Part shown: positions 1 to 64,000 of the stretch, piece after piece | How the letters are laid out: every line of letters begins with the position of its first letter | Numbering within the stretch: the stretch's first letter is position 1 | Assembly (NCBI GenBank): GCA_965644495.1 | Contig: CBFFSA010000012.1 | Span: forward strand, 1-64,000 | Source: Perkinsela sp. CCAP 1560/9 | Taxonomy: Eukaryota > Protista > Euglenozoa: Kinetoplastea | DNA: 64,000 nucleotides | Direction: 5' to 3' | Notes under the pieces: model-generated | Seen by the model: only the letters and a program-made list of their open reading frames with translations | Told to the model about the DNA's origin: nothing | Databases searched by the model: none | Program-made: the position numbers and the translations under genes

Positions 1-174
1 GATCACCGAATAACTTATTTTGTCACAGTGTTGTTCGTCATCATGATTAAGCAGATAATTACGTGTGTTCTTTGATTGACTACATACGTACTTCCACTCT
101 TCTGATGTTAGTAATGCCCCGTTTTTTTGTAAATCTTCAAAACGAACTATTGCAGGAGTTTTTTGAATTAACAT
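1..174 (-). CDS. 5' part of a bacterial hypothetical protein running off the window start
   Basis: Manual translation from the ATG at 174 gives 58 open codons (MLIQKTPAIVRFEDLQKNG...HCDKISYSVI), with AGGA upstream. It is divergent from the nucleotidase gene. Confidence 0.5.
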   Translation of the reverse strand, partial: MLIQKTPAIVRFEDLQKNGALLTSEEWKYVCSQSKNTRNYLLNHDDEQHCDKISYSVI

Positions 175-489
175 TATGTATATCCTATGGCTTTTTCATA
201 GTATGATAATTGTTGATAGTGCTTGCATACAAATAGGTACAATGATATTAGTTATTATTGATTAGTATTAAAAGAGTTCAAATTATATATTGAACTACTT
301 TATCGTTCAATGTTTTTCGCTTTAGATTCGCATTAGAATAACGTGATTCTCAACTTTTTTAAGTTATTGAATCTGATACCTCATAAAGGTGTATTTTCAG
401 AAATACCATTTTGCAGACCCAATAAAATCAATGGGTTGCAAAATAAAGTTGAGAATAGCGTTAGAATAGTTATATTGGAGCCTATTGTT

Positions 490-1419
490 ATGTCACGCAC
501 TCACTTACCCAATTCAATTGATAAACAACTCGTCATTGGGATTTCATCGCGTGCCTTATTTGATTTAGATCAAAGCCATCAAATCTACGAAGAACAAGGG
601 TTGGATGCCTATCAACAATTTCAAATCGATAATGAAACCGAATTATTGCAACCTGGAGTTGCTTTTCCGTTAGTAAAAAAGTTAGTCAATGTGGTACACC
701 CTGATACCGGTGAGCCATTAGTCGAAGTCATTTTATTATCGCGTAACAGTGCTGATACCGGACTACGTATCTTTAATAACATTGAACATTACGGATTGAA
801 TATCGTACGCGCTGCATTCACTAATGGCCAAAGTCCTTATCATTACATTAGCGCCTTTAAGACTGCATTATTTTTATCAGCACACCCACACGATGTCGCA
901 CGTGCAATTCAAGCCGGGGTTGCTGCCGCCACCATTTTACCATCACGTAATATCAGCGAACATGATCACCCCGACATTCGCATTGCATTTGACGGCGATG
1001 CTGTTTTATTTTCTGATGAAGCCGAAAAGATTTTTCAGCAACATGGTTTAGATGCCTTTGCCCAAAATGAAAAAGCTGCTGCTGATCAACCGTTAAGCGC
1101 TGGCCCGTTTAAAGGATTTTTAGCTGCCTTACACACCATCCAATCGGTTTTCCCTATCGATACTTGCCCAATTCGTACCGCATTAGTCACAGCACGCTCA
1201 GCACCGGCGCATGAACGCGTGGTGAAAACCTTACGCACTTGGGGAGTGCGCATCGATGAAGCGCTATTCTTAGGCGGACTCACTAAAGGTGATTTTTTAC
1301 GCGCTTTTGGGGCTGACTTTTTCTTTGATGATCAACCTGGCCATTGCCAAGCTGCTAGCCAACATGTAGCCACTGCCCATGTGCCGCATGGCGTCATTAA
1401 TCAAGTAGAAATAGATTAA
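490..1419 (+). CDS. Bacterial 5'-nucleotidase (cN-I-like, PF06189 type)
   Basis: Motifs ISSRALFDL, LLSRNSADTG, IAFDGDAVLFSDE, LVTARSAPAHER and FFDDQ. Start moved to ATG 490 because GGAG lies at 477-480. Confidence 0.92.
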   Translation: MSRTHLPNSIDKQLVIGISSRALFDLDQSHQIYEEQGLDAYQQFQIDNETELLQPGVAFPLVKKLVNVVHPDTGEPLVEVILLSRNSADTGLRIFNNIEHYGLNIVRAAFTNGQSPYHYISAFKTALFLSAHPHDVARAIQAGVAAATILPSRNISEHDHPDIRIAFDGDAVLFSDEAEKIFQQHGLDAFAQNEKAAADQPLSAGPFKGFLAALHTIQSVFPIDTCPIRTALVTARSAPAHERVVKTLRTWGVRIDEALFLGGLTKGDFLRAFGADFFFDDQPGHCQAASQHVATAHVPHGVINQVEID

Positions 1420-1452
1420 TATCATTAACTTACCTAAAATTGATTAAGTAAT

Positions 1453-1499
1453 ACTTGAAGTATCAAGTTACTTTAGATAAAGTGCTTGCACTTTCAAGT
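1453..1499. promoter_or_regulatory. Two copies of a dyad operator-like site upstream of the L,D-transpeptidase
   Basis: ACTTGA-agta-TCAAGT (1453-1468) and GCTTGC-actt-TCAAGT (1484-1499). Geometry is MarR-like; the regulator identity is inference. Confidence 0.45.
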
Positions 1500-1551
1500 T
1501 ATTCTTTATGTTTTTGTAGCAAAAACTCCAAGATGGGGTTAGTAAAAAATA

Positions 1552-2064
1552 ATGATGATAAATAAAATTACGATTAACGCCTGGATATTAATAACACTTT
1601 TATTAGTTTCTTTTGTAACCACCAGCGCTTCTGCAACGGATGTCATGGCTGACCATGTGGTAATCAATAAACGTCAGCGTCGTTTAATACTGTATAAGAA
1701 AGGAAAATTATTAAACAGCTATCCAATCAGCTTAGGACGTGATCCGTTCAATCCAAAACGCCAACGTAATGATAATCGCACGCCTGAAGGTGAATATCTT
1801 ATTACTTTCCATACCCGTCAGAGTCGTTATACTGCCGCGATTGGTATTTCTTACCCCAATGCACATGATAAAACACGCGCACGTGTTTTGGGCGTTGATC
1901 CAGGCGACCAAATTGAAATTCACGGTATGCCACCCGATCGATCATTACAACAGCGTTTGCGTGGTAAGGATTGGACGGCTGGTTGCATTGCCTTGGCTAA
2001 TCACCACATGAATGACGTGTATCGACGCACTCAACAAGGCACTCGGGTTACCATTCTTCACTAA
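1552..2064 (+). CDS. L,D-transpeptidase (YkuD family) with signal peptide
   Basis: Hydrophobic N-terminus ending ASA, RTPEG, catalytic IEIHG...WTAGCIAL. The 3' end overlaps convergent pyrD. Confidence 0.9.
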   Translation: MMINKITINAWILITLLLVSFVTTSASATDVMADHVVINKRQRRLILYKKGKLLNSYPISLGRDPFNPKRQRNDNRTPEGEYLITFHTRQSRYTAAIGISYPNAHDKTRARVLGVDPGDQIEIHGMPPDRSLQQRLRGKDWTAGCIALANHHMNDVYRRTQQGTRVTILH

Positions 2065-3145
2065 CACTTATTTCATCAACATGATTTGATTGGTTAGCAA
2101 ACACGGCACGCGTGTTATCTTGTTGCAATAACGGTTGCAATGCATGGATAACATCCGTAATCAATTGCGGACCTTGATAAATTAATCCCGTATATAACTG
2201 TACTAAACGGGCACCCGCATTGATTAATGCCGTTGCTGCATCGCCATTAACAATGCCACCCAATCCGATAATTGGTACCTTGTCGCCTAGATAATAATGC
2301 AATTGTTTAACAAAGCGTACACTTAAATCAATTAACGGTGCCCCACTTAATCCACCTGCTTGTTCAGCGATTGCCTGTGATTGCAAACGTGGGCGCTGCA
2401 ACGTGGTGTTGGTTGCCACAACCCCATCGATCTCATGACAAATTAAACGCTCCGCAATAAAGGCTATTTGTTCTTGATCCAAATCGGGTGCTAATTTGAT
2501 TAGCAATGGCACGTTACGCTGATGCAGTTGACGTAATTGTTGCTGTGTTTCAATCAACAAACTTAACAAATGATTTAATGAATCACCATGCTGCAACTCG
2601 CGTAACCCAGGGGTGTTTGGCGATGAAATGTTTACCGTCACATAGCTGGCATAGGGATAAACACCTTGCAAACATGTTTGATAATCATGGTGGGCTTGTG
2701 CTAACGGTGTATCAGCATTTTTACCGATGTTAATCCCTAAAATACCTTGATAACGCTTTTGTTGTAAGCGTTGCAATAGATATGGCAACCCTTTACTGTG
2801 AAAACCAATACGATTAATCAATGCGTGTTGATCAGGCAAGCGTATAATACGGGGTTTACGGTTTCCTGGCTGGGGACGCGGTGTCACCGTGCCAATTTCT
2901 AAAAAGCCAAACCCAAATCGCGCTAATGTATCGATATAATCACCATGGCGATCAAAACCGGCAGCTAATCCAACTGGGTTAGGGAAACGCATACCCAATA
3001 ATGTCACTGGTAAATCAGGTGGCGGTAATTGTAATTGACGCAGTAATAATGTTGGCGCTAATTTAGCTAAGCGCAATGCAGCATAGTGCGCTCGTTCTGG
3101 TGATAAACAAAATAATAAACGGCGAAAATAGGGATATAAATCCAT
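2048..3145 (-). CDS. pyrD: Quinone-dependent (class 2) dihydroorotate dehydrogenase
   Basis: NPVGLAAGFD, GTVTPRPQPGN, NIGKN, catalytic NISSPNTPGLR, KLAPDL, GGLSGAP, VQLYTG. AAGGT RBS upstream. Confidence 0.96.
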   Translation of the reverse strand: MDLYPYFRRLLFCLSPERAHYAALRLAKLAPTLLLRQLQLPPPDLPVTLLGMRFPNPVGLAAGFDRHGDYIDTLARFGFGFLEIGTVTPRPQPGNRKPRIIRLPDQHALINRIGFHSKGLPYLLQRLQQKRYQGILGINIGKNADTPLAQAHHDYQTCLQGVYPYASYVTVNISSPNTPGLRELQHGDSLNHLLSLLIETQQQLRQLHQRNVPLLIKLAPDLDQEQIAFIAERLICHEIDGVVATNTTLQRPRLQSQAIAEQAGGLSGAPLIDLSVRFVKQLHYYLGDKVPIIGLGGIVNGDAATALINAGARLVQLYTGLIYQGPQLITDVIHALQPLLQQDNTRAVFANQSNHVDEISVSEEW

Positions 3146-3160
3146 CAGTCTTACCTTACG

Positions 3161-3278
3161 TTAAACCGTACATGTACGTGCCCAAACCCGTAGCATGGCA
3201 TTGCCACCTTGTTGAAATTCATAATCAACCTGTTTGACTTCAATACCAAATTCACGTTGTTGCAGTGCAAGCATCACT
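3161..3278 (-). pseudogene. 3' fragment of a bacterial class I SAM-dependent methyltransferase, cut at the bacterial/eukaryote junction
   Basis: C-terminal EVKQVDYEFQQGGNAMLRV resembles a YEFQxGGNxML methyltransferase tail as I recall it. The upstream part of ORF 3161..3352 is repeat DNA. Confidence 0.6.
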
Positions 3279-4117
3279 ATCACCCGATTTTTACCTAAAA
3301 ATCGGCTATATTTGGTTATAATCTTTCCCTTTTCTTCAGCCTTCCGGGCCAATTTTTCTTTTGTAGGCTATTGGAACGCGGTGGTAGTTCTTTTTTAGGC
3401 TCTTCGTTAAACGCGGTGGTTGTTTTCAACTTAGAAGTCACTCATGCTGCGCGCTTCGCGTGGAAAACTGGCACCGCGTTTAACGAAGAACCTAAAAAAT
3501 ATATTTGGCCTGGAAAGCTGAAGAAAAGGGAAAGATTATGGCCAAAAATAGCCGTTTGTTTTGGGTAAAAATCGGGTCATTTTTTGGGTATTTTTGCTCT
3601 CAGAGCACTAGATCCGACATTTGCGCGTGGGAAATCACTCGTAGGCATGAATGAAAGCCTACCGAACGTATTGGGTAGAAGTCGGATTTAGTGCTCTGAG
3701 AAAAAAAATACGCAAAAATCACCCGATTTTTATCTAAAACTCGGCTATATTTGGCTATAATCTTTCCGTTTTCTTCAGCCTTCCGGGCCAATTTTTCTTT
3801 TGTAGGCTATTGGAACGTGGTGGTAGTTCTTTTTTAGGCTCTTCGTTAAACGCGGTGGTTGTTTTCAACTTAGAAGTCACTCATGCTGCGCGCTTCGCGT
3901 TGAAAACTGGCACTGCGTTTAACGAAGAGCCTAAAAAATATATTTGGCCTGGAAAGTTGAAGAAAACAGAATGATTATGGCCAAAAATAGCCGTTTGTTT
4001 TGGGTAAAAATCGGGTCATTTTTTGGGTATTTTTGCTCTCAGAGCACTAAATCCGACATTTGCGCGTGGGAAATCACTCGTAGACATGAATGAAAGTCTA
4101 CCGAACGTATTGGGTAG
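3279..4117. repeat. Tandem duplication (439 bp period) of a near-palindromic foldback element
   Basis: 3279 onward is repeated at 3718 onward. The complete unit 3681-4057 has long inverted arms (GTCGGATTTAGTGCTCTGAG...CTCAGAGCACTAAATCCGAC; inner CTCTTCGTTAAACGC/GCGTTTAACGAAGAG). The first copy is left-truncated. Confidence 0.9.
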
Positions 4118-4399
4118 GGAATGCAACTCCAACGACACCATTTTTTCGACACAAAAAGGCCCTTTGGGGTCCGAAAAATACTTTTTCACCTCTTTTAGTC
4201 AAAAATGGGTCATTTTAAGTGGCGCCCCACGGCTCGAAGGAGGGGTATCTTGCGAAAACAACTGCGGAAAAAGCTAGTATAGGTCCCAAGCTCCTTTTTT
4301 CCTTGATTATAATTTTCCTTGATTACTGTGTTCCTCTTTATAGTTTCACTGTTTTTGTTCACTTTTTTTTCAATAATCGAGGGTAGAGCGGTAATTATA

Positions 4400-4737
4400 C
4401 AACCACCGCAATAAAATTCTAGCGTGTTTGTGAGTCGAGTGATCGCTTTTGGCCCAAGTCCACTCTCCGTTGAGATCTGTAACCGGCTATTTCCAGAAGC
4501 GATGCCGTATAAAACTTTAAAAAGCTGATTCGCGGTGCGCCCATGTGCGGCCGTCAGAAGAGGTTCCAAAAAATATGTTTTGCCGCGGCACCTTCTACGA
4601 TCGGAACACAACCAATGTTCTTCCTTAAGATCACATACCCGCGGCTCATGACCTTTGGAATAAGTAACAGCCTGATACATAAGAGCATGATTTTGTATCC
4701 ACGATATGATGCTGTCTTCCGTTGCCAAACAAAGCAA
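4400..4737 (-). pseudogene. N-terminal remnant of a Merlin/IS1595-like transposase
   Basis: IISWIQNHAL..(Y)SKGH..HWLCSDRRRC Zn-ribbon-like segment followed by HTH-like LQISTESGLGPKAITRL. No DDE core remains. Confidence 0.5.
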
Positions 4738-5580
4738 GGTATAAGACTACTTATCGGTACATGAAAAATCAGAGCAGCCCGGGCAATCCATTTAGGGTAA
4801 AAAAGAATAGGAAAAGTTGATGATAATCTACTAAACTTATCTCAGATTGCGTTATCTCAAAGATACAGTTCCTGTACCTTGTTGGTACTTTTTACTAGCT
4901 CTTCTTTCTCCCCGGAAACGGGTATGTATACTTTACTCAACATGCCCGTTTCCGGGACCCGCCTTCGCCGCTGAAGCTGTCCCTCTTTTTCGTTCGAGTA
5001 GGGGCCGCCTACTCGCACCTCCTGTGCAGCCGGTCACTCCCGGCCGAACGCCCCCGCCAGGAAGACGCCAGGAAGCTTAACCCCTTCCTGCAGTGGACTA
5101 CTGGTGCTCCGCCTTCCGGCTTTTCTCCTTTTCCGCCTGGCCTCTCCAGAAGGATATGCGCCTCGGGCCCTTAATACAGTAAGCCCAGGGCGTCGCCTGT
5201 CGCACTGCGCGCTTTCCCTCATGACGGAACGTCCTCCTCTCTGCGAATGTAATGCTGTTTGCGCGGCACAAGGAAAGAGCATTTTGGGAAAAAGTTGCGA
5301 GTTTTTCCTCCGCGCAAGGCGTATCCACACCACATGCCGCACGACGTGCCACACCCCTCATCATACCACCTGACATCTCATGACCCTTCTAGGCCTCTAC
5401 ACCTCCATCGGCTCTCTCCTGCCCCGCGAAATTTCTCCGGGTCCACCCACCGATCTGTCTACCGCGTGCCTTCCTGGGCATGAAACACTGAGAAACATAA
5501 TATAATTTAGTTAGCATTAGCTGATCCACCCTGTATACACAGGGATAGTGTTTATAGTACTATAAACGAAGTTTATAGTG

Positions 5581-5762
5581 CTGTCCCCCCCGTTTAAGCG
5601 CACCTCGTTTTCCGCGAAAAGTGCGCTTAAACGGGGGGGTCTGAATCACTACATAAAAAAAAAATTGGCGCCGCTTCGCGGCGCCGGGAACCTTCCTTCA
5701 ACTCTATGTGCGCTTAAACGGGGGGGGGGGGCTGACCGGGTGCGCATAAAGGGGGGGGACAG
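5581..5762. mobile_element. MITE A (182 bp)
   Basis: TIR CTGTCCCCCCCGTTTAAGCGCACC / GGTGCGCATAAAGGGGGGGGACAG, flanks TG/TA, internal GTGCGCTTAAACGGGG repeats and a GGCGCCGCTTCGCGGCGCC hairpin. Confidence 0.8.
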
Positions 5763-5797
5763 TACCATAAATTTTCTTGAAACACTATAAACTATTA

Positions 5798-6123
5798 CTG
5801 TACCCCCCCCCGTTTATAATAGCCTCGATTTTGCCCAAATGAACCCATAAACGGGGGAGGGCGATGGAAGATTAAAGTTGGCACAGAAATCGTCCTACAT
5901 TTTGGAGCGAGGATCCAGGAATTATTCAATCGCTAAGTGGTCCCCGGCGATCTGCCAAAGTAAAATATCCAGCACCACCCCGCGCCATACCTCGCAGAAC
6001 TATGAGAAAATATCAAAGTTTAAGACGGTGCAAGAAAATAAAATAAAAAATCTTCCCCGGTTTGCCAAAAAAAGAACCTATAAAGGGGGGGGGCGAGGCT
6101 ATTATTAACAGTGGGGGGTACAG
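5798..6123. mobile_element. MITE B (326 bp), TA-flanked
   Basis: TA|CTGTACCCCCCCCCGTTTATAATAGCCTCG ... CGAGGCTATTATTAACAGTGGGGGGTACAG|TA. Confidence 0.85.
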
Positions 6124-6353
6124 TAATAGTTTTAGGGACCTCTGGTTTCAAGGCCATTAAAAACACCTTCCGCGTGTATGTGTGTACGTACACGTGTAAG
6201 TTAGCCACTTACACACTTTTTTGGTAACCCGTTTCGTAACAGGTGTACAGCAAAAAAATATTTATATGTACTTACCAAACGAAACTAGTAAAATTTAATA
6301 TAGTGTTTCATCTGATTACATTCTTTCCTGACTTTCATTTCTCTTTTTGCTTT

Positions 6354-6712
6354 ATGGGAAAGCGATTTCGCGTAAGCAGACACGGACACACACAGACGAA
6401 TTCACAGCCAACGGAGGAGAATGAGTCTCCAACAGGAACTTCATCAGCCGCGGGTCTGAGTGTCTCGGAGCGGAGCGAAGAACGCACGTCTCTTCGCATT
6501 GCAATAGGAGCTCCGCAACCAACCCCCGTAGAGCAGAGAATTTCAAATTGCACCATTCCTACACCAGAACGAAGGCCACGACATCGAATGTCGGAAAAAC
6601 TTTTGTCTGAACATTTCAAGCTTGAACAATGTTGTGGATCTCCTGACAGCTTTTAATTTAAAAGAGAAATTGCTTTACATAAAGCCCAATCTTCAAGATA
6701 TCCCAAACCTGG
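6354..6712 (+). pseudogene. Probable N-terminal fragment of a hAT transposase related to the 61954 element
   Basis: S/T-rich N-terminus, then RMSEKLLSEH...*...QSSRYPKP aligning loosely with RISTKFFRER...YAEKYPRP. Internal stop at 6654-6656; a pyrimidine tract precedes the ATG. Confidence 0.4.
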
Positions 6713-6997
6713 CTGTCGCGCATCCCAAAAGAGGCGGCGTAATGGCACGCCAGAAAATAGAGTTGTACTAACCCAGGTTGAGGACTACATTGTCAATTTA
6801 GCCACGGATATCGATGAATGCTAAACCTTTTTCGTTTCATTGTTCACTTATACTTTTGACTATCTCAAAAAAGACCTACACCGGTCCCACTATTTTCGAC
6901 CGCCTGGCACCAACCTCCAGGTTGGCTTGTCGGCCACCCCCGCCATTGCAGAGGGTGTGGCCGAGGGGGTCACCACCAGCGACCTTGCAAAAGCCCT

Positions 6998-7068
6998 CTG
7001 TGGGTAACACTGGGTAGCACAGGTTGTACTGGGTAACACAGCGTACACAAGATCACACTGGGTAACTG
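6998..7068. repeat. Cluster of four short (C)TGGGTA(A/G)C repeats
   Basis: tgggtaacac, ctgggtagcac, ctgggtaacac and ctgggtaact, just downstream of the minus-strand hAT fragment. Possibly subterminal repeats. Confidence 0.55.
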
Positions 7069-7069
7069 C

Positions 7070-7723
7070 AGAATCTCCAGTGCTGACTTGTCGACTACTG
7101 TACTACTTACTTAACCCTGAAAGTCACGACTCGCATTGCGTTACTACAGAAGGAAGCCAAATCCAATGTTTCGCTGCCCGGTACACTGCCGGAAACATTG
7201 TCCGCCCGATGTCCTCCCACCACACGTGCTCGTTCGTGTGCTTGACGGGGCTTATGTGATAATTAGCTGTAACAAAAGCATTCCAAGCAATCTCAGTAAT
7301 GCCGAACAAATCTTCACTCTCATCTCGGCAAAATAGGTTGTTGGCGCGATGCACTGATAAGGGACTAGCGCCCCGTACGCGCAAATAATTCACTATGCAT
7401 ATAGGAGAGAACCACATAACGTCCTGCCAAATCTTCATGTCGTGGTTTCTCTCAAGCCGGCTCCAATTTCGTTCAATGGCATCACTCAATCCAGATGGGG
7501 CATTTGGAGAAGCAGCAGTCTCACGAAGCAGTTCGAACATTGGAAAAACGCGTGTCGCAGTTCGTACCCGCTTTGAGTCTGAAAAACGGCGAAGGGCTGC
7601 GTGCAATTCCTTACATTCGCTTAAAAACAACTTTCCTTCCTCTCGCAACTCTTCATGACCGTGGACCCGAATCAGTCGAGCGCATTCCGCAACCGATTTA
7701 GATGCGCGTTCGTTTTCCAGTTC
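7070..7723 (-). pseudogene. C-terminal remnant of a hAT transposase (dimerisation domain)
   Basis: ELENERASKSVAECARLIRVHGHEELREEGKLFLSECKELHAALRRFSD aligns with ELENPRVCQSVRKCADLIAREGVDNLATSAKYFLEELAPIQKALQKFSD at 63.8-64 kb. hAT-like WW..FPAV..AA..LPS..CES* tail with in-frame stops. Confidence 0.85.
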
Positions 7724-8949
7724 TTAGTAAATAACCGTATAGATTTGTTACTAACCGTAAATTTCATTCAGATTTCCTCTCCAACTACGTCCGGATTCAT
7801 GAAGCCTCGCCTTCGCCTTCTACGTCCCTGCCCCCCACCCCCCCCCATTCCACACTCCGCATTCCTGTTCTTGCACTGTAGTTCTTGCACTGTGTGTAGG
7901 TACACCGCACCGAGACCGCACCGAATCCCCACCCGCAGCCCCTCACATGTATCCTATTCTAATACCTCAATCATAAATCTAATACAAATTTGTTGATCTT
8001 TCTGACGATTTATCCGTTAATCGTCTATCGCTTTCCTGAAGGATCAACATCTTCGCTGCACTCCTCCGAATCACGCTGTTGCTTGTTATTCCGCGGGACG
8101 TATGTCGAACCCTTACTTTGATACTCATCCCATGCGTGTAATAAGTTTTTTCAGGAGCTTGACAGATAAATTGGCGCTCTACTGCGGAGTATGCTTTGTG
8201 TGGCCTTGTGCCAATATCAGCGACATTTTCTTCACTTCTCATATCACACATAACGATTCTTCCTTCGAACTCACTTACGTAGATTACTTCTTCATCGATT
8301 GGAGTCTCGCGCGAATAACCTTCCGCTGCTGCGCGCCCGGCCACGGTGCTGTCCGTTCCGATGACTATGGACTGGAACTTGTTTGTGACAGCGATTTCCA
8401 TGACCTTTTTTATAGCAAACGACTCAACTGCAGCTGTTTCCATTTTGACAGGGACCTGAAAACCTCATATTTTCTGGGCATGTGCCGTATCTCACGATCG
8501 CTCTGGTGTGACATCGGCTGTGGCAAAGAGGACCGAATTTAGGCATTTAGGTCCTTTAATCTAAAGGACAATTATTTAAATTAAATAATTGCCAGTCTCT
8601 CGGGCACTGGTTCTCGCGCAGCGTCAGTAGCGCCAGATTTTTGGCGTTTATCATATCTTTGTCCGCAACACGCTTCTCGTCCCAGTTGCTGACTTGGTCA
8701 AGGCTACTCTGAGCTTTCGAGAGTCTGCCTAGTCGGTGCCTCGGTATGCCGAGGACGGCTGATAGCTGTCGGATGTAGCCTGCAATGCTGAACAAGTTTC
8801 TTAGGGTATTGCTCATCGGTTTCGTTAGGATGGAAGCCCACTTTTTCGCTACTTTTTCGGGATCCGCAGTCCAGGATAAAGCTCCATCTTTTTACATAAA
8901 CCTGATTCCCGTAGACGAAATCGCATGACGCTTCTTCCCGCTTCATATA

Positions 8950-9820
<871 letters not shown>

Positions 9821-10605
9821 TATTTAAGGCGAGTATTCGCTAGATGAAAGTTACGTTTCATGCGTTTTTCCTACCACATGAGATCTGCGGCGGTGCTCAT
9901 AATTAGAATTGAGTCTATTTGTACCGTGATAAATCCCCCATTTGGTAGGGAGACGAAAGCGGGGGCTTCTGCCAGTGTATTTACATTATCTTCAATGTTT
10001 GGTCGCTGGTCGTTTTCTCGGGACAGGAGAATAATACTCCACACCAGGGCTTGCGCTCTTCCGTATGCATGTCTGTAGCCCATGGGTAGTACCTTGGGGG
10101 ATAGAACTTCATGGTCTAGTCGGATACAGCAGGCTCGTCCCAGATCATGTGAGATGGGAATTTGATAGTAGCAGTTTTTTACGTCTGCGTGCAAATTTCG
10201 AAACTTTTTTGTGGCACAGTCCCCAATTTCCACGAGCCGCGCTACTAACTCCTGGATGGATGGTAACTTGAACGGAACACGAATATCAAGACAGTGATCG
10301 TTCGTCCATCGTAGATCAAATATTGCCCGTGTTTCATGATTATCCTTCATCATAGCGGTGTACCAACCCATAGCGGTTGCATCACTGAGCGGGATTTTTT
10401 TGAAAAAAACGGTTTCCTTGGAAGTCCCCACCTCCGACCAAGCACTCTATCATAGAGTGCTTATATAGACTATGTACGCCCTAATAGCGACATCGATGAA
10501 AAAGGTCCATTTCTCCATAATGTTTTACGAATTAATGATACATTGAATTGTGTGCACTGTACTTCAAATCGTTTCTTAGAATACTTTACCAGTCAGTCCT
10601 TTATC

Positions 10606-13600
10606 ATGCTGCGCTCTTTGAAGCCCAATTTGTTTCGCATTTGTTTGCATCTGCGAACCGTTAAGCATCCTGACGACGTGTATGAGAAGCTTACACCACG
10701 AGAACACGTTTTAGCCAGACCTGATATGTACATCGGAAATACCTCATGTTCCAAAGAGTTATGCTGGGTTTACGACGAGACAGGTAATACAATGGAGCGA
10801 AAGGAGCTAAAGTATTCCCCAGGCTTGTACAAGATCTTTGACGAGATAATTGTTAACGCAGCAGACAACAAGACCCGTGAAGGCGCCAAACAAACATATG
10901 TAAAAGTTGAGATCGATCGACAAACAGGTGCAATAAGCGTAGAGAATGACGGCATTGGTATCCCAGTCGTGAAACATCGAAAATACAAATTATGGATTCC
11001 AGAAATGATTTTTGGCCACGTATTGACCTCTTCCAACTACGATGAATCAAAGAAAAGAATCACGGGTGGGAGATATGGATACGGCGCAAAGCTAACAAAT
11101 ATCTTTTCTAAGGAATTTTCTGTTGATACAAATTACGAACCGACGAAGCAGTTCTTCTCCATGAAGTGGCAAGATCACATGATGGTTGCTTCAGCTCCAG
11201 AGGTGCGAGAGGGAGGAGACTCAGGTTATACGAAAATTTCTTTTCTCCCTGATTACGCTAGATTCGGGATGGATAACCTAACGGATGACATGTACGAACT
11301 CATGTGTCGTCGTGTTGTGGATCTCGCTGGAGTTATTGGGTCCAATACAACCATATATCTCAACGCCACCCAGATCAAGGTACACAACTTTAAGGAGTAC
11401 TGCGCCCTCTACCCGGGAGCACGAACACATCCATCTGTGGCCCAGTCTTCATACCGTTGGGACGTTCTTGTGCGTACCAGTGACGAGGGCTACAACCAGA
11501 CGAGCTTTGTTAATTGCATCAACACTACTCGCGGGGGGACCCATGTGAACTACGTGACGGACGCCTTGAGTACTGCAGTGATATCTCACGTGCAGGAAAA
11601 GATGCCAAACGTTGTGGCAGCGAAAGACCTCGTGAGACAAAACATCTCCCTCTTTCTGAACTGCAAGATAGAAAACCCTCATTTCGATTCGCAAACAAAA
11701 ACCACATTACGCTCCCGAACACAAGAGTTTGGTTCGCTTCCGGTCCTCAAAACTCTCATTTCCAGGTTTCTGGCCGAGACAGATATCGTGGATCGCGTCC
11801 TTGTAGCAACTGAGAATCGTTACAGCAGAATTATGAAGAAGCACCAAACCACCGTTGTGTCAAGGACAAGCACGTTATTGATACCGAAGTTGGAGGACGC
11901 TGTTCACGCCGGGACGAAAAAGGCCAACCAATGTACTCTGATCATCACGGAGGGTGACAGCGCGAAGGCGTTTGCCGTAGCAGGCTTGAGCGTGTTAGGT
12001 CGCGACTACCACGGTATATATCCCATACGAGGAAAACCCATGAATGTCCGATCTGCATCCGTTTCAAGCGTTGCAGAGTGCACAGAGGTGCGCAATCTAT
12101 TAGCGATTCTGGGACTTTATCTGAAAACAACCAAAGGCCTCTCAAATCGACTGGTTGTGCAACAGAATTCCAACGGACTTCGGTATGGGAAGTTGCTAAT
12201 CATGGCAGATCAAGATCTAGATGGCGACCACATCAAAGGGCTCATTGCCAACTTGATCCAAGTCGTTGCCCCACAGTTGTTTCAACGCCCGGGATTTCTT
12301 GCGCAATTCGTCACTCCGCTGGTAAAGGCATTCGGGCCAAGGGGAGAAGTCCGCTCGTTTTATTCTATGGGGAGTTACACTAAATTTACCCAGGAGTTGG
12401 AAGAGATGAGCCCGAAGCCAAGATACCGATACAAATACTACAAGGGATTGGGAACAAATACATCGACCGAAGCTAGGGAGTACTTTAGGAAAATGGACGC
12501 ACACACGATTTCCTTCGTATACGACCCTGTCACCGACGAAAACGCCCTCGAGCTTCCGTTTGGCAAAGCGAACATAAAAGCCGCTGAGCGACGAACATGG
12601 ATCGAAGAAGGACTGAAAAATGTGACCCAAGACAACCAAATGGACTTCTCTGTTCGAAGCATGTCTTACCACCAGTTTGTCCACCGCCAAATGATTCACT
12701 ACTCCATCGAGGACTGTGCGCGATCGATCCCTCATCTCATGGATGGCCTAAAAATAACCCAACGCAAAATCCTCTTCGCCGCGCTCAAACGTAACCTCCG
12801 GGACCCCATCAAGGTCGTCCAGTTCTGCGGGTACATTGCCGAACACACCGCCTACCACCACGGGGACGTTAGCCTCCAATCCGCCGCGATCGCCATGGCC
12901 CAAAGCTTTATCGGTTCCAACAACGTCCCCCTTCTCCTCGGGGAGGGTCAATTCGGGACCCGTCTCGAGGGAGGGGTCGATGCCGCTGCCCCGCGCTACA
13001 TCCACATCCGACTCAGTGCCATCACCCATCTGCTGTTTCGTGCCGAGGACGAGCCCAATCTCACGCATGAGGTCGATGAGGCCCTCACCGTGCAGCCCCA
13101 GTTCTACGTCCCCGTGATCCCGACCCTCTTAGTGAACGGCTCCCACGGGATTGGCACCGGCTTCTCCACTTCGATTCCCGGGCACGACCCGCTGGTGCTG
13201 ATCGAGCTGATCCGGTCCTGGCTGAAATCCGGCAAGGAGATGACTGGGGACTTGAAGCCCTGGGTGACCGGATTCAAAGGGGAGGTCCACTGCCTTGGGA
13301 AGAGCGGCAGGTACTACACCACCGGGCGGGTCTCGCTGATTAATGGCTGCACGGTGCGGGTGACGGAGCTGCCGGCCTGGATGTGGACTTCGGATTATAA
13401 GGCGATTTTAAATGGCATGGTGGAGAAAGGAGTGATACGAAGCTACCAGGAGCACCACACGGTGGATGCAGTGGATTTTGAAATTGAGCTCGCCCCGCAG
13501 GTGATTTCGATGGGGATTCGGTTTAATGTGCTGTACCATTTGCTGTCGCTGGTGGGACGAAGCCGGAAGTCGCGGTTTATTGTGCAGGAGAAGACACGGG

Positions 13601-14193
13601 GGATTTTTCAGATGAGGAATGCGATGGAGGTGTTGAAAAATTTCTGTGAGATGCGGATGCACTTTTATGAGCTGCGGAAGAAGTCGGAGGTGCAGAAGGT
13701 GGAGAACCAGCTGAGTGTCGCGGAAGGAAGGCATGTGTTTCTGCGAAGCATCTTGGATGGAAAGATAAACATCTCAGGTAACGGTGCAGATATTGTAAAA
13801 GCACTTGTGGAGCTTAAGATCCCGAGAGATCCGGTGGACGGGTCCTACGAATATCTTTTGGGGATGAAAATGGCGTCGTTTTCTTCCGAAAGACGAGACG
13901 CTCTCGCTGAAAATGTGGCCATACTGCGGGAACGAGCTAATATGTTGAGACAGCGTTCCCCAAAGGACTTCTGGCTTTCCGACCTCGAGGAATTAGAAGT
14001 TGCGATGCGATCGCATATGGAGGAGTTTGCTGAGCGTACTAAGATTCCCGTCCGGCACCCGAAGCTTCGTCCCAACGGGACACGTGTTAGTTTGGACAAG
14101 CAAGAATTTCTGAACGTGAAGTCGCTTGCGAGGGCAAAACTTCGTGCGTTCGTTGCTTGGAACGGAAGATTGGGACGGCGTGTTGATCTTTGA
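10606..14193 (+). CDS. TOP2: Type IIA DNA topoisomerase, probably the mitochondrial (kinetoplast) paralogue
   Basis: EHVLARPDMYIG, GGRYGYGAKL, TEGDSA, PIRGK, DQDLDG, YYKGLGT and active-site AAPRY. Start MLRSLKPNLFR resembles a mitochondrial presequence; no long acidic CTD. Confidence 0.93.
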   Translation: MLRSLKPNLFRICLHLRTVKHPDDVYEKLTPREHVLARPDMYIGNTSCSKELCWVYDETGNTMERKELKYSPGLYKIFDEIIVNAADNKTREGAKQTYVKVEIDRQTGAISVENDGIGIPVVKHRKYKLWIPEMIFGHVLTSSNYDESKKRITGGRYGYGAKLTNIFSKEFSVDTNYEPTKQFFSMKWQDHMMVASAPEVREGGDSGYTKISFLPDYARFGMDNLTDDMYELMCRRVVDLAGVIGSNTTIYLNATQIKVHNFKEYCALYPGARTHPSVAQSSYRWDVLVRTSDEGYNQTSFVNCINTTRGGTHVNYVTDALSTAVISHVQEKMPNVVAAKDLVRQNISLFLNCKIENPHFDSQTKTTLRSRTQEFGSLPVLKTLISRFLAETDIVDRVLVATENRYSRIMKKHQTTVVSRTSTLLIPKLEDAVHAGTKKANQCTLIITEGDSAKAFAVAGLSVLGRDYHGIYPIRGKPMNVRSASVSSVAECTEVRNLLAILGLYLKTTKGLSNRLVVQQNSNGLRYGKLLIMADQDLDGDHIKGLIANLIQVVAPQLFQRPGFLAQFVTPLVKAFGPRGEVRSFYSMGSYTKFTQELEEMSPKPRYRYKYYKGLGTNTSTEAREYFRKMDAHTISFVYDPVTDENALELPFGKANIKAAERRTWIEEGLKNVTQDNQMDFSVRSMSYHQFVHRQMIHYSIEDCARSIPHLMDGLKITQRKILFAALKRNLRDPIKVVQFCGYIAEHTAYHHGDVSLQSAAIAMAQSFIGSNNVPLLLGEGQFGTRLEGGVDAAAPRYIHIRLSAITHLLFRAEDEPNLTHEVDEALTVQPQFYVPVIPTLLVNGSHGIGTGFSTSIPGHDPLVLIELIRSWLKSGKEMTGDLKPWVTGFKGEVHCLGKSGRYYTTGRVSLINGCTVRVTELPAWMWTSDYKAILNGMVEKGVIRSYQEHHTVDAVDFEIELAPQVISMGIRFNVLYHLLSLVGRSRKSRFIVQEKTRGIFQMRNAMEVLKNFCEMRMHFYELRKKSEVQKVENQLSVAEGRHVFLRSILDGKINISGNGADIVKALVELKIPRDPVDGSYEYLLGMKMASFSSERRDALAENVAILRERANMLRQRSPKDFWLSDLEELEVAMRSHMEEFAERTKIPVRHPKLRPNGTRVSLDKQEFLNVKSLARAKLRAFVAWNGRLGRRVDL

Positions 14194-14816
14194 ATGCAGT
14201 TTGCGCAATCTTTTCCTATATGATGATTTGTGTTTCCAGCTGAAATGGCCGCAAGTGCATTCGTTTTTAATAAGTCAAAAAGAATTTCAATTATTTGAAA
14301 GAATGTCATTTATAGAGTATGCGTGTAGATTAATTTAAACAAAGAAATTTATTTTAAACAAATTCAACTATGCTATTTTCACTACACTATGATGTATAAG
14401 GAATGCATGATATTTTATCTACTGTTTTGTCCTTTGCTTATCCTTTGCTTATCCATTTGTGTTTTATTCATGTTTTTTATCCATTTTTTATCCTTTTTCC
14501 TTCTGATTACGAGCGGGGTTCTTTTACGAACGGGGTTCTGGTTATATTCAAACATATTCAAAAACAGTTGTTTTTACAAAAACAGATCTTTTTTGGTAGC
14601 GTGTAAGCGAAAACGTTTACATGATACATGTGATGCATGTTTTATACTTTCTTCTTTCTAAGGATACTTGATTTTATGCTATTGCGGGAACTGAACAGTG
14701 TATGTTTGTTAGTTTACGCATCTTTATAATTTGTCTTATTTTTTTTCCGTTATTAGTGATGAGATGCTACAATTCTTGCCCCTGTTGACCTATCTAGAAA
14801 GACATACAAATATTTG

Positions 14817-16019
14817 ATGACTAGAATCACGTCGCAAATGACTGACAGTGAATGTGGTAGGTTCTCCTTCAGGGTAAGCTATGCAATGCCAGTAGGTGAG
14901 GAAGGAATTCGCTACCTCACCCCGGATTTGCTACTGCAAGTCACCGGGTCATCTAACATCTTTATCTACTGCAATCCGTTCCATATTCAACTGATGCCGC
15001 GACATGCAGTCCGGAGAATTAGAGCAAAAAAGAACGTCACTGAGCACTGGCTGCTAAGCACTGATAAGGAGTCTCCCGAAAAGGTAAAAACAAGAAGCCA
15101 CCCTTGTCCTCTTCTTGCGCTCCGTAAAACAATTTCCCTCAATGACACTCTGCTACTGTCCCCTTCCCACTTATTGGGAATTCCTGAGCTCACGGCAATT
15201 CTTGGTCCTCACGCTTCATCGCTTCGGCTCTCCAAGAGTGTTAAACATAAAAAGAAACCACGTGCGTTTGTATTGCGAGAAGAGACATCACACGGTGCTG
15301 AAACATTCACCCAGGCACAATATGACGCCATACTATCTTGTACGAAGGACGACGCTCTGTACATCCCGTGGGAAGCGTTTGCACAACAAGGGAATGAGCC
15401 AAGTGACATAGTAAAACAGCACCCGTTCTACGACGTAAAAAGATGTCCCCCAAATCAGAAAAATTTGGACACAAGACAAGAATCAACCTATAGCAGGGAT
15501 GCTATCAAGATGCAAATACTCACCCCTCTCTGCAGTGCCCCATGGGAAATTCTTTCACGCCTCGAGTATTTTCTAGACAACGAGTTAGGAGCACTACTAA
15601 CGAAGCCTGAAGCTTCTTCCCGTCTTGACTGTGGGCTCATTTTTTCTGGGGATTTCCCTCTGCATTTAGCCTCCCAAGGGGTTGCATGGGGATTCTCACC
15701 CTCCAGCCACATGAAAACATCTGGTTTGGTGTCGGGTCAAGAAAGCCAATTTCTATCCTTATTGGACCCTAAATACCAAAAGGACCTCTCATCTTTATCG
15801 GGCACATGTCAGTGTCCCACATGTAAACACCATAACCGGGCCTATCTTCACCATCTCCTGCGGACGCATGAGATGAACGGCCCTATCCTACTGGCAATGC
15901 ATAACTTATCCATGCTTTTGGACTTTTTTACATTCCTAAACGGCTGCCTTCACAAGAGATCTTGTGAGGAGATGAAACGGGAGATTGAAAAGTTGCAAAA
16001 AATGATTTCTGAGATGTGA
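14817..16019 (+). CDS. QTRT2: Queuine tRNA-ribosyltransferase accessory subunit-like protein
   Basis: C-terminal Zn site CQCPTC..HNRAYLHHLL..HEM...LLAMHNL. Catalytic TGT motifs not seen; exact start uncertain. Confidence 0.75.
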   Translation: MTRITSQMTDSECGRFSFRVSYAMPVGEEGIRYLTPDLLLQVTGSSNIFIYCNPFHIQLMPRHAVRRIRAKKNVTEHWLLSTDKESPEKVKTRSHPCPLLALRKTISLNDTLLLSPSHLLGIPELTAILGPHASSLRLSKSVKHKKKPRAFVLREETSHGAETFTQAQYDAILSCTKDDALYIPWEAFAQQGNEPSDIVKQHPFYDVKRCPPNQKNLDTRQESTYSRDAIKMQILTPLCSAPWEILSRLEYFLDNELGALLTKPEASSRLDCGLIFSGDFPLHLASQGVAWGFSPSSHMKTSGLVSGQESQFLSLLDPKYQKDLSSLSGTCQCPTCKHHNRAYLHHLLRTHEMNGPILLAMHNLSMLLDFFTFLNGCLHKRSCEEMKREIEKLQKMISEM

Positions 16020-16239
16020 GCAACATTGCGTCTGGAGTTCCGTTAGCGTTATGAACAAAAAATCGACAAGCATTGTAGTCTTAGCATGAGTTTTTAATTC
16101 CAAAACTTGCTTCTTAAATATGAACGAAGAGGCATTCTCTCCTTTCTACGGACACAAGAAAAGTTTTTTAAAAAAAAGCAAGCAAGAAAAAACAATAGAC
16201 CAAACCTTATTCTCTTCTTACTCTAATTCGTTTCTGTGA

Positions 16240-16890
16240 ATGATAAGCTTATTGTCAAACGAGGATTGCGCCGTGCCATGCCGTTTAGGAAAGCTTCGAG
16301 GAGCGGCACTGCCGCAAGAAATTGAGCTTTCTAGATTCTTGCGGGATATTGAAAACGCTCATCCTTCATGGGACGCAACTAATCCCATTGATGAATGGGT
16401 TGGCGTGAAACTAAATTCTGATGGGAAGGTAATACGACTTAATTGGGAATGTAAAACCCTTCGAGGAACTTTATTGTGGGATTTTTTGCCCAGCACTATG
16501 AGGTACGTTCGTCTGCAAGAAAATTATTTTCTTCGCGGAGGCTTTAATCTGCAAGGCCTTCCGCGCACAATGGAGCGGCTTAGTGTGCGAAGAAACGCAA
16601 TGACAGGGGAAGTAAACATTCTTTATCTGCCACAGAGCTTTACTCACCTAAATCTTGCGAGCAACAAATTTGAAGGGACCTTGGATATGATGGAACTTCC
16701 TCCAGGCATGGTGTATGTTGACGTGGGAAACAATAAATTCAAGCGTCTTTTGTTCGGTAAGCTCCCTATCACGATGGAAGAATTATTTTTTGCTGGTAAT
16801 CCGGAACTAGTTGGAGAGGTTGCTCTATCTGAATGGGAGAAATTGCGTTACAAATCTTTCCTGAGAACCCAGTTAAAATTGTGCGCATAA
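16240..16890 (+). CDS. Small LRR protein (family copy 1)
   Basis: KLRGAALPQEIEL cap, W..P..W.GV, then ~23-aa LPxxLxxLxLxxNxFxGxLDL repeats. Confidence 0.9.
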   Translation: MISLLSNEDCAVPCRLGKLRGAALPQEIELSRFLRDIENAHPSWDATNPIDEWVGVKLNSDGKVIRLNWECKTLRGTLLWDFLPSTMRYVRLQENYFLRGGFNLQGLPRTMERLSVRRNAMTGEVNILYLPQSFTHLNLASNKFEGTLDMMELPPGMVYVDVGNNKFKRLLFGKLPITMEELFFAGNPELVGEVALSEWEKLRYKSFLRTQLKLCA

Positions 16891-17102
16891 TTCGAGAAAA
16901 ATACATAATGCTTGCTGTGGATACACCCCCGTTCAGAAAAGTGTTACAAAAGTTTTGAGAGCATGGAAGGAGTTTTTTAGCTGCTCCCCTGGCCAAAAAT
17001 AAAGGCAAATGGATTTTAATTGATATTTTCCGTTTTCCTTTTTTTGTCCTTTCATCATGTTTATCGGTCATAAGTAAGTTCCCTCCTTCACCATTTTCTT
17101 TC

Positions 17103-20100
17103 ATGACTTCACGCCCACCCCCTCCATCCCCCTCATCACCCACCCCCACCCACCCCCCTCCTCCCCTCACCCCGCCGTTCATCCCCACCCCCACCGTGAC
17201 CTCCAACCTCTCCCTCCTCCACAGTGCGCTGTGTGCCTCCCGGATCATCCTGCTCTACGGCCCCGCAGGTTGTGGCAAAACCCAATCTATTTTTTCGTTT
17301 CTCTCCTCTTCTTCACTTCCCCCCTCTCTTATGCCCTCTCAAATTCGATCCGCACTACTCGATGAGACCTCAGAGGCACGTGACTTAATCGGGGGGTACC
17401 AGTGCTCGGAGGTTCCGGGACAACTGCATTGGGCTCCCGGCCCCCTGCCTCATGCCATGAAAAACGGGGAGTGGCTTCTAATGGAAGACATTGACTTAGT
17501 GAGTTATGACATTTTAACCTTACTCGCGGGGATCGAGGACAACACGCAAGGGTACTACTTGTCCGACGTAGAGGAGTGGGTTCCGATTGCGGATTCGTTT
17601 CGTGTGATTGCGACCACAACACAAGATTGGCGCACACAGAGAGGGGGACGTGGGGTAAAAAAGGGTGTCAGCGAGGAGATGACAAACGCAGGCCAGGGCA
17701 ATCCAAATGTAGTCCCGGAAGTCTGGCACGGTCGACCTCGTGCACAGCTTCATGTGGTACCATGGTGTCCTGTGCGGTTTCAATCCATTCCGTGGGATGA
17801 GATGGAGACGATTGTACAGCAGCAGTTCAGTGCTCGCCTGGGAAATGCCCTGGTGCGTGATCTTTTGATAAAACCTGTACATTGCTTGGTGCATCAACTC
17901 CGAGCGTGTAACGTGATGTGTTCCCCGCTGCGTCAACTCTTAAAGGTGTGCGCTCGAGTGTACCACGCTGCAGAGCTTCCCTCCCTAACTCGTCAGGAGC
18001 GATATGTTCCCTCTCGTTGTCGCGAGTGTGTGTTTCGTCATCTAACGGATGTGTTTGTGGCTGCCATCCCGGCGATGAAGGATCGACTTTGTGTGAGTCG
18101 TTCGCTTTGTGAGATATTAGGGCTAGATGTGCGAAAAGCGGAGGACATCCTCCTACGAGAGGTACCGGAGGTGACCTACCACAGCGAAAACGGGAGCAAG
18201 AGGGTGCGAATCGGTTGTTGTTCGTTGCCAGTGGGACAGAAATCACTGTGTGCTCTATCAAGAGAGGTGCCGGACTACGCCCCGTGTCCTAGTTTGATAC
18301 GTCTGTTTGAGCGGCTGGCGTCATGTGTGCGAGCAGGGGAGGCAGTGCTACTCTCCGGGGAGAGTGGGGTAGGGAAGACCTATGCTGTACAACTTCTCTC
18401 CCAGCTATGTGGGCAGGATCGGTTCAATGTGTGTAATGTGAACCATCAAACAGAGACCTCTGACCTCCTAGGTGGGTGGAAACCCAAGAGTGCCTTCGAA
18501 ATGATGCAATCTTTGTATGAGGAGTTTGATAAATGTTTTACGCAGACATTCAATGCGGAACGCAACAGGAGTTATTTAGAGGCGACTCAGCGAACGTTTC
18601 AAAAGGCAGCAAATAACACCGACGACTACGGTTTGCGAAAGAAATTTTTCCACGTACTGCGTAAGGGCTGTCATATTGGATTAAAGCATAATCAAGTACT
18701 CTGGTCAAGCATCTCCAATAAAGTTTTCTCACTTGTGGAACAAATGGAAGCAGGAACGCCGCCGGCATTCTTTTCCTACCATGACGGTGCGCTTCAAGAA
18801 AATAAGAAGAACGGGGGATGGCTGCTTTTAGATGAGATAAATCTGGCGCCCACCGAGGTGTTGGATCGTATCGCTACTACCCTTGACGTAGACAATGACA
18901 ACACGCACCCCGAATTTCGTTTGTTCGCCTGCATGAATCCGCCAACCGACGCGGGAAAAAAGGCACTGCCCCAATCCCTACTCTCTCGGTTTACCGAAAT
19001 TTACGTTGATGAGCCGAAGGAAGCCGAAGAGCTCCTCATTCTTGTGAAACACTTTCTTCGCAATCTTCCGCAAGCACCATCTCCCGAAAAAATTGTATTG
19101 TTGTACCTTGAATTGTGCTCAAATACCCACAGCTTAAGTGACGTTGGTTTCGCTTTTGAAAAACCCTGCTACAATCTTAGGACATTGTGCCGTGCCTTGC
19201 GCTACGCAGCAGGACAGGCTGCTGTGTACGGAATACAGACGGCATTCATGGATGGCTTTCTCATGACGTTTGCTACTCAGGTGATCCCGCCGCGAGATCT
19301 CCAGGTTCGCCAAATGATTCAAAATGCACTCTTCCCTAACTTCAAGAACCAGAAAATGAATGTGAGACATCATCCTGAGAAAGTCCTGGTAGGAGGGTAT
19401 TTGCTCCCCAGGGGTCCTTTACCAGTAAACACACGAGACGATTTCGTTTGCACGGAAACAGTGATGCGTCATCTTGCCAGTTTGTCCAGATGTGTCATCG
19501 CGAACAAAGCAGTACTACTTCAAGGTCCTACAAGTACAGGAAAGACCACGTTAGTGCGGTACCTCTCTGAAGCCACGGGGCATTCATTCATTCGAATTAA
19601 TAATCACAATGCAACAGAGCTATCCGAGTATCTGGGGCAGTACTCCCAAACAGAGTCCGGCTCCTTGCGCTTTGTGGAAGGGCCTTTGATTTCTGCTGTG
19701 CGGACAGGAGCATGGCTCGTACTCGATGAGTTGAACCTTGCGAGCAGTGAGGTGTTGGAGGCTCTAAATCGACTTCTTGACGATAACCGTGAACTTGTTC
19801 ATCCGGAGAGAACTGAGGTACTGATACCACACGCCCACTTCCGGTTATTTGCTACACAAAACCCATGCGGCCAAATGGGATACTCAGGCCGAAAAGCCTT
19901 GTCGAGAGCATTTCGAAGTCGATTTTTAGAAATTCACGTGGGAGAAATGACGTCCTCCGATCTTGTACAAATGCTAACACAACCTCATTTTGCTCTGCCG
20001 GAAAATTTCGTACGGCGTATGATTGCCGTTATGGAGGACTTACAGCGAGCTCGCAGCGAATCCCATGTGCTTGCTGGCCGTTTCGGGTTCTTAACTCCTC

Positions 20101-23100
20101 GCGATTTATTTCGTTGGGCTAAACGCCGGCCCGGCACGTTGCAAGAACTTGCATGGCACGGCATGGTTCTGTTTGGGGATCGCTGTCGCACGGAAACAGA
20201 ACGTGAGTTTGTGCGCTCTACACTGCAGAGAAGATGCAGACCTTCTCATAATTCGTTACGTGAGCGCAATGTTTACCTAGAAAAGAATAATGGTTCCCCA
20301 AATTCTTATTTCGATCTCAGCGATGCTGCCTTGTATGACTGGAATAACTGGGAGGTGTTGAGACCGCACAAGGAATCTATTGAAGCCTTACCGCTGGGGC
20401 TTACGACATCCATGAGGCGCATACTTGTTCTCATTGGGCTTTGTGTGCTTTACCGTGAGAGCATTTTACTGGTAGGGGATACGGGCACTGGAAAAACAAC
20501 CGCCTGTCAGGCCTGGTGTGAGATTTTACAACGCCATCTTTTCACAGTGAATTGTCATCAAAACTCCGACACCTTTGATCTGATTGGCGGACTTTACCCG
20601 ACCCATATGGAGGAACTTCAGTCCGGGGCGGAATCACATAGAAGTGAGTCTTCTACCGGAAATTTAAATACATCACATCCTCGTTTTCGGTGGTGCGATG
20701 GTCCCGTGACACGTGCGATGCGTACGGGATCGATGGTCCTGTTGGATGAAATCAATTTAGCCGAGCAAAATGTGATTGAGCGCTTGAATTCCGTTCTTGA
20801 TGATTCAAGGTCGCTCATTCTTTCCGAGCGTGGATATGCTGATGCCACACAACCGGTAGCTGCCCATCACGACTTTTTAGTCATGGCTACTATGAACCCA
20901 GGAGGCGATTTTGGAAAGAAAGAGTTGTCAGATGCCTTAAAGAACCGGTTTACAGAAATTTTTGTACCACCTATGACGTGCCCAGAGGATCTTGATCTAG
21001 CCGTCAAAAACATTTTACCCGATGCTGCGCTACGGGACGCATTCTTACAAGCAACTTGGCACGATGATATCCATCAGCGTCCGAACATGCGAGATTTAAT
21101 GAATTTCGCGAAATTTATATCCAAGTCGATATCGTTGGGCATAAGTGAAACCGAGTCTCTACATCATGGAAAAGTGGTATTTCTCAAAGAAGAGGAGAGT
21201 AGCGATGATAAACTTTTCTGGGAACTCAGCTCCGCCCTGAAGGTTCCACAATTGCCGTCTTCGAAAAAACAACAATATGTTTTCGACACACCAACGACGC
21301 TGAAAAATTTATCTAATATAATGAGAGCTATGCTATTGCCTGAACGAGCTGTTTTGTTGGAAGGAGCCGCTGGAACTGGAAAAACATCTCTAGTGGAAAC
21401 ACTCTCCTTATCACTTACCGGCAGGCCAGTTGTACGAATCAATCTTGGGGAGCAGACGGAACTCTCAGATCTAATCGGTTCTTTTGTTCCTGGAAGAGGG
21501 GAAGTCACGTGGTGTGAAGGGCTTCTGCTGCAAGCCGTTCGAAATGGGACTTGGATTCTCTTAGACGAACTGAATCTTGCCTCCCAAACCGTTTTAGAAG
21601 GGTTAAATTCTCTTCTGGACCACCGGCGGTCTTTGTTCTTGCCTGAGAGTTGCACAAGTGTCTCTGCACATCCTGAATTTAGAATATTTGCCTCACAGAA
21701 TCCTCTTCAGGATGGTGGAGGTCGTAAGGGATTGCCCCGTTCTTTTCTGAGCCGTTTTAGCATTGTTCAGGTACAGCCCTTGTCATCTCAAGATTTGTGG
21801 CGCGTTGCGGAATCAAGAAATCAACATAGTGGCAACTTCCTACCACATGTTGTGGTAAAGTTTATGGCGGAAGTCATATCTCGCTTTCATACTCTTTCAA
21901 ATACCCGTTCTTCTGATCCGCACAGATCCGGGTTGCTTAGCCATGCATCACCTGTAGAAAATATGAGTTTGATGGAGTTTAACGTTCGGGATTTGTTTCG
22001 TTGGATGGACTTGCTAATCGCCTCACTATTTCCCAGTAAAGATAGGCTGAAATCAGCTTGTTTTACTTTCTCGCAAGATGGGCATGTCACGGATATCGTC
22101 CATCATATTATTCATACCGCTTATTGCGTTCTTCTGCAACGGTTGTGTACATATGAATCGTACTCTATGTACAGAGAATCATTTTTTGTTGCTGCGCGCA
22201 TGCCTGACTTTGTTGCTTGGGTATCCGAACATCGCACAGAAAACGGCACACTAATATCGCAAAACTCCAACGAGCAGTGGCTTTCTCATACGATTGACCT
22301 TTGTCTGCGGTGCGCACGCGAAAGTGCACTCTGGGAGTTTCACAACGGAGTCGTCTCTCACAACCGATGCTTTTTTTCTATTTCAAATGCGAAGACCTCC
22401 AACAATTCTGCTCTAAATGGTACTACATCCGTTTCAACCTTCGTGACCCCGGCACAAACGACCTGCAAGATTTCTCCATCTCTGTATTTGTTGTCTTCTC
22501 AGAGCCCTGTGCTACGTACGCTCATTTGGTGCTTACAGGCGGGACTTCACCCCGTGTGTCTGTGCGGGGGTCCTTCCTCCGGGAAGTCTACTCTGGTGCA
22601 CATCGCGGCCCGAATGTGCGGCGCTAAACTCACGCAAATGCATTTTACCGCTGGATGCGACACAGCGGAGCTCTTGGGGGGCTTCCACCCCACGCAAGAA
22701 ATGGGCTCAAGGAAATCAGGATTTGCGTGGAAGGATAGTTTGTTTCTACGTGCCGTGCAAGAAGGGCATTGGTTCCTTTTTGAAAATGCGAATCTGTGTT
22801 CCCCGACGGTTTTAGATCGATTGAACAGCTTGTTGGAGCATGGAGGTCGGTTAATAGTGAACGAGCAAGGCGTCGTCGACGGCAAACCTTGTGAAATCTA
22901 CCCGCATCAGAATTTTAAGCTTATTATGACAATGGATCCTAGGAACGGTATTCTTTCCAGAGCTATGAGAAATCGAAGCATTGAGATATTCATTCCTTCT
23001 ATTATGACGGTTGAGCACGAAAAAGTTGAGCTGAAGCACCCAATAGATAAGAATTATGGGAATATCGACCCGACCGAAGCCCACTATACGAGGGAGTCTC

Positions 23101-26100
23101 AATTTGGACAGCGCGTATTTCGTTTTAACCAGAACCCTGACATGCATCACATTTTGGTCAACGAATCGAAAGGAACTTTATCACTCTCAATGATACAACG
23201 TCTTCGAACTCTCCAAGAAGAGATATACGGTGCAAATGGCGATCCACGGCCAATGATACGAGCAGCCCGCCTGTATGCGTTAGACAAAAATGGGGAGATA
23301 TTCATTACCTATCTGTTGAACATTTTCTCCAATAATATTGACCCGTCGAGCTATCCGTCCTGTGTTGTTAATGCGAGTTTAAGAACTGGCTCTCCCATGC
23401 CACCAATCGACCATTTTAAGGCGTATATGGACGAATCGAATCAGGATGCTTCCGACGAAATACATATTCGGAAGCCATATGATTTGGTCTCAACACTGAA
23501 TGAAGCTTATGCCACCCAAAACAATTTATCACGCGTACGAGCGAACCGCACTTCTTCATTTTTTCATCCCACAATTTCGAGTTTGAGCATACTGAAAGGA
23601 TTTCTTTATTTTTTTGACTACTTTGCACCTACTCGTGAACTCAGAGTGAAAGACTCCCTCACACCAAAGGTGTCTGAAACTGCCATACGTGCGTGGAGTA
23701 TTGCGATTCATTTATTGAAACCTTGCGGCGTTATGCACATTTATTCGGTGGCCCCAGAATTACCTAAAGCTTTACGAGTTGTTTGTGGCATTATTTTTGC
23801 TTCTATTTATGGCTTAGCTACGGAGGAAAAAAACTTTTTTCTAGATGTGCCGAATACAATGCGCCCACTTCTCGATTGGTTAGAAAATTTAGCTTATCCA
23901 TACTTGCGAGGCGCGATACCACTAGGGAAAACGCGTCAATTACTTACCGAGAAGAGTTTTCGTTGCATGACCCAATTTAGTCGGTGCCTTTCAGAGTTAT
24001 CCAATCACTCTATCACGGAGTGTCTCACATTATGGAATATTTTACACAAAGAGCTTCGTCACGAAGCCATCGATGGGCTAGAAAAATTGAATGAATTGGG
24101 CGATGGTCTTGCCTTATATCTTTTTCCAAAGCTGGGAATATCTACTACTGCAATTGCTTTGACAGAGAAAATGCGTAACACGGCAGAAATGGCGACTATT
24201 TCATTTATACCCTATGGTGCTTGTTGCGACAGAGCTTTGCATATACCGGACATACACCTTAATTCCCAATCAACGATGCGGACAAGTGAGTGCGATTCGG
24301 TATTTTGTGACTTTTACTCTTGGTGCAATTCAATGAATCACTGGTCCGACTTAAAAGTACAACATCGAATTTCTCCTTCTCTATGGGTCACGGTAGCCGA
24401 GTCCTTTTTCTTGAGCGTAACTGAAGGCCAGAAGATCTCTATGGGTGCATTCAGCTCCTTTTTAAAGACAGTTAATTCCTTAGAAAAACTGTCAACCAAC
24501 AAGGACGTCGATGTACTTCGAAATTGTTTGTTGAATCTCTCGATTCCAGATATTGGTGATGTGACTCATTTTCTGACACACAGGGCTTTCTGTGGCCTTG
24601 TGGACGACCTCTTTGAAGCTAACAAAAACCAGAAGAAAGATACAGAAGCTGTTCCCGAAAAAGACTTCTCTTCTTGGAGAGATTACATTCTTGACATGCA
24701 TGGAATTGATTCTCCTCAATTCTTTGAATCGTTGTGCTTTACTCTAATCGTTTTCGGCTATTTACTCAGCTGGTGTTATGCCTTACCGTCTGTAGTGGGC
24801 AAGTTCGTGAAGTACGAAATGCATATCACACGCACACAACTGGCTTTAGATCAATGGTCATTACTAGAAGAATCAATTGGCTCGGTATTAGTACCCCCGC
24901 CGTGTCTCGAACTGTCTTTGATTTCTGATCTCGTGGACCTTCAGAAGGATCAATATCGTAGAGACTTGACGAAATACCGCTCGAAGCAGCTGAAACATGT
25001 TAAATTCAATTTCTTGGAACAACTCTATGGTGTGATGCTTAATGGAATGGCTCACATGCTCGAATCTGTGACTCCTGCGATTAGCGTTTTGCATCGTTGT
25101 TTGAGTGACACGAAGCACTCCATTATTACCACAAAAGAATTTGATTACATGCGCCAGCAGGCGGGAGGTATCCTCGATGTACTTGATAACGAGTCGTTGT
25201 TGAGCCATCCGTCAACACGATATTTTGCTGCTGGCATTCGTTTGATAAGTCATGCAGGAAAGGTACTTGTTGACCGAAACGAATCATTGCTTGGCGTCAC
25301 TGCGTTTCCCATATTCAAGAATCTGGTTTCCTTCCCGATTGCCTCTCACGGAAATCTTTCCAATACCCTTGAAACAGCGATTCGTCAAATCATCGAAAAG
25401 AATCAGTCTATAAATGCGATTTGGATAGGACTGCAAACAATCGCGACGTTCATAGAGCGAACTTATTTGTGTCAACAGCCGGGGCACGACGGAAAAGAGC
25501 TGATTTCTCTTCTAAACATGTACTCAAACTTTTGGATACAAATGAAAAATACGGACATTGGTGAAAAGTTAACGAGTGGAATTGAACTTCGATACTACGG
25601 CGGTAAACAGGTTGATATCGACTCGACGACGTACGATTCGGAAACGCTTTTGGAGAAGATATTTCCTAGTTTCCATTCGGATATTGAGTTTGAATTGCAG
25701 ACTCGAAAGGAATCGGAGGAAGACAACTATGCAATATTTAATGATGCGTTTCTCGTGCGTGACTTTCAAGAAAGGCTCCGAATGGACATGAAGAAAACAA
25801 GATCAAAGTTGGGATCAGGTCTCAGACTTCCTGATTTTCCACGCAAGGTACTACTTACGTACATTGAATCAATGCGAAGAAAATCCTACCATCTTAAGGT
25901 TCCAGAGTATGCTTCTCGTGTGCTTCACACTAATTTTGACAACCATCCCACAATTTTACCCAAAACAGAAATTTTTGAAATGGCTCATGACATCTGGAAG
26001 ACAGGATTTCAATGTGGACTTCAATGGAAGCATTGTACGAAATCTGAGAACGTGTCACTAAATGAAGGGAACATGTCTGGAATTCTTGCCGGATTGCTCG

Positions 26101-29100
26101 AAGCTTCTCATACAGTCCTAGATCCCACTGTGCGAAATCCCTTTACATCGCGTGACAATTCCAAACATAAGATTGACAAGATATTTAGCCTGGAGGAACC
26201 CAACCCAGTGGAGATTGTTCACATTACGAAAGAGGTTTTGACTCCCTTGCGTTCTAAGCTTCAAGAAACTATTTTGATGGATTCAGATGACGAAGCCTTG
26301 TTGAGAGTAAATAGGTTTATAAATCATATTTTCGAAATGCCGCCACTCACGACACCCGTTCTGAAATTTGTCAATACATTTGAGGTCTTACTAAAGGACT
26401 ATTTCGAGTGGAGCGGAGCTCGCACAAAGAATGAAATCAGTGTACTAGACGAGCATTTCAAAGCCTTGAAAAAGGTTGTGTCCTCCATGAGACAACGAGA
26501 ACTACACAATTATGAGGCAATGTTTGTCCAAATGCGCCTATATGAGGAAAGAAATGCATCTCTTGAGTTTCCTGTGATACGCGCACGAATTGTTCAACAC
26601 GGACAGGATCTTCCAGAAGATTTATCCTCTACGAAGGAAATGTACTTCTACTTACGGGAATTTCTTCTAGGTGCCCCTATTGGAGAGCTTTCGATACGAA
26701 TTTCCTTACTCCACGCTGTGAGTTCAGAAATATCTATGATGAAGGAAGAAAACGTATTTTGCCACGCTAGTATCCCAGTGAATGACCGTTTCCTCCAATT
26801 TGCATCTATGATCGAAAACACGGTTCACTACGTGCAGGGGTACCAAAGCCATATTGAGAAACTGCTTTCAGAATCCTACGCCAGGCGCAAGGCTGAGATT
26901 CGCAGTTTCGCGTACGGTATAGTCTGGAAGGACGATTCTTTTCATGCCCTTCGAGACTGCACGCAAAAGTCTCAGGCAGCACTCGGTCGCGCACTACACG
27001 AATTCAACACCCTCTTACATCAGCCCGTAGAAACTCAAACGGCGGTTTCCATGGACTTTTCACATGATACGTCGGTGGCGTCTATGTGGTCGACTCTGCG
27101 TTTGTCAGCAGAGGCTGCGTTTAATAAAGATTTGGAAAGCGTTAGCCCAAATCTTGAAGAAGCAGGTTTTTCATCAGTACAGACCAATGTGTCTCACATT
27201 TTGGAAATCCTAGAGGAATGCGGGGGATCGCTATTTATGGAAAAGCAGCTGGTACAGAAACAAAGACTGCTCAAAGACTTAGTACTGCAAATGAGCGAAG
27301 CAGAAATTGACTTTGTTGCACAAAGCCACACTGATTATCGTTTTAGAGAACCATGGATACTGTTTTCGCAAACTCCTTCCACACGAAATTTCCAACATTT
27401 ATGTCTAGAACCAGAGAAAACATGCAGCACTCTGTGGTACTCGACATACGATATTCTTTTACGAACTATAGATGTTGAAGAGTCAGGATTTCAACGCGAT
27501 GTTTCAACGAGTCAACTAAGGAAAATTACAAATATTTCTAGGACGATTTTCACATGTGCAACTCTACAACGTCATTCTATTGAATCTTTGTGCACTGCAA
27601 TATGCTATTTTCTAAATGGGAGGAACAGTGTGTCTGAGGAGAGCACCAATACCCGAAACATGACAAGTCTCATTGACGATCTTTACAACTCAATTTGGCG
27701 ACTGCATTGTACATTAATACAAATGACCAGCTACGAAAGTAGAGAGTGGGTGGTTTTATCTTCTGAAGCTTCCATGTACAAAATATGTTCCAATGTGGAG
27801 GTGATCCTCCGTAACCTACCGTGTAGCAATGCGGAATCTGTACAAAAGTGGTTGGAAGAGGTCCTGAAGGTGAAAAGTGCTCTGACAGAATACTTATCAT
27901 ACGCCAAATCTTCGCAAAAGAGTGATCTCTTGCCCTACGAAAATTGCATCAATTCATTGAGCTTTCATCTTGGTGACATAGCGGAACTAAGCGGAAAGCT
28001 TCAGAATTTTTTTGACTCATCAGGGGGAGCATACTTGCGTCAGACATGTTTAAAACACCAGAAAAAGAAATTGCAAAAGAGAGCACGCGAAGATGCTTCC
28101 GTGGTAGAACACGAATTGAAACTTCCAACTCGCGCTTTCGACCTGCACACCTATATACTAGAATATACAAAACTTACGTTTCTGGAGTGCACAGAATGCA
28201 TGTGTGAGAAAAAGAATCGATGGCTGCGCTCAGCACACAGCTTAGTACTTCAGTCCCTTCCAATTCATCACAAAACACTCAAAATAGCATTATTTTGGTC
28301 TACTCTGGCACTGCGCTTGGGAACTGCTGGACTTTCTCCAACCACTACTTCAGACACTCAAGAGAATTCAGAGATAGAAAATATGGATGTCCAAGATGGG
28401 ACTGGTATGGGTTCCGGTGAGGGTAAAAAGGATGTTACCCAAGAACTTGAAAACGAAGATCAGTTTTTGACTTCTGAGGACATGAAAAATGAATCTGGCG
28501 AAAAACCTGAGAAGCAAGATCGTGATGACGAACAGAAGCCAATAGATGCGACCACAAATTTTGAACAGGAATATGAATCTTTGAATGAAGATTCGGAAAA
28601 CAGCAGTGAGCAGAATAGCGATATTGAGAACGAATTTGGTCAGTCGGGTAATAACACTACTAATAAAGATCAAATAAATTCTGACGAGGGAGGGGCGTCA
28701 GAGAATGAATCTTTAGCTGGCTCGGAAGAGAAACAAAAGGAGGATTCCTCTACTGGTCCAATGCAGTCCGAGAAAGATGGGAATAACGAAGATATGGATA
28801 TTTCCGATTTTCATAAGGAAAAGGATGATGGTTTCATTTCGCAAGATGAAGAGGCTCAATCGGGATCTGAGTCTGGTAGAGCTAAATCTTTAGAAAATGA
28901 AGCATTTTCGTCACTATCAGAAGATGGTGCTTCTGAGGACGTTATGCAAGAAAACTCGGAGATGAGTTGCGACGACGAAAGCGATCGCGACGAAAAATCA
29001 GAAGATGCTACTTGTGGGCAGAACTTGGACTCCGAGATGGAAGGCTCTCATGATGATACGGATGAGCAAGACGATGTGTCGTCTCGACCAACCGACTTGA

Positions 29101-30689
29101 CACACGAAACTCCTCCTAGTGATCGAACTCAGGGGCTAGGGTCAAGTTCCACCACAAACGGCTCTTCCACTTCTGGAGCAAAGGATACACTTGAGAACAA
29201 TCAAGAAAATAACGCACACTCACTTCCTGAGCAAACAAATATTACTTCTGACATGCCTCAAGAATCTTTAGATGGCACGGAAAATGTTGATTTTGCACAA
29301 GATAACACAGGGGGTAGTTATGGGGCTGTTTCTCGGCTGGACGGACAGAAGAAAACAGAAAACAGCTCTGATTCCCGCAAGCAAAATTTCCCGAAGGGCG
29401 ATAAGGCCCTACCGCGATTGGAGCCAACTAGTATACCGCACGTAGATATACTTCCGGAATTGATCAAAGTCGAAGCTCAGGACGCTGCGAAGCATGAAAA
29501 CACAGCAGACGCACATGTGCTTGCGGAGGAAACTAATATAAATGCAAAATTAGGAGCCGCAGCTATTCAATCGCAAGTTCAGTGTGAGAAGCTAGAAGAA
29601 ACCTTGCGTGATGTGGAACGTCAGGTTAAAGACATGGATCCAGGAATACAGAAATCTGTAGAGGAGAAAGAAAACGAGTCTAAATTGAACACCAACGTTC
29701 GTGGGATTCATTCTGCGGGTCGCAAAGTTCTTGATGCCGCTGATGCCTTGCCCGACGAGAAAAGTGCTAACAGTGCAGACGTGTCGCCTGGTGATCTGTG
29801 GTCTACACTGCTACAGGAAAGCGCCCCGCTTAGCACTCACTTGTGCGAACAACTACGCTGCGTACTGCAACCGACGAAAGTGGACAGGCTTCAGGGTGAC
29901 TACAAAACAGGCAAACGACTTAACATACGGAGGCTAATTCCCTATTTTGCATCCCACTACCGACGAGATAAAATATGGCTACGTCGTACACTGCCTTCAA
30001 AAAGACAGTACCAGATTGCTTTGGCAGTAGACGACAGCTACAGTATGCAAGCGAATCGAGTCACACGAGAGAGTCTATCTTGTGTGGCGCTACTCGCACA
30101 GGCGCTCCACCGGCTCGAGGTTGGGGAACTCGCTGTCCTAGCTTTGGGACACGACCTCACCGTTTGCCACTCCTTTGAAAGTCCATTCTACTTGGAAACT
30201 ACCGGGGTGGAGTGCCTGCGTAAGCTTACCTTTGCACAACGTCGCACGCGCTTCAAAACATTTTTAGAGCAGACGCTGGACTACATGGATTACCACCGTG
30301 CCCGAAGCGCGACACAAACTTCACGAGGATCGAGTCGCATAGTCCAGTTGCTGTTTATCCTATCCGACGGTCAAATTACTGAGGACCGTTCCGCGATTCG
30401 GGAGCTTCAATGTAGGGCACAATCCAATGAGCAAATCATTGTGCTATTAATACTTGACGCCCCTCCATCTCCAAGCCAATCCGAAGCTACGGGTGAAACC
30501 CCCGCTTCACGTGCTTCCGTTCTTGATATGGAAACCGTCGAGTTTACCCCGGAAGGAGGAGTACGCAGGCAACCCTATTTGGAAGACTTCCCATTTGCTC
30601 ACTATCTTGTCGTGCGGGATATGAGCCACATTCCCGTTATTTTATCCCAGATCATTAAACAGTGGTTTGATGCAGCAACACAGTATTAA
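17103..30689 (+). CDS. MDN1: Midasin/Rea1 AAA ATPase (60S maturation)
   Basis: Six P-loops with LLDE(I/L)NLA-type motifs, long linker, D/E-rich tail, DYKTGKRLN and MIDAS DDSYS. Confidence 0.97.
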   Translation: MTSRPPPPSPSSPTPTHPPPPLTPPFIPTPTVTSNLSLLHSALCASRIILLYGPAGCGKTQSIFSFLSSSSLPPSLMPSQIRSALLDETSEARDLIGGYQCSEVPGQLHWAPGPLPHAMKNGEWLLMEDIDLVSYDILTLLAGIEDNTQGYYLSDVEEWVPIADSFRVIATTTQDWRTQRGGRGVKKGVSEEMTNAGQGNPNVVPEVWHGRPRAQLHVVPWCPVRFQSIPWDEMETIVQQQFSARLGNALVRDLLIKPVHCLVHQLRACNVMCSPLRQLLKVCARVYHAAELPSLTRQERYVPSRCRECVFRHLTDVFVAAIPAMKDRLCVSRSLCEILGLDVRKAEDILLREVPEVTYHSENGSKRVRIGCCSLPVGQKSLCALSREVPDYAPCPSLIRLFERLASCVRAGEAVLLSGESGVGKTYAVQLLSQLCGQDRFNVCNVNHQTETSDLLGGWKPKSAFEMMQSLYEEFDKCFTQTFNAERNRSYLEATQRTFQKAANNTDDYGLRKKFFHVLRKGCHIGLKHNQVLWSSISNKVFSLVEQMEAGTPPAFFSYHDGALQENKKNGGWLLLDEINLAPTEVLDRIATTLDVDNDNTHPEFRLFACMNPPTDAGKKALPQSLLSRFTEIYVDEPKEAEELLILVKHFLRNLPQAPSPEKIVLLYLELCSNTHSLSDVGFAFEKPCYNLRTLCRALRYAAGQAAVYGIQTAFMDGFLMTFATQVIPPRDLQVRQMIQNALFPNFKNQKMNVRHHPEKVLVGGYLLPRGPLPVNTRDDFVCTETVMRHLASLSRCVIANKAVLLQGPTSTGKTTLVRYLSEATGHSFIRINNHNATELSEYLGQYSQTESGSLRFVEGPLISAVRTGAWLVLDELNLASSEVLEALNRLLDDNRELVHPERTEVLIPHAHFRLFATQNPCGQMGYSGRKALSRAFRSRFLEIHVGEMTSSDLVQMLTQPHFALPENFVRRMIAVMEDLQRARSESHVLAGRFGFLTPRDLFRWAKRRPGTLQELAWHGMVLFGDRCRTETEREFVRSTLQRRCRPSHNSLRERNVYLEKNNGSPNSYFDLSDAALYDWNNWEVLRPHKESIEALPLGLTTSMRRILVLIGLCVLYRESILLVGDTGTGKTTACQAWCEILQRHLFTVNCHQNSDTFDLIGGLYPTHMEELQSGAESHRSESSTGNLNTSHPRFRWCDGPVTRAMRTGSMVLLDEINLAEQNVIERLNSVLDDSRSLILSERGYADATQPVAAHHDFLVMATMNPGGDFGKKELSDALKNRFTEIFVPPMTCPEDLDLAVKNILPDAALRDAFLQATWHDDIHQRPNMRDLMNFAKFISKSISLGISETESLHHGKVVFLKEEESSDDKLFWELSSALKVPQLPSSKKQQYVFDTPTTLKNLSNIMRAMLLPERAVLLEGAAGTGKTSLVETLSLSLTGRPVVRINLGEQTELSDLIGSFVPGRGEVTWCEGLLLQAVRNGTWILLDELNLASQTVLEGLNSLLDHRRSLFLPESCTSVSAHPEFRIFASQNPLQDGGGRKGLPRSFLSRFSIVQVQPLSSQDLWRVAESRNQHSGNFLPHVVVKFMAEVISRFHTLSNTRSSDPHRSGLLSHASPVENMSLMEFNVRDLFRWMDLLIASLFPSKDRLKSACFTFSQDGHVTDIVHHIIHTAYCVLLQRLCTYESYSMYRESFFVAARMPDFVAWVSEHRTENGTLISQNSNEQWLSHTIDLCLRCARESALWEFHNGVVSHNRCFFSISNAKTSNNSALNGTTSVSTFVTPAQTTCKISPSLYLLSSQSPVLRTLIWCLQAGLHPVCLCGGPSSGKSTLVHIAARMCGAKLTQMHFTAGCDTAELLGGFHPTQEMGSRKSGFAWKDSLFLRAVQEGHWFLFENANLCSPTVLDRLNSLLEHGGRLIVNEQGVVDGKPCEIYPHQNFKLIMTMDPRNGILSRAMRNRSIEIFIPSIMTVEHEKVELKHPIDKNYGNIDPTEAHYTRESQFGQRVFRFNQNPDMHHILVNESKGTLSLSMIQRLRTLQEEIYGANGDPRPMIRAARLYALDKNGEIFITYLLNIFSNNIDPSSYPSCVVNASLRTGSPMPPIDHFKAYMDESNQDASDEIHIRKPYDLVSTLNEAYATQNNLSRVRANRTSSFFHPTISSLSILKGFLYFFDYFAPTRELRVKDSLTPKVSETAIRAWSIAIHLLKPCGVMHIYSVAPELPKALRVVCGIIFASIYGLATEEKNFFLDVPNTMRPLLDWLENLAYPYLRGAIPLGKTRQLLTEKSFRCMTQFSRCLSELSNHSITECLTLWNILHKELRHEAIDGLEKLNELGDGLALYLFPKLGISTTAIALTEKMRNTAEMATISFIPYGACCDRALHIPDIHLNSQSTMRTSECDSVFCDFYSWCNSMNHWSDLKVQHRISPSLWVTVAESFFLSVTEGQKISMGAFSSFLKTVNSLEKLSTNKDVDVLRNCLLNLSIPDIGDVTHFLTHRAFCGLVDDLFEANKNQKKDTEAVPEKDFSSWRDYILDMHGIDSPQFFESLCFTLIVFGYLLSWCYALPSVVGKFVKYEMHITRTQLALDQWSLLEESIGSVLVPPPCLELSLISDLVDLQKDQYRRDLTKYRSKQLKHVKFNFLEQLYGVMLNGMAHMLESVTPAISVLHRCLSDTKHSIITTKEFDYMRQQAGGILDVLDNESLLSHPSTRYFAAGIRLISHAGKVLVDRNESLLGVTAFPIFKNLVSFPIASHGNLSNTLETAIRQIIEKNQSINAIWIGLQTIATFIERTYLCQQPGHDGKELISLLNMYSNFWIQMKNTDIGEKLTSGIELRYYGGKQVDIDSTTYDSETLLEKIFPSFHSDIEFELQTRKESEEDNYAIFNDAFLVRDFQERLRMDMKKTRSKLGSGLRLPDFPRKVLLTYIESMRRKSYHLKVPEYASRVLHTNFDNHPTILPKTEIFEMAHDIWKTGFQCGLQWKHCTKSENVSLNEGNMSGILAGLLEASHTVLDPTVRNPFTSRDNSKHKIDKIFSLEEPNPVEIVHITKEVLTPLRSKLQETILMDSDDEALLRVNRFINHIFEMPPLTTPVLKFVNTFEVLLKDYFEWSGARTKNEISVLDEHFKALKKVVSSMRQRELHNYEAMFVQMRLYEERNASLEFPVIRARIVQHGQDLPEDLSSTKEMYFYLREFLLGAPIGELSIRISLLHAVSSEISMMKEENVFCHASIPVNDRFLQFASMIENTVHYVQGYQSHIEKLLSESYARRKAEIRSFAYGIVWKDDSFHALRDCTQKSQAALGRALHEFNTLLHQPVETQTAVSMDFSHDTSVASMWSTLRLSAEAAFNKDLESVSPNLEEAGFSSVQTNVSHILEILEECGGSLFMEKQLVQKQRLLKDLVLQMSEAEIDFVAQSHTDYRFREPWILFSQTPSTRNFQHLCLEPEKTCSTLWYSTYDILLRTIDVEESGFQRDVSTSQLRKITNISRTIFTCATLQRHSIESLCTAICYFLNGRNSVSEESTNTRNMTSLIDDLYNSIWRLHCTLIQMTSYESREWVVLSSEASMYKICSNVEVILRNLPCSNAESVQKWLEEVLKVKSALTEYLSYAKSSQKSDLLPYENCINSLSFHLGDIAELSGKLQNFFDSSGGAYLRQTCLKHQKKKLQKRAREDASVVEHELKLPTRAFDLHTYILEYTKLTFLECTECMCEKKNRWLRSAHSLVLQSLPIHHKTLKIALFWSTLALRLGTAGLSPTTTSDTQENSEIENMDVQDGTGMGSGEGKKDVTQELENEDQFLTSEDMKNESGEKPEKQDRDDEQKPIDATTNFEQEYESLNEDSENSSEQNSDIENEFGQSGNNTTNKDQINSDEGGASENESLAGSEEKQKEDSSTGPMQSEKDGNNEDMDISDFHKEKDDGFISQDEEAQSGSESGRAKSLENEAFSSLSEDGASEDVMQENSEMSCDDESDRDEKSEDATCGQNLDSEMEGSHDDTDEQDDVSSRPTDLTHETPPSDRTQGLGSSSTTNGSSTSGAKDTLENNQENNAHSLPEQTNITSDMPQESLDGTENVDFAQDNTGGSYGAVSRLDGQKKTENSSDSRKQNFPKGDKALPRLEPTSIPHVDILPELIKVEAQDAAKHENTADAHVLAEETNINAKLGAAAIQSQVQCEKLEETLRDVERQVKDMDPGIQKSVEEKENESKLNTNVRGIHSAGRKVLDAADALPDEKSANSADVSPGDLWSTLLQESAPLSTHLCEQLRCVLQPTKVDRLQGDYKTGKRLNIRRLIPYFASHYRRDKIWLRRTLPSKRQYQIALAVDDSYSMQANRVTRESLSCVALLAQALHRLEVGELAVLALGHDLTVCHSFESPFYLETTGVECLRKLTFAQRRTRFKTFLEQTLDYMDYHRARSATQTSRGSSRIVQLLFILSDGQITEDRSAIRELQCRAQSNEQIIVLLILDAPPSPSQSEATGETPASRASVLDMETVEFTPEGGVRRQPYLEDFPFAHYLVVRDMSHIPVILSQIIKQWFDAATQY

Positions 30690-30896
30690 ACCCGCTTACA
30701 GGGCAGTAAATCGTCAGAACGATGATTCTTGCTTGCTATTTTAACGCACGCGAAAACGAGATGTTTTTTACCCCTCATTTTTTAAGTTTTATATTTTCTT
30801 TGTACTTATGCTTTATCTGTGTACATCTTGTTCCTACCTTTCCTTTCCTATCACCCACGAACCCCCAAAACACGGTTTCCCTACCTTCCTAACCCC

Positions 30897-31715
30897 ATGC
30901 TCCGGGCCATCCCACGACTTTACCCCACCCGTCAAAAAAAAACCACCCCACGCACACAACCCCCCCTCCCCCCCTCTCCCCCCCACTCCCCCACCCCACG
31001 CAAAAAAAAACCAAAAAACCCGACCAACCCCCCAACCCCCTCCCTAGTCTCCGTCCCCACCTCCCCCCCACGCTCACCCCCCCCACGTAAAAAATCCACC
31101 AAAAAACCGACCAACCCCCCAACCCCCTCTCCTCCTCCCTCCACCTCCACCGCCCTCTCCCCCCACAGTGGTCCCCCCACCTTCCTCTCCCCCCCTCCCC
31201 CCATCCCCCCGTTCCGCGCCTCCCACCCCACTACCCCCCGAGCCCCCTCCCCCCCCCGCGGCGAGCTCGCCTACGCCCCGCCCCCCCCCGCCCCCGCCTC
31301 CGCCCGGTTCGGGTACCACGTCGTCCGGGTCCCCGCCCCCCAGAACTACTGGAGGGCCTTCCGGCGACGCCCCACCCTCTCCCTCCGCTACCTGCTCACC
31401 CAGTGCGCCTTCCTCCTGGGGCTGTGCAAGCTGGTGGAGCTCCTGCTGCGGGAGATCCACGCCGCGGAGGAGGAGCGCGCGACCGGGGGGCGCCACGGGC
31501 TCCCGATGGCCGCGGGGGGGCTGGGGAAGGCCCCGGTGCCGTGGAGGGAGAGGGGGGTGTGTGAGGATGAGGGGGGGGGACGGGCGGAGAGGATGGCGTT
31601 GGAGGGACAGAGACGGTTTGTGGAGGGGGGGGAGATGAAGGCGATGGAGAATTACCCGATGGTGAAGATTCCGCGGCCGAAACAGCTCACGTTTGATGAT
31701 GTGAGGAGGCGGTGA
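30897..31715 (+). CDS. Hypothetical protein, Pro-rich N-half, one hydrophobic segment, possibly mitochondrial
   Basis: In-frame ATG MLRAIPRLY (presequence-like) and YLLTQCAFLLGLCKLV segment; co-oriented with the array. Confidence 0.6.
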   Translation: MLRAIPRLYPTRQKKTTPRTQPPLPPSPPHSPTPRKKKPKNPTNPPTPSLVSVPTSPPRSPPPRKKSTKKPTNPPTPSPPPSTSTALSPHSGPPTFLSPPPPIPPFRASHPTTPRAPSPPRGELAYAPPPPAPASARFGYHVVRVPAPQNYWRAFRRRPTLSLRYLLTQCAFLLGLCKLVELLLREIHAAEEERATGGRHGLPMAAGGLGKAPVPWRERGVCEDEGGGRAERMALEGQRRFVEGGEMKAMENYPMVKIPRPKQLTFDDVRRR

Positions 31716-32624
31716 GCGGGGGGGTGAAGATTGGGGTGACGTTCCTGTCCTCCACCTGTGGGTACAGGGGTGCGAGACTTGTTGATCAGGATACCAATTT
31801 GGATCATCTTCCGAATCAGACGTTGCGTATTCCGGTAACGTGGAAGAAATGTAATATTCCTACCCCGACATGTCCTCTGTGCACAGATAATCAGAGTCGC
31901 TGAAGTGACTACTGACTTCAGGGGTCACCACTTCATGTGAAGAAAGAGGTGGAGATATCGCCCTCGGCCTTTCAGATGGATATGACATGCTGACATAAAA
32001 AATTGTCGGAAACAGTGAAGTTTTCAGGGGTTAAAAAAATAATTGCGTTTCAGGGGCATAGCTTTGCGGTTAGCCTTTCCCTGTTCGTCATTGTAGAATG
32101 GTTTAGTAGATAATCAGAAGGCATCTATTCAGCATGTGTGAATAGGCATCTATTCTCACGTATGAAGTTGATGATCCAATAGTATCTCGCCAGAGGTATG
32201 CGTAGGATTCCGGATACGTGTACCAAGCGAGAGCGTAGAGTTTCGTAAAGCGGTACGGAACATTCAGTTGTAACGTGTCTGATATTTTCTGAATGAAAGG
32301 TCCTTTTGTACGATGCCCTGGTACGCCCCCCGCTGTTAGCGTTGCTTTTGAAGAGAATGCATCCTGCAGCAAAGCGGCATTTTTTTTTATTTAGTTTTTG
32401 TGGCATCAGATTCATGCAGCAATAAAAATTTCTTATTGTATCTTAGGAAGTATCATCTCGAAATAACTAGGCTCTACGACAACTAGACCCCACTTTATGA
32501 AATTACCTTTCTTTTTAGTTTGAACGTGAAACGTCGTGCGTTGGAAAAGAAAGAAATCATGGGTGGACAAGAATCTTCTAGTGGTTAAAGACCTTTATTT
32601 GGCCGTTTCGTTGTACTTTCTTCC

Positions 32625-35600
32625 ATGTCGTACGACAAGCAATTGTATAACAGACAGGAATACGCCGTGGGAACGGAGGCCCAGGCGAAAATCTCCGCCG
32701 CGGACGTTCTTCTGATCGGGCTCTCCGGCACGGGATGTGAGATTGCAAAAAACTTGGTCCTTACCGGAATCCGGAGCATCACGTTGCGCGACCACGCACG
32801 GGTTTCCTATATGGACCTTGCGACGCTTTTCTTCGCCGGAGAGAACGACATTGGGGCACCCCGTGTTGCTGTTGTCACCGACAAGCTTGCCGAGCTCAAC
32901 CCCTATGTCACAATTCGCAGCCAGCACCCAGGTGCTGCCCTCCATGGCCTCACCCCGGAGGAGCTCTCAGCCTACTCCGTGGTTGTGGTCGTGGACCAGC
33001 CGTATTCCAGCCGTGACGTTCTGGCCCTCAATGCACTCTGCCGCTCCCTTGGCATTGCATTTGTCCTTGCTGAGACCCGTGGGCTGTGTGCGGCTCTGTT
33101 TGTGGACTTTGGGGACAACTTCACTGTGTTGGACCGTAACGGGGAGGACTACCCCACGTGTTTAGTGAATGCCGTAACCGCGGAGGGTGCCGTGCTGTGT
33201 CACGAGGACCAGCGACATGGTCTCGAGGAGGGGGATGTGGTGATGTTCCACGCCATGTCCGGGGAACTCGAGGGGTTGTTGCACAAGGAGTGGGTTGTGA
33301 AGCAGGTCACGACTCCGCATAACTTCGTGCTCGACCTCGGCGGGCGTATGTTCGGGTGTGACGCCTATGATCGACGCGGCACGGTGCGTGGGGTAAAAAA
33401 GAGCGTGGTTATGAAATTCAGGTGTCTGGAACAAAATATCGCTGACCCATCCTACGTTTATTCGGATCTTGGTAAGTTTGATGCCCCTCCGCAGCTTCAT
33501 GCTTACTTTCGAGCCCTTCATCGCTATCAGGAACACAATCAACGCTTACCTCAAGCGGGGTCCGAGCACGATGCGCAAAGCGTTGTACAACTTATGAAGG
33601 AGTTGGCTCCTGACCTTGAATTCGACTCAAACCTGTTTATGTCTTTTGCCATGGGAGCATGCGGAAGCTTTGCTGGGATAAGTACTCTTATTGGGGGTAT
33701 TGCGGCGCATGAAATCTTGAAGGGAGCAACCGGGAAGTTTACACCGATACAACAATTCTATTTCTTTGACGCTCGTGAGATGATCTCAAGTGCTAAAATT
33801 CCATCAGAGAGCAGAAAAGCACAGTCTTGCCGGTATGATGCGCAGATCGCTATTTTTGGTGCCGAAGCCCAACAAAAGTTTTTAAGGCAATCTTTGTTTC
33901 TGGTCGGTGCAGGTGCCCTTGGCTGTGAGCTTATCAAAAATTTCGCGCTTTGCGGTCTGGGATGTTCTCCTGAGGGTCGTATTGTAGTAACAGATATGGA
34001 TACTATAGAGAAATCGAATCTTTCTCGTCAGTTTTTGTTTCGTAATTCCGACATTGGAAAGGCAAAGTCGATCTGTGCTTCGAAAAAAGGACGCGAGATG
34101 AATCCACATCTAAACATGTATCCTATGCAAGACAAAGTAGGGGAAGGGACGGAGGATACGTTTCATGACCACTTCTGGAGTTCTCTTTCCGGTGTGTGTA
34201 CCGCTTTGGATAACGTAGTGGCTCGTACCTATGTCGACGGCGAGTGCGTGGCTCATCGACTTCCGATGTTTGACAGCGGTACATTGGGCTGTCAAGCAAA
34301 TGCTCAAGTAGTTATTCCTCACTTAACGGAGAGCTATGCCAGCAGCTCTGACCCTCCGGAGAAGAGCATTCCGGTGTGCACGCTGAAAAACTTTCCTAGC
34401 CAAATTGAGCACACAATCCAGTGGGCGCGTGAGTGCTTTGAAGGTGAGTTCGTCACCCGTATGCGCGAGCTTCATGGATACCTAACTGATGTGACTTTTA
34501 TTAGGCAGCTCGATAAGGAGCCCGGAACCAAACCAGAGATACTACAAGGTATCGCACAGTCTTTACGCTGTGCCCCTTCAAGCATCGAGGATTGTATCGT
34601 ATTTGCTAGACACAAGTTTCAAGAATTTTTCTTTAATCAACCAGCAGAGTTGCTTCACAATTTTCCCGTAGACAGCACCACCCCCAGCGGTGCTCCTTTC
34701 TGGATTGGACCAAAAAGGGCGCCTATCCCCCTTTTATTTGACCCGAATAACGAATTGCACGTAGATTTCGTCGAATCCGCGGCACATTTACGGGCCTGCA
34801 ATTATGGACTTAGCGCTATGGCCTTCAATTGCACACGTACCCACGTCGCGCGTGTTGCTGCGGAAGCAACCATGCCATCTTTTCAACCCCGAAAAATGCG
34901 AATTCAGACTGAACCCGATGACAACACCGTATCCCACGAGTCGAACGCCGAAAAGGGTGAGAACTCCGTTAAGCTACCCGACGCATCATTATATTCTGTA
35001 CTTTCTGAACAATTGTGCCCCATCGAATTTGAAAAGGACAACGATGAAAACCACCACATTGCCTTTGTCACAGCGTGCTCGAACCTCCGTGCGACATGTT
35101 ACGGGATTGAGACCGCAAACTTCGATCGTACAAAGTTAATAGCCGGGCGCATTATTCCAGCCATGGTTACCACGACTGCGGCTATAACAGGAGTGGTCCT
35201 TATGGAGTTAATGAAGCATATTATACTTCCATCCGAGGATCATACCTTAACACGATTTCGTAACGCATTTTTAAACCTTGCATTAGGATTCACTACATTT
35301 AGTGACCCTCTAGCGCCTCGGTCCACGACTTATGGCCCTCCCAGTGATCCCAAGAAGCATCGCTGGACGTTGTGGGATCGCATTATTGTGTGTATTGGCC
35401 GGGAGCTTTCCTTGCGAGAGTTTCTTGATTTTATGCAGAAAGAGCACGGGCTTGAAATTTCCATGATGAGTTGTGGCACATGCATTGTGTACTCATGTTT
35501 CAGTGCCGCTTCCAAGGTTAGGATGGAGAAACTTTTGAGTTGTGTGGTCGAAGAAGTCTCCAAAAAGCCTTTGCCTTCCCATGGTCGCTACTTGCAGTTC

Positions 35601-35669
35601 GAAGCTATGGCAACGATCGAGGATGAAGATGTAGACATTCCTCCTATTCGGTATCAGTACCGTTTTTGA
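32625..35669 (+). CDS. UBA1: Ubiquitin-activating enzyme E1
   Basis: LYNRQEY, VGAGALGCE, DTIEKSNLSRQFLFR, catalytic PVCTLKNFP, EFEKDND and C-terminal UFD. Confidence 0.97.
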   Translation: MSYDKQLYNRQEYAVGTEAQAKISAADVLLIGLSGTGCEIAKNLVLTGIRSITLRDHARVSYMDLATLFFAGENDIGAPRVAVVTDKLAELNPYVTIRSQHPGAALHGLTPEELSAYSVVVVVDQPYSSRDVLALNALCRSLGIAFVLAETRGLCAALFVDFGDNFTVLDRNGEDYPTCLVNAVTAEGAVLCHEDQRHGLEEGDVVMFHAMSGELEGLLHKEWVVKQVTTPHNFVLDLGGRMFGCDAYDRRGTVRGVKKSVVMKFRCLEQNIADPSYVYSDLGKFDAPPQLHAYFRALHRYQEHNQRLPQAGSEHDAQSVVQLMKELAPDLEFDSNLFMSFAMGACGSFAGISTLIGGIAAHEILKGATGKFTPIQQFYFFDAREMISSAKIPSESRKAQSCRYDAQIAIFGAEAQQKFLRQSLFLVGAGALGCELIKNFALCGLGCSPEGRIVVTDMDTIEKSNLSRQFLFRNSDIGKAKSICASKKGREMNPHLNMYPMQDKVGEGTEDTFHDHFWSSLSGVCTALDNVVARTYVDGECVAHRLPMFDSGTLGCQANAQVVIPHLTESYASSSDPPEKSIPVCTLKNFPSQIEHTIQWARECFEGEFVTRMRELHGYLTDVTFIRQLDKEPGTKPEILQGIAQSLRCAPSSIEDCIVFARHKFQEFFFNQPAELLHNFPVDSTTPSGAPFWIGPKRAPIPLLFDPNNELHVDFVESAAHLRACNYGLSAMAFNCTRTHVARVAAEATMPSFQPRKMRIQTEPDDNTVSHESNAEKGENSVKLPDASLYSVLSEQLCPIEFEKDNDENHHIAFVTACSNLRATCYGIETANFDRTKLIAGRIIPAMVTTTAAITGVVLMELMKHIILPSEDHTLTRFRNAFLNLALGFTTFSDPLAPRSTTYGPPSDPKKHRWTLWDRIIVCIGRELSLREFLDFMQKEHGLEISMMSCGTCIVYSCFSAASKVRMEKLLSCVVEEVSKKPLPSHGRYLQFEAMATIEDEDVDIPPIRYQYRF

Positions 35670-36141
35670 GTATCCGTTAATGAGCATTCTTTATACCTAC
35701 AGAACGACATCGCTGTATCATCTAAACTCAAGAAGTTTTCTAGGCTTTTGAACAACTGACGCCCCGAAAACGATAAACTACAAATTAATGTGCTACTTTT
35801 GCTTGTTGTCTCTGTAAGTTAATCCTGTAAATCTCAATCCGCTTCTATGACATCGTTCAAGTGTGAGCTAATGCACGCTATAAAATTCGTGCACATGCAT
35901 GTACTAAGACTATTGTCTTACTTTTCGTAAGACTTTACGAATGGCTTATACTTCTGTTGTTTTTGCCCCAGCTTACAGCCTTCAACTCTACCTTCCAATA
36001 AGAAGTCATTGACACTTCACTGAGGCACATATTGTTCCTAAAAATGTGCCAACGAATCTAAATAAATGGTATTTTTATAAAGTAACTTTACTATTCCAAA
36101 TCCTGTTTAACACACACTATCTTATCACGCGACTCCTTAAC

Positions 36142-37029
36142 ATGTTCTTTCCCTCCGTTATCACCTCAGTTCACCTTCCCCTTCTACAGACGGGCGAGGC
36201 CATCCCCGAGTCCCGCTTCTCCACCACCTCATCAGCCCTTCGTAATCTTTCCCCGGAACAGGAGCTGTGCACATTCCTCCACGAGGTTGAGAACCTCGAC
36301 CGCACATGGACCACATATCGTCCAATCGCCCAATGGGCCCGGGTCGGGCTTGACGCCAACGGACACGTCGCCAACTTGCTGTTTGACAACCAAACCCCAA
36401 AGCTGCGGGGACCGCTGCTGTGGGACTCCCTACCTGAGAGTACCCAAGTGCTTTACCTCCACAACAACCAGATCCGAGGAGGGCTGGACGTCGGGACGCT
36501 TCCCCGAGGGCTGCGCAAGCTTGCGCTGGACCACAACCACATGAACGGGCCGCTGGATTTAACGGCCCTCCCCCCGAGGATGGAGAAGCTGTGGATTGGG
36601 TTTAACGCCTTTTCAGGGGCCCTCGACGTGACATCACTGCCACAGACCCTGGAGGTACTCAGTACGACACGCAACCACTTCACCGGGGGCATCTCCCTGA
36701 CGTCGCTTCCCCAGGCGATGGAACTCTTAGAGCTCTCTGAGTGTGCTCTAGATGGGGAGATCGACCTCACACATCTCCCGGCGTCGTTGCTCGAATTGAA
36801 CCTTTCAACGAACCATTTTACAGGAAGCGTGGACTTCTCAGCACTGCCCACAAAATTGATACATCTTCATTTGAATCGTAACCGATTCACTGGTGTGGCC
36901 CATTTGATGGACGTCCCCGCGAGCGTGAAGCTCATCGCATTGAAAGGAAACCGATTCGAAGTGATTGCGCCCCCAGAGAAATACGACCAAGCCTACGAAG
37001 AGTACATAATTGAAGAAAAGGAGGCATAA
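36142..37029 (+). CDS. Small LRR protein (family copy 2)
   Basis: EQELCTFLHEVEN..W..PIAQW cap and about seven 23-aa LRRs; start at the first in-frame ATG. Confidence 0.88.
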   Translation: MFFPSVITSVHLPLLQTGEAIPESRFSTTSSALRNLSPEQELCTFLHEVENLDRTWTTYRPIAQWARVGLDANGHVANLLFDNQTPKLRGPLLWDSLPESTQVLYLHNNQIRGGLDVGTLPRGLRKLALDHNHMNGPLDLTALPPRMEKLWIGFNAFSGALDVTSLPQTLEVLSTTRNHFTGGISLTSLPQAMELLELSECALDGEIDLTHLPASLLELNLSTNHFTGSVDFSALPTKLIHLHLNRNRFTGVAHLMDVPASVKLIALKGNRFEVIAPPEKYDQAYEEYIIEEKEA

Positions 37030-37401
37030 TTATTTTTTTTGTATGCAAACTGTTTCGTACTTCAATAGAGAAATATTCAGTTAGACAATATGGGAGTAAA
37101 TTATGTTGTGCATCCTAACTTTTCTTATGCAGTGCAAATTGCACCGCGGGATCGGCTTCACAAACCCACCGCTGATGGGCGATTCTGGTCAAAAATTATT
37201 CGGTACTGTTTTTCCGACACGTATAATCGTTTTGGTTGTTTTTCGTTAATGATCAAGAATAATACGCTTTTCCTTGTTATCATTTGATTCTAGACAGGGC
37301 TCGTGAAATCAATGACCCCACCTCTCCGGGGGTAGAGTCCTATCGTACACGATTTACTACACATATACACATTATAGACCTTTTTCTTCTTACTATCCTG
37401 C

Positions 37402-38721
37402 ATGTCGGGGCTTGGCTACGACCCCACCGCATGGACGCGACAAGGCTGGAGCCAATCCAGCTCCTCCCACACCCCGGATTATCCGTCCACCAAACCTGAG
37501 CCTGGCGACCCACTCCCCCAAGCTGCATCTCAACCCTCTAACCCACCCCCCTGGGTGGGCCAACCCAGACCCCACGGCACACCCCATACCCACCCCTTTC
37601 CCGACCCCTTCGAAACTCTAACCTCCTCGAACAACCCCTCAACTTCCACACCATTCCCCCCGTCCCACGCCGTACCCCACCCCACTGCCCCTCCCCCCCA
37701 ACGCACCGCCTCGCTCCCTTCCCACCCAACGTCCTCTGACGCTTTCCCCTTTTCCCCGTTCGACCCTCTTCCTCCCCAACCTCCTCCCCAGGGCGCCTCA
37801 CCCGACGTCAACCTCCCTCCATGGGGATCGCCTTCCCCGACCCACCCCTCGGGACCCCCTTCCACTCCCTACCCCAACACGACGTCTACCTACCCCAACA
37901 CAAGCTCTACCTACCCCAACACGACGTCTACCTATCCCACAACAAACTCGAGTTATCTTAAGCCAACCTCTACCTACCCCACAACAACCTCTACCTACCC
38001 CTACACAACAGCATCTACCCATCCGACTCCCACCCCCACAACCCCTACCCCTACCCCCACCCCTCCTTACTCCACCCCTACCCCTACCGCTCCCCCTCTC
38101 CCTTACCCCTCTCACGACCCCCACGACCCCCACGACGACGACGCCGACCTCCCGCTCCTCACCGAGCTCGGCATCGACCTCTCCCACATCCGCGCCAAGG
38201 CCCACGCCCTCCTCCACCCCCTCGCCCCCCCCCTCCCCCCCTCCGCCGCCCGCGACCCCGACCTCACCGGCCCCCTCCTCCTCTGGCTCGCCCTCGCCGC
38301 CACCCTCTCCCTACGGCCCCATGCCGCCTCCCACGTCCCCACCCTCTACGCCCTCTCCTCCGTAGGCACCCTCGCCCTCTACGCCCTACTCAATGGGCTC
38401 GTGCCACTGGACAGCAGTAGTAGTGGCAGCAGTGGACCCCGTACCGTCCCCCTCCTCCTCGTCACCAGCGTCCTGGGCTACGGCCTGTTCCCCATGGTGG
38501 TGCTGAGTGCGGGGGTGGGGGCCGTGGGGGTACTCGGGCTCGGGGGGGCGTGGGGGGAGGCGGTGGTGCGGTACGGGGTGGCGCCCGGGATGACCGGGTG
38601 GGCGGCGTGGTGTGGGGGGCGGATGCTCGTGGAGGGGTTGGGGATGGAGAGGCAGCGGGGGGTGGTCGTGTACCCGTTGGGGTTGTTTTATGCGCTGGTG
38701 GTGTATGTGATATTGTGTTGA
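37402..38721 (+). CDS. YIP1: Yip1/YIPF5-family membrane trafficking protein with expanded P/T/S-rich N-terminus
   Basis: PLLTELGIDLSHIRAK..LHPL, DPDLTGPL, SVLGYGLFP, YPLGLFY and five TM segments. Confidence 0.88.
   Translation: MSGLGYDPTAWTRQGWSQSSSSHTPDYPSTKPEPGDPLPQAASQPSNPPPWVGQPRPHGTPHTHPFPDPFETLTSSNNPSTSTPFPPSHAVPHPTAPPPQRTASLPSHPTSSDAFPFSPFDPLPPQPPPQGASPDVNLPPWGSPSPTHPSGPPSTPYPNTTSTYPNTSSTYPNTTSTYPTTNSSYLKPTSTYPTTTSTYPYTTASTHPTPTPTTPTPTPTPPYSTPTPTAPPLPYPSHDPHDPHDDDADLPLLTELGIDLSHIRAKAHALLHPLAPPLPPSAARDPDLTGPLLLWLALAATLSLRPHAASHVPTLYALSSVGTLALYALLNGLVPLDSSSSGSSGPRTVPLLLVTSVLGYGLFPMVVLSAGVGAVGVLGLGGAWGEAVVRYGVAPGMTGWAAWCGGRMLVEGLGMERQRGVVVYPLGLFYALVVYVILC
37866..38010 (+). repeat. Degenerate 21-bp coding tandem repeat (TYPNTTS-like) in Yip1
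   Basis: cctaccccaacacgacgtcta-like units, about six copies. Confidence 0.8.
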
Positions 38722-38749
38722 GAAGGGGGGGGGGTGTAGTGGATGTATA

Positions 38750-39516
38750 CAGTCCAGGTATTGGTTTCCCCCCAGGCTCCAGAACACACCGTAAGAGCTT
38801 TTGACCTAATTCCTTCGGCATTCGACAGATCTCGAAAAACTAGAACGTTTCCCACAGTTGCTCTGCCTATCACCCCCCGTGGGTCCTAGGTGGGCGTGGT
38901 GAAAGTTGGCAAAATTCAAAAAAAAATGAGGGGGGGTAAAAACTGAAAAAATTGTGTATAGATTCCTATATATTAATACCTACAATGGTCTCCTTGAACG
39001 CTCCGCACAATTCACAAGCGTTTAGGAACCGAATTTATACAAATTAAGAATTGGCTTCCATAAGGATGACGCTTAAGCATCATAAAGGCTTTCTTTATAG
39101 CCTTCCGGAGCTGTTTTTCAGTCTCTGGTTTCAAATTTTCCTTCACAATTCGGTCAAGGCGCTCTGGGAGTGCACATCGTGACGTTTTATGGGTAATAGG
39201 GGGCGCTTTTCGGCGAGTTATACTGGCCTTTAGTACTGGCCTTTAGTAGATTTGACGGGAGTATCCCTCAAATTCATAGAATGAGAAACCATATTCGAAT
39301 AAAAAGCTCCCAAAAATTTGAATTATTGGGATTTTTTAGTAAAATTATGCTATTTTTTCGTGTTTTTTCTAAATACTTTTGACCCAGGGGGGGTGATAGG
39401 CAAACAAACGGCGGTAAACGCTCTAGTTTTTCGAGATCTGTTGAATGCCGAAGGAATTAGGTCAAAAGCTCTTACGGTGTGTTCTGGAGCCTGGGAGGGA
39501 ACCAGTACCTGGACTG
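38750..39516 (-). mobile_element. Internally deleted Tc1/IS630-family DNA transposon (767 bp)
   Basis: TA|CAGTCCAGGTA...TACCTGGACTG|TA with ~135 bp imperfect TIRs. Minus strand 39158-38973 translates to LDRIVKENLKPETEKQLRKAIKKAF...INSVPKRL*IVRSVQGDHCRY*, like the Tc1 C-terminus (SMPRRLxAVIxAKGGxTKY). Confidence 0.9.
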
Positions 39517-39691
39517 TATATACATAGAAAGGGGGTTGTGGATAGGCAAAAAGTTTTAAGGGTAAAGGGTGGGTGCGTGAGGGAGGAGAGGGAGAGGGAG
39601 GAAAATCGGGTATTGGCTTTGATAAACATTTGAAGCGAGGTGTAGTTTACTGTTTTGTAGTCTTTTCGAAAATGGACATGATTCAAAGCCT

Positions 39692-41629
39692 ATGTCCGTG
39701 GTTTCAACAAAAGAGGATCCTTCGCTTAGAATACAACGGATTCTTGAGCGTGGCATACTCCCTGCCCAATGTAGACCTAATGACTTAGATAGAGAAGGTC
39801 TTGCGGAACCGGTAGACTTTCAAACGCACAATACTGTTATCAAAAACTATCCCCGGACAATTCTTATTCACGGACCCAGTGGGAGTGGTAAAATATCATC
39901 CATACGAAAGGCTTGTCGCAATCTTCAAGATGTTTGCTGTGGCTCCTCGGACGACCTCGAACCTCTGTATAATATGAAATTTGTGAGTCCTATGGACCTT
40001 TTGAGCGGCAACACCGATTGGCTCAATAAGCCAATGATGCGTACGGAAAAGCGATATGCCGCGTCCGCAAGGATGCCGAGGAACGAACCTTTGCGAACTC
40101 GGCGAAATATTTTTATTATTCGGAGCGTTGATACGCTCTTTCCGAATTCTTCTTTTGGCTGGTGTCCTGCTGACCCTGATCCTGATTTTAGCACAACCTG
40201 TTATGTAGGAAGTCCTCAGTGCTCGCTCGCCGCTTTCGTGTGTGCACTGCGCGAGGTTAATGATTGGTACTCATCTGCCGAGCCTTCGAGTTTCGAAAGG
40301 GCCGAGCCGCCGTTCGTGTTTTGCACTGCTCGAAAAGAGTCTGATATTCACCCATGGATAAGCCAAGCAGTTCGATGTGTGTCACAGTATTCGGTGCCCA
40401 CAATGTTAGAACGTATGACCTTAATACAAAGCATTGCGGAACAATCTTCACTAGCAACGAGGCTCTCCAATCAAGCCGAAACAATAGAAGAAACCTCAGA
40501 TAGCTCTGCCACCGCGGTAGAATTTCGATCGATTACCACGAAAGCACCTAGCGAGGACAGTGCAGTTCATGAGCTTGCTTCAAAAATGGGAGGATACAGC
40601 ACAGGGGAGGTCAATTTTGTCACGAAACTGATTTTTGAGGAGGCGACGTCATGTGATAACTTCAATAGCGTCGGATCCATGAGAGATTTATGCAACCAAT
40701 TGTCTCCGTCTTTGCTTATTGGGCCTAAACATGAAAATGGGGACGTACCAAAGTTGGAAAAAGTATTGTGGAGCGATGTGGTGGGTCAGTGCAAAGCGAA
40801 GAATGCGCTGAGACATCTATTTTCTACTGAAAAATTGGACCGCTCTTCTCCTAGCGCTGTTATTTCCAGTTCTAAAAATATATTGCTATACGGACCCCCA
40901 GGAACTGGCAAGTCAATGTTAGCGCAGGCGGCTGCATATGAAGTCGGGGCCTCCTTTTATTTTGTCACAGTGACGAGTATTCTTACGGCAGCTGTTGGGG
41001 AATCGGAACAAAAGTTACATGAAATATTTTGCAAAGCGCGTGGCACTTCGCCATCAATAATCTTTTTTGATGAAATAGAGGCACTTTTTCCATCACAAGA
41101 ACGCACAGAGGAGGGCTCTACTCATCCTCTCGTCTCCTTGTTATGCCTTGAAATGGATCAACTACATTTCGAACAAAAGAATGTACGCATTTTGGCTGCC
41201 ACAAACACCCCAACGCGCGTTCATGCCTCAATACTCCGTAGTAATCGCATTGACAAACACATATTCGTCGGACTTCCCACTCACGGAGAAGTCGAAGGTT
41301 ATTTAAGAACTGTAGAGTTTCCTGCCCACGAAAATCTTGTTACTCATTTACTTTGTGAGCTGTCCTTGCGACACAAGGAACGTTCATGTCATGACATGTT
41401 TCCTTTATGGAATGTTTCTCTAGGATGCACCATAAGCGATGTGAAATCCTTATGTAAAGTGATGCGACTAAAGGCTTGCGAACGGTTAGTCTCCGAGAAC
41501 TCGAGCAGTATGTCTAATGAAGTTACACCAAACGAACGTGACGTCTCGTATACTGTATCCATAATGCCACATTCTTGCAGCCCTAAGGAATTGCAAGAGT
41601 CCATGGATTGGGATTCAAAAGGACAGTGA
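39692..41629 (+). CDS. Type II AAA+ ATPase (CDC48/AFG2/PEX-like) with degenerate first module
   Basis: GPSGSGKI (degenerate), VLWSDVVG, LLYGPPGTGKS, IIFFDEIE, AATN and LRSNRID. Confidence 0.85.
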   Translation: MSVVSTKEDPSLRIQRILERGILPAQCRPNDLDREGLAEPVDFQTHNTVIKNYPRTILIHGPSGSGKISSIRKACRNLQDVCCGSSDDLEPLYNMKFVSPMDLLSGNTDWLNKPMMRTEKRYAASARMPRNEPLRTRRNIFIIRSVDTLFPNSSFGWCPADPDPDFSTTCYVGSPQCSLAAFVCALREVNDWYSSAEPSSFERAEPPFVFCTARKESDIHPWISQAVRCVSQYSVPTMLERMTLIQSIAEQSSLATRLSNQAETIEETSDSSATAVEFRSITTKAPSEDSAVHELASKMGGYSTGEVNFVTKLIFEEATSCDNFNSVGSMRDLCNQLSPSLLIGPKHENGDVPKLEKVLWSDVVGQCKAKNALRHLFSTEKLDRSSPSAVISSSKNILLYGPPGTGKSMLAQAAAYEVGASFYFVTVTSILTAAVGESEQKLHEIFCKARGTSPSIIFFDEIEALFPSQERTEEGSTHPLVSLLCLEMDQLHFEQKNVRILAATNTPTRVHASILRSNRIDKHIFVGLPTHGEVEGYLRTVEFPAHENLVTHLLCELSLRHKERSCHDMFPLWNVSLGCTISDVKSLCKVMRLKACERLVSENSSSMSNEVTPNERDVSYTVSIMPHSCSPKELQESMDWDSKGQ

Positions 41630-41967
41630 TCTAAAGGATAATGATATTTTTCTTCGTTTTCCGCGCCATCCTGTTCTATGATTTACTACGAGTCTTCCGC
41701 TCCAGTTGAATTCCTTACTGTGCCATCTAGCAGCCCGGTGATGGGATACCCAAGTCAGATAAAAAACAATTCTAAAGCTGTTGAAAGCTACAAAAACCAA
41801 ATTAACGTCGTAGTATATTGTATGTCGTATGTTACTCCCTCAATTCGACTGATTTCGTTCGCTATAATTAATGTTTTCTTCAGGAATTATATTTATGAGA
41901 TCGCACGTAGTAGTACAAAGGAATAGGATAGCGGATTGTGTAGAACTTCATTCAATCGTAATAGAAA

Positions 41968-42768
41968 ATGTCGGATGATCAACTGACTCACGTTGAAAAA
42001 CGTAGCTCTGCTCGAGGAAAGATTCGTGGTGCCTGTTTCCCTCCAGAAGTCGAACTTGCACTATTTACAAAATATCTTAAAAATACGGATTCCACGTGGA
42101 ATACTCATGTTCCCGCCTGTAAGTGGCCTGGAATTCGTTGCACCGATCCTACTATACCTGATGCTGTTACAGACCTTGACTGGGGGTTCGGTGACCTTCA
42201 AGGAATTCCACAATGGAGCCACATACCCTCGTCTGTACGCCGAATAAATGTGTTTCTTAATGGACTAACGGGAGAGGTGCCACTCAGCCTTCTACCTCGT
42301 GGACTTGACGAATTGGATTTGGCAGGCAACAGATTTAGTGGTACACTAGATCTAGAGAATATGCCACCTGATGTGAGTGATGCAAGTTTTGGTTCAAACT
42401 TGTTTGATGGTACACTCGATCTTAGTACGTTACCCGCGAATATTTTAGAATTTCACGCATATAAAAATTTCTTTGTGGGGTCTCTAAATCTTACTACATT
42501 ACCACAATCACTGGAACATCTGGATCTCAGCGCTAACCTATTTTCAGGTGGTATCGATTTGAGTCGTCTTCCCCGTGATTTCTTAGTTCTTAATCTGGCA
42601 TCAAATCGTCTGGAGAAGGTAACAGGATTAGATTTACTGCCTTCCACCTTGGAAGAGCTGAACCTTGCGAAGAACCTTGAGCTTTGTGGAGAGTACAATA
42701 AAGCCTCGTTACCTGTGTCTCTTGATTTTGAAATCCTAGAGACAAACCTAGTTGGTGTAGGGGCATAG
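41968..42768 (+). CDS. Small LRR protein (family copy 3)
   Basis: KIRGACFPPEVEL cap, PACKWPGIRC and 23-aa LRRs. Confidence 0.9.
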   Translation: MSDDQLTHVEKRSSARGKIRGACFPPEVELALFTKYLKNTDSTWNTHVPACKWPGIRCTDPTIPDAVTDLDWGFGDLQGIPQWSHIPSSVRRINVFLNGLTGEVPLSLLPRGLDELDLAGNRFSGTLDLENMPPDVSDASFGSNLFDGTLDLSTLPANILEFHAYKNFFVGSLNLTTLPQSLEHLDLSANLFSGGIDLSRLPRDFLVLNLASNRLEKVTGLDLLPSTLEELNLAKNLELCGEYNKASLPVSLDFEILETNLVGVGA

Positions 42769-43027
42769 TTTTGGTATATAAGTACAAACGAGGGAAATCA
42801 ATTTTTGAATACAAAATTATTTGGGCCAGCATGCAGTCTTTGTGATACTCTTCTTATTTTCTTCAGAGATATATTTATAAAATTTTAGAGGCGAGAGGCT
42901 GTGGATGTGATCATTATGAATCACAGGGGGAGTACTACTGGTATCGTAAGTTATTTTATTAATCGCATTTTTATATATTTTCGTATCCACAACTTGATTC
43001 ACATTAAAAACATCTGTAGGAACCGAC

Positions 43028-46000
43028 ATGTCTGCCACAAACGATGACCTTCCTAGGCCGCTTGAACCGCCGACAGACGTAGTTTTCAGTATGGCAGACA
43101 ATTCTTCTGAGCAAACAGCTATTGAAAATCCAGAAATAGATTCCGTATTTGAGCCCTTTGATTCCACATGGATGGCAGATGCAACCCCTCTCCCAGTGGG
43201 TACTATGGGAACCTCGTACAATACAGTGCATTATACAGCTACGGCAGCAGAGCATACGTCCACCGGGACTTTTCTCCACTCCGCAACCGGAACACTGCTC
43301 CACCCGGGGATGGAACCCACTGTTGGTGGTTTTACTCGCCTTCCTCACGAACAGACATCAACAGCGGCCGGCACTCCCACACCATTTGTTTCCCAGTTTC
43401 CAGAAAGTGAGGAATCTCGACTTAAACCACATGCCAGAGCGTGGGGTCTGGAAGATCTAAGCCCAGATGAAAAGCGCAACATACAGGTCATACTAGAGAA
43501 AAATGCTCCTTTGTATGAAACGGATATCGCTCAGATGATACCTACGGGATACGAAAAAGTGGATGCGCCTTTGTCCTACGCCCCGAAAAGCACCCCTTCA
43601 GAAGCGAAATCGAATTTGCAGTATTGGCAAAGTTTGTTTCGAAGCAAAAATCAAAAAACTTTGTCGAAAGACACGTCACTTGTGCTTGCGAGTAGCGTGT
43701 CAACTCAGGAAATGGGTGAAATTTATGATGTAACATCTCAATTCGGTCCTGATCTTCCGAACTTGCAAGAGTCCGATTATCCTATCTTTGGGTTTCTTTC
43801 ACGTTACAAAGACTTTAGTGATCAAGATTTGTGTCGCGACCGTAATCTTCGCGAAGCCCTTGTTATGCGACTTCTATTTCGTATAAAAAAGGGGGATCCT
43901 ACTATACGTCGGGGTGCGCAGAGTGCTCTCATGCAACGGCTCACCACAGTTTCAGTAGCTCTAGTGATTGATTGTTTTCTCCAGGTCCTTTTACGAGGCG
44001 TTTTTGAGGAAATGATCGAGAGGCATTACATTATCAAGGCGCTGAATCGCGTAATATACCACTTAGGGGCCCAAGAAACTCCGAGCTTAGGTCAACAGCG
44101 CCAAAAAGGGGCCGTTGAATTGAAACCTTTCGTACATCGCTTACTCACTTTGATCTATCCAATGCTAATAGCGGGGAACGCCTTGATTCGAACGGAAGGA
44201 AAAGATCTCATGATGAACCTTTCCCGGACCCTTGGGGTAGGAATCATGATAACAGCAATGCGGCCCGATTTAGAAATGCCAGCATCGACACAGCCTACAC
44301 AAATAACTGAGGACAGCGAAAGAAATGATACTGCTGACTCATCCGACTCAGAAAGCATTTGTGTCAACCCTAATAACGGTTTTACTCAACAGGAATTGAA
44401 CGAGCATCAAAGGATGGTCGCTGAAGCGTTCTCTATCCTTGTAGAAGCCCGCGGAATTGCGCCGATAATTCCCTTTCTATGCACTGTATGTGCAACAGGC
44501 ACATCCCGGAGTCGAACCGTTGAAGCTGTTCCCGTATCTGAGCATCCTGTGTTTCGCATTCTCTCGGGAGTTAAGATTATTCAACGTATTGCATACAGGT
44601 TACGAAGCCAAGCTTTACTTCCTCATCTGGGGAATCTCATTCAGATAGTAGCTCCACTTTTACACACGGAAGGGAGTCGTGCTTCCATTCGACTTAAACA
44701 AGCAGCTGCTATGGCTGTAACAGGCTTAGCGGAATCTGTATTTCCCCACGGCATTGAGCACTTTGAAGACGTCATTCAACCGTTGTGGGAGATTGTTGCT
44801 CAAGGCGCCTCTCGTGCAAAACCTGAGGGCACAAGCGAGGAAAGCAGTGCAACTCCCAGTCTTTACATGCTTAGTGCGGCACTTAAAGCCCTTGGCAGTC
44901 TCGTTCCGTTAATGGCCCCTGAAAACGCAGAGCAATGTACACAATTCTTGTCTTCTGTGTGGGTCCAAGAGGATATGAACACGGTTTCTTCGTTGTCCTT
45001 GTACCATACACATGAAGATATGAGACTGGCAATCTTTTACGTCATTCGTCAGTGTCAGCACAACGAGGGGGTAACAAAAAACTTTGTGCTCGATCACTGG
45101 TTAAAACCTTTCCTAAAACATTTCTGGAACCGTAAAGCAGTGATGTCTGCATGTGCCGCATCCGCTGAAAGGAAGGCTTCACTTGGCCCTGATGCTCATC
45201 GTTCCCCAGCGATTAATACAGCAAGCATAATAAACGCGTCTCCGTATGCTCGCCACTTATGTGATACAACTGTGGCCTTAGGAATTAAAACAGATCCACG
45301 TCATATTATCACGCGGCTAACCTCCCAACTTTACGATGAGGATCCACAATATCGATTGCTGATCCTTGAGGTGTTCGAGTCACTTATACAACGGATGATC
45401 GAGAATCAAACCCAAAACGAGCGAAGAGTGGCCGAGGATACTATTCTTCGGTTAGAAACGTCTGCCGAATCCTCGCTCTTAGAAGCTGTGTTGTATGTTT
45501 TCGGAACTTTCGGGATGTCTCCATGGAAATCGAGCGAGGATACATCAAGAATAGCCACACAAGACGAGGGTATCGTGTGCCAAACCATTCTTACATTGGT
45601 TTATGCCTTGGGTCCACGCTCCACCATACATATGGATGCCATTGTTAAAGTCGTACGTCACAGAATGGCAAGCGGGGCTCTTGTAGAAAATTCGAGTACT
45701 GACACAGAGGAATGGATGCGTCCTCTGTTGCCCGAGGGAACTCAACAAAAAACCGAACACCGGAGCCGTGCATACAGTGCGAATCTATTAGCTGCGCTCG
45801 CCCCCTATGTTCTTCGTGTGCCACGCGCCACGCATGGATACGTCACAGGCCCAAGCCTGGGCACGGAGACCCTGGACATGCTTCGCTCCCTGTTGCGCAC
45901 CGAAGAGGACCCCGGCATGATTGCCGCTCTGCTCCACTGCATTCACGAATTCCTGTGCTCGTTTCTCACCCTGATACCGAAAGGCACCCCTTCACCCCCT

Positions 46001-47053
46001 CCCCCCTCCACACCCTCCTCCGGTATTCTCCCCAGCGAACCCGACAACCTCCTCTCCGAGGACACCGCCCTTGACCTCATCCGCCAACTCAAAGCCATCC
46101 TCACCAACCGCGACGAGGAGGTCCAGCAAACCGCCGCCGCCCTCCTCGGTCTCCTCGCCTCCCACCTCGCCACCCCGCACCTCCCCGACCCCGTGGAGCC
46201 CCTCACCTGGGTCCAACTCAGCTTCCGTCTCCTCGACCTCCTGAAAGCCCCCAGCAAGGCGGTCCGCCGGGCCGCGACCGCCGCCTTCGGGGCCGTCGCC
46301 CAGGCCGCGGACCCCATCCACGTCCTCAACACCCTCCTCGACCCCCTCCCCACCCCCGAGCGCACCCTGCGGCTCAGCACGACGATCGCGCTCGCGGTGG
46401 TCGCGGAGCGCTGCCAGCCCTACCTGGTGCTCCCGTTCCTGATGAACGAGTACCGCACCCCGGACCCCCTCACCCAGCACGGGGTGCTCAAGGCGCTCGG
46501 GTTCCTCTGGGAGTACCTCGGGGCGCGCGCCACGGGGTACGCCCCGGCGCTGGTCCCGCTGCTGTGCCACGCCCTCGGGGCCGCGGACCGCACCTCCCGG
46601 CAGCTCGCCTGTGGGGTGGTGAAGCACCTGGCGCTGGCCCTGCGCGGGGGCGGGATGGAGGGGGAGCTGGTGCAGCTGCTGAACTATGTGTGGCCGCACT
46701 TCGTGGCGGAGGCCGCGGGGACCGCGACCAGTGGTGCCATGGTGTATGTCGGGGGGAGTAGCACGGGGCCGTCCGCGCATGGGTTGAATGCGGTGGTGGA
46801 GGCGATACGGGCGCTGGGGGTGGGGTTGGGCCCCGCGGTGGTGTGGCAGTACGTCGCCCCGGGGTTGTTTCACCCCGCGAGGAAGGTGCGGAACCTGTAC
46901 TGGCGCGTGTATAACCAGATGCAGATCTTGTTTGGTCACACGTTACCTCCGTTTTATCCACGTTGGGGTGAAATTGTTCGTCGGAGGGATACGCCGGTGG
47001 GGTTGAAATCGAAGAATTCATTTGAAATACCTGAACTTATGGTGTTTTTGTGA
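43028..47053 (+). CDS. SF3B1: Splicing factor 3B subunit 1 (U2 snRNP HEAT protein), divergent
   Basis: LLFRIKKG, ERHYIIK, LPFLMNEYRTP, GVLKALGFLWEYLG, GLFHPARKVRNLYWRVYN and PFYPR. Confidence 0.93.
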   Translation: MSATNDDLPRPLEPPTDVVFSMADNSSEQTAIENPEIDSVFEPFDSTWMADATPLPVGTMGTSYNTVHYTATAAEHTSTGTFLHSATGTLLHPGMEPTVGGFTRLPHEQTSTAAGTPTPFVSQFPESEESRLKPHARAWGLEDLSPDEKRNIQVILEKNAPLYETDIAQMIPTGYEKVDAPLSYAPKSTPSEAKSNLQYWQSLFRSKNQKTLSKDTSLVLASSVSTQEMGEIYDVTSQFGPDLPNLQESDYPIFGFLSRYKDFSDQDLCRDRNLREALVMRLLFRIKKGDPTIRRGAQSALMQRLTTVSVALVIDCFLQVLLRGVFEEMIERHYIIKALNRVIYHLGAQETPSLGQQRQKGAVELKPFVHRLLTLIYPMLIAGNALIRTEGKDLMMNLSRTLGVGIMITAMRPDLEMPASTQPTQITEDSERNDTADSSDSESICVNPNNGFTQQELNEHQRMVAEAFSILVEARGIAPIIPFLCTVCATGTSRSRTVEAVPVSEHPVFRILSGVKIIQRIAYRLRSQALLPHLGNLIQIVAPLLHTEGSRASIRLKQAAAMAVTGLAESVFPHGIEHFEDVIQPLWEIVAQGASRAKPEGTSEESSATPSLYMLSAALKALGSLVPLMAPENAEQCTQFLSSVWVQEDMNTVSSLSLYHTHEDMRLAIFYVIRQCQHNEGVTKNFVLDHWLKPFLKHFWNRKAVMSACAASAERKASLGPDAHRSPAINTASIINASPYARHLCDTTVALGIKTDPRHIITRLTSQLYDEDPQYRLLILEVFESLIQRMIENQTQNERRVAEDTILRLETSAESSLLEAVLYVFGTFGMSPWKSSEDTSRIATQDEGIVCQTILTLVYALGPRSTIHMDAIVKVVRHRMASGALVENSSTDTEEWMRPLLPEGTQQKTEHRSRAYSANLLAALAPYVLRVPRATHGYVTGPSLGTETLDMLRSLLRTEEDPGMIAALLHCIHEFLCSFLTLIPKGTPSPPPPSTPSSGILPSEPDNLLSEDTALDLIRQLKAILTNRDEEVQQTAAALLGLLASHLATPHLPDPVEPLTWVQLSFRLLDLLKAPSKAVRRAATAAFGAVAQAADPIHVLNTLLDPLPTPERTLRLSTTIALAVVAERCQPYLVLPFLMNEYRTPDPLTQHGVLKALGFLWEYLGARATGYAPALVPLLCHALGAADRTSRQLACGVVKHLALALRGGGMEGELVQLLNYVWPHFVAEAAGTATSGAMVYVGGSSTGPSAHGLNAVVEAIRALGVGLGPAVVWQYVAPGLFHPARKVRNLYWRVYNQMQILFGHTLPPFYPRWGEIVRRRDTPVGLKSKNSFEIPELMVFL

Positions 47054-47362
47054 ACGTAGGGTGAGTATTGAGCAAGGGGAGTTTCAGAGTTCTGTAAGAA
47101 TGGTGGGCATCACAGCGAGAAGGTGGCAACTGTTTAGTTCGGATTAAAAACGGGGCACTATTTTTTGGTGATTAATGGTGTGCTCCTATTACATGGTTCG
47201 ATTCATATTGTTCATCACAGTAATAATATTTTGAGCATGAAAGGCAAGGAATAGTCATATTTTCAAACATTTTCCAATGTTTTGTTTTCAATTATTCTAT
47301 TGTTCGGTTATAAGATGACTTCCCCGAGGTATTATTCGCCAGACACCGCGAGTGGTATGTAA

Positions 47363-48511
47363 ATGCCGCTCTCTCGGACGTGTGGCTTAATTGGCCTACC
47401 GAATGTAGGCAAGAGTACCGTTTTCAACGCGCTACTCACTTCGAAAATGGCACAAACTGGAAATTATCCATTCTGCACTATAAAGCCAAATATTGCTCGA
47501 CTTGCTGTGGCAGATACCAGGCTTTGTAAATTGCAAAAGTTCTCAAAGGCAGCGAAGATAATCCCGGTGGAAATTGGACTTACAGATATAGCCGGACTCG
47601 TTGCCGGAGCGCATCGTGGTGAGGGACTGGGCAATCAGTTTCTTGCGGATATTCGAAATGTAAGTGTGTTGCTCCATGTATTGCGCTGCTTTATAGGCGA
47701 TGGATTTTTGGATCCTACTCCCCTTTCGGATGCTCATGTTATACTGCAAGAATTGATACTCAGCGACCTGGCATTAGTGGAAAAACGATACGCTAGATTG
47801 ACTAAAGCTGGGAGTAAGAAGGGTGATGACGAACTTTCTTTTATAAAGTATCTTAAAGTGTGGCTAGAGGAAGGCAAGCCCGCAAAAACAGTCCTGTGTG
47901 ATTTTGACTCATCGCTACACAAAGTCGCCGCCCAAATTTTACGCGAGCTTCAGCTTTTATCGAGTAAACCCATGATATGGGTTCTAAATTTGGGGGAAGA
48001 CAAGTTTGAGCAGGAACAAATCCACTATCGGGAGCAAATTATCGCGGACAAAACTCTTTTTTCTTTGCCACCAAATTCCAACGAAAATGGAACTAATGAT
48101 TACGCACCAATTGTTAGTTTGAGTGCGAGATTGGAGGAAGAAATGTCCGACCTCTCACTTGACGATCGCGTGAGTTTTCGTGGTGAATATGGGCTTACGA
48201 ACGAATCTTGTGCTGCAGCCGTAACAAAAGTTGTACATGAGAGCTTAGGATTGGGAACCTTTTTTACGGTTGGACCAGAGATGGTTCACGCATGGTCCTT
48301 TCACCGTGGAGCAAACGTACGAGACGCAAGTGGAGAGATTCACTCTCACTTCAAGGAACACTTTGTTGCGGCACACACACTACACTGGGAGCAGTACATG
48401 ACTTATGGGTCACTGAATAAGGCAGACGATGCACTTCTTCGTCGTGACGCGGAATATATTCTAAAGGATGGCGAAGTGATGCATGTTTCTCATAAGGCAC
48501 CAAAAAAGTAA
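47363..48511 (+). CDS. ychF: YchF/OLA1 Obg-family ATPase
   Basis: GLPNVGKST, NYPFCTI, DIAGLV.GA..GEGLGNQFL, TFFTVGP and GEIHS. Confidence 0.92.
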   Translation: MPLSRTCGLIGLPNVGKSTVFNALLTSKMAQTGNYPFCTIKPNIARLAVADTRLCKLQKFSKAAKIIPVEIGLTDIAGLVAGAHRGEGLGNQFLADIRNVSVLLHVLRCFIGDGFLDPTPLSDAHVILQELILSDLALVEKRYARLTKAGSKKGDDELSFIKYLKVWLEEGKPAKTVLCDFDSSLHKVAAQILRELQLLSSKPMIWVLNLGEDKFEQEQIHYREQIIADKTLFSLPPNSNENGTNDYAPIVSLSARLEEEMSDLSLDDRVSFRGEYGLTNESCAAAVTKVVHESLGLGTFFTVGPEMVHAWSFHRGANVRDASGEIHSHFKEHFVAAHTLHWEQYMTYGSLNKADDALLRRDAEYILKDGEVMHVSHKAPKK

Positions 48512-48729
48512 GTCAAAAAGGCACGTCAGAATATTTATATGTATGACACTATGGTTTCTTATGGTTTACGCATACTGCAAAGTGGGGAAACACATACTAG
48601 TGATTCTGGGTCATTTTGTTCTTTTGTTATTTTTTGTCCCAATGCACCGTGTGCAATGATGATCGCCAAATAATGCGCTAGATACGCATACGCACATACA
48701 AATATCCCCCACAGAGGTGCCCCTTACTC

Positions 48730-50184
48730 ATGATGCGACGTGCGCCTCGTTGGTACACGAAGAATTCGAAGGGATGGGATCGTTTTCACCGATGGTGGCC
48801 ATGGGGTTTGGGACTGGGCGTCGCTGCGTTGTATCAACATAACCCCACGCCTATGGATGACATTGGATCTGCCATCTACGCCTCCTTTCGTTACCCTTTA
48901 CTTCGTTTTACTGAGCGACTGGAAAAGTTTGACAACGACCCTGAGGTGCGCTCTTTGGAACTACCACCAGAGCAAGTGTTTGGACCTCTCCCCCTGAAGC
49001 AACAACTTTTTATTACGCTCCAAGCGTTGGAGGAGGAAAATGAGCTTGCAGATCATTACCTGACTCGGCTTGTGATTGACCATATCGACTTAGGGTTGGA
49101 ACCCTCCCCCCTAGGCTCGGCCTTTCTGGACGCGGGTGGGGATGCCCTCTGCCGTGAAGCCGTGCGACGGTTTCGCGACTTATCGCACCAGCGGATTAAA
49201 TTCTTCACCGCGGACCGGTTTATCCGTTTTCTCTCCATTGCTCTTCCCCACGCCCCGATCGCCCGTGAGTACCTCAAAGAAAAAGACGCCATTGATCTAC
49301 TCTTTCGGGCCCTTCACGACCGTGTGGATCCCTACATCCCCCATCTCGCCACGAGACTGCTCGTCCTCCTCGCGTTACACCAACCCACAGACGGAGAGGT
49401 GGAGCGACGGGTGCTGCAAAACCCCCAAGCGGTCCCCGCCCTCGTCGATTACCTCAACATATGCTCCGGGGATCCCCAGGACACGCGCTACGTGTTTATG
49501 CTCCTTAGCGCGTTGGCCCGGTCCCACCCCACGCTGGCATCCGCCCCGTTTCGTACCCACCATGTCCTCGAGGCTGTGTTCCACAACATGAACCTGGCCA
49601 TGCATAAAGGGTTGTCCCAACACCTCCGGATACTGGGGGATATGGAGCAACTCGACCCCCGGGGGGTGGAGGCTCACATGGCGCAGAGTAACGACCCCCT
49701 CACGGTGTTGCTCGGTGTCACCAACACATTTAAAAGCTATGCTGAGATCCAGACCCCGTTGTGTCGGTGGCTGAGACGAGGCGTGGAGGCACGTTCCCCG
49801 GGGGAGTTTATGGCCTATGGAGGGCTGCCGATTCTGGCACGGGTTTTGGCTCTCTACCCCTATCGCAGTAAGGGGGAGGGAGAGAGTGAGAAGGTGGAGG
49901 AGGACGGGAGAAAGGGTGCGGAAGCGAGTAGAAGTGAGAGAGAATGTGTCAATCTTGATAAGTCCCAAAATGATGTAAAAGATGAACGTTCCGGGGGTGC
50001 GTCGTCGCCCCCGAACGAATACTCAGAGCTTCATACATGTTGGTACGACATTGCCCGTCGTGTCCTCGCCGATCCGGAATGCCAGAAACATTTTACATAC
50101 AATCGTGAGACGGAGGCGGCGGTGGCAGAGGCAAGATCCTTTGTCCAATGGATGGAAGGAGAACCCACAAAAAAGAGTAGCTGA
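48730..50184 (+). CDS. Hypothetical helical-repeat-like protein with N-terminal basic/TM segment, possibly mitochondrial
   Basis: 484 aa ORF co-oriented with the array; MMRRAPRW...WWPWGLGLGVAALY. Confidence 0.7.
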   Translation: MMRRAPRWYTKNSKGWDRFHRWWPWGLGLGVAALYQHNPTPMDDIGSAIYASFRYPLLRFTERLEKFDNDPEVRSLELPPEQVFGPLPLKQQLFITLQALEEENELADHYLTRLVIDHIDLGLEPSPLGSAFLDAGGDALCREAVRRFRDLSHQRIKFFTADRFIRFLSIALPHAPIAREYLKEKDAIDLLFRALHDRVDPYIPHLATRLLVLLALHQPTDGEVERRVLQNPQAVPALVDYLNICSGDPQDTRYVFMLLSALARSHPTLASAPFRTHHVLEAVFHNMNLAMHKGLSQHLRILGDMEQLDPRGVEAHMAQSNDPLTVLLGVTNTFKSYAEIQTPLCRWLRRGVEARSPGEFMAYGGLPILARVLALYPYRSKGEGESEKVEEDGRKGAEASRSERECVNLDKSQNDVKDERSGGASSPPNEYSELHTCWYDIARRVLADPECQKHFTYNRETEAAVAEARSFVQWMEGEPTKKSS

Positions 50185-50573
50185 TCTTGCTTTTACACGG
50201 TAGTTGCTTGTGCACGGTGTCAAAATTAGCGGTGTAACTGTAACATTTTCTACTAAAACATAAACTCGTATGTGCCGTAAAGCAGATCAATATACTGTGT
50301 CGGACATGTAAGAAAGTCGTACATGTAAGAGGCTCCCCAGCAGGGGTATTTTTTATCCGTTTTTGCTCATTTTTCTTACTTCTGTACGACAGAGATTTCT
50401 TGACCAAATTTGTATATCACATATTAAGCACATGAAATGAACATTCAGCATTTCATGATACAAGAAGTATTCCTTCTTCCTTCTGTATGTTTGTAAAACG
50501 CAATAATTTTCCCAAAAATAACTGATCATTCTAAAGTTTTCCACTATCTTCCTTTTTTGCCCACCCCATCACC

Positions 50574-51197
50574 ATGCTCTTCCGCTACACCCGTCGTTTC
50601 CTCCAATCCGTCTCCCAAACCGCCGGGATGGGGGTCACAGCCGCCACCGCCACAAAACCCCCCACCCCCTCCCACCCCCCACCCTCCGAGCCCTCCCCCA
50701 CGGGCCCACTCCCCCAATCCCCTCCCCCCACGGGGAGCAGCGGCGCGACGCCCCCCTCCCCGCACAGCCCCCCTCCCCCCTCCCCGCTGTACAAGTCGGT
50801 GAACCACGTCACCCTAGTCGGGGTCGCCCACGACATCCAGAGCGGGTTCGTCTACGAGGACCCGGTGTGTCAGTTCACCCTCTCCACCAGCTCCCTGGAC
50901 ACCATGATCCACGGCCGCACCGGGGAGGCGGTCCTGGAGAAGGACCACCACACCATCCGGTGCTTCGGGGAGCCGTTCTGCACCCAGGTACGGCAGATGC
51001 TACGGGAGGGGTACGTGGTGGTCGCGAGTGGGCGGCTGCGGCTGAACCCGCAGCTGGACCCCGCGACGAGTAAGCATCACTACTTCCCGTATATCCATGT
51101 CAGCCCCCCGCACGGGAATGTCCATGTGATACATGGCGACCCGAAGAAGGGGGTGGAGGGTATGCCGGATGTACAGGCGGCCTCGAATGAGAGTTAG
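50574..51197 (+). CDS. KREPA6: RNA editing core complex OB-fold protein MP18
   Basis: [48 protein letters not shown] and YFPYI match trypanosomatid KREPA6 as I recall it; [10 protein letters not shown] presequence. Confidence 0.93.
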
Positions 51198-51535
51198 GGG
51201 GGAAAGGGGGTGAAACGTTCTCGCACTTATGTGCGGGGGGGTAGCGTGAGGGGGGGTAGGGAAGTTTGGGGGGGATTGAGGGTACTATTGCATGTATGTG
51301 GTTAAATTAAGATACCTTGTCAAAAAGGGAGCGTTTAAGGGGACCGAACCTGGATATTACAATACGCCCTTCTATACGGGGCTGTACGGGACTTTTCCGG
51401 TTATTGTTTGCGTGGTTTTATGTCAGAAACTCCAGTGTGTTCAAAAACTAGGAAATATAGAAATATGTATGTTGGAGAGAACGTGACGATGAGAATCATT
51501 TAATTGTTTTTGTTTTAAAAATTTCCGAAAAATCA

Positions 51536-52450
51536 ATGTTGTCTGCTGGACATGATCTTCAGTTTAGTGTACTGAGCTCGGAAGCCATACCACCAAACCA
51601 AAAACGTCGTAAAGTGGAAGGTGGATCACATGCGCTACCATCTACACGAGTGTTTGGATCCAAAGTCCGTGGTGCCATTCTTGCTCCGGAGATAGAATTG
51701 TCTCTCTTTATAGAGAATCTTAGTTTCGGAAAGAAAGTTCACGACCCGACTCAAATCAACATGATTCCGCAAGGCCGGATTTCCTCATGGGGTAGAGAAA
51801 CTCCGGCGTGTGAGTGGAGTGCGGTCATCTGTCGCAATGATACTGTCACGGAACTCCGATGGAATGGCTTGCGCTTGGGAGGGAGTCCTTCGTGGGGCCA
51901 CCTTCCTCTTGGTCTAGAGGTTCTTCAGCTGGGGGCTGACAACACCCATTTTTCGCAACATACCAATCAGTTAGAAGGACCAGTGATAATAGAGTCGCTT
52001 CCGTCCACATTAAGATCAATTGATCTTTCGTCAAATTTATTGTCAGGCATATTCTCACTATCTGGTCTCCCACGCAGAATTGAATTCTTAGATATATCGA
52101 ATAACTGCTTTGAGGGAAAGTTGGAGCTTCAGTCCCTGCCGTTCATGATACAAGTATGTGATCTATCGAAAAATCACTTTGAAGGGGAAATCAAACTGGA
52201 CAACCTTACGCAGTCTCTACATTGGTTGTCACTTGAAAACAACTCATTGTCTGGTTTCCTCAATATTTCAAGTTTGTCACCTTATCTGAAAATCCTGCTC
52301 CTCTCAGATAATTACTTCAATGGAACCGTATCGTTCGTTGACTTGCCCGCTTCCGTACAATTTTTGGATCTACGACGAACGGACGTCTCAATGTGCGGGA
52401 ATGAAACTGTTCCCCGTTGTGTTCGAATAGGATGGAGGGCGACTCGTTAG
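51536..52450 (+). CDS. Small LRR protein (family copy 4), NLS-like PNQKRRKV
   Basis: KVRGAILAPEIEL cap, ETPACEWSAVIC and LRRs. Confidence 0.9.
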   Translation: MLSAGHDLQFSVLSSEAIPPNQKRRKVEGGSHALPSTRVFGSKVRGAILAPEIELSLFIENLSFGKKVHDPTQINMIPQGRISSWGRETPACEWSAVICRNDTVTELRWNGLRLGGSPSWGHLPLGLEVLQLGADNTHFSQHTNQLEGPVIIESLPSTLRSIDLSSNLLSGIFSLSGLPRRIEFLDISNNCFEGKLELQSLPFMIQVCDLSKNHFEGEIKLDNLTQSLHWLSLENNSLSGFLNISSLSPYLKILLLSDNYFNGTVSFVDLPASVQFLDLRRTDVSMCGNETVPRCVRIGWRATR

Positions 52451-53246
52451 TCTTGACCTACAAATTATGAGGAGATTCTGGTGCAGTCATTGCACTGCTA
52501 AGTTACGTGTGCGACTGTACACGGTGTATACTTGCGCACGTAAAACTGCACCGAACCCGCACCGAAACTCTACCCGAAGCTTCGAGAACTTTACAGGAGT
52601 TGACTTCGCTGGACGAAGTCTAATCCGACTCATCTGTTTGCTCTTACTCTAGTATGTTATTCGTAAAGAAGAGACTTCGCCTCCCTATTGTCCATAATAT
52701 GGTGTTTTGGCTTTACGGATGTGAGATAACTCGTTATGTTGTTCTCTGAGAGATACGAAAAAGCTCCTGGGCAACTCCAAAAAAAAGATAGCTGAAAACG
52801 GAAAACTGAGCATTTTATCGTTCAATTACAATTTGCTGTGCATGGATTTTTTATAACATTTGGCATTTTGAAAATTCTTTTGCGAAATGTGTGCAGTTAT
52901 CGACGATCTTGATGCTGTTGCAGGTGATCCAGATCCTCGGGTTTAAGTCAGGTGTCCCTAACAAATTGCAAAACCAATGCCTTTTTCCTTGCGGATATCT
53001 CAGAAGAAAAGTGGATCTAAACTTTGACGTCTTCAGAGACGCAGGTGCTGCGACAAAGGCGAACGAATTTTTTGTTCCTCTGTAGTAAAGAGTTCCTCTC
53101 CTGTTTAGAGCAGCAAAGTTATGATAACTGGTCTCAGCAGAGAAATACAAGAACGTACGGTATCTAAGATCAAACGGCAATGGAAATCAGATGAAGCATA
53201 AATATTATTGTATTCTCTATTGTATTCTTAAGATGCCCATCTAGCT

Positions 53247-53328
53247 TAGTTGTGTTTTTACTCATATAGTTGTGTTTTTTTACTCATATAGTTGTGTTTT
53301 TTTACTCATATAGTTGTGTTTTTTTACT
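53247..53328 (+). repeat. Four tandem TAGTTGTG(T)5-7ACTCATA units
   Basis: Direct repeat immediately upstream of ORF 53365; may overlap its trans-splicing pyrimidine tract. Confidence 0.85.
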
Positions 53329-53364
53329 ATGATACACTCGTGCTTTTAAATTATTGCTACCCCC

Positions 53365-54387
53365 ATGCAGAAAGCGAAACCTACACTACAAACCTTGCGA
53401 GAACGCTCCCCCGAAGCCGAGCTCCGTGAAACAGAGACAGAACCCTCCACGGAAAAACAACTCCTCGTGGAGTCTTCTTCACAGGAGATCCGCCTGCACT
53501 GGCCCAGCGCTCTACCCCGACCCGGGCCCTTTGTGGACTTTGGGGACACCCCTAGCAGTGCGTTTCCCACCCCTGCGACGTTCTCGGACCCTTTGCCGAG
53601 TTCCTCCGTCGCCCCCTCACATGGACACTCACTGCCGGGTCCCACCCCCTCGGGTACTAAGAGCAACACCCACCCGACCCTATCCCCGGTACTCTCGGGT
53701 GTACAACCCAAGAGGGCAACCCAGCCGGGGCGTACCCCCGAGGGAGAGGACTGGCCCGATGCCATGGACTCCCCTATTGTGGGCTACGGTCGGGTAAAAG
53801 GGCTCCCACGAGAGGGAATGCCCCCAAGTGTGTCACCCGAGACCACAGAAGTCCACAACCCCTCGGGAGCCCCACAACGTGGCGCCGAGCACACTGGGGG
53901 AACGGTGCTCGAGACAAACGTCCAAGGGCGTAGTGGAAATAAAAAAGAGAGTGAAAAAGTGGATACGGGGGATAAGGCTGGACGGTTCCCCCCTCCCCCA
54001 CCCCCACCGGTGTCACGGCTTCTGATCACCGGGGTGCCGCTGTGCTCTCGTGAGTGGCATGATAAAGTGTGGTCGAGGTGGTATCACTGGGTGGTCGCCT
54101 GGTGGGAGAGAAACAAAAGCTATCCCCCACCCCCTCTGTGGGAAGAGAAAACGGCCAAGGAGGATGCAGCTGAGAAATCAGAGACGAAAGCAGAGTCTGT
54201 GGAAGAGACTCAGGACGTACACGGGGGAAATCCGTACTCTCTTGAGCAGTGGCGTAAATACTGTGCATTCTGGTGGAATTACATGAACCAAGCCTATTTC
54301 TGGAGTCAGGCTGCCGCAGTACCTGCGCCGAATGTGGAGTTATCCGCGGCTTGGGTTTCACAGCTCTACGACCCTTCGGAGCACTAG
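53365..54387 (+). CDS. Hypothetical low-complexity protein with two Trp-rich helices
   Basis: 340 aa ORF with WSRWYHWVVAWW and QWRKYCAFWWNY. Confidence 0.65.
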   Translation: MQKAKPTLQTLRERSPEAELRETETEPSTEKQLLVESSSQEIRLHWPSALPRPGPFVDFGDTPSSAFPTPATFSDPLPSSSVAPSHGHSLPGPTPSGTKSNTHPTLSPVLSGVQPKRATQPGRTPEGEDWPDAMDSPIVGYGRVKGLPREGMPPSVSPETTEVHNPSGAPQRGAEHTGGTVLETNVQGRSGNKKESEKVDTGDKAGRFPPPPPPPVSRLLITGVPLCSREWHDKVWSRWYHWVVAWWERNKSYPPPPLWEEKTAKEDAAEKSETKAESVEETQDVHGGNPYSLEQWRKYCAFWWNYMNQAYFWSQAAAVPAPNVELSAAWVSQLYDPSEH

Positions 54388-54679
54388 GGGTAAGATGTTT
54401 AGCGCAGAGTAGTAAATTACCGACTATTGATTTTGATTTTTTGATGAAAACACATGTAACAAAACGCGCACGAATACGACACGATTCTGGGTTTAAATCA
54501 ATTCATTTTTTGTACATTCGTAATACGCGATGGTGTACACGTTCGTTTAACGTTTGGTTAACGAATTAACTTTTGGATTCCTGTTCTTTTCTTATTTATT
54601 GGTCAATCGAATTCCGTAGCATGCTATTAGAAAGGATTTGATTTAGCACTATAATTTTCTTTCCATCTGCTTTTTTCCA

Positions 54680-54985
54680 ATGTTTAGCTATACCGCTTTC
54701 TTGTTCAAGGGGCAGTACAAGACGCGACTTAAAACGCGAATGGTGGGCTACGTGGAAAAGGTTTGCCGACGAAAAATTCGAAACTGTTTTGTGGCGCTGC
54801 GCAGTGAGGCCAACACGGGATACTTTAGAACGTACATGAAAACTGACGCAGAACTTTTAGACCAAACTCGAAAGATTCAGAGAGTGAAGTTTGATCCCGT
54901 TGTAGGACGCATGTGCGTACACAAAGAATGTAAACTCAAAGGTCCATTTTTGCTAAAGTCACATATCGCAATTGCAAAGTCTTAG
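54680..54985 (+). CDS. Mitochondrial ribosomal protein bL33m-like
   Basis: VALRSEANTGYF...KFDPVV..CVHKE resembles the L33 consensus; basic N-terminal extension. Confidence 0.8.
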   Translation: MFSYTAFLFKGQYKTRLKTRMVGYVEKVCRRKIRNCFVALRSEANTGYFRTYMKTDAELLDQTRKIQRVKFDPVVGRMCVHKECKLKGPFLLKSHIAIAKS

Positions 54986-55151
54986 TATGATATTCACACA
55001 TTTGGCTATTCATCGATCCCACAGATTTGTGATTAGGTGAGAACATTGTGACACTCGACTCAAAAACATTTTATGATTCTCATACTCAATCATTTTTCAT
55101 ACTTCTCATTCCCAAGAAGACTATCTAAAAACGAGTTTTTACGTTTTAAGT

Positions 55152-56045
55152 ATGGATTTCGGTCCTCCGTCACGAAAAAAACGTTGTATCGTACCCGTGG
55201 GTACTACTACAGGCCAAAATAAGGCTGCGCAAAACGCGAGCAGAAGCAAGGCGTCACGTATCAGAGGGGCAACGCTGCCACCGGAGTACGACCTTGCCCG
55301 ATTTACACAGAATTTATACAGCCAACATACAGCGCACTACAATATTGACGATGAATATGAGACATTGAATTCTCAACATTTGCCATTTTCCTGGTCTACT
55401 GAAACTGCCGCGTGTGAATGGACCGGCGTTCAGTGCAATACAAACGGGACTATTTTGATTATTTATTGGGCTGATCAGCTGCTTCGAGGCTCACCAGAAT
55501 GGCATTTCTTACCTTCGTCCTTGAAAATCCTTGAACTAGGCGCGAGAAGCACAGCCAAGGACTATGACGGAAAATCGAAATCCAGTTATCTGTCAAAGGG
55601 AGTGATGGGAAATCGAATCTCCGGTACTGTGAAATGGGACATGCTGCCTTCAAGTCTTGAGACTTTGGGGTTAGGAGAGAATGAATTTAGTAAAGAGTGT
55701 GATATCGGAGCTCTACCGAAAAACATGCAAGAAATTGACGTTTTCTATAACAACCTAGACGGCCCATTAGTATTCACTCATTGTCCACAAGACATTCGCG
55801 TGTGCATTTTGGCAAGAAATTCCTTTTCTGGGCTGGTTGATTTCTCACAGCTTCCCCACACGCTTTCTATTTTGAGCATTAGCTATAATAATCTGGAAGG
55901 ATGGTTAGACACTCGAGCACTACCCCCAAAAATGATACTACATGGCATAAACGCGGAATGGCTCTCGTATGACCATGTTCGGCTTCAAGATAGCAAGTCA
56001 TTGAGCGGTTGCATGCCCTACTTTAAGCAGGTATTCGAAACCTAG
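55152..56045 (+). CDS. Small LRR protein (family copy 5), NLS-like PSRKKR
   Basis: RIRGATLPPEYDL cap, ETAACEWTGVQC and LRRs. Confidence 0.88.
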   Translation: MDFGPPSRKKRCIVPVGTTTGQNKAAQNASRSKASRIRGATLPPEYDLARFTQNLYSQHTAHYNIDDEYETLNSQHLPFSWSTETAACEWTGVQCNTNGTILIIYWADQLLRGSPEWHFLPSSLKILELGARSTAKDYDGKSKSSYLSKGVMGNRISGTVKWDMLPSSLETLGLGENEFSKECDIGALPKNMQEIDVFYNNLDGPLVFTHCPQDIRVCILARNSFSGLVDFSQLPHTLSILSISYNNLEGWLDTRALPPKMILHGINAEWLSYDHVRLQDSKSLSGCMPYFKQVFET

Positions 56046-56281
56046 GTAATTTGTCTCACCTACGTAGATAATTTACATTGCTGTGCAGTGGGTGAGCAAT
56101 TGTACGATGTATAATAATAGATAATGCCAGATCTGTATAACGCACGACTGAATACTACAAAATTGCATGCCGTTTGTTTTCTCTTGAGATGATATTATCC
56201 GTGTAGTAATCAACAAATATTTTACACAATGTAGGTTACGCGTATTTTTCGGATTGTTTTTCATTCATTCTAGAGGAAAAT

Positions 56282-57181
56282 ATGTGTACTAGTATGCCAT
56301 CTGTACGATTCATCAATAGTGAAGAGTGTCCACAGGATAGTCGTTCGGGAGCTTCTCGTCCAGCTAAAGTACGAGGCGCAGTGCTACCACAAGAGTACGA
56401 ACTGGCTCGGCTATTTGAAGAAGTGGAAAATCCGCATTCTTCATGGAAGGTAGATACCCCTGCCACCGAGTGGAACGGGCTAAATATTGATTCTTACTGC
56501 TGGTCAGACGAACTCCCGAAGTTGTATCACTATCCACAGCAAGAGCACAACATGTTTACTCCAAAAGGATATGAGTGGTCCACAAAAGGGGTACGAAAGA
56601 TTATTATTAATCGGCGAAGACTCCGCGGGAAATTGAATCTCCGGTACATTCCTTATTCCGTTACTTTTTTTCACGCTGGACATAACGAGCTCACAGGTAC
56701 TGTCCAACTGGACTCCCTTCCTCCATCTCTTCTGTACCTAAACCTTTCCCATAATCAATTTAGCGGATCCGTAGATCTGATTTCCCTCCCCAAAAGTTTG
56801 CAGATATTATTTCTAGAAAATAATAAATTTTCGGGGAACGTCTGCTTCAGCAAACTACCACGCGACATAAGAGACGTGTGTTTGAAAGGCAATGCCCTTG
56901 TGGGAGCCCCAGATTTACAAAATTTGCCTCCATCCCTGACGTACCTTGGTCTTTCGTCAAATCATTTTCATGGATATGTGACGTTCGAGTCGCTTCCCGA
57001 AAGTCTTAGCCTGTATTTGAACGACAACATCGCACTTTATGGCAAATTAGTAAAAGAATGTCTTCCATGGGGTGTATATATTTGTACGACCGGAACCAAC
57101 ATCACAGTGCATCAACCTCCAAAACGGGATGCGTTATCCAAACGGAGAGTATGTTTTGATTCGGCATTGCAATACGTGTAA
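56282..57181 (+). CDS. Small LRR protein (family copy 6)
   Basis: KVRGAVLPQEYEL cap, TPATEWNG and LRRs. Confidence 0.9.
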   Translation: MCTSMPSVRFINSEECPQDSRSGASRPAKVRGAVLPQEYELARLFEEVENPHSSWKVDTPATEWNGLNIDSYCWSDELPKLYHYPQQEHNMFTPKGYEWSTKGVRKIIINRRRLRGKLNLRYIPYSVTFFHAGHNELTGTVQLDSLPPSLLYLNLSHNQFSGSVDLISLPKSLQILFLENNKFSGNVCFSKLPRDIRDVCLKGNALVGAPDLQNLPPSLTYLGLSSNHFHGYVTFESLPESLSLYLNDNIALYGKLVKECLPWGVYICTTGTNITVHQPPKRDALSKRRVCFDSALQYV

Positions 57182-58531
57182 AGTATGTTATTGGTAAGTG
57201 CATGTAAAGTACAATGTAAAGTGAATGCAGAATGTGTGCAATGGGAAGTTGGCAACAGAAGCCTCTACAACGATTCGGTAGAAATGCTGCCATCTACATC
57301 TCCAATAGTACAGGAATGAAAGTCGCGAGAGTCTTGCTCGTTTGCTTTTAACAAGCATGGCGCGGGTGAAAGGGCGAGTATCGAGGAGTATCGGGAGGAC
57401 GTGAAAAAGATTTTAAAGGAGCACGGTGATACAAGAATCGGAAAATGTTCTAGAAAAGGGATAAAAAGCTTATGAAAAAATGACCAAGAGTGAAATGAAA
57501 GAAACAACAGAGTGAGTCAAATAGACAAAAAAACGAAAAAAAACGTAGTAGTTTACTGCGAAAACACCGTAAGGCACTTTATTTTAAAGAACAAATAGAC
57601 ACAATTAGCTACTCTTATGCACTATGCAATATTGCTTTTTACACCGAACTTTTTGTAGTACTGTATTTGTTCGTTACATTTCACTGTTGTATGCGTGACG
57701 TACATATTCATAGCTCGATCATACGCTTACCCATTTAAAGCCTCTTTTCCCTTTCTAACTCTGTTGAAAACCATTTTGGCATGCTGGCCCACCATATTCA
57801 AGGGGCATTGAGGATTCCGGACCTCTGCGAAAATCATTCCACAAAGTCGGGGCTCCGTAGAAGTTTACTGCTTACTACTTAAGAGCTCCTGGACAGGAGT
57901 CACTCCTCTAAGAATAGTAAAGTAAAGAATATGAAGTTGCTGTCAGAAAAGCGAAAACAAAACTTTTACATTGTGTACCCCTTGACGACCAAACTATACT
58001 TACTTTTCTTGTTTTCAACTTCTCCACATGAAACTTCTTCCCTGGAAAGAAGGGGGGGATAACAAAAAAAACTGATATGGTTGTCGAGTTGAGCAATTCT
58101 TTAACTTATCTACCTGTTTTTTCTAACAGGTGTATTTACTCCCACTATAGTGGGTCGGCAAAAAAAAACGCGCATGGTGAAGCATCCGAATTGGCTGAAA
58201 ACGATAGTCACTCCTCTCGCGGAGTAGTACCCCGAACATTATATTATTATTCATTCTGCATCTTCCAAACTTCGCGAAGTCTTTGCCGTTGAAGATGCAC
58301 AGGGTGAGACTGGATGTTTCAATCCTCTAAAGAACACAAAAAAAGATTTTCGGCAATTTTGAAAAAGCAAATAAAGAGAATCACCTAAGTAATTTATTCC
58401 AGGGTTTTAAATTTTCCCCAACCTCGTTTTTTGTGTAAAACACAACCTATCATTCACCCATAATTTATACCCCGCATTGGGCTTCTCTCTTTCTTACATT
58501 TTCATTCACCTAGTAAAGTGACATTTTCGTA

Positions 58532-59944
58532 ATGTTGATTGATCCCGCTGAATGGACAGACAAGCGCACGGTCACAAAATGCGAACGAGCAGGGTGTGGT
58601 CGTCGTTTCTTCGGGGTTCGCCGAAAAAATCACTGTCGTCAGTGTGGTCACGTATTCTGCACGCCCTGCACCGTCCGAATGCCGGACTCCGAGAAGAATC
58701 TCATTAAAGTTTGTCTGTCGTGTGGTAAGCGCGCCCGCCAGGAGTCCACGTTTCGTGAATCTGCGTTGGACCCCGCAAAGGATTCTGATATGGCCACTGG
58801 GGAGAAACCTCCAACACTCCCGGAACTTCGACCTTCCACGCCAGTGATGCGAAGGCGTAAGATTTGTGTTCTTGGCCTCCGTGGGGTGGGAAAGAGTGCT
58901 TTGCTGGCCTCTTTTGTGCAAGGCGGGTTCCGTGGCACCTACAACCCCACTACCAGTCAAGGCTCCGTCCTCGCCCACCGCACTGTGAACCAGATTCCCT
59001 ATGAGCTCGTTCTGCTGGACACCCCGGGGATGGAGGAGGCTACCACATGGACCTTCCCTCCCATCCTTAGCATTGGCACCCACGGGTACGTCCTTCTCTA
59101 CGCCGTAAGCCACCCCGCCTCCTTCCACGCCGTACGCAGCCTCCACGAAAAAGTCATCGAATGCGCCGCCCCGGAGACGCCCATCCTGCTCGTCGGCACC
59201 TGCTGCGGCGAGGAAACCACCCCCCTACCCCCAACGCACCTCACCCACACTCACCCCGCACCCGAACAAACCCCCGGCCCCCACGCCCCCCTCTCCCCCT
59301 CCCCCCCTCCCCAACCCCTCCCCACCACCACCCCACGTCGTGTACCCCCCTCCCCCACCCCTCCTCCCCACGGGGCATCCCCCTCCCACCCTCCCCCGCT
59401 CCCCCTCCCCCCCACCGCTACCCCCACCCGTCCCTCCCCCTCCCCTCCCCGTGGCTCCTCCTCCATCTCCACTCCCCGTCCCCAGGCCTCTGCTGCAACA
59501 ACAACAGCAGTAGCCGCAGTGACAGGGGACAGCCCCACCCCGGGGAGTAGCAGTACTACGGCTACTACCACCACAGAGCCTCCCCCGACGCTCCTCTCCA
59601 CCCCTCCCCCCGGGAGTGCTCCTCTGTTCCACCCGTTGCACGCGACGGGGGGCGTGGAGGAGGACCCCGCGGGGGGAGGGGGGATGGTAGAGGGGGGGAT
59701 GGAAGAGGAGGAGGTGGAGCCGATTGCGGCACGGAGGAAACGGGCGGTGAGTGTGGAGGAGGGGGAGCGGCTCGCGGAGGCCCTGGGGTGTCCGTTTATG
59801 GAGTGTAGTGCACGGACGGGGCTCCATGTGGAGCAGGTGTTTTTGTCCGTGGTGGAGAGGATACAGGGGTTGGAGAATAAGAGAAGGCCAAGGGAGGGGT
59901 GGGGGAGGGTTGAAAATTTGTTGTGTAGGAGTTTTGTAAAATGA
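58532..59944 (+). CDS. RHEB: FYVE-Rheb GTPase with a large low-complexity insertion
   Basis: FYVE RRKNHCRQCGHVFC; Rheb-type P-loop GLRGVGKS, YNPT, DTPG, HGYVLLY and ECSAR. Confidence 0.85.
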   Translation: MLIDPAEWTDKRTVTKCERAGCGRRFFGVRRKNHCRQCGHVFCTPCTVRMPDSEKNLIKVCLSCGKRARQESTFRESALDPAKDSDMATGEKPPTLPELRPSTPVMRRRKICVLGLRGVGKSALLASFVQGGFRGTYNPTTSQGSVLAHRTVNQIPYELVLLDTPGMEEATTWTFPPILSIGTHGYVLLYAVSHPASFHAVRSLHEKVIECAAPETPILLVGTCCGEETTPLPPTHLTHTHPAPEQTPGPHAPLSPSPPPQPLPTTTPRRVPPSPTPPPHGASPSHPPPLPLPPTATPTRPSPSPPRGSSSISTPRPQASAATTTAVAAVTGDSPTPGSSSTTATTTTEPPPTLLSTPPPGSAPLFHPLHATGGVEEDPAGGGGMVEGGMEEEEVEPIAARRKRAVSVEEGERLAEALGCPFMECSARTGLHVEQVFLSVVERIQGLENKRRPREGWGRVENLLCRSFVK

Positions 59945-60124
59945 CAGTAGAACGTGCTTTTTTTATCAAAATGCCATCTTGAGTTTGAAAAAAATGAGGT
60001 TCGTTGAATAAGACTGCAATTTTTTATAGGGATTCTTGTATTCCTACACATTTGTGCATTGTATTGACACACATCTTCCAACTAGTCTTTTTACGTGTCC
60101 CACGTCCTTTCCGTTCCCAAATAC

Positions 60125-60682
60125 ATGTACAGCTGCGTCTCTCGAGCCAACGCTGTTCTCGGAACCGCTGCATGGACACTTGCGCTAATGGCCACCGCTC
60201 TTGCGCTGTCCTCTCACCTCATTAACTACCGCAATCCGCCTCACCCCACCGTCTCTCTGGACGTCGGAGTGTTACGACTTCATCAGCGCACGTTTAACGA
60301 GACAATCAAACATGATGCTGCGGCACTACGCATTGATATGGATGCCGATCTCTCCCCCTTGTGGAACTGGAACGTCAAGCATATTTTTATCTACCTTGTG
60401 GCGCGCTACTCCACCACAGCCTTTCCGGACAATGAGGTCATGGTGTGGGATCGTATAGTAAACAACCGCGAGCAGACATTCTTGTCGGTTCACACACGAG
60501 CAAAGTACTGTCTCGAGGACAACGGCAACCATACCCTGCTGGGGACCAATGTCACGTTTAACCTACGCTGGCGTGTGATGCCGCGCGTTGGTAGTCACCC
60601 GTTCGGGGAGGCCACCGCCCCTCATGAGATCTGCACGGTGAAGTTCCCGTCGGAATATAATTTTGACGTAACGCCGTATTGA
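60125..60682 (+). CDS. SPC3: Signal peptidase complex subunit 3 (SPC22/23)
   Basis: MYSCVSRAN start, TM segment, ADLSPLWNWNVKHIF, NEVMVWDRIV and WRVMPRVG. Confidence 0.92.
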   Translation: MYSCVSRANAVLGTAAWTLALMATALALSSHLINYRNPPHPTVSLDVGVLRLHQRTFNETIKHDAAALRIDMDADLSPLWNWNVKHIFIYLVARYSTTAFPDNEVMVWDRIVNNREQTFLSVHTRAKYCLEDNGNHTLLGTNVTFNLRWRVMPRVGSHPFGEATAPHEICTVKFPSEYNFDVTPY

Positions 60683-60960
60683 AGTGATACACGTTTCGTT
60701 TACATCGAAGGGAACAAGAGACTGCGCTATGCGTCTACGTTAGGCAGCAGTCGAATTTTACAGTGGGACCTGTATTTTACAGTGGTACAATTGTAGGTTC
60801 TCTTTATTTTGTAGGTTGATTCAAGCATTTTATTCCTATCATGCTGAAAAAGACGGAAAAAAGATGTACTGGTCAACGAGCATTTATTTTAAGGGAGCTT
60901 AGTAGCTTCAGTTTAGTTTATCCTTTAAGCTCTCCACTATTTCCTTTCACCATTTTTATC

Positions 60961-61710
60961 ATGTCATCTGAGCCAGCCCCCCTCTTTAGCAAATCTCTGG
61001 AGCTGTTGGATAAGGAAATTGAAAGATTAACTCATCAAATAGAGCATTGCGGCGTTACCTCCTCCGAACCTTCAAAAACTGAAGCCTTGTCCGCACACGA
61101 GCACGCCAGTGATTCTAAGACAACGAAAACAAATTCGTTGCATCAAGATTCTACGATTGGCACGAATTCAACAAAGTTGCGAAAGGATACAGAAGGAACG
61201 AATGCGATTTCTGCGCTATCTCGTGTACAGCTTTTGGTGGGTCACATTGTGAGCTGCAAGCGACACCCAGAGAGTGAGCGTCTGCTTGTCGAGGAGATTG
61301 ACTGCGGCAAAGGTGATACCCCTCGTACGATCTGCAGCGGACTGGCTGAATTCTACACGCCGGAAACTCTCGTGGGAAAGAACGTCGTCGTGGTTGCTAA
61401 CCTGGAGCCTCGACGGTTTCGAGGGATAATGTCTCACGGAATGGTGTTGTGTGCGTGCAGCGAGGATAAGTCTCAAGTAGAGATACTGGAGTGTCCAACC
61501 GAGGTAGCCCCGGGAACACGTGTGACCCTTCCGAATCATGATGCGGATCCCCTACCGGTGCTAAAGAAGAAGTTGGCGAAATATTGGGACGAAGTGGCTC
61601 AGGATTTGAAGACGAACGAAAAGTGTGAAGCGGCGTATCAGAGCGTTCGTTTTGAGTTCGAAGGAAAGCCGATTCTAGCCGCATCCCTTGCTAATGCTGC
61701 GATTTCGTAG
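60961..61710 (+). CDS. Arc1/EMAPII-type tRNA-binding OB-fold protein (synthetase complex cofactor)
   Basis: VGHI..HPESERL.VEEIDCG, RTICSGL, VVANLEPR..RGIMSHGMVLCA; N-terminal coiled coil. Confidence 0.9.
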   Translation: MSSEPAPLFSKSLELLDKEIERLTHQIEHCGVTSSEPSKTEALSAHEHASDSKTTKTNSLHQDSTIGTNSTKLRKDTEGTNAISALSRVQLLVGHIVSCKRHPESERLLVEEIDCGKGDTPRTICSGLAEFYTPETLVGKNVVVVANLEPRRFRGIMSHGMVLCACSEDKSQVEILECPTEVAPGTRVTLPNHDADPLPVLKKKLAKYWDEVAQDLKTNEKCEAAYQSVRFEFEGKPILAASLANAAIS

Positions 61711-61771
61711 TCTGATTTTCTATGGGTTAACAAAGAGACTACAAAAGAAAAACATAATTGTACTTACACAT

Positions 61772-61826
61772 CATAGCTGTCATTCGACGTCGAATTCGAC
61801 GTCGTTCGACGGTCGAAAGGTCGAAA
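61772..61826 (+). repeat. TCGA-repeat/palindrome cluster, probable left subterminal region of the hAT element
   Basis: Six TCGA copies, including the palindrome GACGTCGAATTCGACGTC, about 130 bp before the transposase ORF. Confidence 0.55.
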
Positions 61827-61953
61827 CATTTTGAGTGCTTGTGTGGTTTCTGAAAGAATTTTTTTCAACAGAATATATGTTTATAAAATGTTTAAAAAAT
61901 GTATTTGCAACCAGTCTTCTACTTTTTTGTGTTAATTTACTTCTTTTTTCACA

Positions 61954-64000
61954 ATGCACACCTCTGTTCGAGGAAGAGGGCGCATGATTCCTATCCGCAT
62001 ACCTTCTCCCCCAGCTCTTTCATCAGATGCAATCGTGCCAACTTTAGCTGAAGCAAATTCTTCCGAATCTGTTTCATCTACTACTCCTTCAGTTACTTCG
62101 GTTCGTGCCAAGAGAACCAATTCGGCGAAGAAGAATAGAACTGCCATGCAGCGAGATGCTTCCACGGAAGCAGCAGATGGTCCTACCCAGAGCAGATTTG
62201 AAATTTCCGATAACGTTCCGTCAGGGAGTTATGTTCCTGTCTCAGTACGACGAGAGTGTACCGCGAGGCTTGAAGAGGAAATGTCGTCCTCTCCATCACA
62301 ACAGGCAAGCTCTGTAAGGCAAGTAGTTCGAAAACAGCTTGTACAGGACCCAATGCGGTTTCCCCGTATTTCGACAAAATTCTTTCGTGAACGCTGCTTG
62401 GGAATGGATACCCCGCCTGGTAGAACGAAAGATTTGGAGAAGAAAAACAAAGAGTGTCGCGAATACGCCGAGAAATATCCTCGGCCCCATCTCGTGAATA
62501 CCATGGGCCAGCGGACTCACATAAAGTGTCGCGACTGTCCGTGGTGGAGTCATTCGCTCCATAACAACCATTACTATCACCATATCAATCACACTTGTTT
62601 AGTGCGCGAGGGACAGAGAATCGCAAACGAACCGGAACTTTTTTCACTGACCCCGAACGACAATTCAATGAGTGTAAATGTTTTTGTTCGTCGCTGCGTT
62701 CCCTGTCTTGTGGCAAAGACGAACTTGTCATGCAAAGCTGCACACGCTTTACTTCGTAACTATGAAGAATTACGCCCCAAGCGAGCAAATACTGAAGAAA
62801 TTCTCAATGCACTCGGCAACAATCACAGGGTCATGCGTGATTGGGAGAAGGACTTGGCCAACGAAATATGGGAAAAAATGATTTCAAAAATCGATATTCA
62901 TCCTTTCTTCGGGGTAGCTGTGGATGCTGGGGTTGATTCCGTGCTCAACGAGCACGTATTAGTAGGGGTGGTGTATGTTTCAGATGAGCAATATCTATTA
63001 CCACCCATGTATCATCCGAAGCGGAAGGCATTCAACGGCAAAGAAACAGCTGAGAGTTTGGTTAATACATTGAATTCTATTCTCGGCATTACCCTGGTAC
63101 GAAAAATGAGGTTTTTAATGGTGGATGGCTGTGCCGTTAACCACGTGGCCCGTGATGAGGCAGAAGGAGAATTAAAAAGAATATATGATCGCGTTCAAAG
63201 AATTGGGGAGTCGGACTGGATAAACTTCGGAAACCGGGCCGTGGACATGATGCCACACGTCTCCTTACTATCTTGCTTTGGTCATTTTCTCAATAACCTC
63301 GCGATGGATGCGATGAAACCCTTTCAGGAAACACCCCTTTTTGAACTTAAAAAGCTCTTCAGACAAACATTTTATGGACATGACAAGATCTGTACGAAGA
63401 AGGGGCGGTATCGTGGTGTGGCCCTAGACGTTCTTCTTGGATCTTTCGACGAAGAAACTAACAAAGCGGAACAATTTTTCACTCAATGGTATGGGGGGCT
63501 GTCTAGCAATAAACTGGACGATGAATATCAGACAGAGCTGGTGTGTCAGCTTCGCAGCAGCGTACAAATTTTGAAACAATATGCGCCCGATGAAGCTGAT
63601 ATAATTTTGGCGGAACTGAACGCTCAGCATGAAAATATTCCTCGCTGTCGTGACGCACTTTCATTGTATGGACCTCAAGTAATTGAAGCTGTTCGTAGAG
63701 CAAAGGATGTACACGGCATTACGGCTCCTAAGTTAGGGGGAGTTACTCGCTGGTGCCATGATAAGTTCAGCAGCATTTCCTTCTTTTCTACTCAGTTACC
63801 TACTGTTGTCGCGTTCCTGAAGCAAGAACTGGAAAACCCCCGAGTTTGTCAGTCTGTACGTAAGTGTGCGGATCTTATTGCTCGGGAAGGGGTAGATAAC
63901 CTGGCGACTTCCGCAAAATATTTTCTTGAAGAACTAGCTCCTATCCAGAAAGCGTTACAAAAATTTTCGGATTTAGACGGTACGCCTTTAGCAACGGGAG
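61954..64000 (+). CDS. hAT-superfamily transposase, open to the window end (at least 682 codons; absent from the ORF track)
   Basis: Manual translation has no stop: BED-like CRDC...HHINHTC, first Asp VAVDAGVD, second Asp LMVDGCAVN, CxxH motif SCFGHFLNN and VTRW. Confidence 0.9.
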   Translation, partial: MHTSVRGRGRMIPIRIPSPPALSSDAIVPTLAEANSSESVSSTTPSVTSVRAKRTNSAKKNRTAMQRDASTEAADGPTQSRFEISDNVPSGSYVPVSVRRECTARLEEEMSSSPSQQASSVRQVVRKQLVQDPMRFPRISTKFFRERCLGMDTPPGRTKDLEKKNKECREYAEKYPRPHLVNTMGQRTHIKCRDCPWWSHSLHNNHYYHHINHTCLVREGQRIANEPELFSLTPNDNSMSVNVFVRRCVPCLVAKTNLSCKAAHALLRNYEELRPKRANTEEILNALGNNHRVMRDWEKDLANEIWEKMISKIDIHPFFGVAVDAGVDSVLNEHVLVGVVYVSDEQYLLPPMYHPKRKAFNGKETAESLVNTLNSILGITLVRKMRFLMVDGCAVNHVARDEAEGELKRIYDRVQRIGESDWINFGNRAVDMMPHVSLLSCFGHFLNNLAMDAMKPFQETPLFELKKLFRQTFYGHDKICTKKGRYRGVALDVLLGSFDEETNKAEQFFTQWYGGLSSNKLDDEYQTELVCQLRSSVQILKQYAPDEADIILAELNAQHENIPRCRDALSLYGPQVIEAVRRAKDVHGITAPKLGGVTRWCHDKFSSISFFSTQLPTVVAFLKQELENPRVCQSVRKCADLIAREGVDNLATSAKYFLEELAPIQKALQKFSDLDGTPLATG

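Follow-up and report, generated by a model that had tools for sequence, protein, structure and literature searches.

Strand-polarised, mirror-symmetric C-to-G islands within the genes of a prokinetoplastid, with recombination hotspots as a possible cause

We analysed a window of 64,000 nucleotides (contig C12:1-64000 of a 21-Mb, 110-contig assembly) and extended the island scan with C12:64001-264000, for 264 kb of one contig in all. The genes are intronless and lie on a single strand. The UBA1 protein has its nearest match in PhF-6 (53%) and is 46% identical to Perkinsela, placing the host among the prokinetoplastids. The host is diploid and heterozygous, as both alleles are present in sequencing run X1. 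For comparison, the other haplotype was taken from a separate public assembly for four stretches, and contigs from four sequencing runs were compared over 45700-51600; these contigs represent two unphased haplotypes only, from a single study.

The window contains a series of GC-rich islands in which the top strand is C-rich and then abruptly becomes G-rich. The preliminary description had listed 11 such switch points, and all 11 were present, each with C exceeding G on the left and G exceeding C on the right at fourfold-degenerate (4D) sites. Fisher p values per switch ranged from 6e-22 to 0.04 at 4D sites and are optimistic, since the split position was picked as the maximum.

The first island (12757-13745, refined centre ~13190) lies in the type II topoisomerase (TOP2) gene (10606-14193), with both edges free within the gene. 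The next (17080-18400, centre ~17360) occupies the start of a 4,528-aa midasin-like gene; its C arm (17080-17266) begins at the ATG and its G arm is weak. A strong island (30832-31741, centre ~31416) fills the open reading frame (ORF) at 30897-31715, with 20 haplotype differences across 30.5-31.5 kb. Weak islands follow near the start of UBA1 (gene 32625-35669, island 32700-33420, centre ~33078) and in an LRR gene (36142-36750, centre ~36400). The ORF at 37402-38721 is filled by a strong island (37415-38742, centre ~38493), with haplotype differences at 38046-38595. Another strong island (45794-47050, centre ~46609) takes up the 3' end of SF3B1 (43028-47053) and carries two 20-aa insertions, and the intergenic flank adjoining its G arm (47054-47362) is not G-rich and differs by ~6% between the haplotypes. 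Further along are a moderate-to-weak island (49230-49940, centre ~49627) in the ORF at 48730-50184 and a strong one (50559-51282, centre ~50921) filling an OB-fold (Pfam SSB) gene (50574-51197), where the G arm continues ~85 nt beyond the stop codon. A weak island spans the ORF at 53365-54387 (centre ~53878), and the last, strong island (58935-59909, centre ~59634) lies in a FYVE-Ras gene (58532-59944), with a low-complexity inverted repeat on its axis. The switches at 33.1, 36.4, 49.6 and 53.9 kb are weak at 4D sites. The genes carrying islands are functionally unrelated and include TOP2, midasin, UBA1, SF3B1, the OB-fold protein, FYVE-Ras, a CCT subunit, and aminopeptidase P.

To call islands along the contig we used a two-armed statistic, in which both arms are required for a call. 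The 64-kb window gave 9 C-to-G calls versus 2 G-to-C calls (block-shuffle null, 1.4 and 1.2), and C12:1-264000 gave 22 versus 3; with 600-nt arms, the counts were 17 and 0. Reverse islands are therefore not equally common, in agreement with the C-then-G polarity originally described, and the few G-to-C calls are low-GC gaps separating neighbouring islands. Islands occur at a density of ~1 per 11-12 kb, and about one quarter of genes carry an island patch, 1-1.5 kb long. An assembly artefact was ruled out by their recurrence in the second assembly and in contigs of the four runs. We found no islands in 23 kb each of Perkinsela and one other relative; a third relative has a gene-wide slope, and a fourth has a weak switch at the matching place in CCT. 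Searches of open-access literature yielded no published description of such islands.

Base composition at 4D sites defines the bias more closely. On the C-rich strand, frequencies of A, C, G, and T were 0.074, 0.656, 0.107, and 0.164 in left arms and 0.068, 0.674, 0.148, and 0.109 in right arms, and the background was free of skew (0.27, 0.22, 0.22, and 0.29). The preliminary reading of the arms as C(+A) then G(+T) was incorrect at these sites, where T exceeds A on the C-rich strand (0.16 versus 0.07 and 0.11 versus 0.07). Overall, A drops from 0.27 to 0.07, and 4D GC reaches 0.76 to 0.89, versus 0.44 elsewhere; the central 150-250 nt are a mixture of C and G with 89% GC. The pull toward C at 4D sites has log-odds of 1.89 and 1.98 in the two arms and is matched at two-fold sites (T-to-C) with 1.87 and 1.83. 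Sites limited to A or G on the C-rich strand are unbiased (A-to-G, +0.23 and -0.31). Because the C pull is equal at 4D and two-fold sites and A/G-only sites are neutral, the bias is a gain of C on one strand, from T, A, and G, and not a general AT-to-GC shift. No strong neighbour-base context (CpG or TpC) was detected in the islands, and CpG is not enriched (observed/expected, 0.76 versus 0.97). G4-capable runs had been proposed on opposite strands either side of the switch, and canonical motifs bear this out: all 13 on the top strand lie to the right of a centre and all 43 on the bottom strand to the left, with motifs on both sides in only 10 of 24 islands.

The islands are centred within genes. 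Across the 264 kb, 21 of 22 centres fall inside ORFs, which make up 44% of the sequence. In long genes the arms stay level for ~600 nt and reach background by 750-900 nt; arms that meet a start or stop codon reach background 80-120 nt outside the coding sequence. The spill into untranslated regions noted earlier is thus present, but it is short. A coding end is never less than 228 nt from a centre, and distances of 230-800 nt are weakly preferred (p = 0.023). A model centred on intergenic spacers, with G on one side and C on the other, was rejected, as genes flanking island ends are hardly skewed. The arms are mirror-equal at 4D sites, decay from the centre in long genes, and stand on an unskewed background, supporting the earlier suggestion of fixed, dyad-symmetric sites of a process acting on DNA.

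We found no central motif shared by the switch points. Telomerase-like or interstitial telomeric insertions were also rejected, with 1 TTAGGG-type hexamer seen versus 6 expected. Perfect inverted repeats that rank beyond the 99th percentile for cross-pairs occur at 3 of 24 centres, their midpoints lying 6-25 nt off the switch, and two of the three exceed all 552 cross-pairs. Specific arm-to-arm pairing is not a general feature: in 10 of 13 islands, cross-pairs fold at least as well as the native pair of arms.

Differences between the haplotypes cluster at some islands. Two centres with 900 nt on either side make up 15% of the length between 22.6 and 46.5 kb but contain 28 of the 41 differences there. 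At the SF3B1 centre divergence rises in a step at ~46.56 kb, with 3 events over 7.9 kb before it and 74 over 10.5 kb after it. Pooled coding rates stand at 0.60% up to 300 nt from strong centres versus 0.10-0.14% beyond 1.5 kb, a post hoc comparison over few islands; indeed, the clustering as a whole is a post hoc observation on two haplotypes. At strong islands the flanks are 4-6% divergent and island coding DNA 0.4%, and at the CCT island the divergence peaks fall in both intergenic flanks. Within the diverged block, island coding DNA differs at 0.42% and other coding DNA at 0.49%. We had predicted beforehand that differences would cluster at the islands at 141.8, 145.8, and 147.9 kb; this region proved homozygous, so that 0 single nucleotide polymorphisms (SNPs) were found in 18.5 kb and the prediction was not borne out. 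The same count shows that these three islands are not hypermutable. A strand-coordinated mutation burst on one haplotype was considered and rejected, as the counts (7 versus 2 at 31 kb and 3 versus 3 at 38 kb) were not significant.

The bias reaches the encoded proteins. Proline makes up 20% of residues in C arms versus 5%, and glycine 14% in G arms versus 5%. We did not find that conserved residues were overridden: in CCT this was the case in 1 of 46 columns at 90% conservation and in 0 of 42 within the island, and in TOP2, UBA1, and SF3B1 the level inside islands was no higher than outside, beyond the homologues' own level. Whatever the cause, a nonadaptive force has reshaped roughly one gene in four. 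The islands can be expected to mislead gene callers, codon-usage analyses, and phylogenies of early-branching kinetoplastids, and gene calls in the second assembly break within them.

To explain these features, we propose, with a probability of roughly 45%, that the islands are long-lived intragenic homologous-recombination (double-strand-break) hotspots, at which strand-aware repair of heteroduplex favours one base. The pull toward C is two-fold symmetric around the centre, on the strand whose 3' end faces the centre. At a double-strand break, the 3' overhangs that remain after 5'-to-3' resection serve as recipients in heteroduplex (PMC11922761, PMC6715734). They belong to the top strand left of the break and to the bottom strand right of it, and these are the C-rich strands of the islands. 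In the work of Li et al. (2019), mismatches had to be isolated for conversion bias to act. The authors proposed that a pathway confined to single mismatches restores the recipient strand, and raised the possibility that it operates at just one of the two bases, G or C (PMC6715734). A C-only form of this pathway predicts the polarity, the neutrality of A/G sites, and the loss of bias in diverse flanks.

In such a scheme, a mismatched C on the recipient strand would be restored or left unrepaired, and A, G, or T would give way to the base of the donor. In yeast, C:C mismatches are known to be repaired poorly, which would have the same effect as C-only restoration. Over many generations the resulting fixation bias (log-odds of ~1.9) would produce C on the left, G on the right, and high GC, shifting silent and weakly constrained codons while remaining too weak to move conserved residues. 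If the bias requires isolated mismatches, it would die in the highly heterozygous, indel-rich intergenic flanks, where haplotypes differ every 20 nt. This limit on mismatch density would account for the cliff at coding ends and also for the weak 5'-C/3'-G slope of ordinary genes, which would arise from low-rate breaks in all gene bodies with tracts stopping at the spacers. An extended 3' end that folds back onto the complementary arm may occasionally produce inverted duplications on the axis.

The preliminary description had named break or gene-conversion hotspots as one option. This option gives the best fit, with the islands as putative hotspots. We count in its favour the mirror arms, the equal pull across site classes, the fading of the arms, the clustering of heterozygosity, the three inverted repeats, and the meiosis genes; meiosis and repair families in the genome include SPO11, MND1, HAP2, five MutS, two MutL, and two UDG genes. 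Against it, the clustering predicted at three further islands did not appear, no motif marks the centres, A on the C strand is rarer than a C-only bias predicts, and hotspots in yeast and plants lie mostly at promoters rather than in coding DNA. A further point against conversion is that, in humans, descriptions of asymmetry at hotspots have so far concerned mutation (C>N).

Mutation at the same fixed centres would fit polarity, symmetry, and arm length equally well, if outward repair or restart synthesis put G opposite anything, through wobble, 8-oxo-dGTP, or an exposed template that contains oxidised G or hydroxymethyl-U. The genome has JBP1/JBP2-like and three Y-family polymerase genes, and diversity is higher near some islands. 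However, transitions and transversions would require an equal boost, island coding sequence shows no excess variability over the rest of the coding DNA in the diverged block, three strong islands contain no SNPs, and the cliff at coding ends is left without an account. In addition, a REV1 or C-deamination signature on resected strands would be expected to give the opposite polarity. We consider this explanation unlikely. Selection in favour of folded-back mRNA, of G4 structures, or of protein rich in Pro and Gly is far less probable still. The arms do pair strongly by composition and the effect is limited to the transcribed exon, but native arms show no folding advantage over cross-pairs, canonical G4 motifs flank the centre on both sides in fewer than half of the islands, the host genes are unrelated in function, and silent sites are the most affected.

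Transcription cannot be dismissed on polarity, as the preliminary description had done: C then G is its own reverse complement, so a coding sequence shows this order whichever strand it lies on, and a polarity test in minus-strand genes is uninformative. An extreme form of the 5'-C/3'-G skew of fungi, coupled to transcription or gene architecture and governed by where RNA is processed or by the state of the polymerase, would have the identical coding-strand polarity (PMC3315797). Island edges match coding ends. Of 40 genes without islands, 30 have a weak C-then-G slope on the coding strand (p = 0.0015), and the slope is also present in a relative (L025), in 11 of 12 genes (p = 0.0006). Nevertheless, long genes hold both arms side by side, far from one end; the C arm of SF3B1 begins 2.8 kb into the gene, and midasin has no arms across 12 kb. 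The fungal skew peaks in the 5' flank with A/T flat, whereas here the flank is spared and 4D GC nearly doubles, and a one-way process is not expected to give exact mirror symmetry. We therefore regard this as somewhat less likely than mutation. Replication origins at fixed sites, whose leading strand would be G-rich, were the other option raised initially; they are poorly supported and slightly less likely again. The minus-to-plus jump in GC skew matches human and bacterial origins (PMC2817419), and origins could conceivably be spaced as the islands are, one every 11-12 kb; yet Trypanosoma brucei origins are intergenic with reversed polarity (PMC13179062). Replication skew is moreover long-range and pairs G with T, but the arms are short (~0.7 kb) and pair G with A at 4D sites, and the rise in GC is left unexplained.

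If recombination hotspots are indeed the cause, the islands bear on the molecular rule of GC-biased gene conversion, for which Li et al. allowed restoration of G, of C, or of both on the recipient strand. Short-lived hotspots average the rule out, whereas stable ones would write it into the sequence, and the island pattern matches the prediction of a C-only rule. The complete claim is more tentative than the hotspot reading itself: it supposes ~2,000 stable intragenic hotspots in this protist, with C as the sole base that heteroduplex repair restores on the broken strand. If true, the centre, tract length, and strand of every hotspot could be read from sequence alone, and the genome would directly show that conversion biased toward GC can follow a rule of one base and one strand.

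Compared with known systems, the islands miss a defining feature of classical GC-biased conversion hotspots, kinetoplastid origins, and fungal skew alike. In the closest description, McLean and Tirosh (2011) described opposite GC skews at the 5' and 3' gene termini of unicellular fungi (PMC3315797). As in the islands, the fungal coding strand is C-rich then G-rich, and 4D sites and amino-acid use are affected; in contrast to the islands, that skew is mild, gene-wide, and strongest in the 5' flank, with A/T flat (PMC3315797). The islands are local and abrupt, amount to about sevenfold in odds, raise GC, and spare the flanks.

Origins mapped in T. brucei by SNS-seq fall between genes in 85-92% of cases; their upstream side is rich in A/G and bears plus-strand G4, and their downstream side is rich in T/C and bears minus-strand G4 (PMC13179062). 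This is the only stranded origin map in a kinetoplastid. They resemble the islands in their dyad-symmetric composition, in G4 on opposite strands flanking the centre, and in belonging to a kinetoplastid (PMC13179062). Unlike the islands, which are intragenic and exactly reversed in polarity, they are intergenic and A/T-dominated, with G+A upstream and C+T downstream. Human and bacterial origins share the change of GC skew from minus to plus, and at human origins and CpG islands the skew jump likewise spans a GC-rich island (PMC2817419). The human skew is, however, long-range, with T exceeding A on the G-rich strand, whereas the islands have A exceeding T there, return to background by ~750-900 nt, and are not CpG-enriched.

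Classical GC-biased conversion hotspots share with the islands a local rise in GC of hotspot size and the rewriting of silent or weakly constrained codons (PMC6715734), as in the runaway GC regions of gerbils (PMC7403616). They also share the loss of bias where mismatches are dense, and the islands' host is a heterozygous diploid with meiotic and mismatch-repair machinery. The classical process is treated as a strand-symmetric AT-to-GC bias, under which A-to-G should equal T-to-C; the islands gain C on one strand only, G-to-C included, and on the C strand A-to-G stands at +0.23/-0.31 versus 1.87/1.83 for T-to-C. With chances a little short of even, the islands work like a strand-polar variant of biased conversion.

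Two islands on the same contig, beyond the window, carry inverted repeats on their axes. At the first (L009:1790-1928, a stretch at ~145.8 kb of the contig), a 61-nt inverted duplication lies on the island axis, within extra sequence inserted into an aminopeptidase P gene, and its arms are 80% complementary, with 22 nt of it perfect. At the second (L015:3582-3791, ~207.7 kb), a perfect 21-nt inverted repeat is symmetric about the island centre and is housed in a 161-aa ORF.

Other repeats were also recorded. Short trinucleotide runs coding for Ser/Thr/Ala were found repeatedly beside island centres (window positions 38410-38440 and 59480-59570; contig ~145.85 and ~251.47 kb). A MITE-like element at 38746-39520, with 140-nt inverted repeats (91%) on either side of ~500 nt, adjoins a G arm. 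The window also contains a tandem duplication of 439 nt whose sequence is a member of a dispersed repeat family (3279-4117), a trinucleotide array of 47 copies (9141-9282), and a 22-nt tandem repeat whose copy number is unequal between haplotypes (53247-53348).

Long near-homozygous blocks are interspersed with blocks of ~0.6% heterozygosity (window 31500-46500; contig 134-153 kb), an alternation that suggests inbreeding or loss of heterozygosity. Among the coding DNA compared, the density of haplotype differences was highest in an LRR gene without an island (51536-52450; 12 differences per 915 nt).

The second assembly contains an additional TOP2 copy (L024:10001-13642; 96% DNA identity), surrounded by transposons, that retains the island and has a cluster of changes in place of the catalytic Arg-Tyr. 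No such copy was found in the main assembly.

Among relatives, neither discrete islands nor a gene-wide slope was present in the 23 kb examined from each of Perkinsela (L023) and L021. In an intronless relative (L025), no discrete islands were seen, and GC-rich genes showed a gene-wide 5'-C/3'-G slope in 11/12. In a CCT orthologue from an unrelated run (L028:54-1670; 47% identical), the matching gene position shows a C-to-G switch of lesser strength (p=0.01).

Follow-up and report, generated by a model that had tools for sequence, protein, structure and literature searches.

Hermes, a hAT element of Musca domestica (PDB entries 4d1q, 6dwz and 8edg), is the closest described system for the locus studied here. 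Elements of the hAT superfamily are 2.5-5 kb long and are bounded by terminal inverted repeats (TIRs) of 10-25 bp (PMC3942097). The third catalytic residue of Hermes, Glu572, is essential and needed for every step (PMC2533014), and its H268 and W319 are the reference positions for the CxxH and RW motifs (PMC4763223). Hermes generates a target-site duplication (TSD) of 8 bp, and hAT5, hAT6 and hAT7, with 5, 6 and 7 bp, are recognised as exceptions, TSD length having changed repeatedly in hAT (PMC12730594). Of these groups, which we compared by description only, hAT5 and hAT6 lie among animal Blackjack-like families and hAT7 among fungal ones (PMC12730594). The last catalytic residue of RNase H-fold transposases is sometimes Asp (PMC4763223), and precedents in other superfamilies are mariner (DD34D, against DD34E in Tc1) and piggyBac (DDD). 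In the literature covered by our searches we found no Glu/Asp switch described within hAT, no mention of a DDD triad for hAT5, hAT6 or hAT7, and no other hAT element with such a triad; Repbase Reports and most subscription journals lie outside this coverage, so that a prior description may exist. With respect to the host group, class II elements are absent from trypanosomatids (PMC12278014); for kinetoplastids, our literature searches yielded a single DNA transposon, Merlin. Merlin likewise provides a DNA transposase in non-trypanosomatid kinetoplastids, namely Bodo saltans and Perkinsela, but it belongs to another superfamily, and its Perkinsela copies, for which neither TIRs nor TSDs were found, were judged inactive (PMC8101967). 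In contrast, the element described here has intact ends, TSDs and polymorphic insertions.

The window, by which we mean the whole analysed stretch of 64,000 nucleotides of Perkinsela sp. CCAP 1560/9 (contig CBFFSA010000012.1, hereafter C12), ends within this element, and the remainder was located further along the same contig (Table 1). The initial annotation had noted a cluster of TCGA repeats upstream of a transposase gene. This cluster is indeed present and corresponds to the left TIR plus subterminal repeats, and the right TIR, which was to be sought beyond the window, was found there. The stop codon of the upstream host gene lies 61 bp ahead of the left end, and every near-identical genomic copy starts at the equivalent of window position 61772-61773. 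TCGA occurs six times in the first 55 bp of the element, mirrored by nine occurrences in the last 150 bp. The TIR pattern had 13 matches in the genome and none with a reversed control, which argues against chance. Both the TIR length and the element length fall inside the ranges for hAT. Short TIRs, subterminal repeats and a size of about 3 kb are shared with Hermes, whereas the CATA ends are a difference. By analogy with Hermes and Kat1, the transposase would bind the TIR and the TCGA subterminal repeats through its BED finger.

Table 1. Features of the element and its surroundings. Positions are those of the window unless contig C12 is indicated.
Feature	Position	Strand	Remarks
Upstream host gene, tRNA-binding domain	60961..61710	+	PF01588, E 4e-30
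TSD, left copy (acacat)	61766..61771	.	Same 6-mer after right end
DNA transposon	C12 61772-65260, beyond the 64-kb window		3489 bp; single intron-less 864-aa ORF
Left TIR	61772..61794	+	23 bp, CATAG start; common 5' boundary of all near-identical copies
Subterminal TCGA/TTCGACGTCGAA repeats	61783..61826	.	Probable BED-finger binding sites, by analogy with Hermes/Kat1 (PMC4763223)
Pyrimidine tract and first downstream AG	61915..61972	+	Candidate trans-splice acceptor
Transposase ORF	61984..64000 in window; C12 61984-64578 in full	+	864 aa in full
BED-like finger	62518..62598	+	H179, C182, C185, H190, H200 conserved
First catalytic Asp314	62923..62925	+	Invariant; first RNase H core strand in model; aligns with Hermes D180
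Second catalytic Asp381	63124..63126	+	Invariant in alignment A2; end of core strand in model
CxxH (431-434) to RW (589-590)	63274..63753	+	About 155 residues between
Asp811, position of Hermes Glu572	C12 64414-64416, past window end		Gap-free profile alignment
Right TIR	C12 65238-65260, past window end		Inverted copy of left 23 bp
TSD, right copy	C12 65261-65266, past window end

The ORF can be read from ATG 61954 (874 aa) or ATG 61984 (864 aa) to a stop at C12 64578. Up to the window end this amounts to 682 and 672 codons, respectively, in agreement with the stop-free ORF of at least 682 codons reported initially, and all motifs named at that stage are in place (the C182-x2-C185...H200 finger, D314, D381, C431xxH434 and R589W590). 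The CxxH and RW motifs are a hAT feature. The BED-like finger gave a weak but in-order alignment with that of Hermes, had no Pfam match and lies in a part of the model with low confidence. The in-window part of the ORF had no match in Pfam, and the full protein scored below the cut-off for the hAT C-terminal domain PF05699 (E 0.08), which its relatives exceed; this region nonetheless aligns gap-free to Hermes. A phmmer search of the single protein against PDB gave no match, so that a profile was needed; when built from 87 relatives, it matched Hermes with an E-value of 4e-11. The AlphaFold model (pLDDT 84.8) matches Hermes with a Z of 24 and an rmsd of 3.3-3.4 over about 400 residues, as compared to a Z of 9 for the P element and about 10 for integrases. 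Hermes is thus the best match by both profile and fold, which bears out the assignment as a hAT-type transposase. The likeness extends over the two Asp residues, CxxH, RW and the C-terminal hAT region, at an identity of 11-13%. The spacing between CxxH and RW differs, being about 50 residues in Hermes, which implies that the insertion domain of the element's protein is longer by roughly 100 residues, these being helical.

A third catalytic Glu had been expected past the window end, but Asp811 was found instead. In the gap-free C-terminal alignment the C-D-S of the family sits on S-E-R of Hermes, which places Asp811 at Glu572, and in the AlphaFold model it lies on the helix after the insertion domain. 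Two other candidates for the third ligand, a conserved Ser-Asp near residue 663 and Glu615, were rejected, as both are located in the insertion domain of the model. Asp is present in 41 of the 43 homologs covering the site, with both GAT and GAC codons in use; the two exceptions are a His in an Apiculatamorpha protein and a Gly in one fragment. Families in which this Asp is fixed are only 25-40% identical to each other, and between subfamilies the synonymous sites are saturated (pS 0.79-0.86) compared to a pN of 0.19-0.39, which shows that the proteins have been under purifying selection. Judged from these alignments, Asp occupies the predicted third catalytic position throughout the lineage. 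D314, D381 and D811 would then act as metal ligands, CxxH and RW would serve nicking and hairpinning of the flanking DNA, and both ends would be joined to the target with a 6-nt stagger, all by analogy with Hermes and Kat1. The Apiculatamorpha spiralis relative that carries His there is expressed (transcript P0285) and has the other motifs intact; it is a candidate inactive or domesticated copy.

The TSD also departed from expectation, as it measures 6 bp rather than 8 bp. It was exact in 11 of 13 copies from Perkinsela, one of which came from a second assembly of apparently the same organism, and it is within Perkinsela copies only that this length is established. Among five end-to-end copies of the element's own family, four have an exact 6-bp TSD, each of different sequence, and the fifth (on contig C14) has a TSD that is one base off and a changed terminal base. 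Seven copies from five more distant families in this assembly and one copy from the other assembly, each with its own CATA...TATG ends, gave seven exact TSDs and one matching in 5 of 6 positions. Lengths of 5, 7, 8 and 9 bp did not fit, and the sites showed no clear target consensus. An 8-bp TSD with the element end set at TAG was tried and failed. TIR sequences differ from one DDD family to the next, yet all of these families have 6-bp TSDs. Two outside contigs (L056 and L072) show CAT...ATG ends and no matching duplication, possibly because short-read assemblies joined the flanks of different copies. Two canonical hAT features, the D-D-E triad and the 8-bp TSD, are therefore absent, and on this basis we provisionally treat the element as a variant lineage outside Ac, Buster, Tip and hAT6.

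The initial annotation had proposed an intact and potentially active family, and the copies found in the genome agree with this: they are near-identical, dispersed and flanked by their own TSDs, and insertions are present or absent depending on the sample. The five end-to-end copies are 97.7-99.9% alike and lie at unrelated sites. Between those on C12 and C14, 11 of the 3489 positions are different, and the ORF is complete in each. A frameshifting deletion of 7 bp is common to two further copies, which nevertheless occupy different sites, and one copy has an internal deletion of 1077 bp. Four public DNA data sets, all from one study, contain the stretch, and it should be noted that their contigs show presence and not absence. 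In run X1, a contig joins the left flank of the window element straight to the right flank, skipping 3495 bases (3489+6). This empty C12 site contains the 6-mer only once, with six letters fitting both sides and no excision footprint, and thus has a clean pre-insertion form. The joined contig has the depth of the flanks, and the element itself is present at about 9-10 times flank depth in X1 and about 15 times in X2. Conversely, X1 and X2 contain loose ends outside the 13 TIR matches of the assembly, one where a left flank ends and one where a right flank begins, with the same 6-mer, and the joined empty form of that site is present at C3:544524 in this assembly. The common 6-mer and the empty site suggest that the two loose ends belong to one insertion. 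The two sites would thus show reciprocal differences among samples of a single species, which supports recent movement. Of the doubts raised initially, a misassembly is unlikely, given that another run joins these flanks over one 6-mer copy, and a single syntenic copy without TIRs is at odds with a multi-copy, TIR-bounded element.

At the protein level the genome contains at least 67 matches to the transposase, most with 33-57% identity; these are matches and not a copy number. Extra hAT C-terminal domains outside the DDD matches are found at C1:1064750, C18:152608, C10:358597, C1:4025686 and C37:13188, among others, and may represent canonical DDE hATs beside the DDD lineage. Around C3:226.8-230.0 kb (L049:2824-6030), a copy of the element is nested in another unit, which has inverted ATAATGCAT-rich repeats at its borders; the nested copy stops at an N run. 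Broken ORFs of a non-LTR retrotransposon flank a frameshifted copy at C3:216-224 kb (L046:14-1974 and 7649-7939); they encode reverse transcriptase and a restriction-like endonuclease and are CRE/SLACS-like by eye. An old solo right end, 84% alike and with changed terminal bases, is located at C4:340.3-340.5 kb (L071).

A full HMMER search returned 125 relatives outside this genome, many of them contributed by a second assembly that probably represents the same organism. Word-index protein searches gave few relatives, JGI metagenomes one and viral contigs none, and atlas searches led to generic hAT/BED clusters and assigned no taxon to the sequence flanking a distant homolog. The only named relatives among the looked-up matches are from transcriptomes of Papus ankaliazontas and Apiculatamorpha spiralis, free-living prokinetoplastids that were grown on bodonid prey (PMC7859406). 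These matches may stem from contaminating prey, in which case the source would still be a kinetoplastid. In a quick, midpoint-drawn tree without canonical hATs, the nine sequences included from this genome group together (support 88), and the branch holding them also contains Apiculatamorpha (95) and a strongly supported group with one Papus protein; a second Papus protein is placed in the other deep branch. The at least six subfamilies in this genome, with 35-57% identity, make up a single clade, and the named sequences next to it are those of Apiculatamorpha and Papus. As drawn, the tree fits a long residence in kinetoplastids. An acquisition from the amoeba host, as suggested initially, is not supported, since the named relatives come only from cultures of free-living prokinetoplastids and occur in both deep branches. 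On another contig (ENA ERZ24900291 ctg2664l; L078:3984-9700), a gene of a DDD family lies beside a Merlin/IS1595-type transposase, EF-1alpha and pieces of reverse transcriptase/endonuclease.

The setting of the element is that of a kinetoplastid genome. The window is a one-strand, intron-less gene array, the genome has the kinetoplastid MRP gene, and a sequence that we take to be the spliced-leader core motif occurs five times in the genome compared to none in a control. These five exact sites (C3:214245, C3:851483, C10:340892, C12:255059 and C21:14575) are dispersed and do not form one tandem array, and retroposons headed by the leader may account for some of them. In accordance with the initial annotation, a pyrimidine tract is present (61915-61952), and the first AG after it lies at 61971-72. 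The candidate acceptor has 16 pyrimidines out of 20, compared to 13-19 for host genes in the window, and ATG 61984 follows the left end at a distance of only 212 bp. Four young copies (on C12, both on C5, and on C1) are co-oriented with an identifiable neighbouring host gene, a fifth has the orientation of an unannotated ORF, another is located among retroelements, and the older families show mixed orientations; the co-orientation of the young copies is suggestive only. Public RNA runs did not contain the stretch, save for a 236-nt piece in one run that we guessed to be RNA. As judged from kinetoplastid biology, the ORF would be read from the polycistronic transcript of the host and matured by trans-splicing at AG 61971-72, so that copies facing with the cluster would be the expressed ones. 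Promoter-less, trans-spliced expression is probably the likeliest mode.

With a TIR-bounded unit, an intact ORF, a Hermes-like fold, dispersed near-identical copies that have their own TSDs, and presence/absence differences, the element is probably an autonomous cut-and-paste DNA transposon that has been active recently, and it would represent a divergent hAT lineage with a long history in early-branching kinetoplastids. In a different view, the DDD proteins would have weak catalytic activity or none, and canonical DDE hAT transposases encoded elsewhere in the genome would move the elements in trans. Glu-to-Asp changes cripple several DDE enzymes, and other hAT-domain loci are present in this genome. 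Nevertheless, the Asp is fixed across families of such low identity with saturated synonymous sites, the remaining catalytic motifs are conserved too, and each family combines its own TIR sequence with a 6-bp TSD, unlike the 8-bp rule, which makes mobilisation in trans quite improbable. We consider a recent horizontal acquisition from the amoeba host to be just as improbable. Intron-bearing amoeba copies are poorly represented in the protein collections searched and could have been missed, but the single clade of subfamilies next to Apiculatamorpha and Papus and the second Papus protein in the other deep branch speak against such a transfer, and no amoebozoan name appeared among the looked-up homologs.

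Marginally less credible still is the idea that the element is a mere new member of the hAT6 group. The TSD length is the same, but hAT6 lies inside an animal, Blackjack-containing lineage (PMC12730594), and no annotated animal hAT is among the 125 HMMER matches as far as the looked-up ones show. Moreover, TSD length is a character that has changed repeatedly, and none of the accounts of hAT6 that we found speaks of a DDD triad. The least credible reading, already disfavoured, is a P-element-like origin or a separate new superfamily, as could be proposed from the CATAG termini and the odd triad. P elements have CANRG ends, which the CATAG of the element resembles, and the full protein falls under the Pfam hAT cut-off. 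Against this stand the Z of 24 for Hermes compared to 9 for P, the presence of the RW motif and the hAT C-terminal region, and the finding that neither THAP nor GTP-binding domains were detected in the protein. Returning to the divergent hAT lineage, we see about an even chance that a fuller account holds in all its parts: that this is an undescribed, ancient lineage with a rebuilt D-D-D site and a 6-bp stagger, that it is widespread among uncultured protists and the early-branching kinetoplastids and continues to transpose, that it is expressed without its own promoter by polycistronic transcription and trans-splicing, and that it is the first demonstrably mobile DNA transposon of Kinetoplastea.

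A naturally active lineage with Asp as third ligand and a shorter stagger would provide a direct test of catalytic geometry and of the determinants of TSD length in hAT-type enzymes. Since trypanosomatids lack class II elements (PMC12278014), Merlin looks inactive (PMC8101967) and the present element appears mobile, DNA transposons would have been lost specifically in later lineages, and this loss would then not be a consequence of polycistronic transcription. As a native element, it could also be used to make insertions and to tell strains apart.

Several host genes of the window deserve mention in their own right. The gene at 47363-48511 encodes a YchF GTPase whose best matches, at about 40%, are all bacterial and mostly alphaproteobacterial where named, with no named eukaryote among the 120 matches listed. 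The gene at 58532-59944 combines a FYVE finger with a Ras-family GTPase, the latter being interrupted by a long Pro/Thr-rich insertion. Several leucine-rich-repeat genes of ~270-330 aa are distributed through the array between 36046 and 57181, and another is located just past the element.
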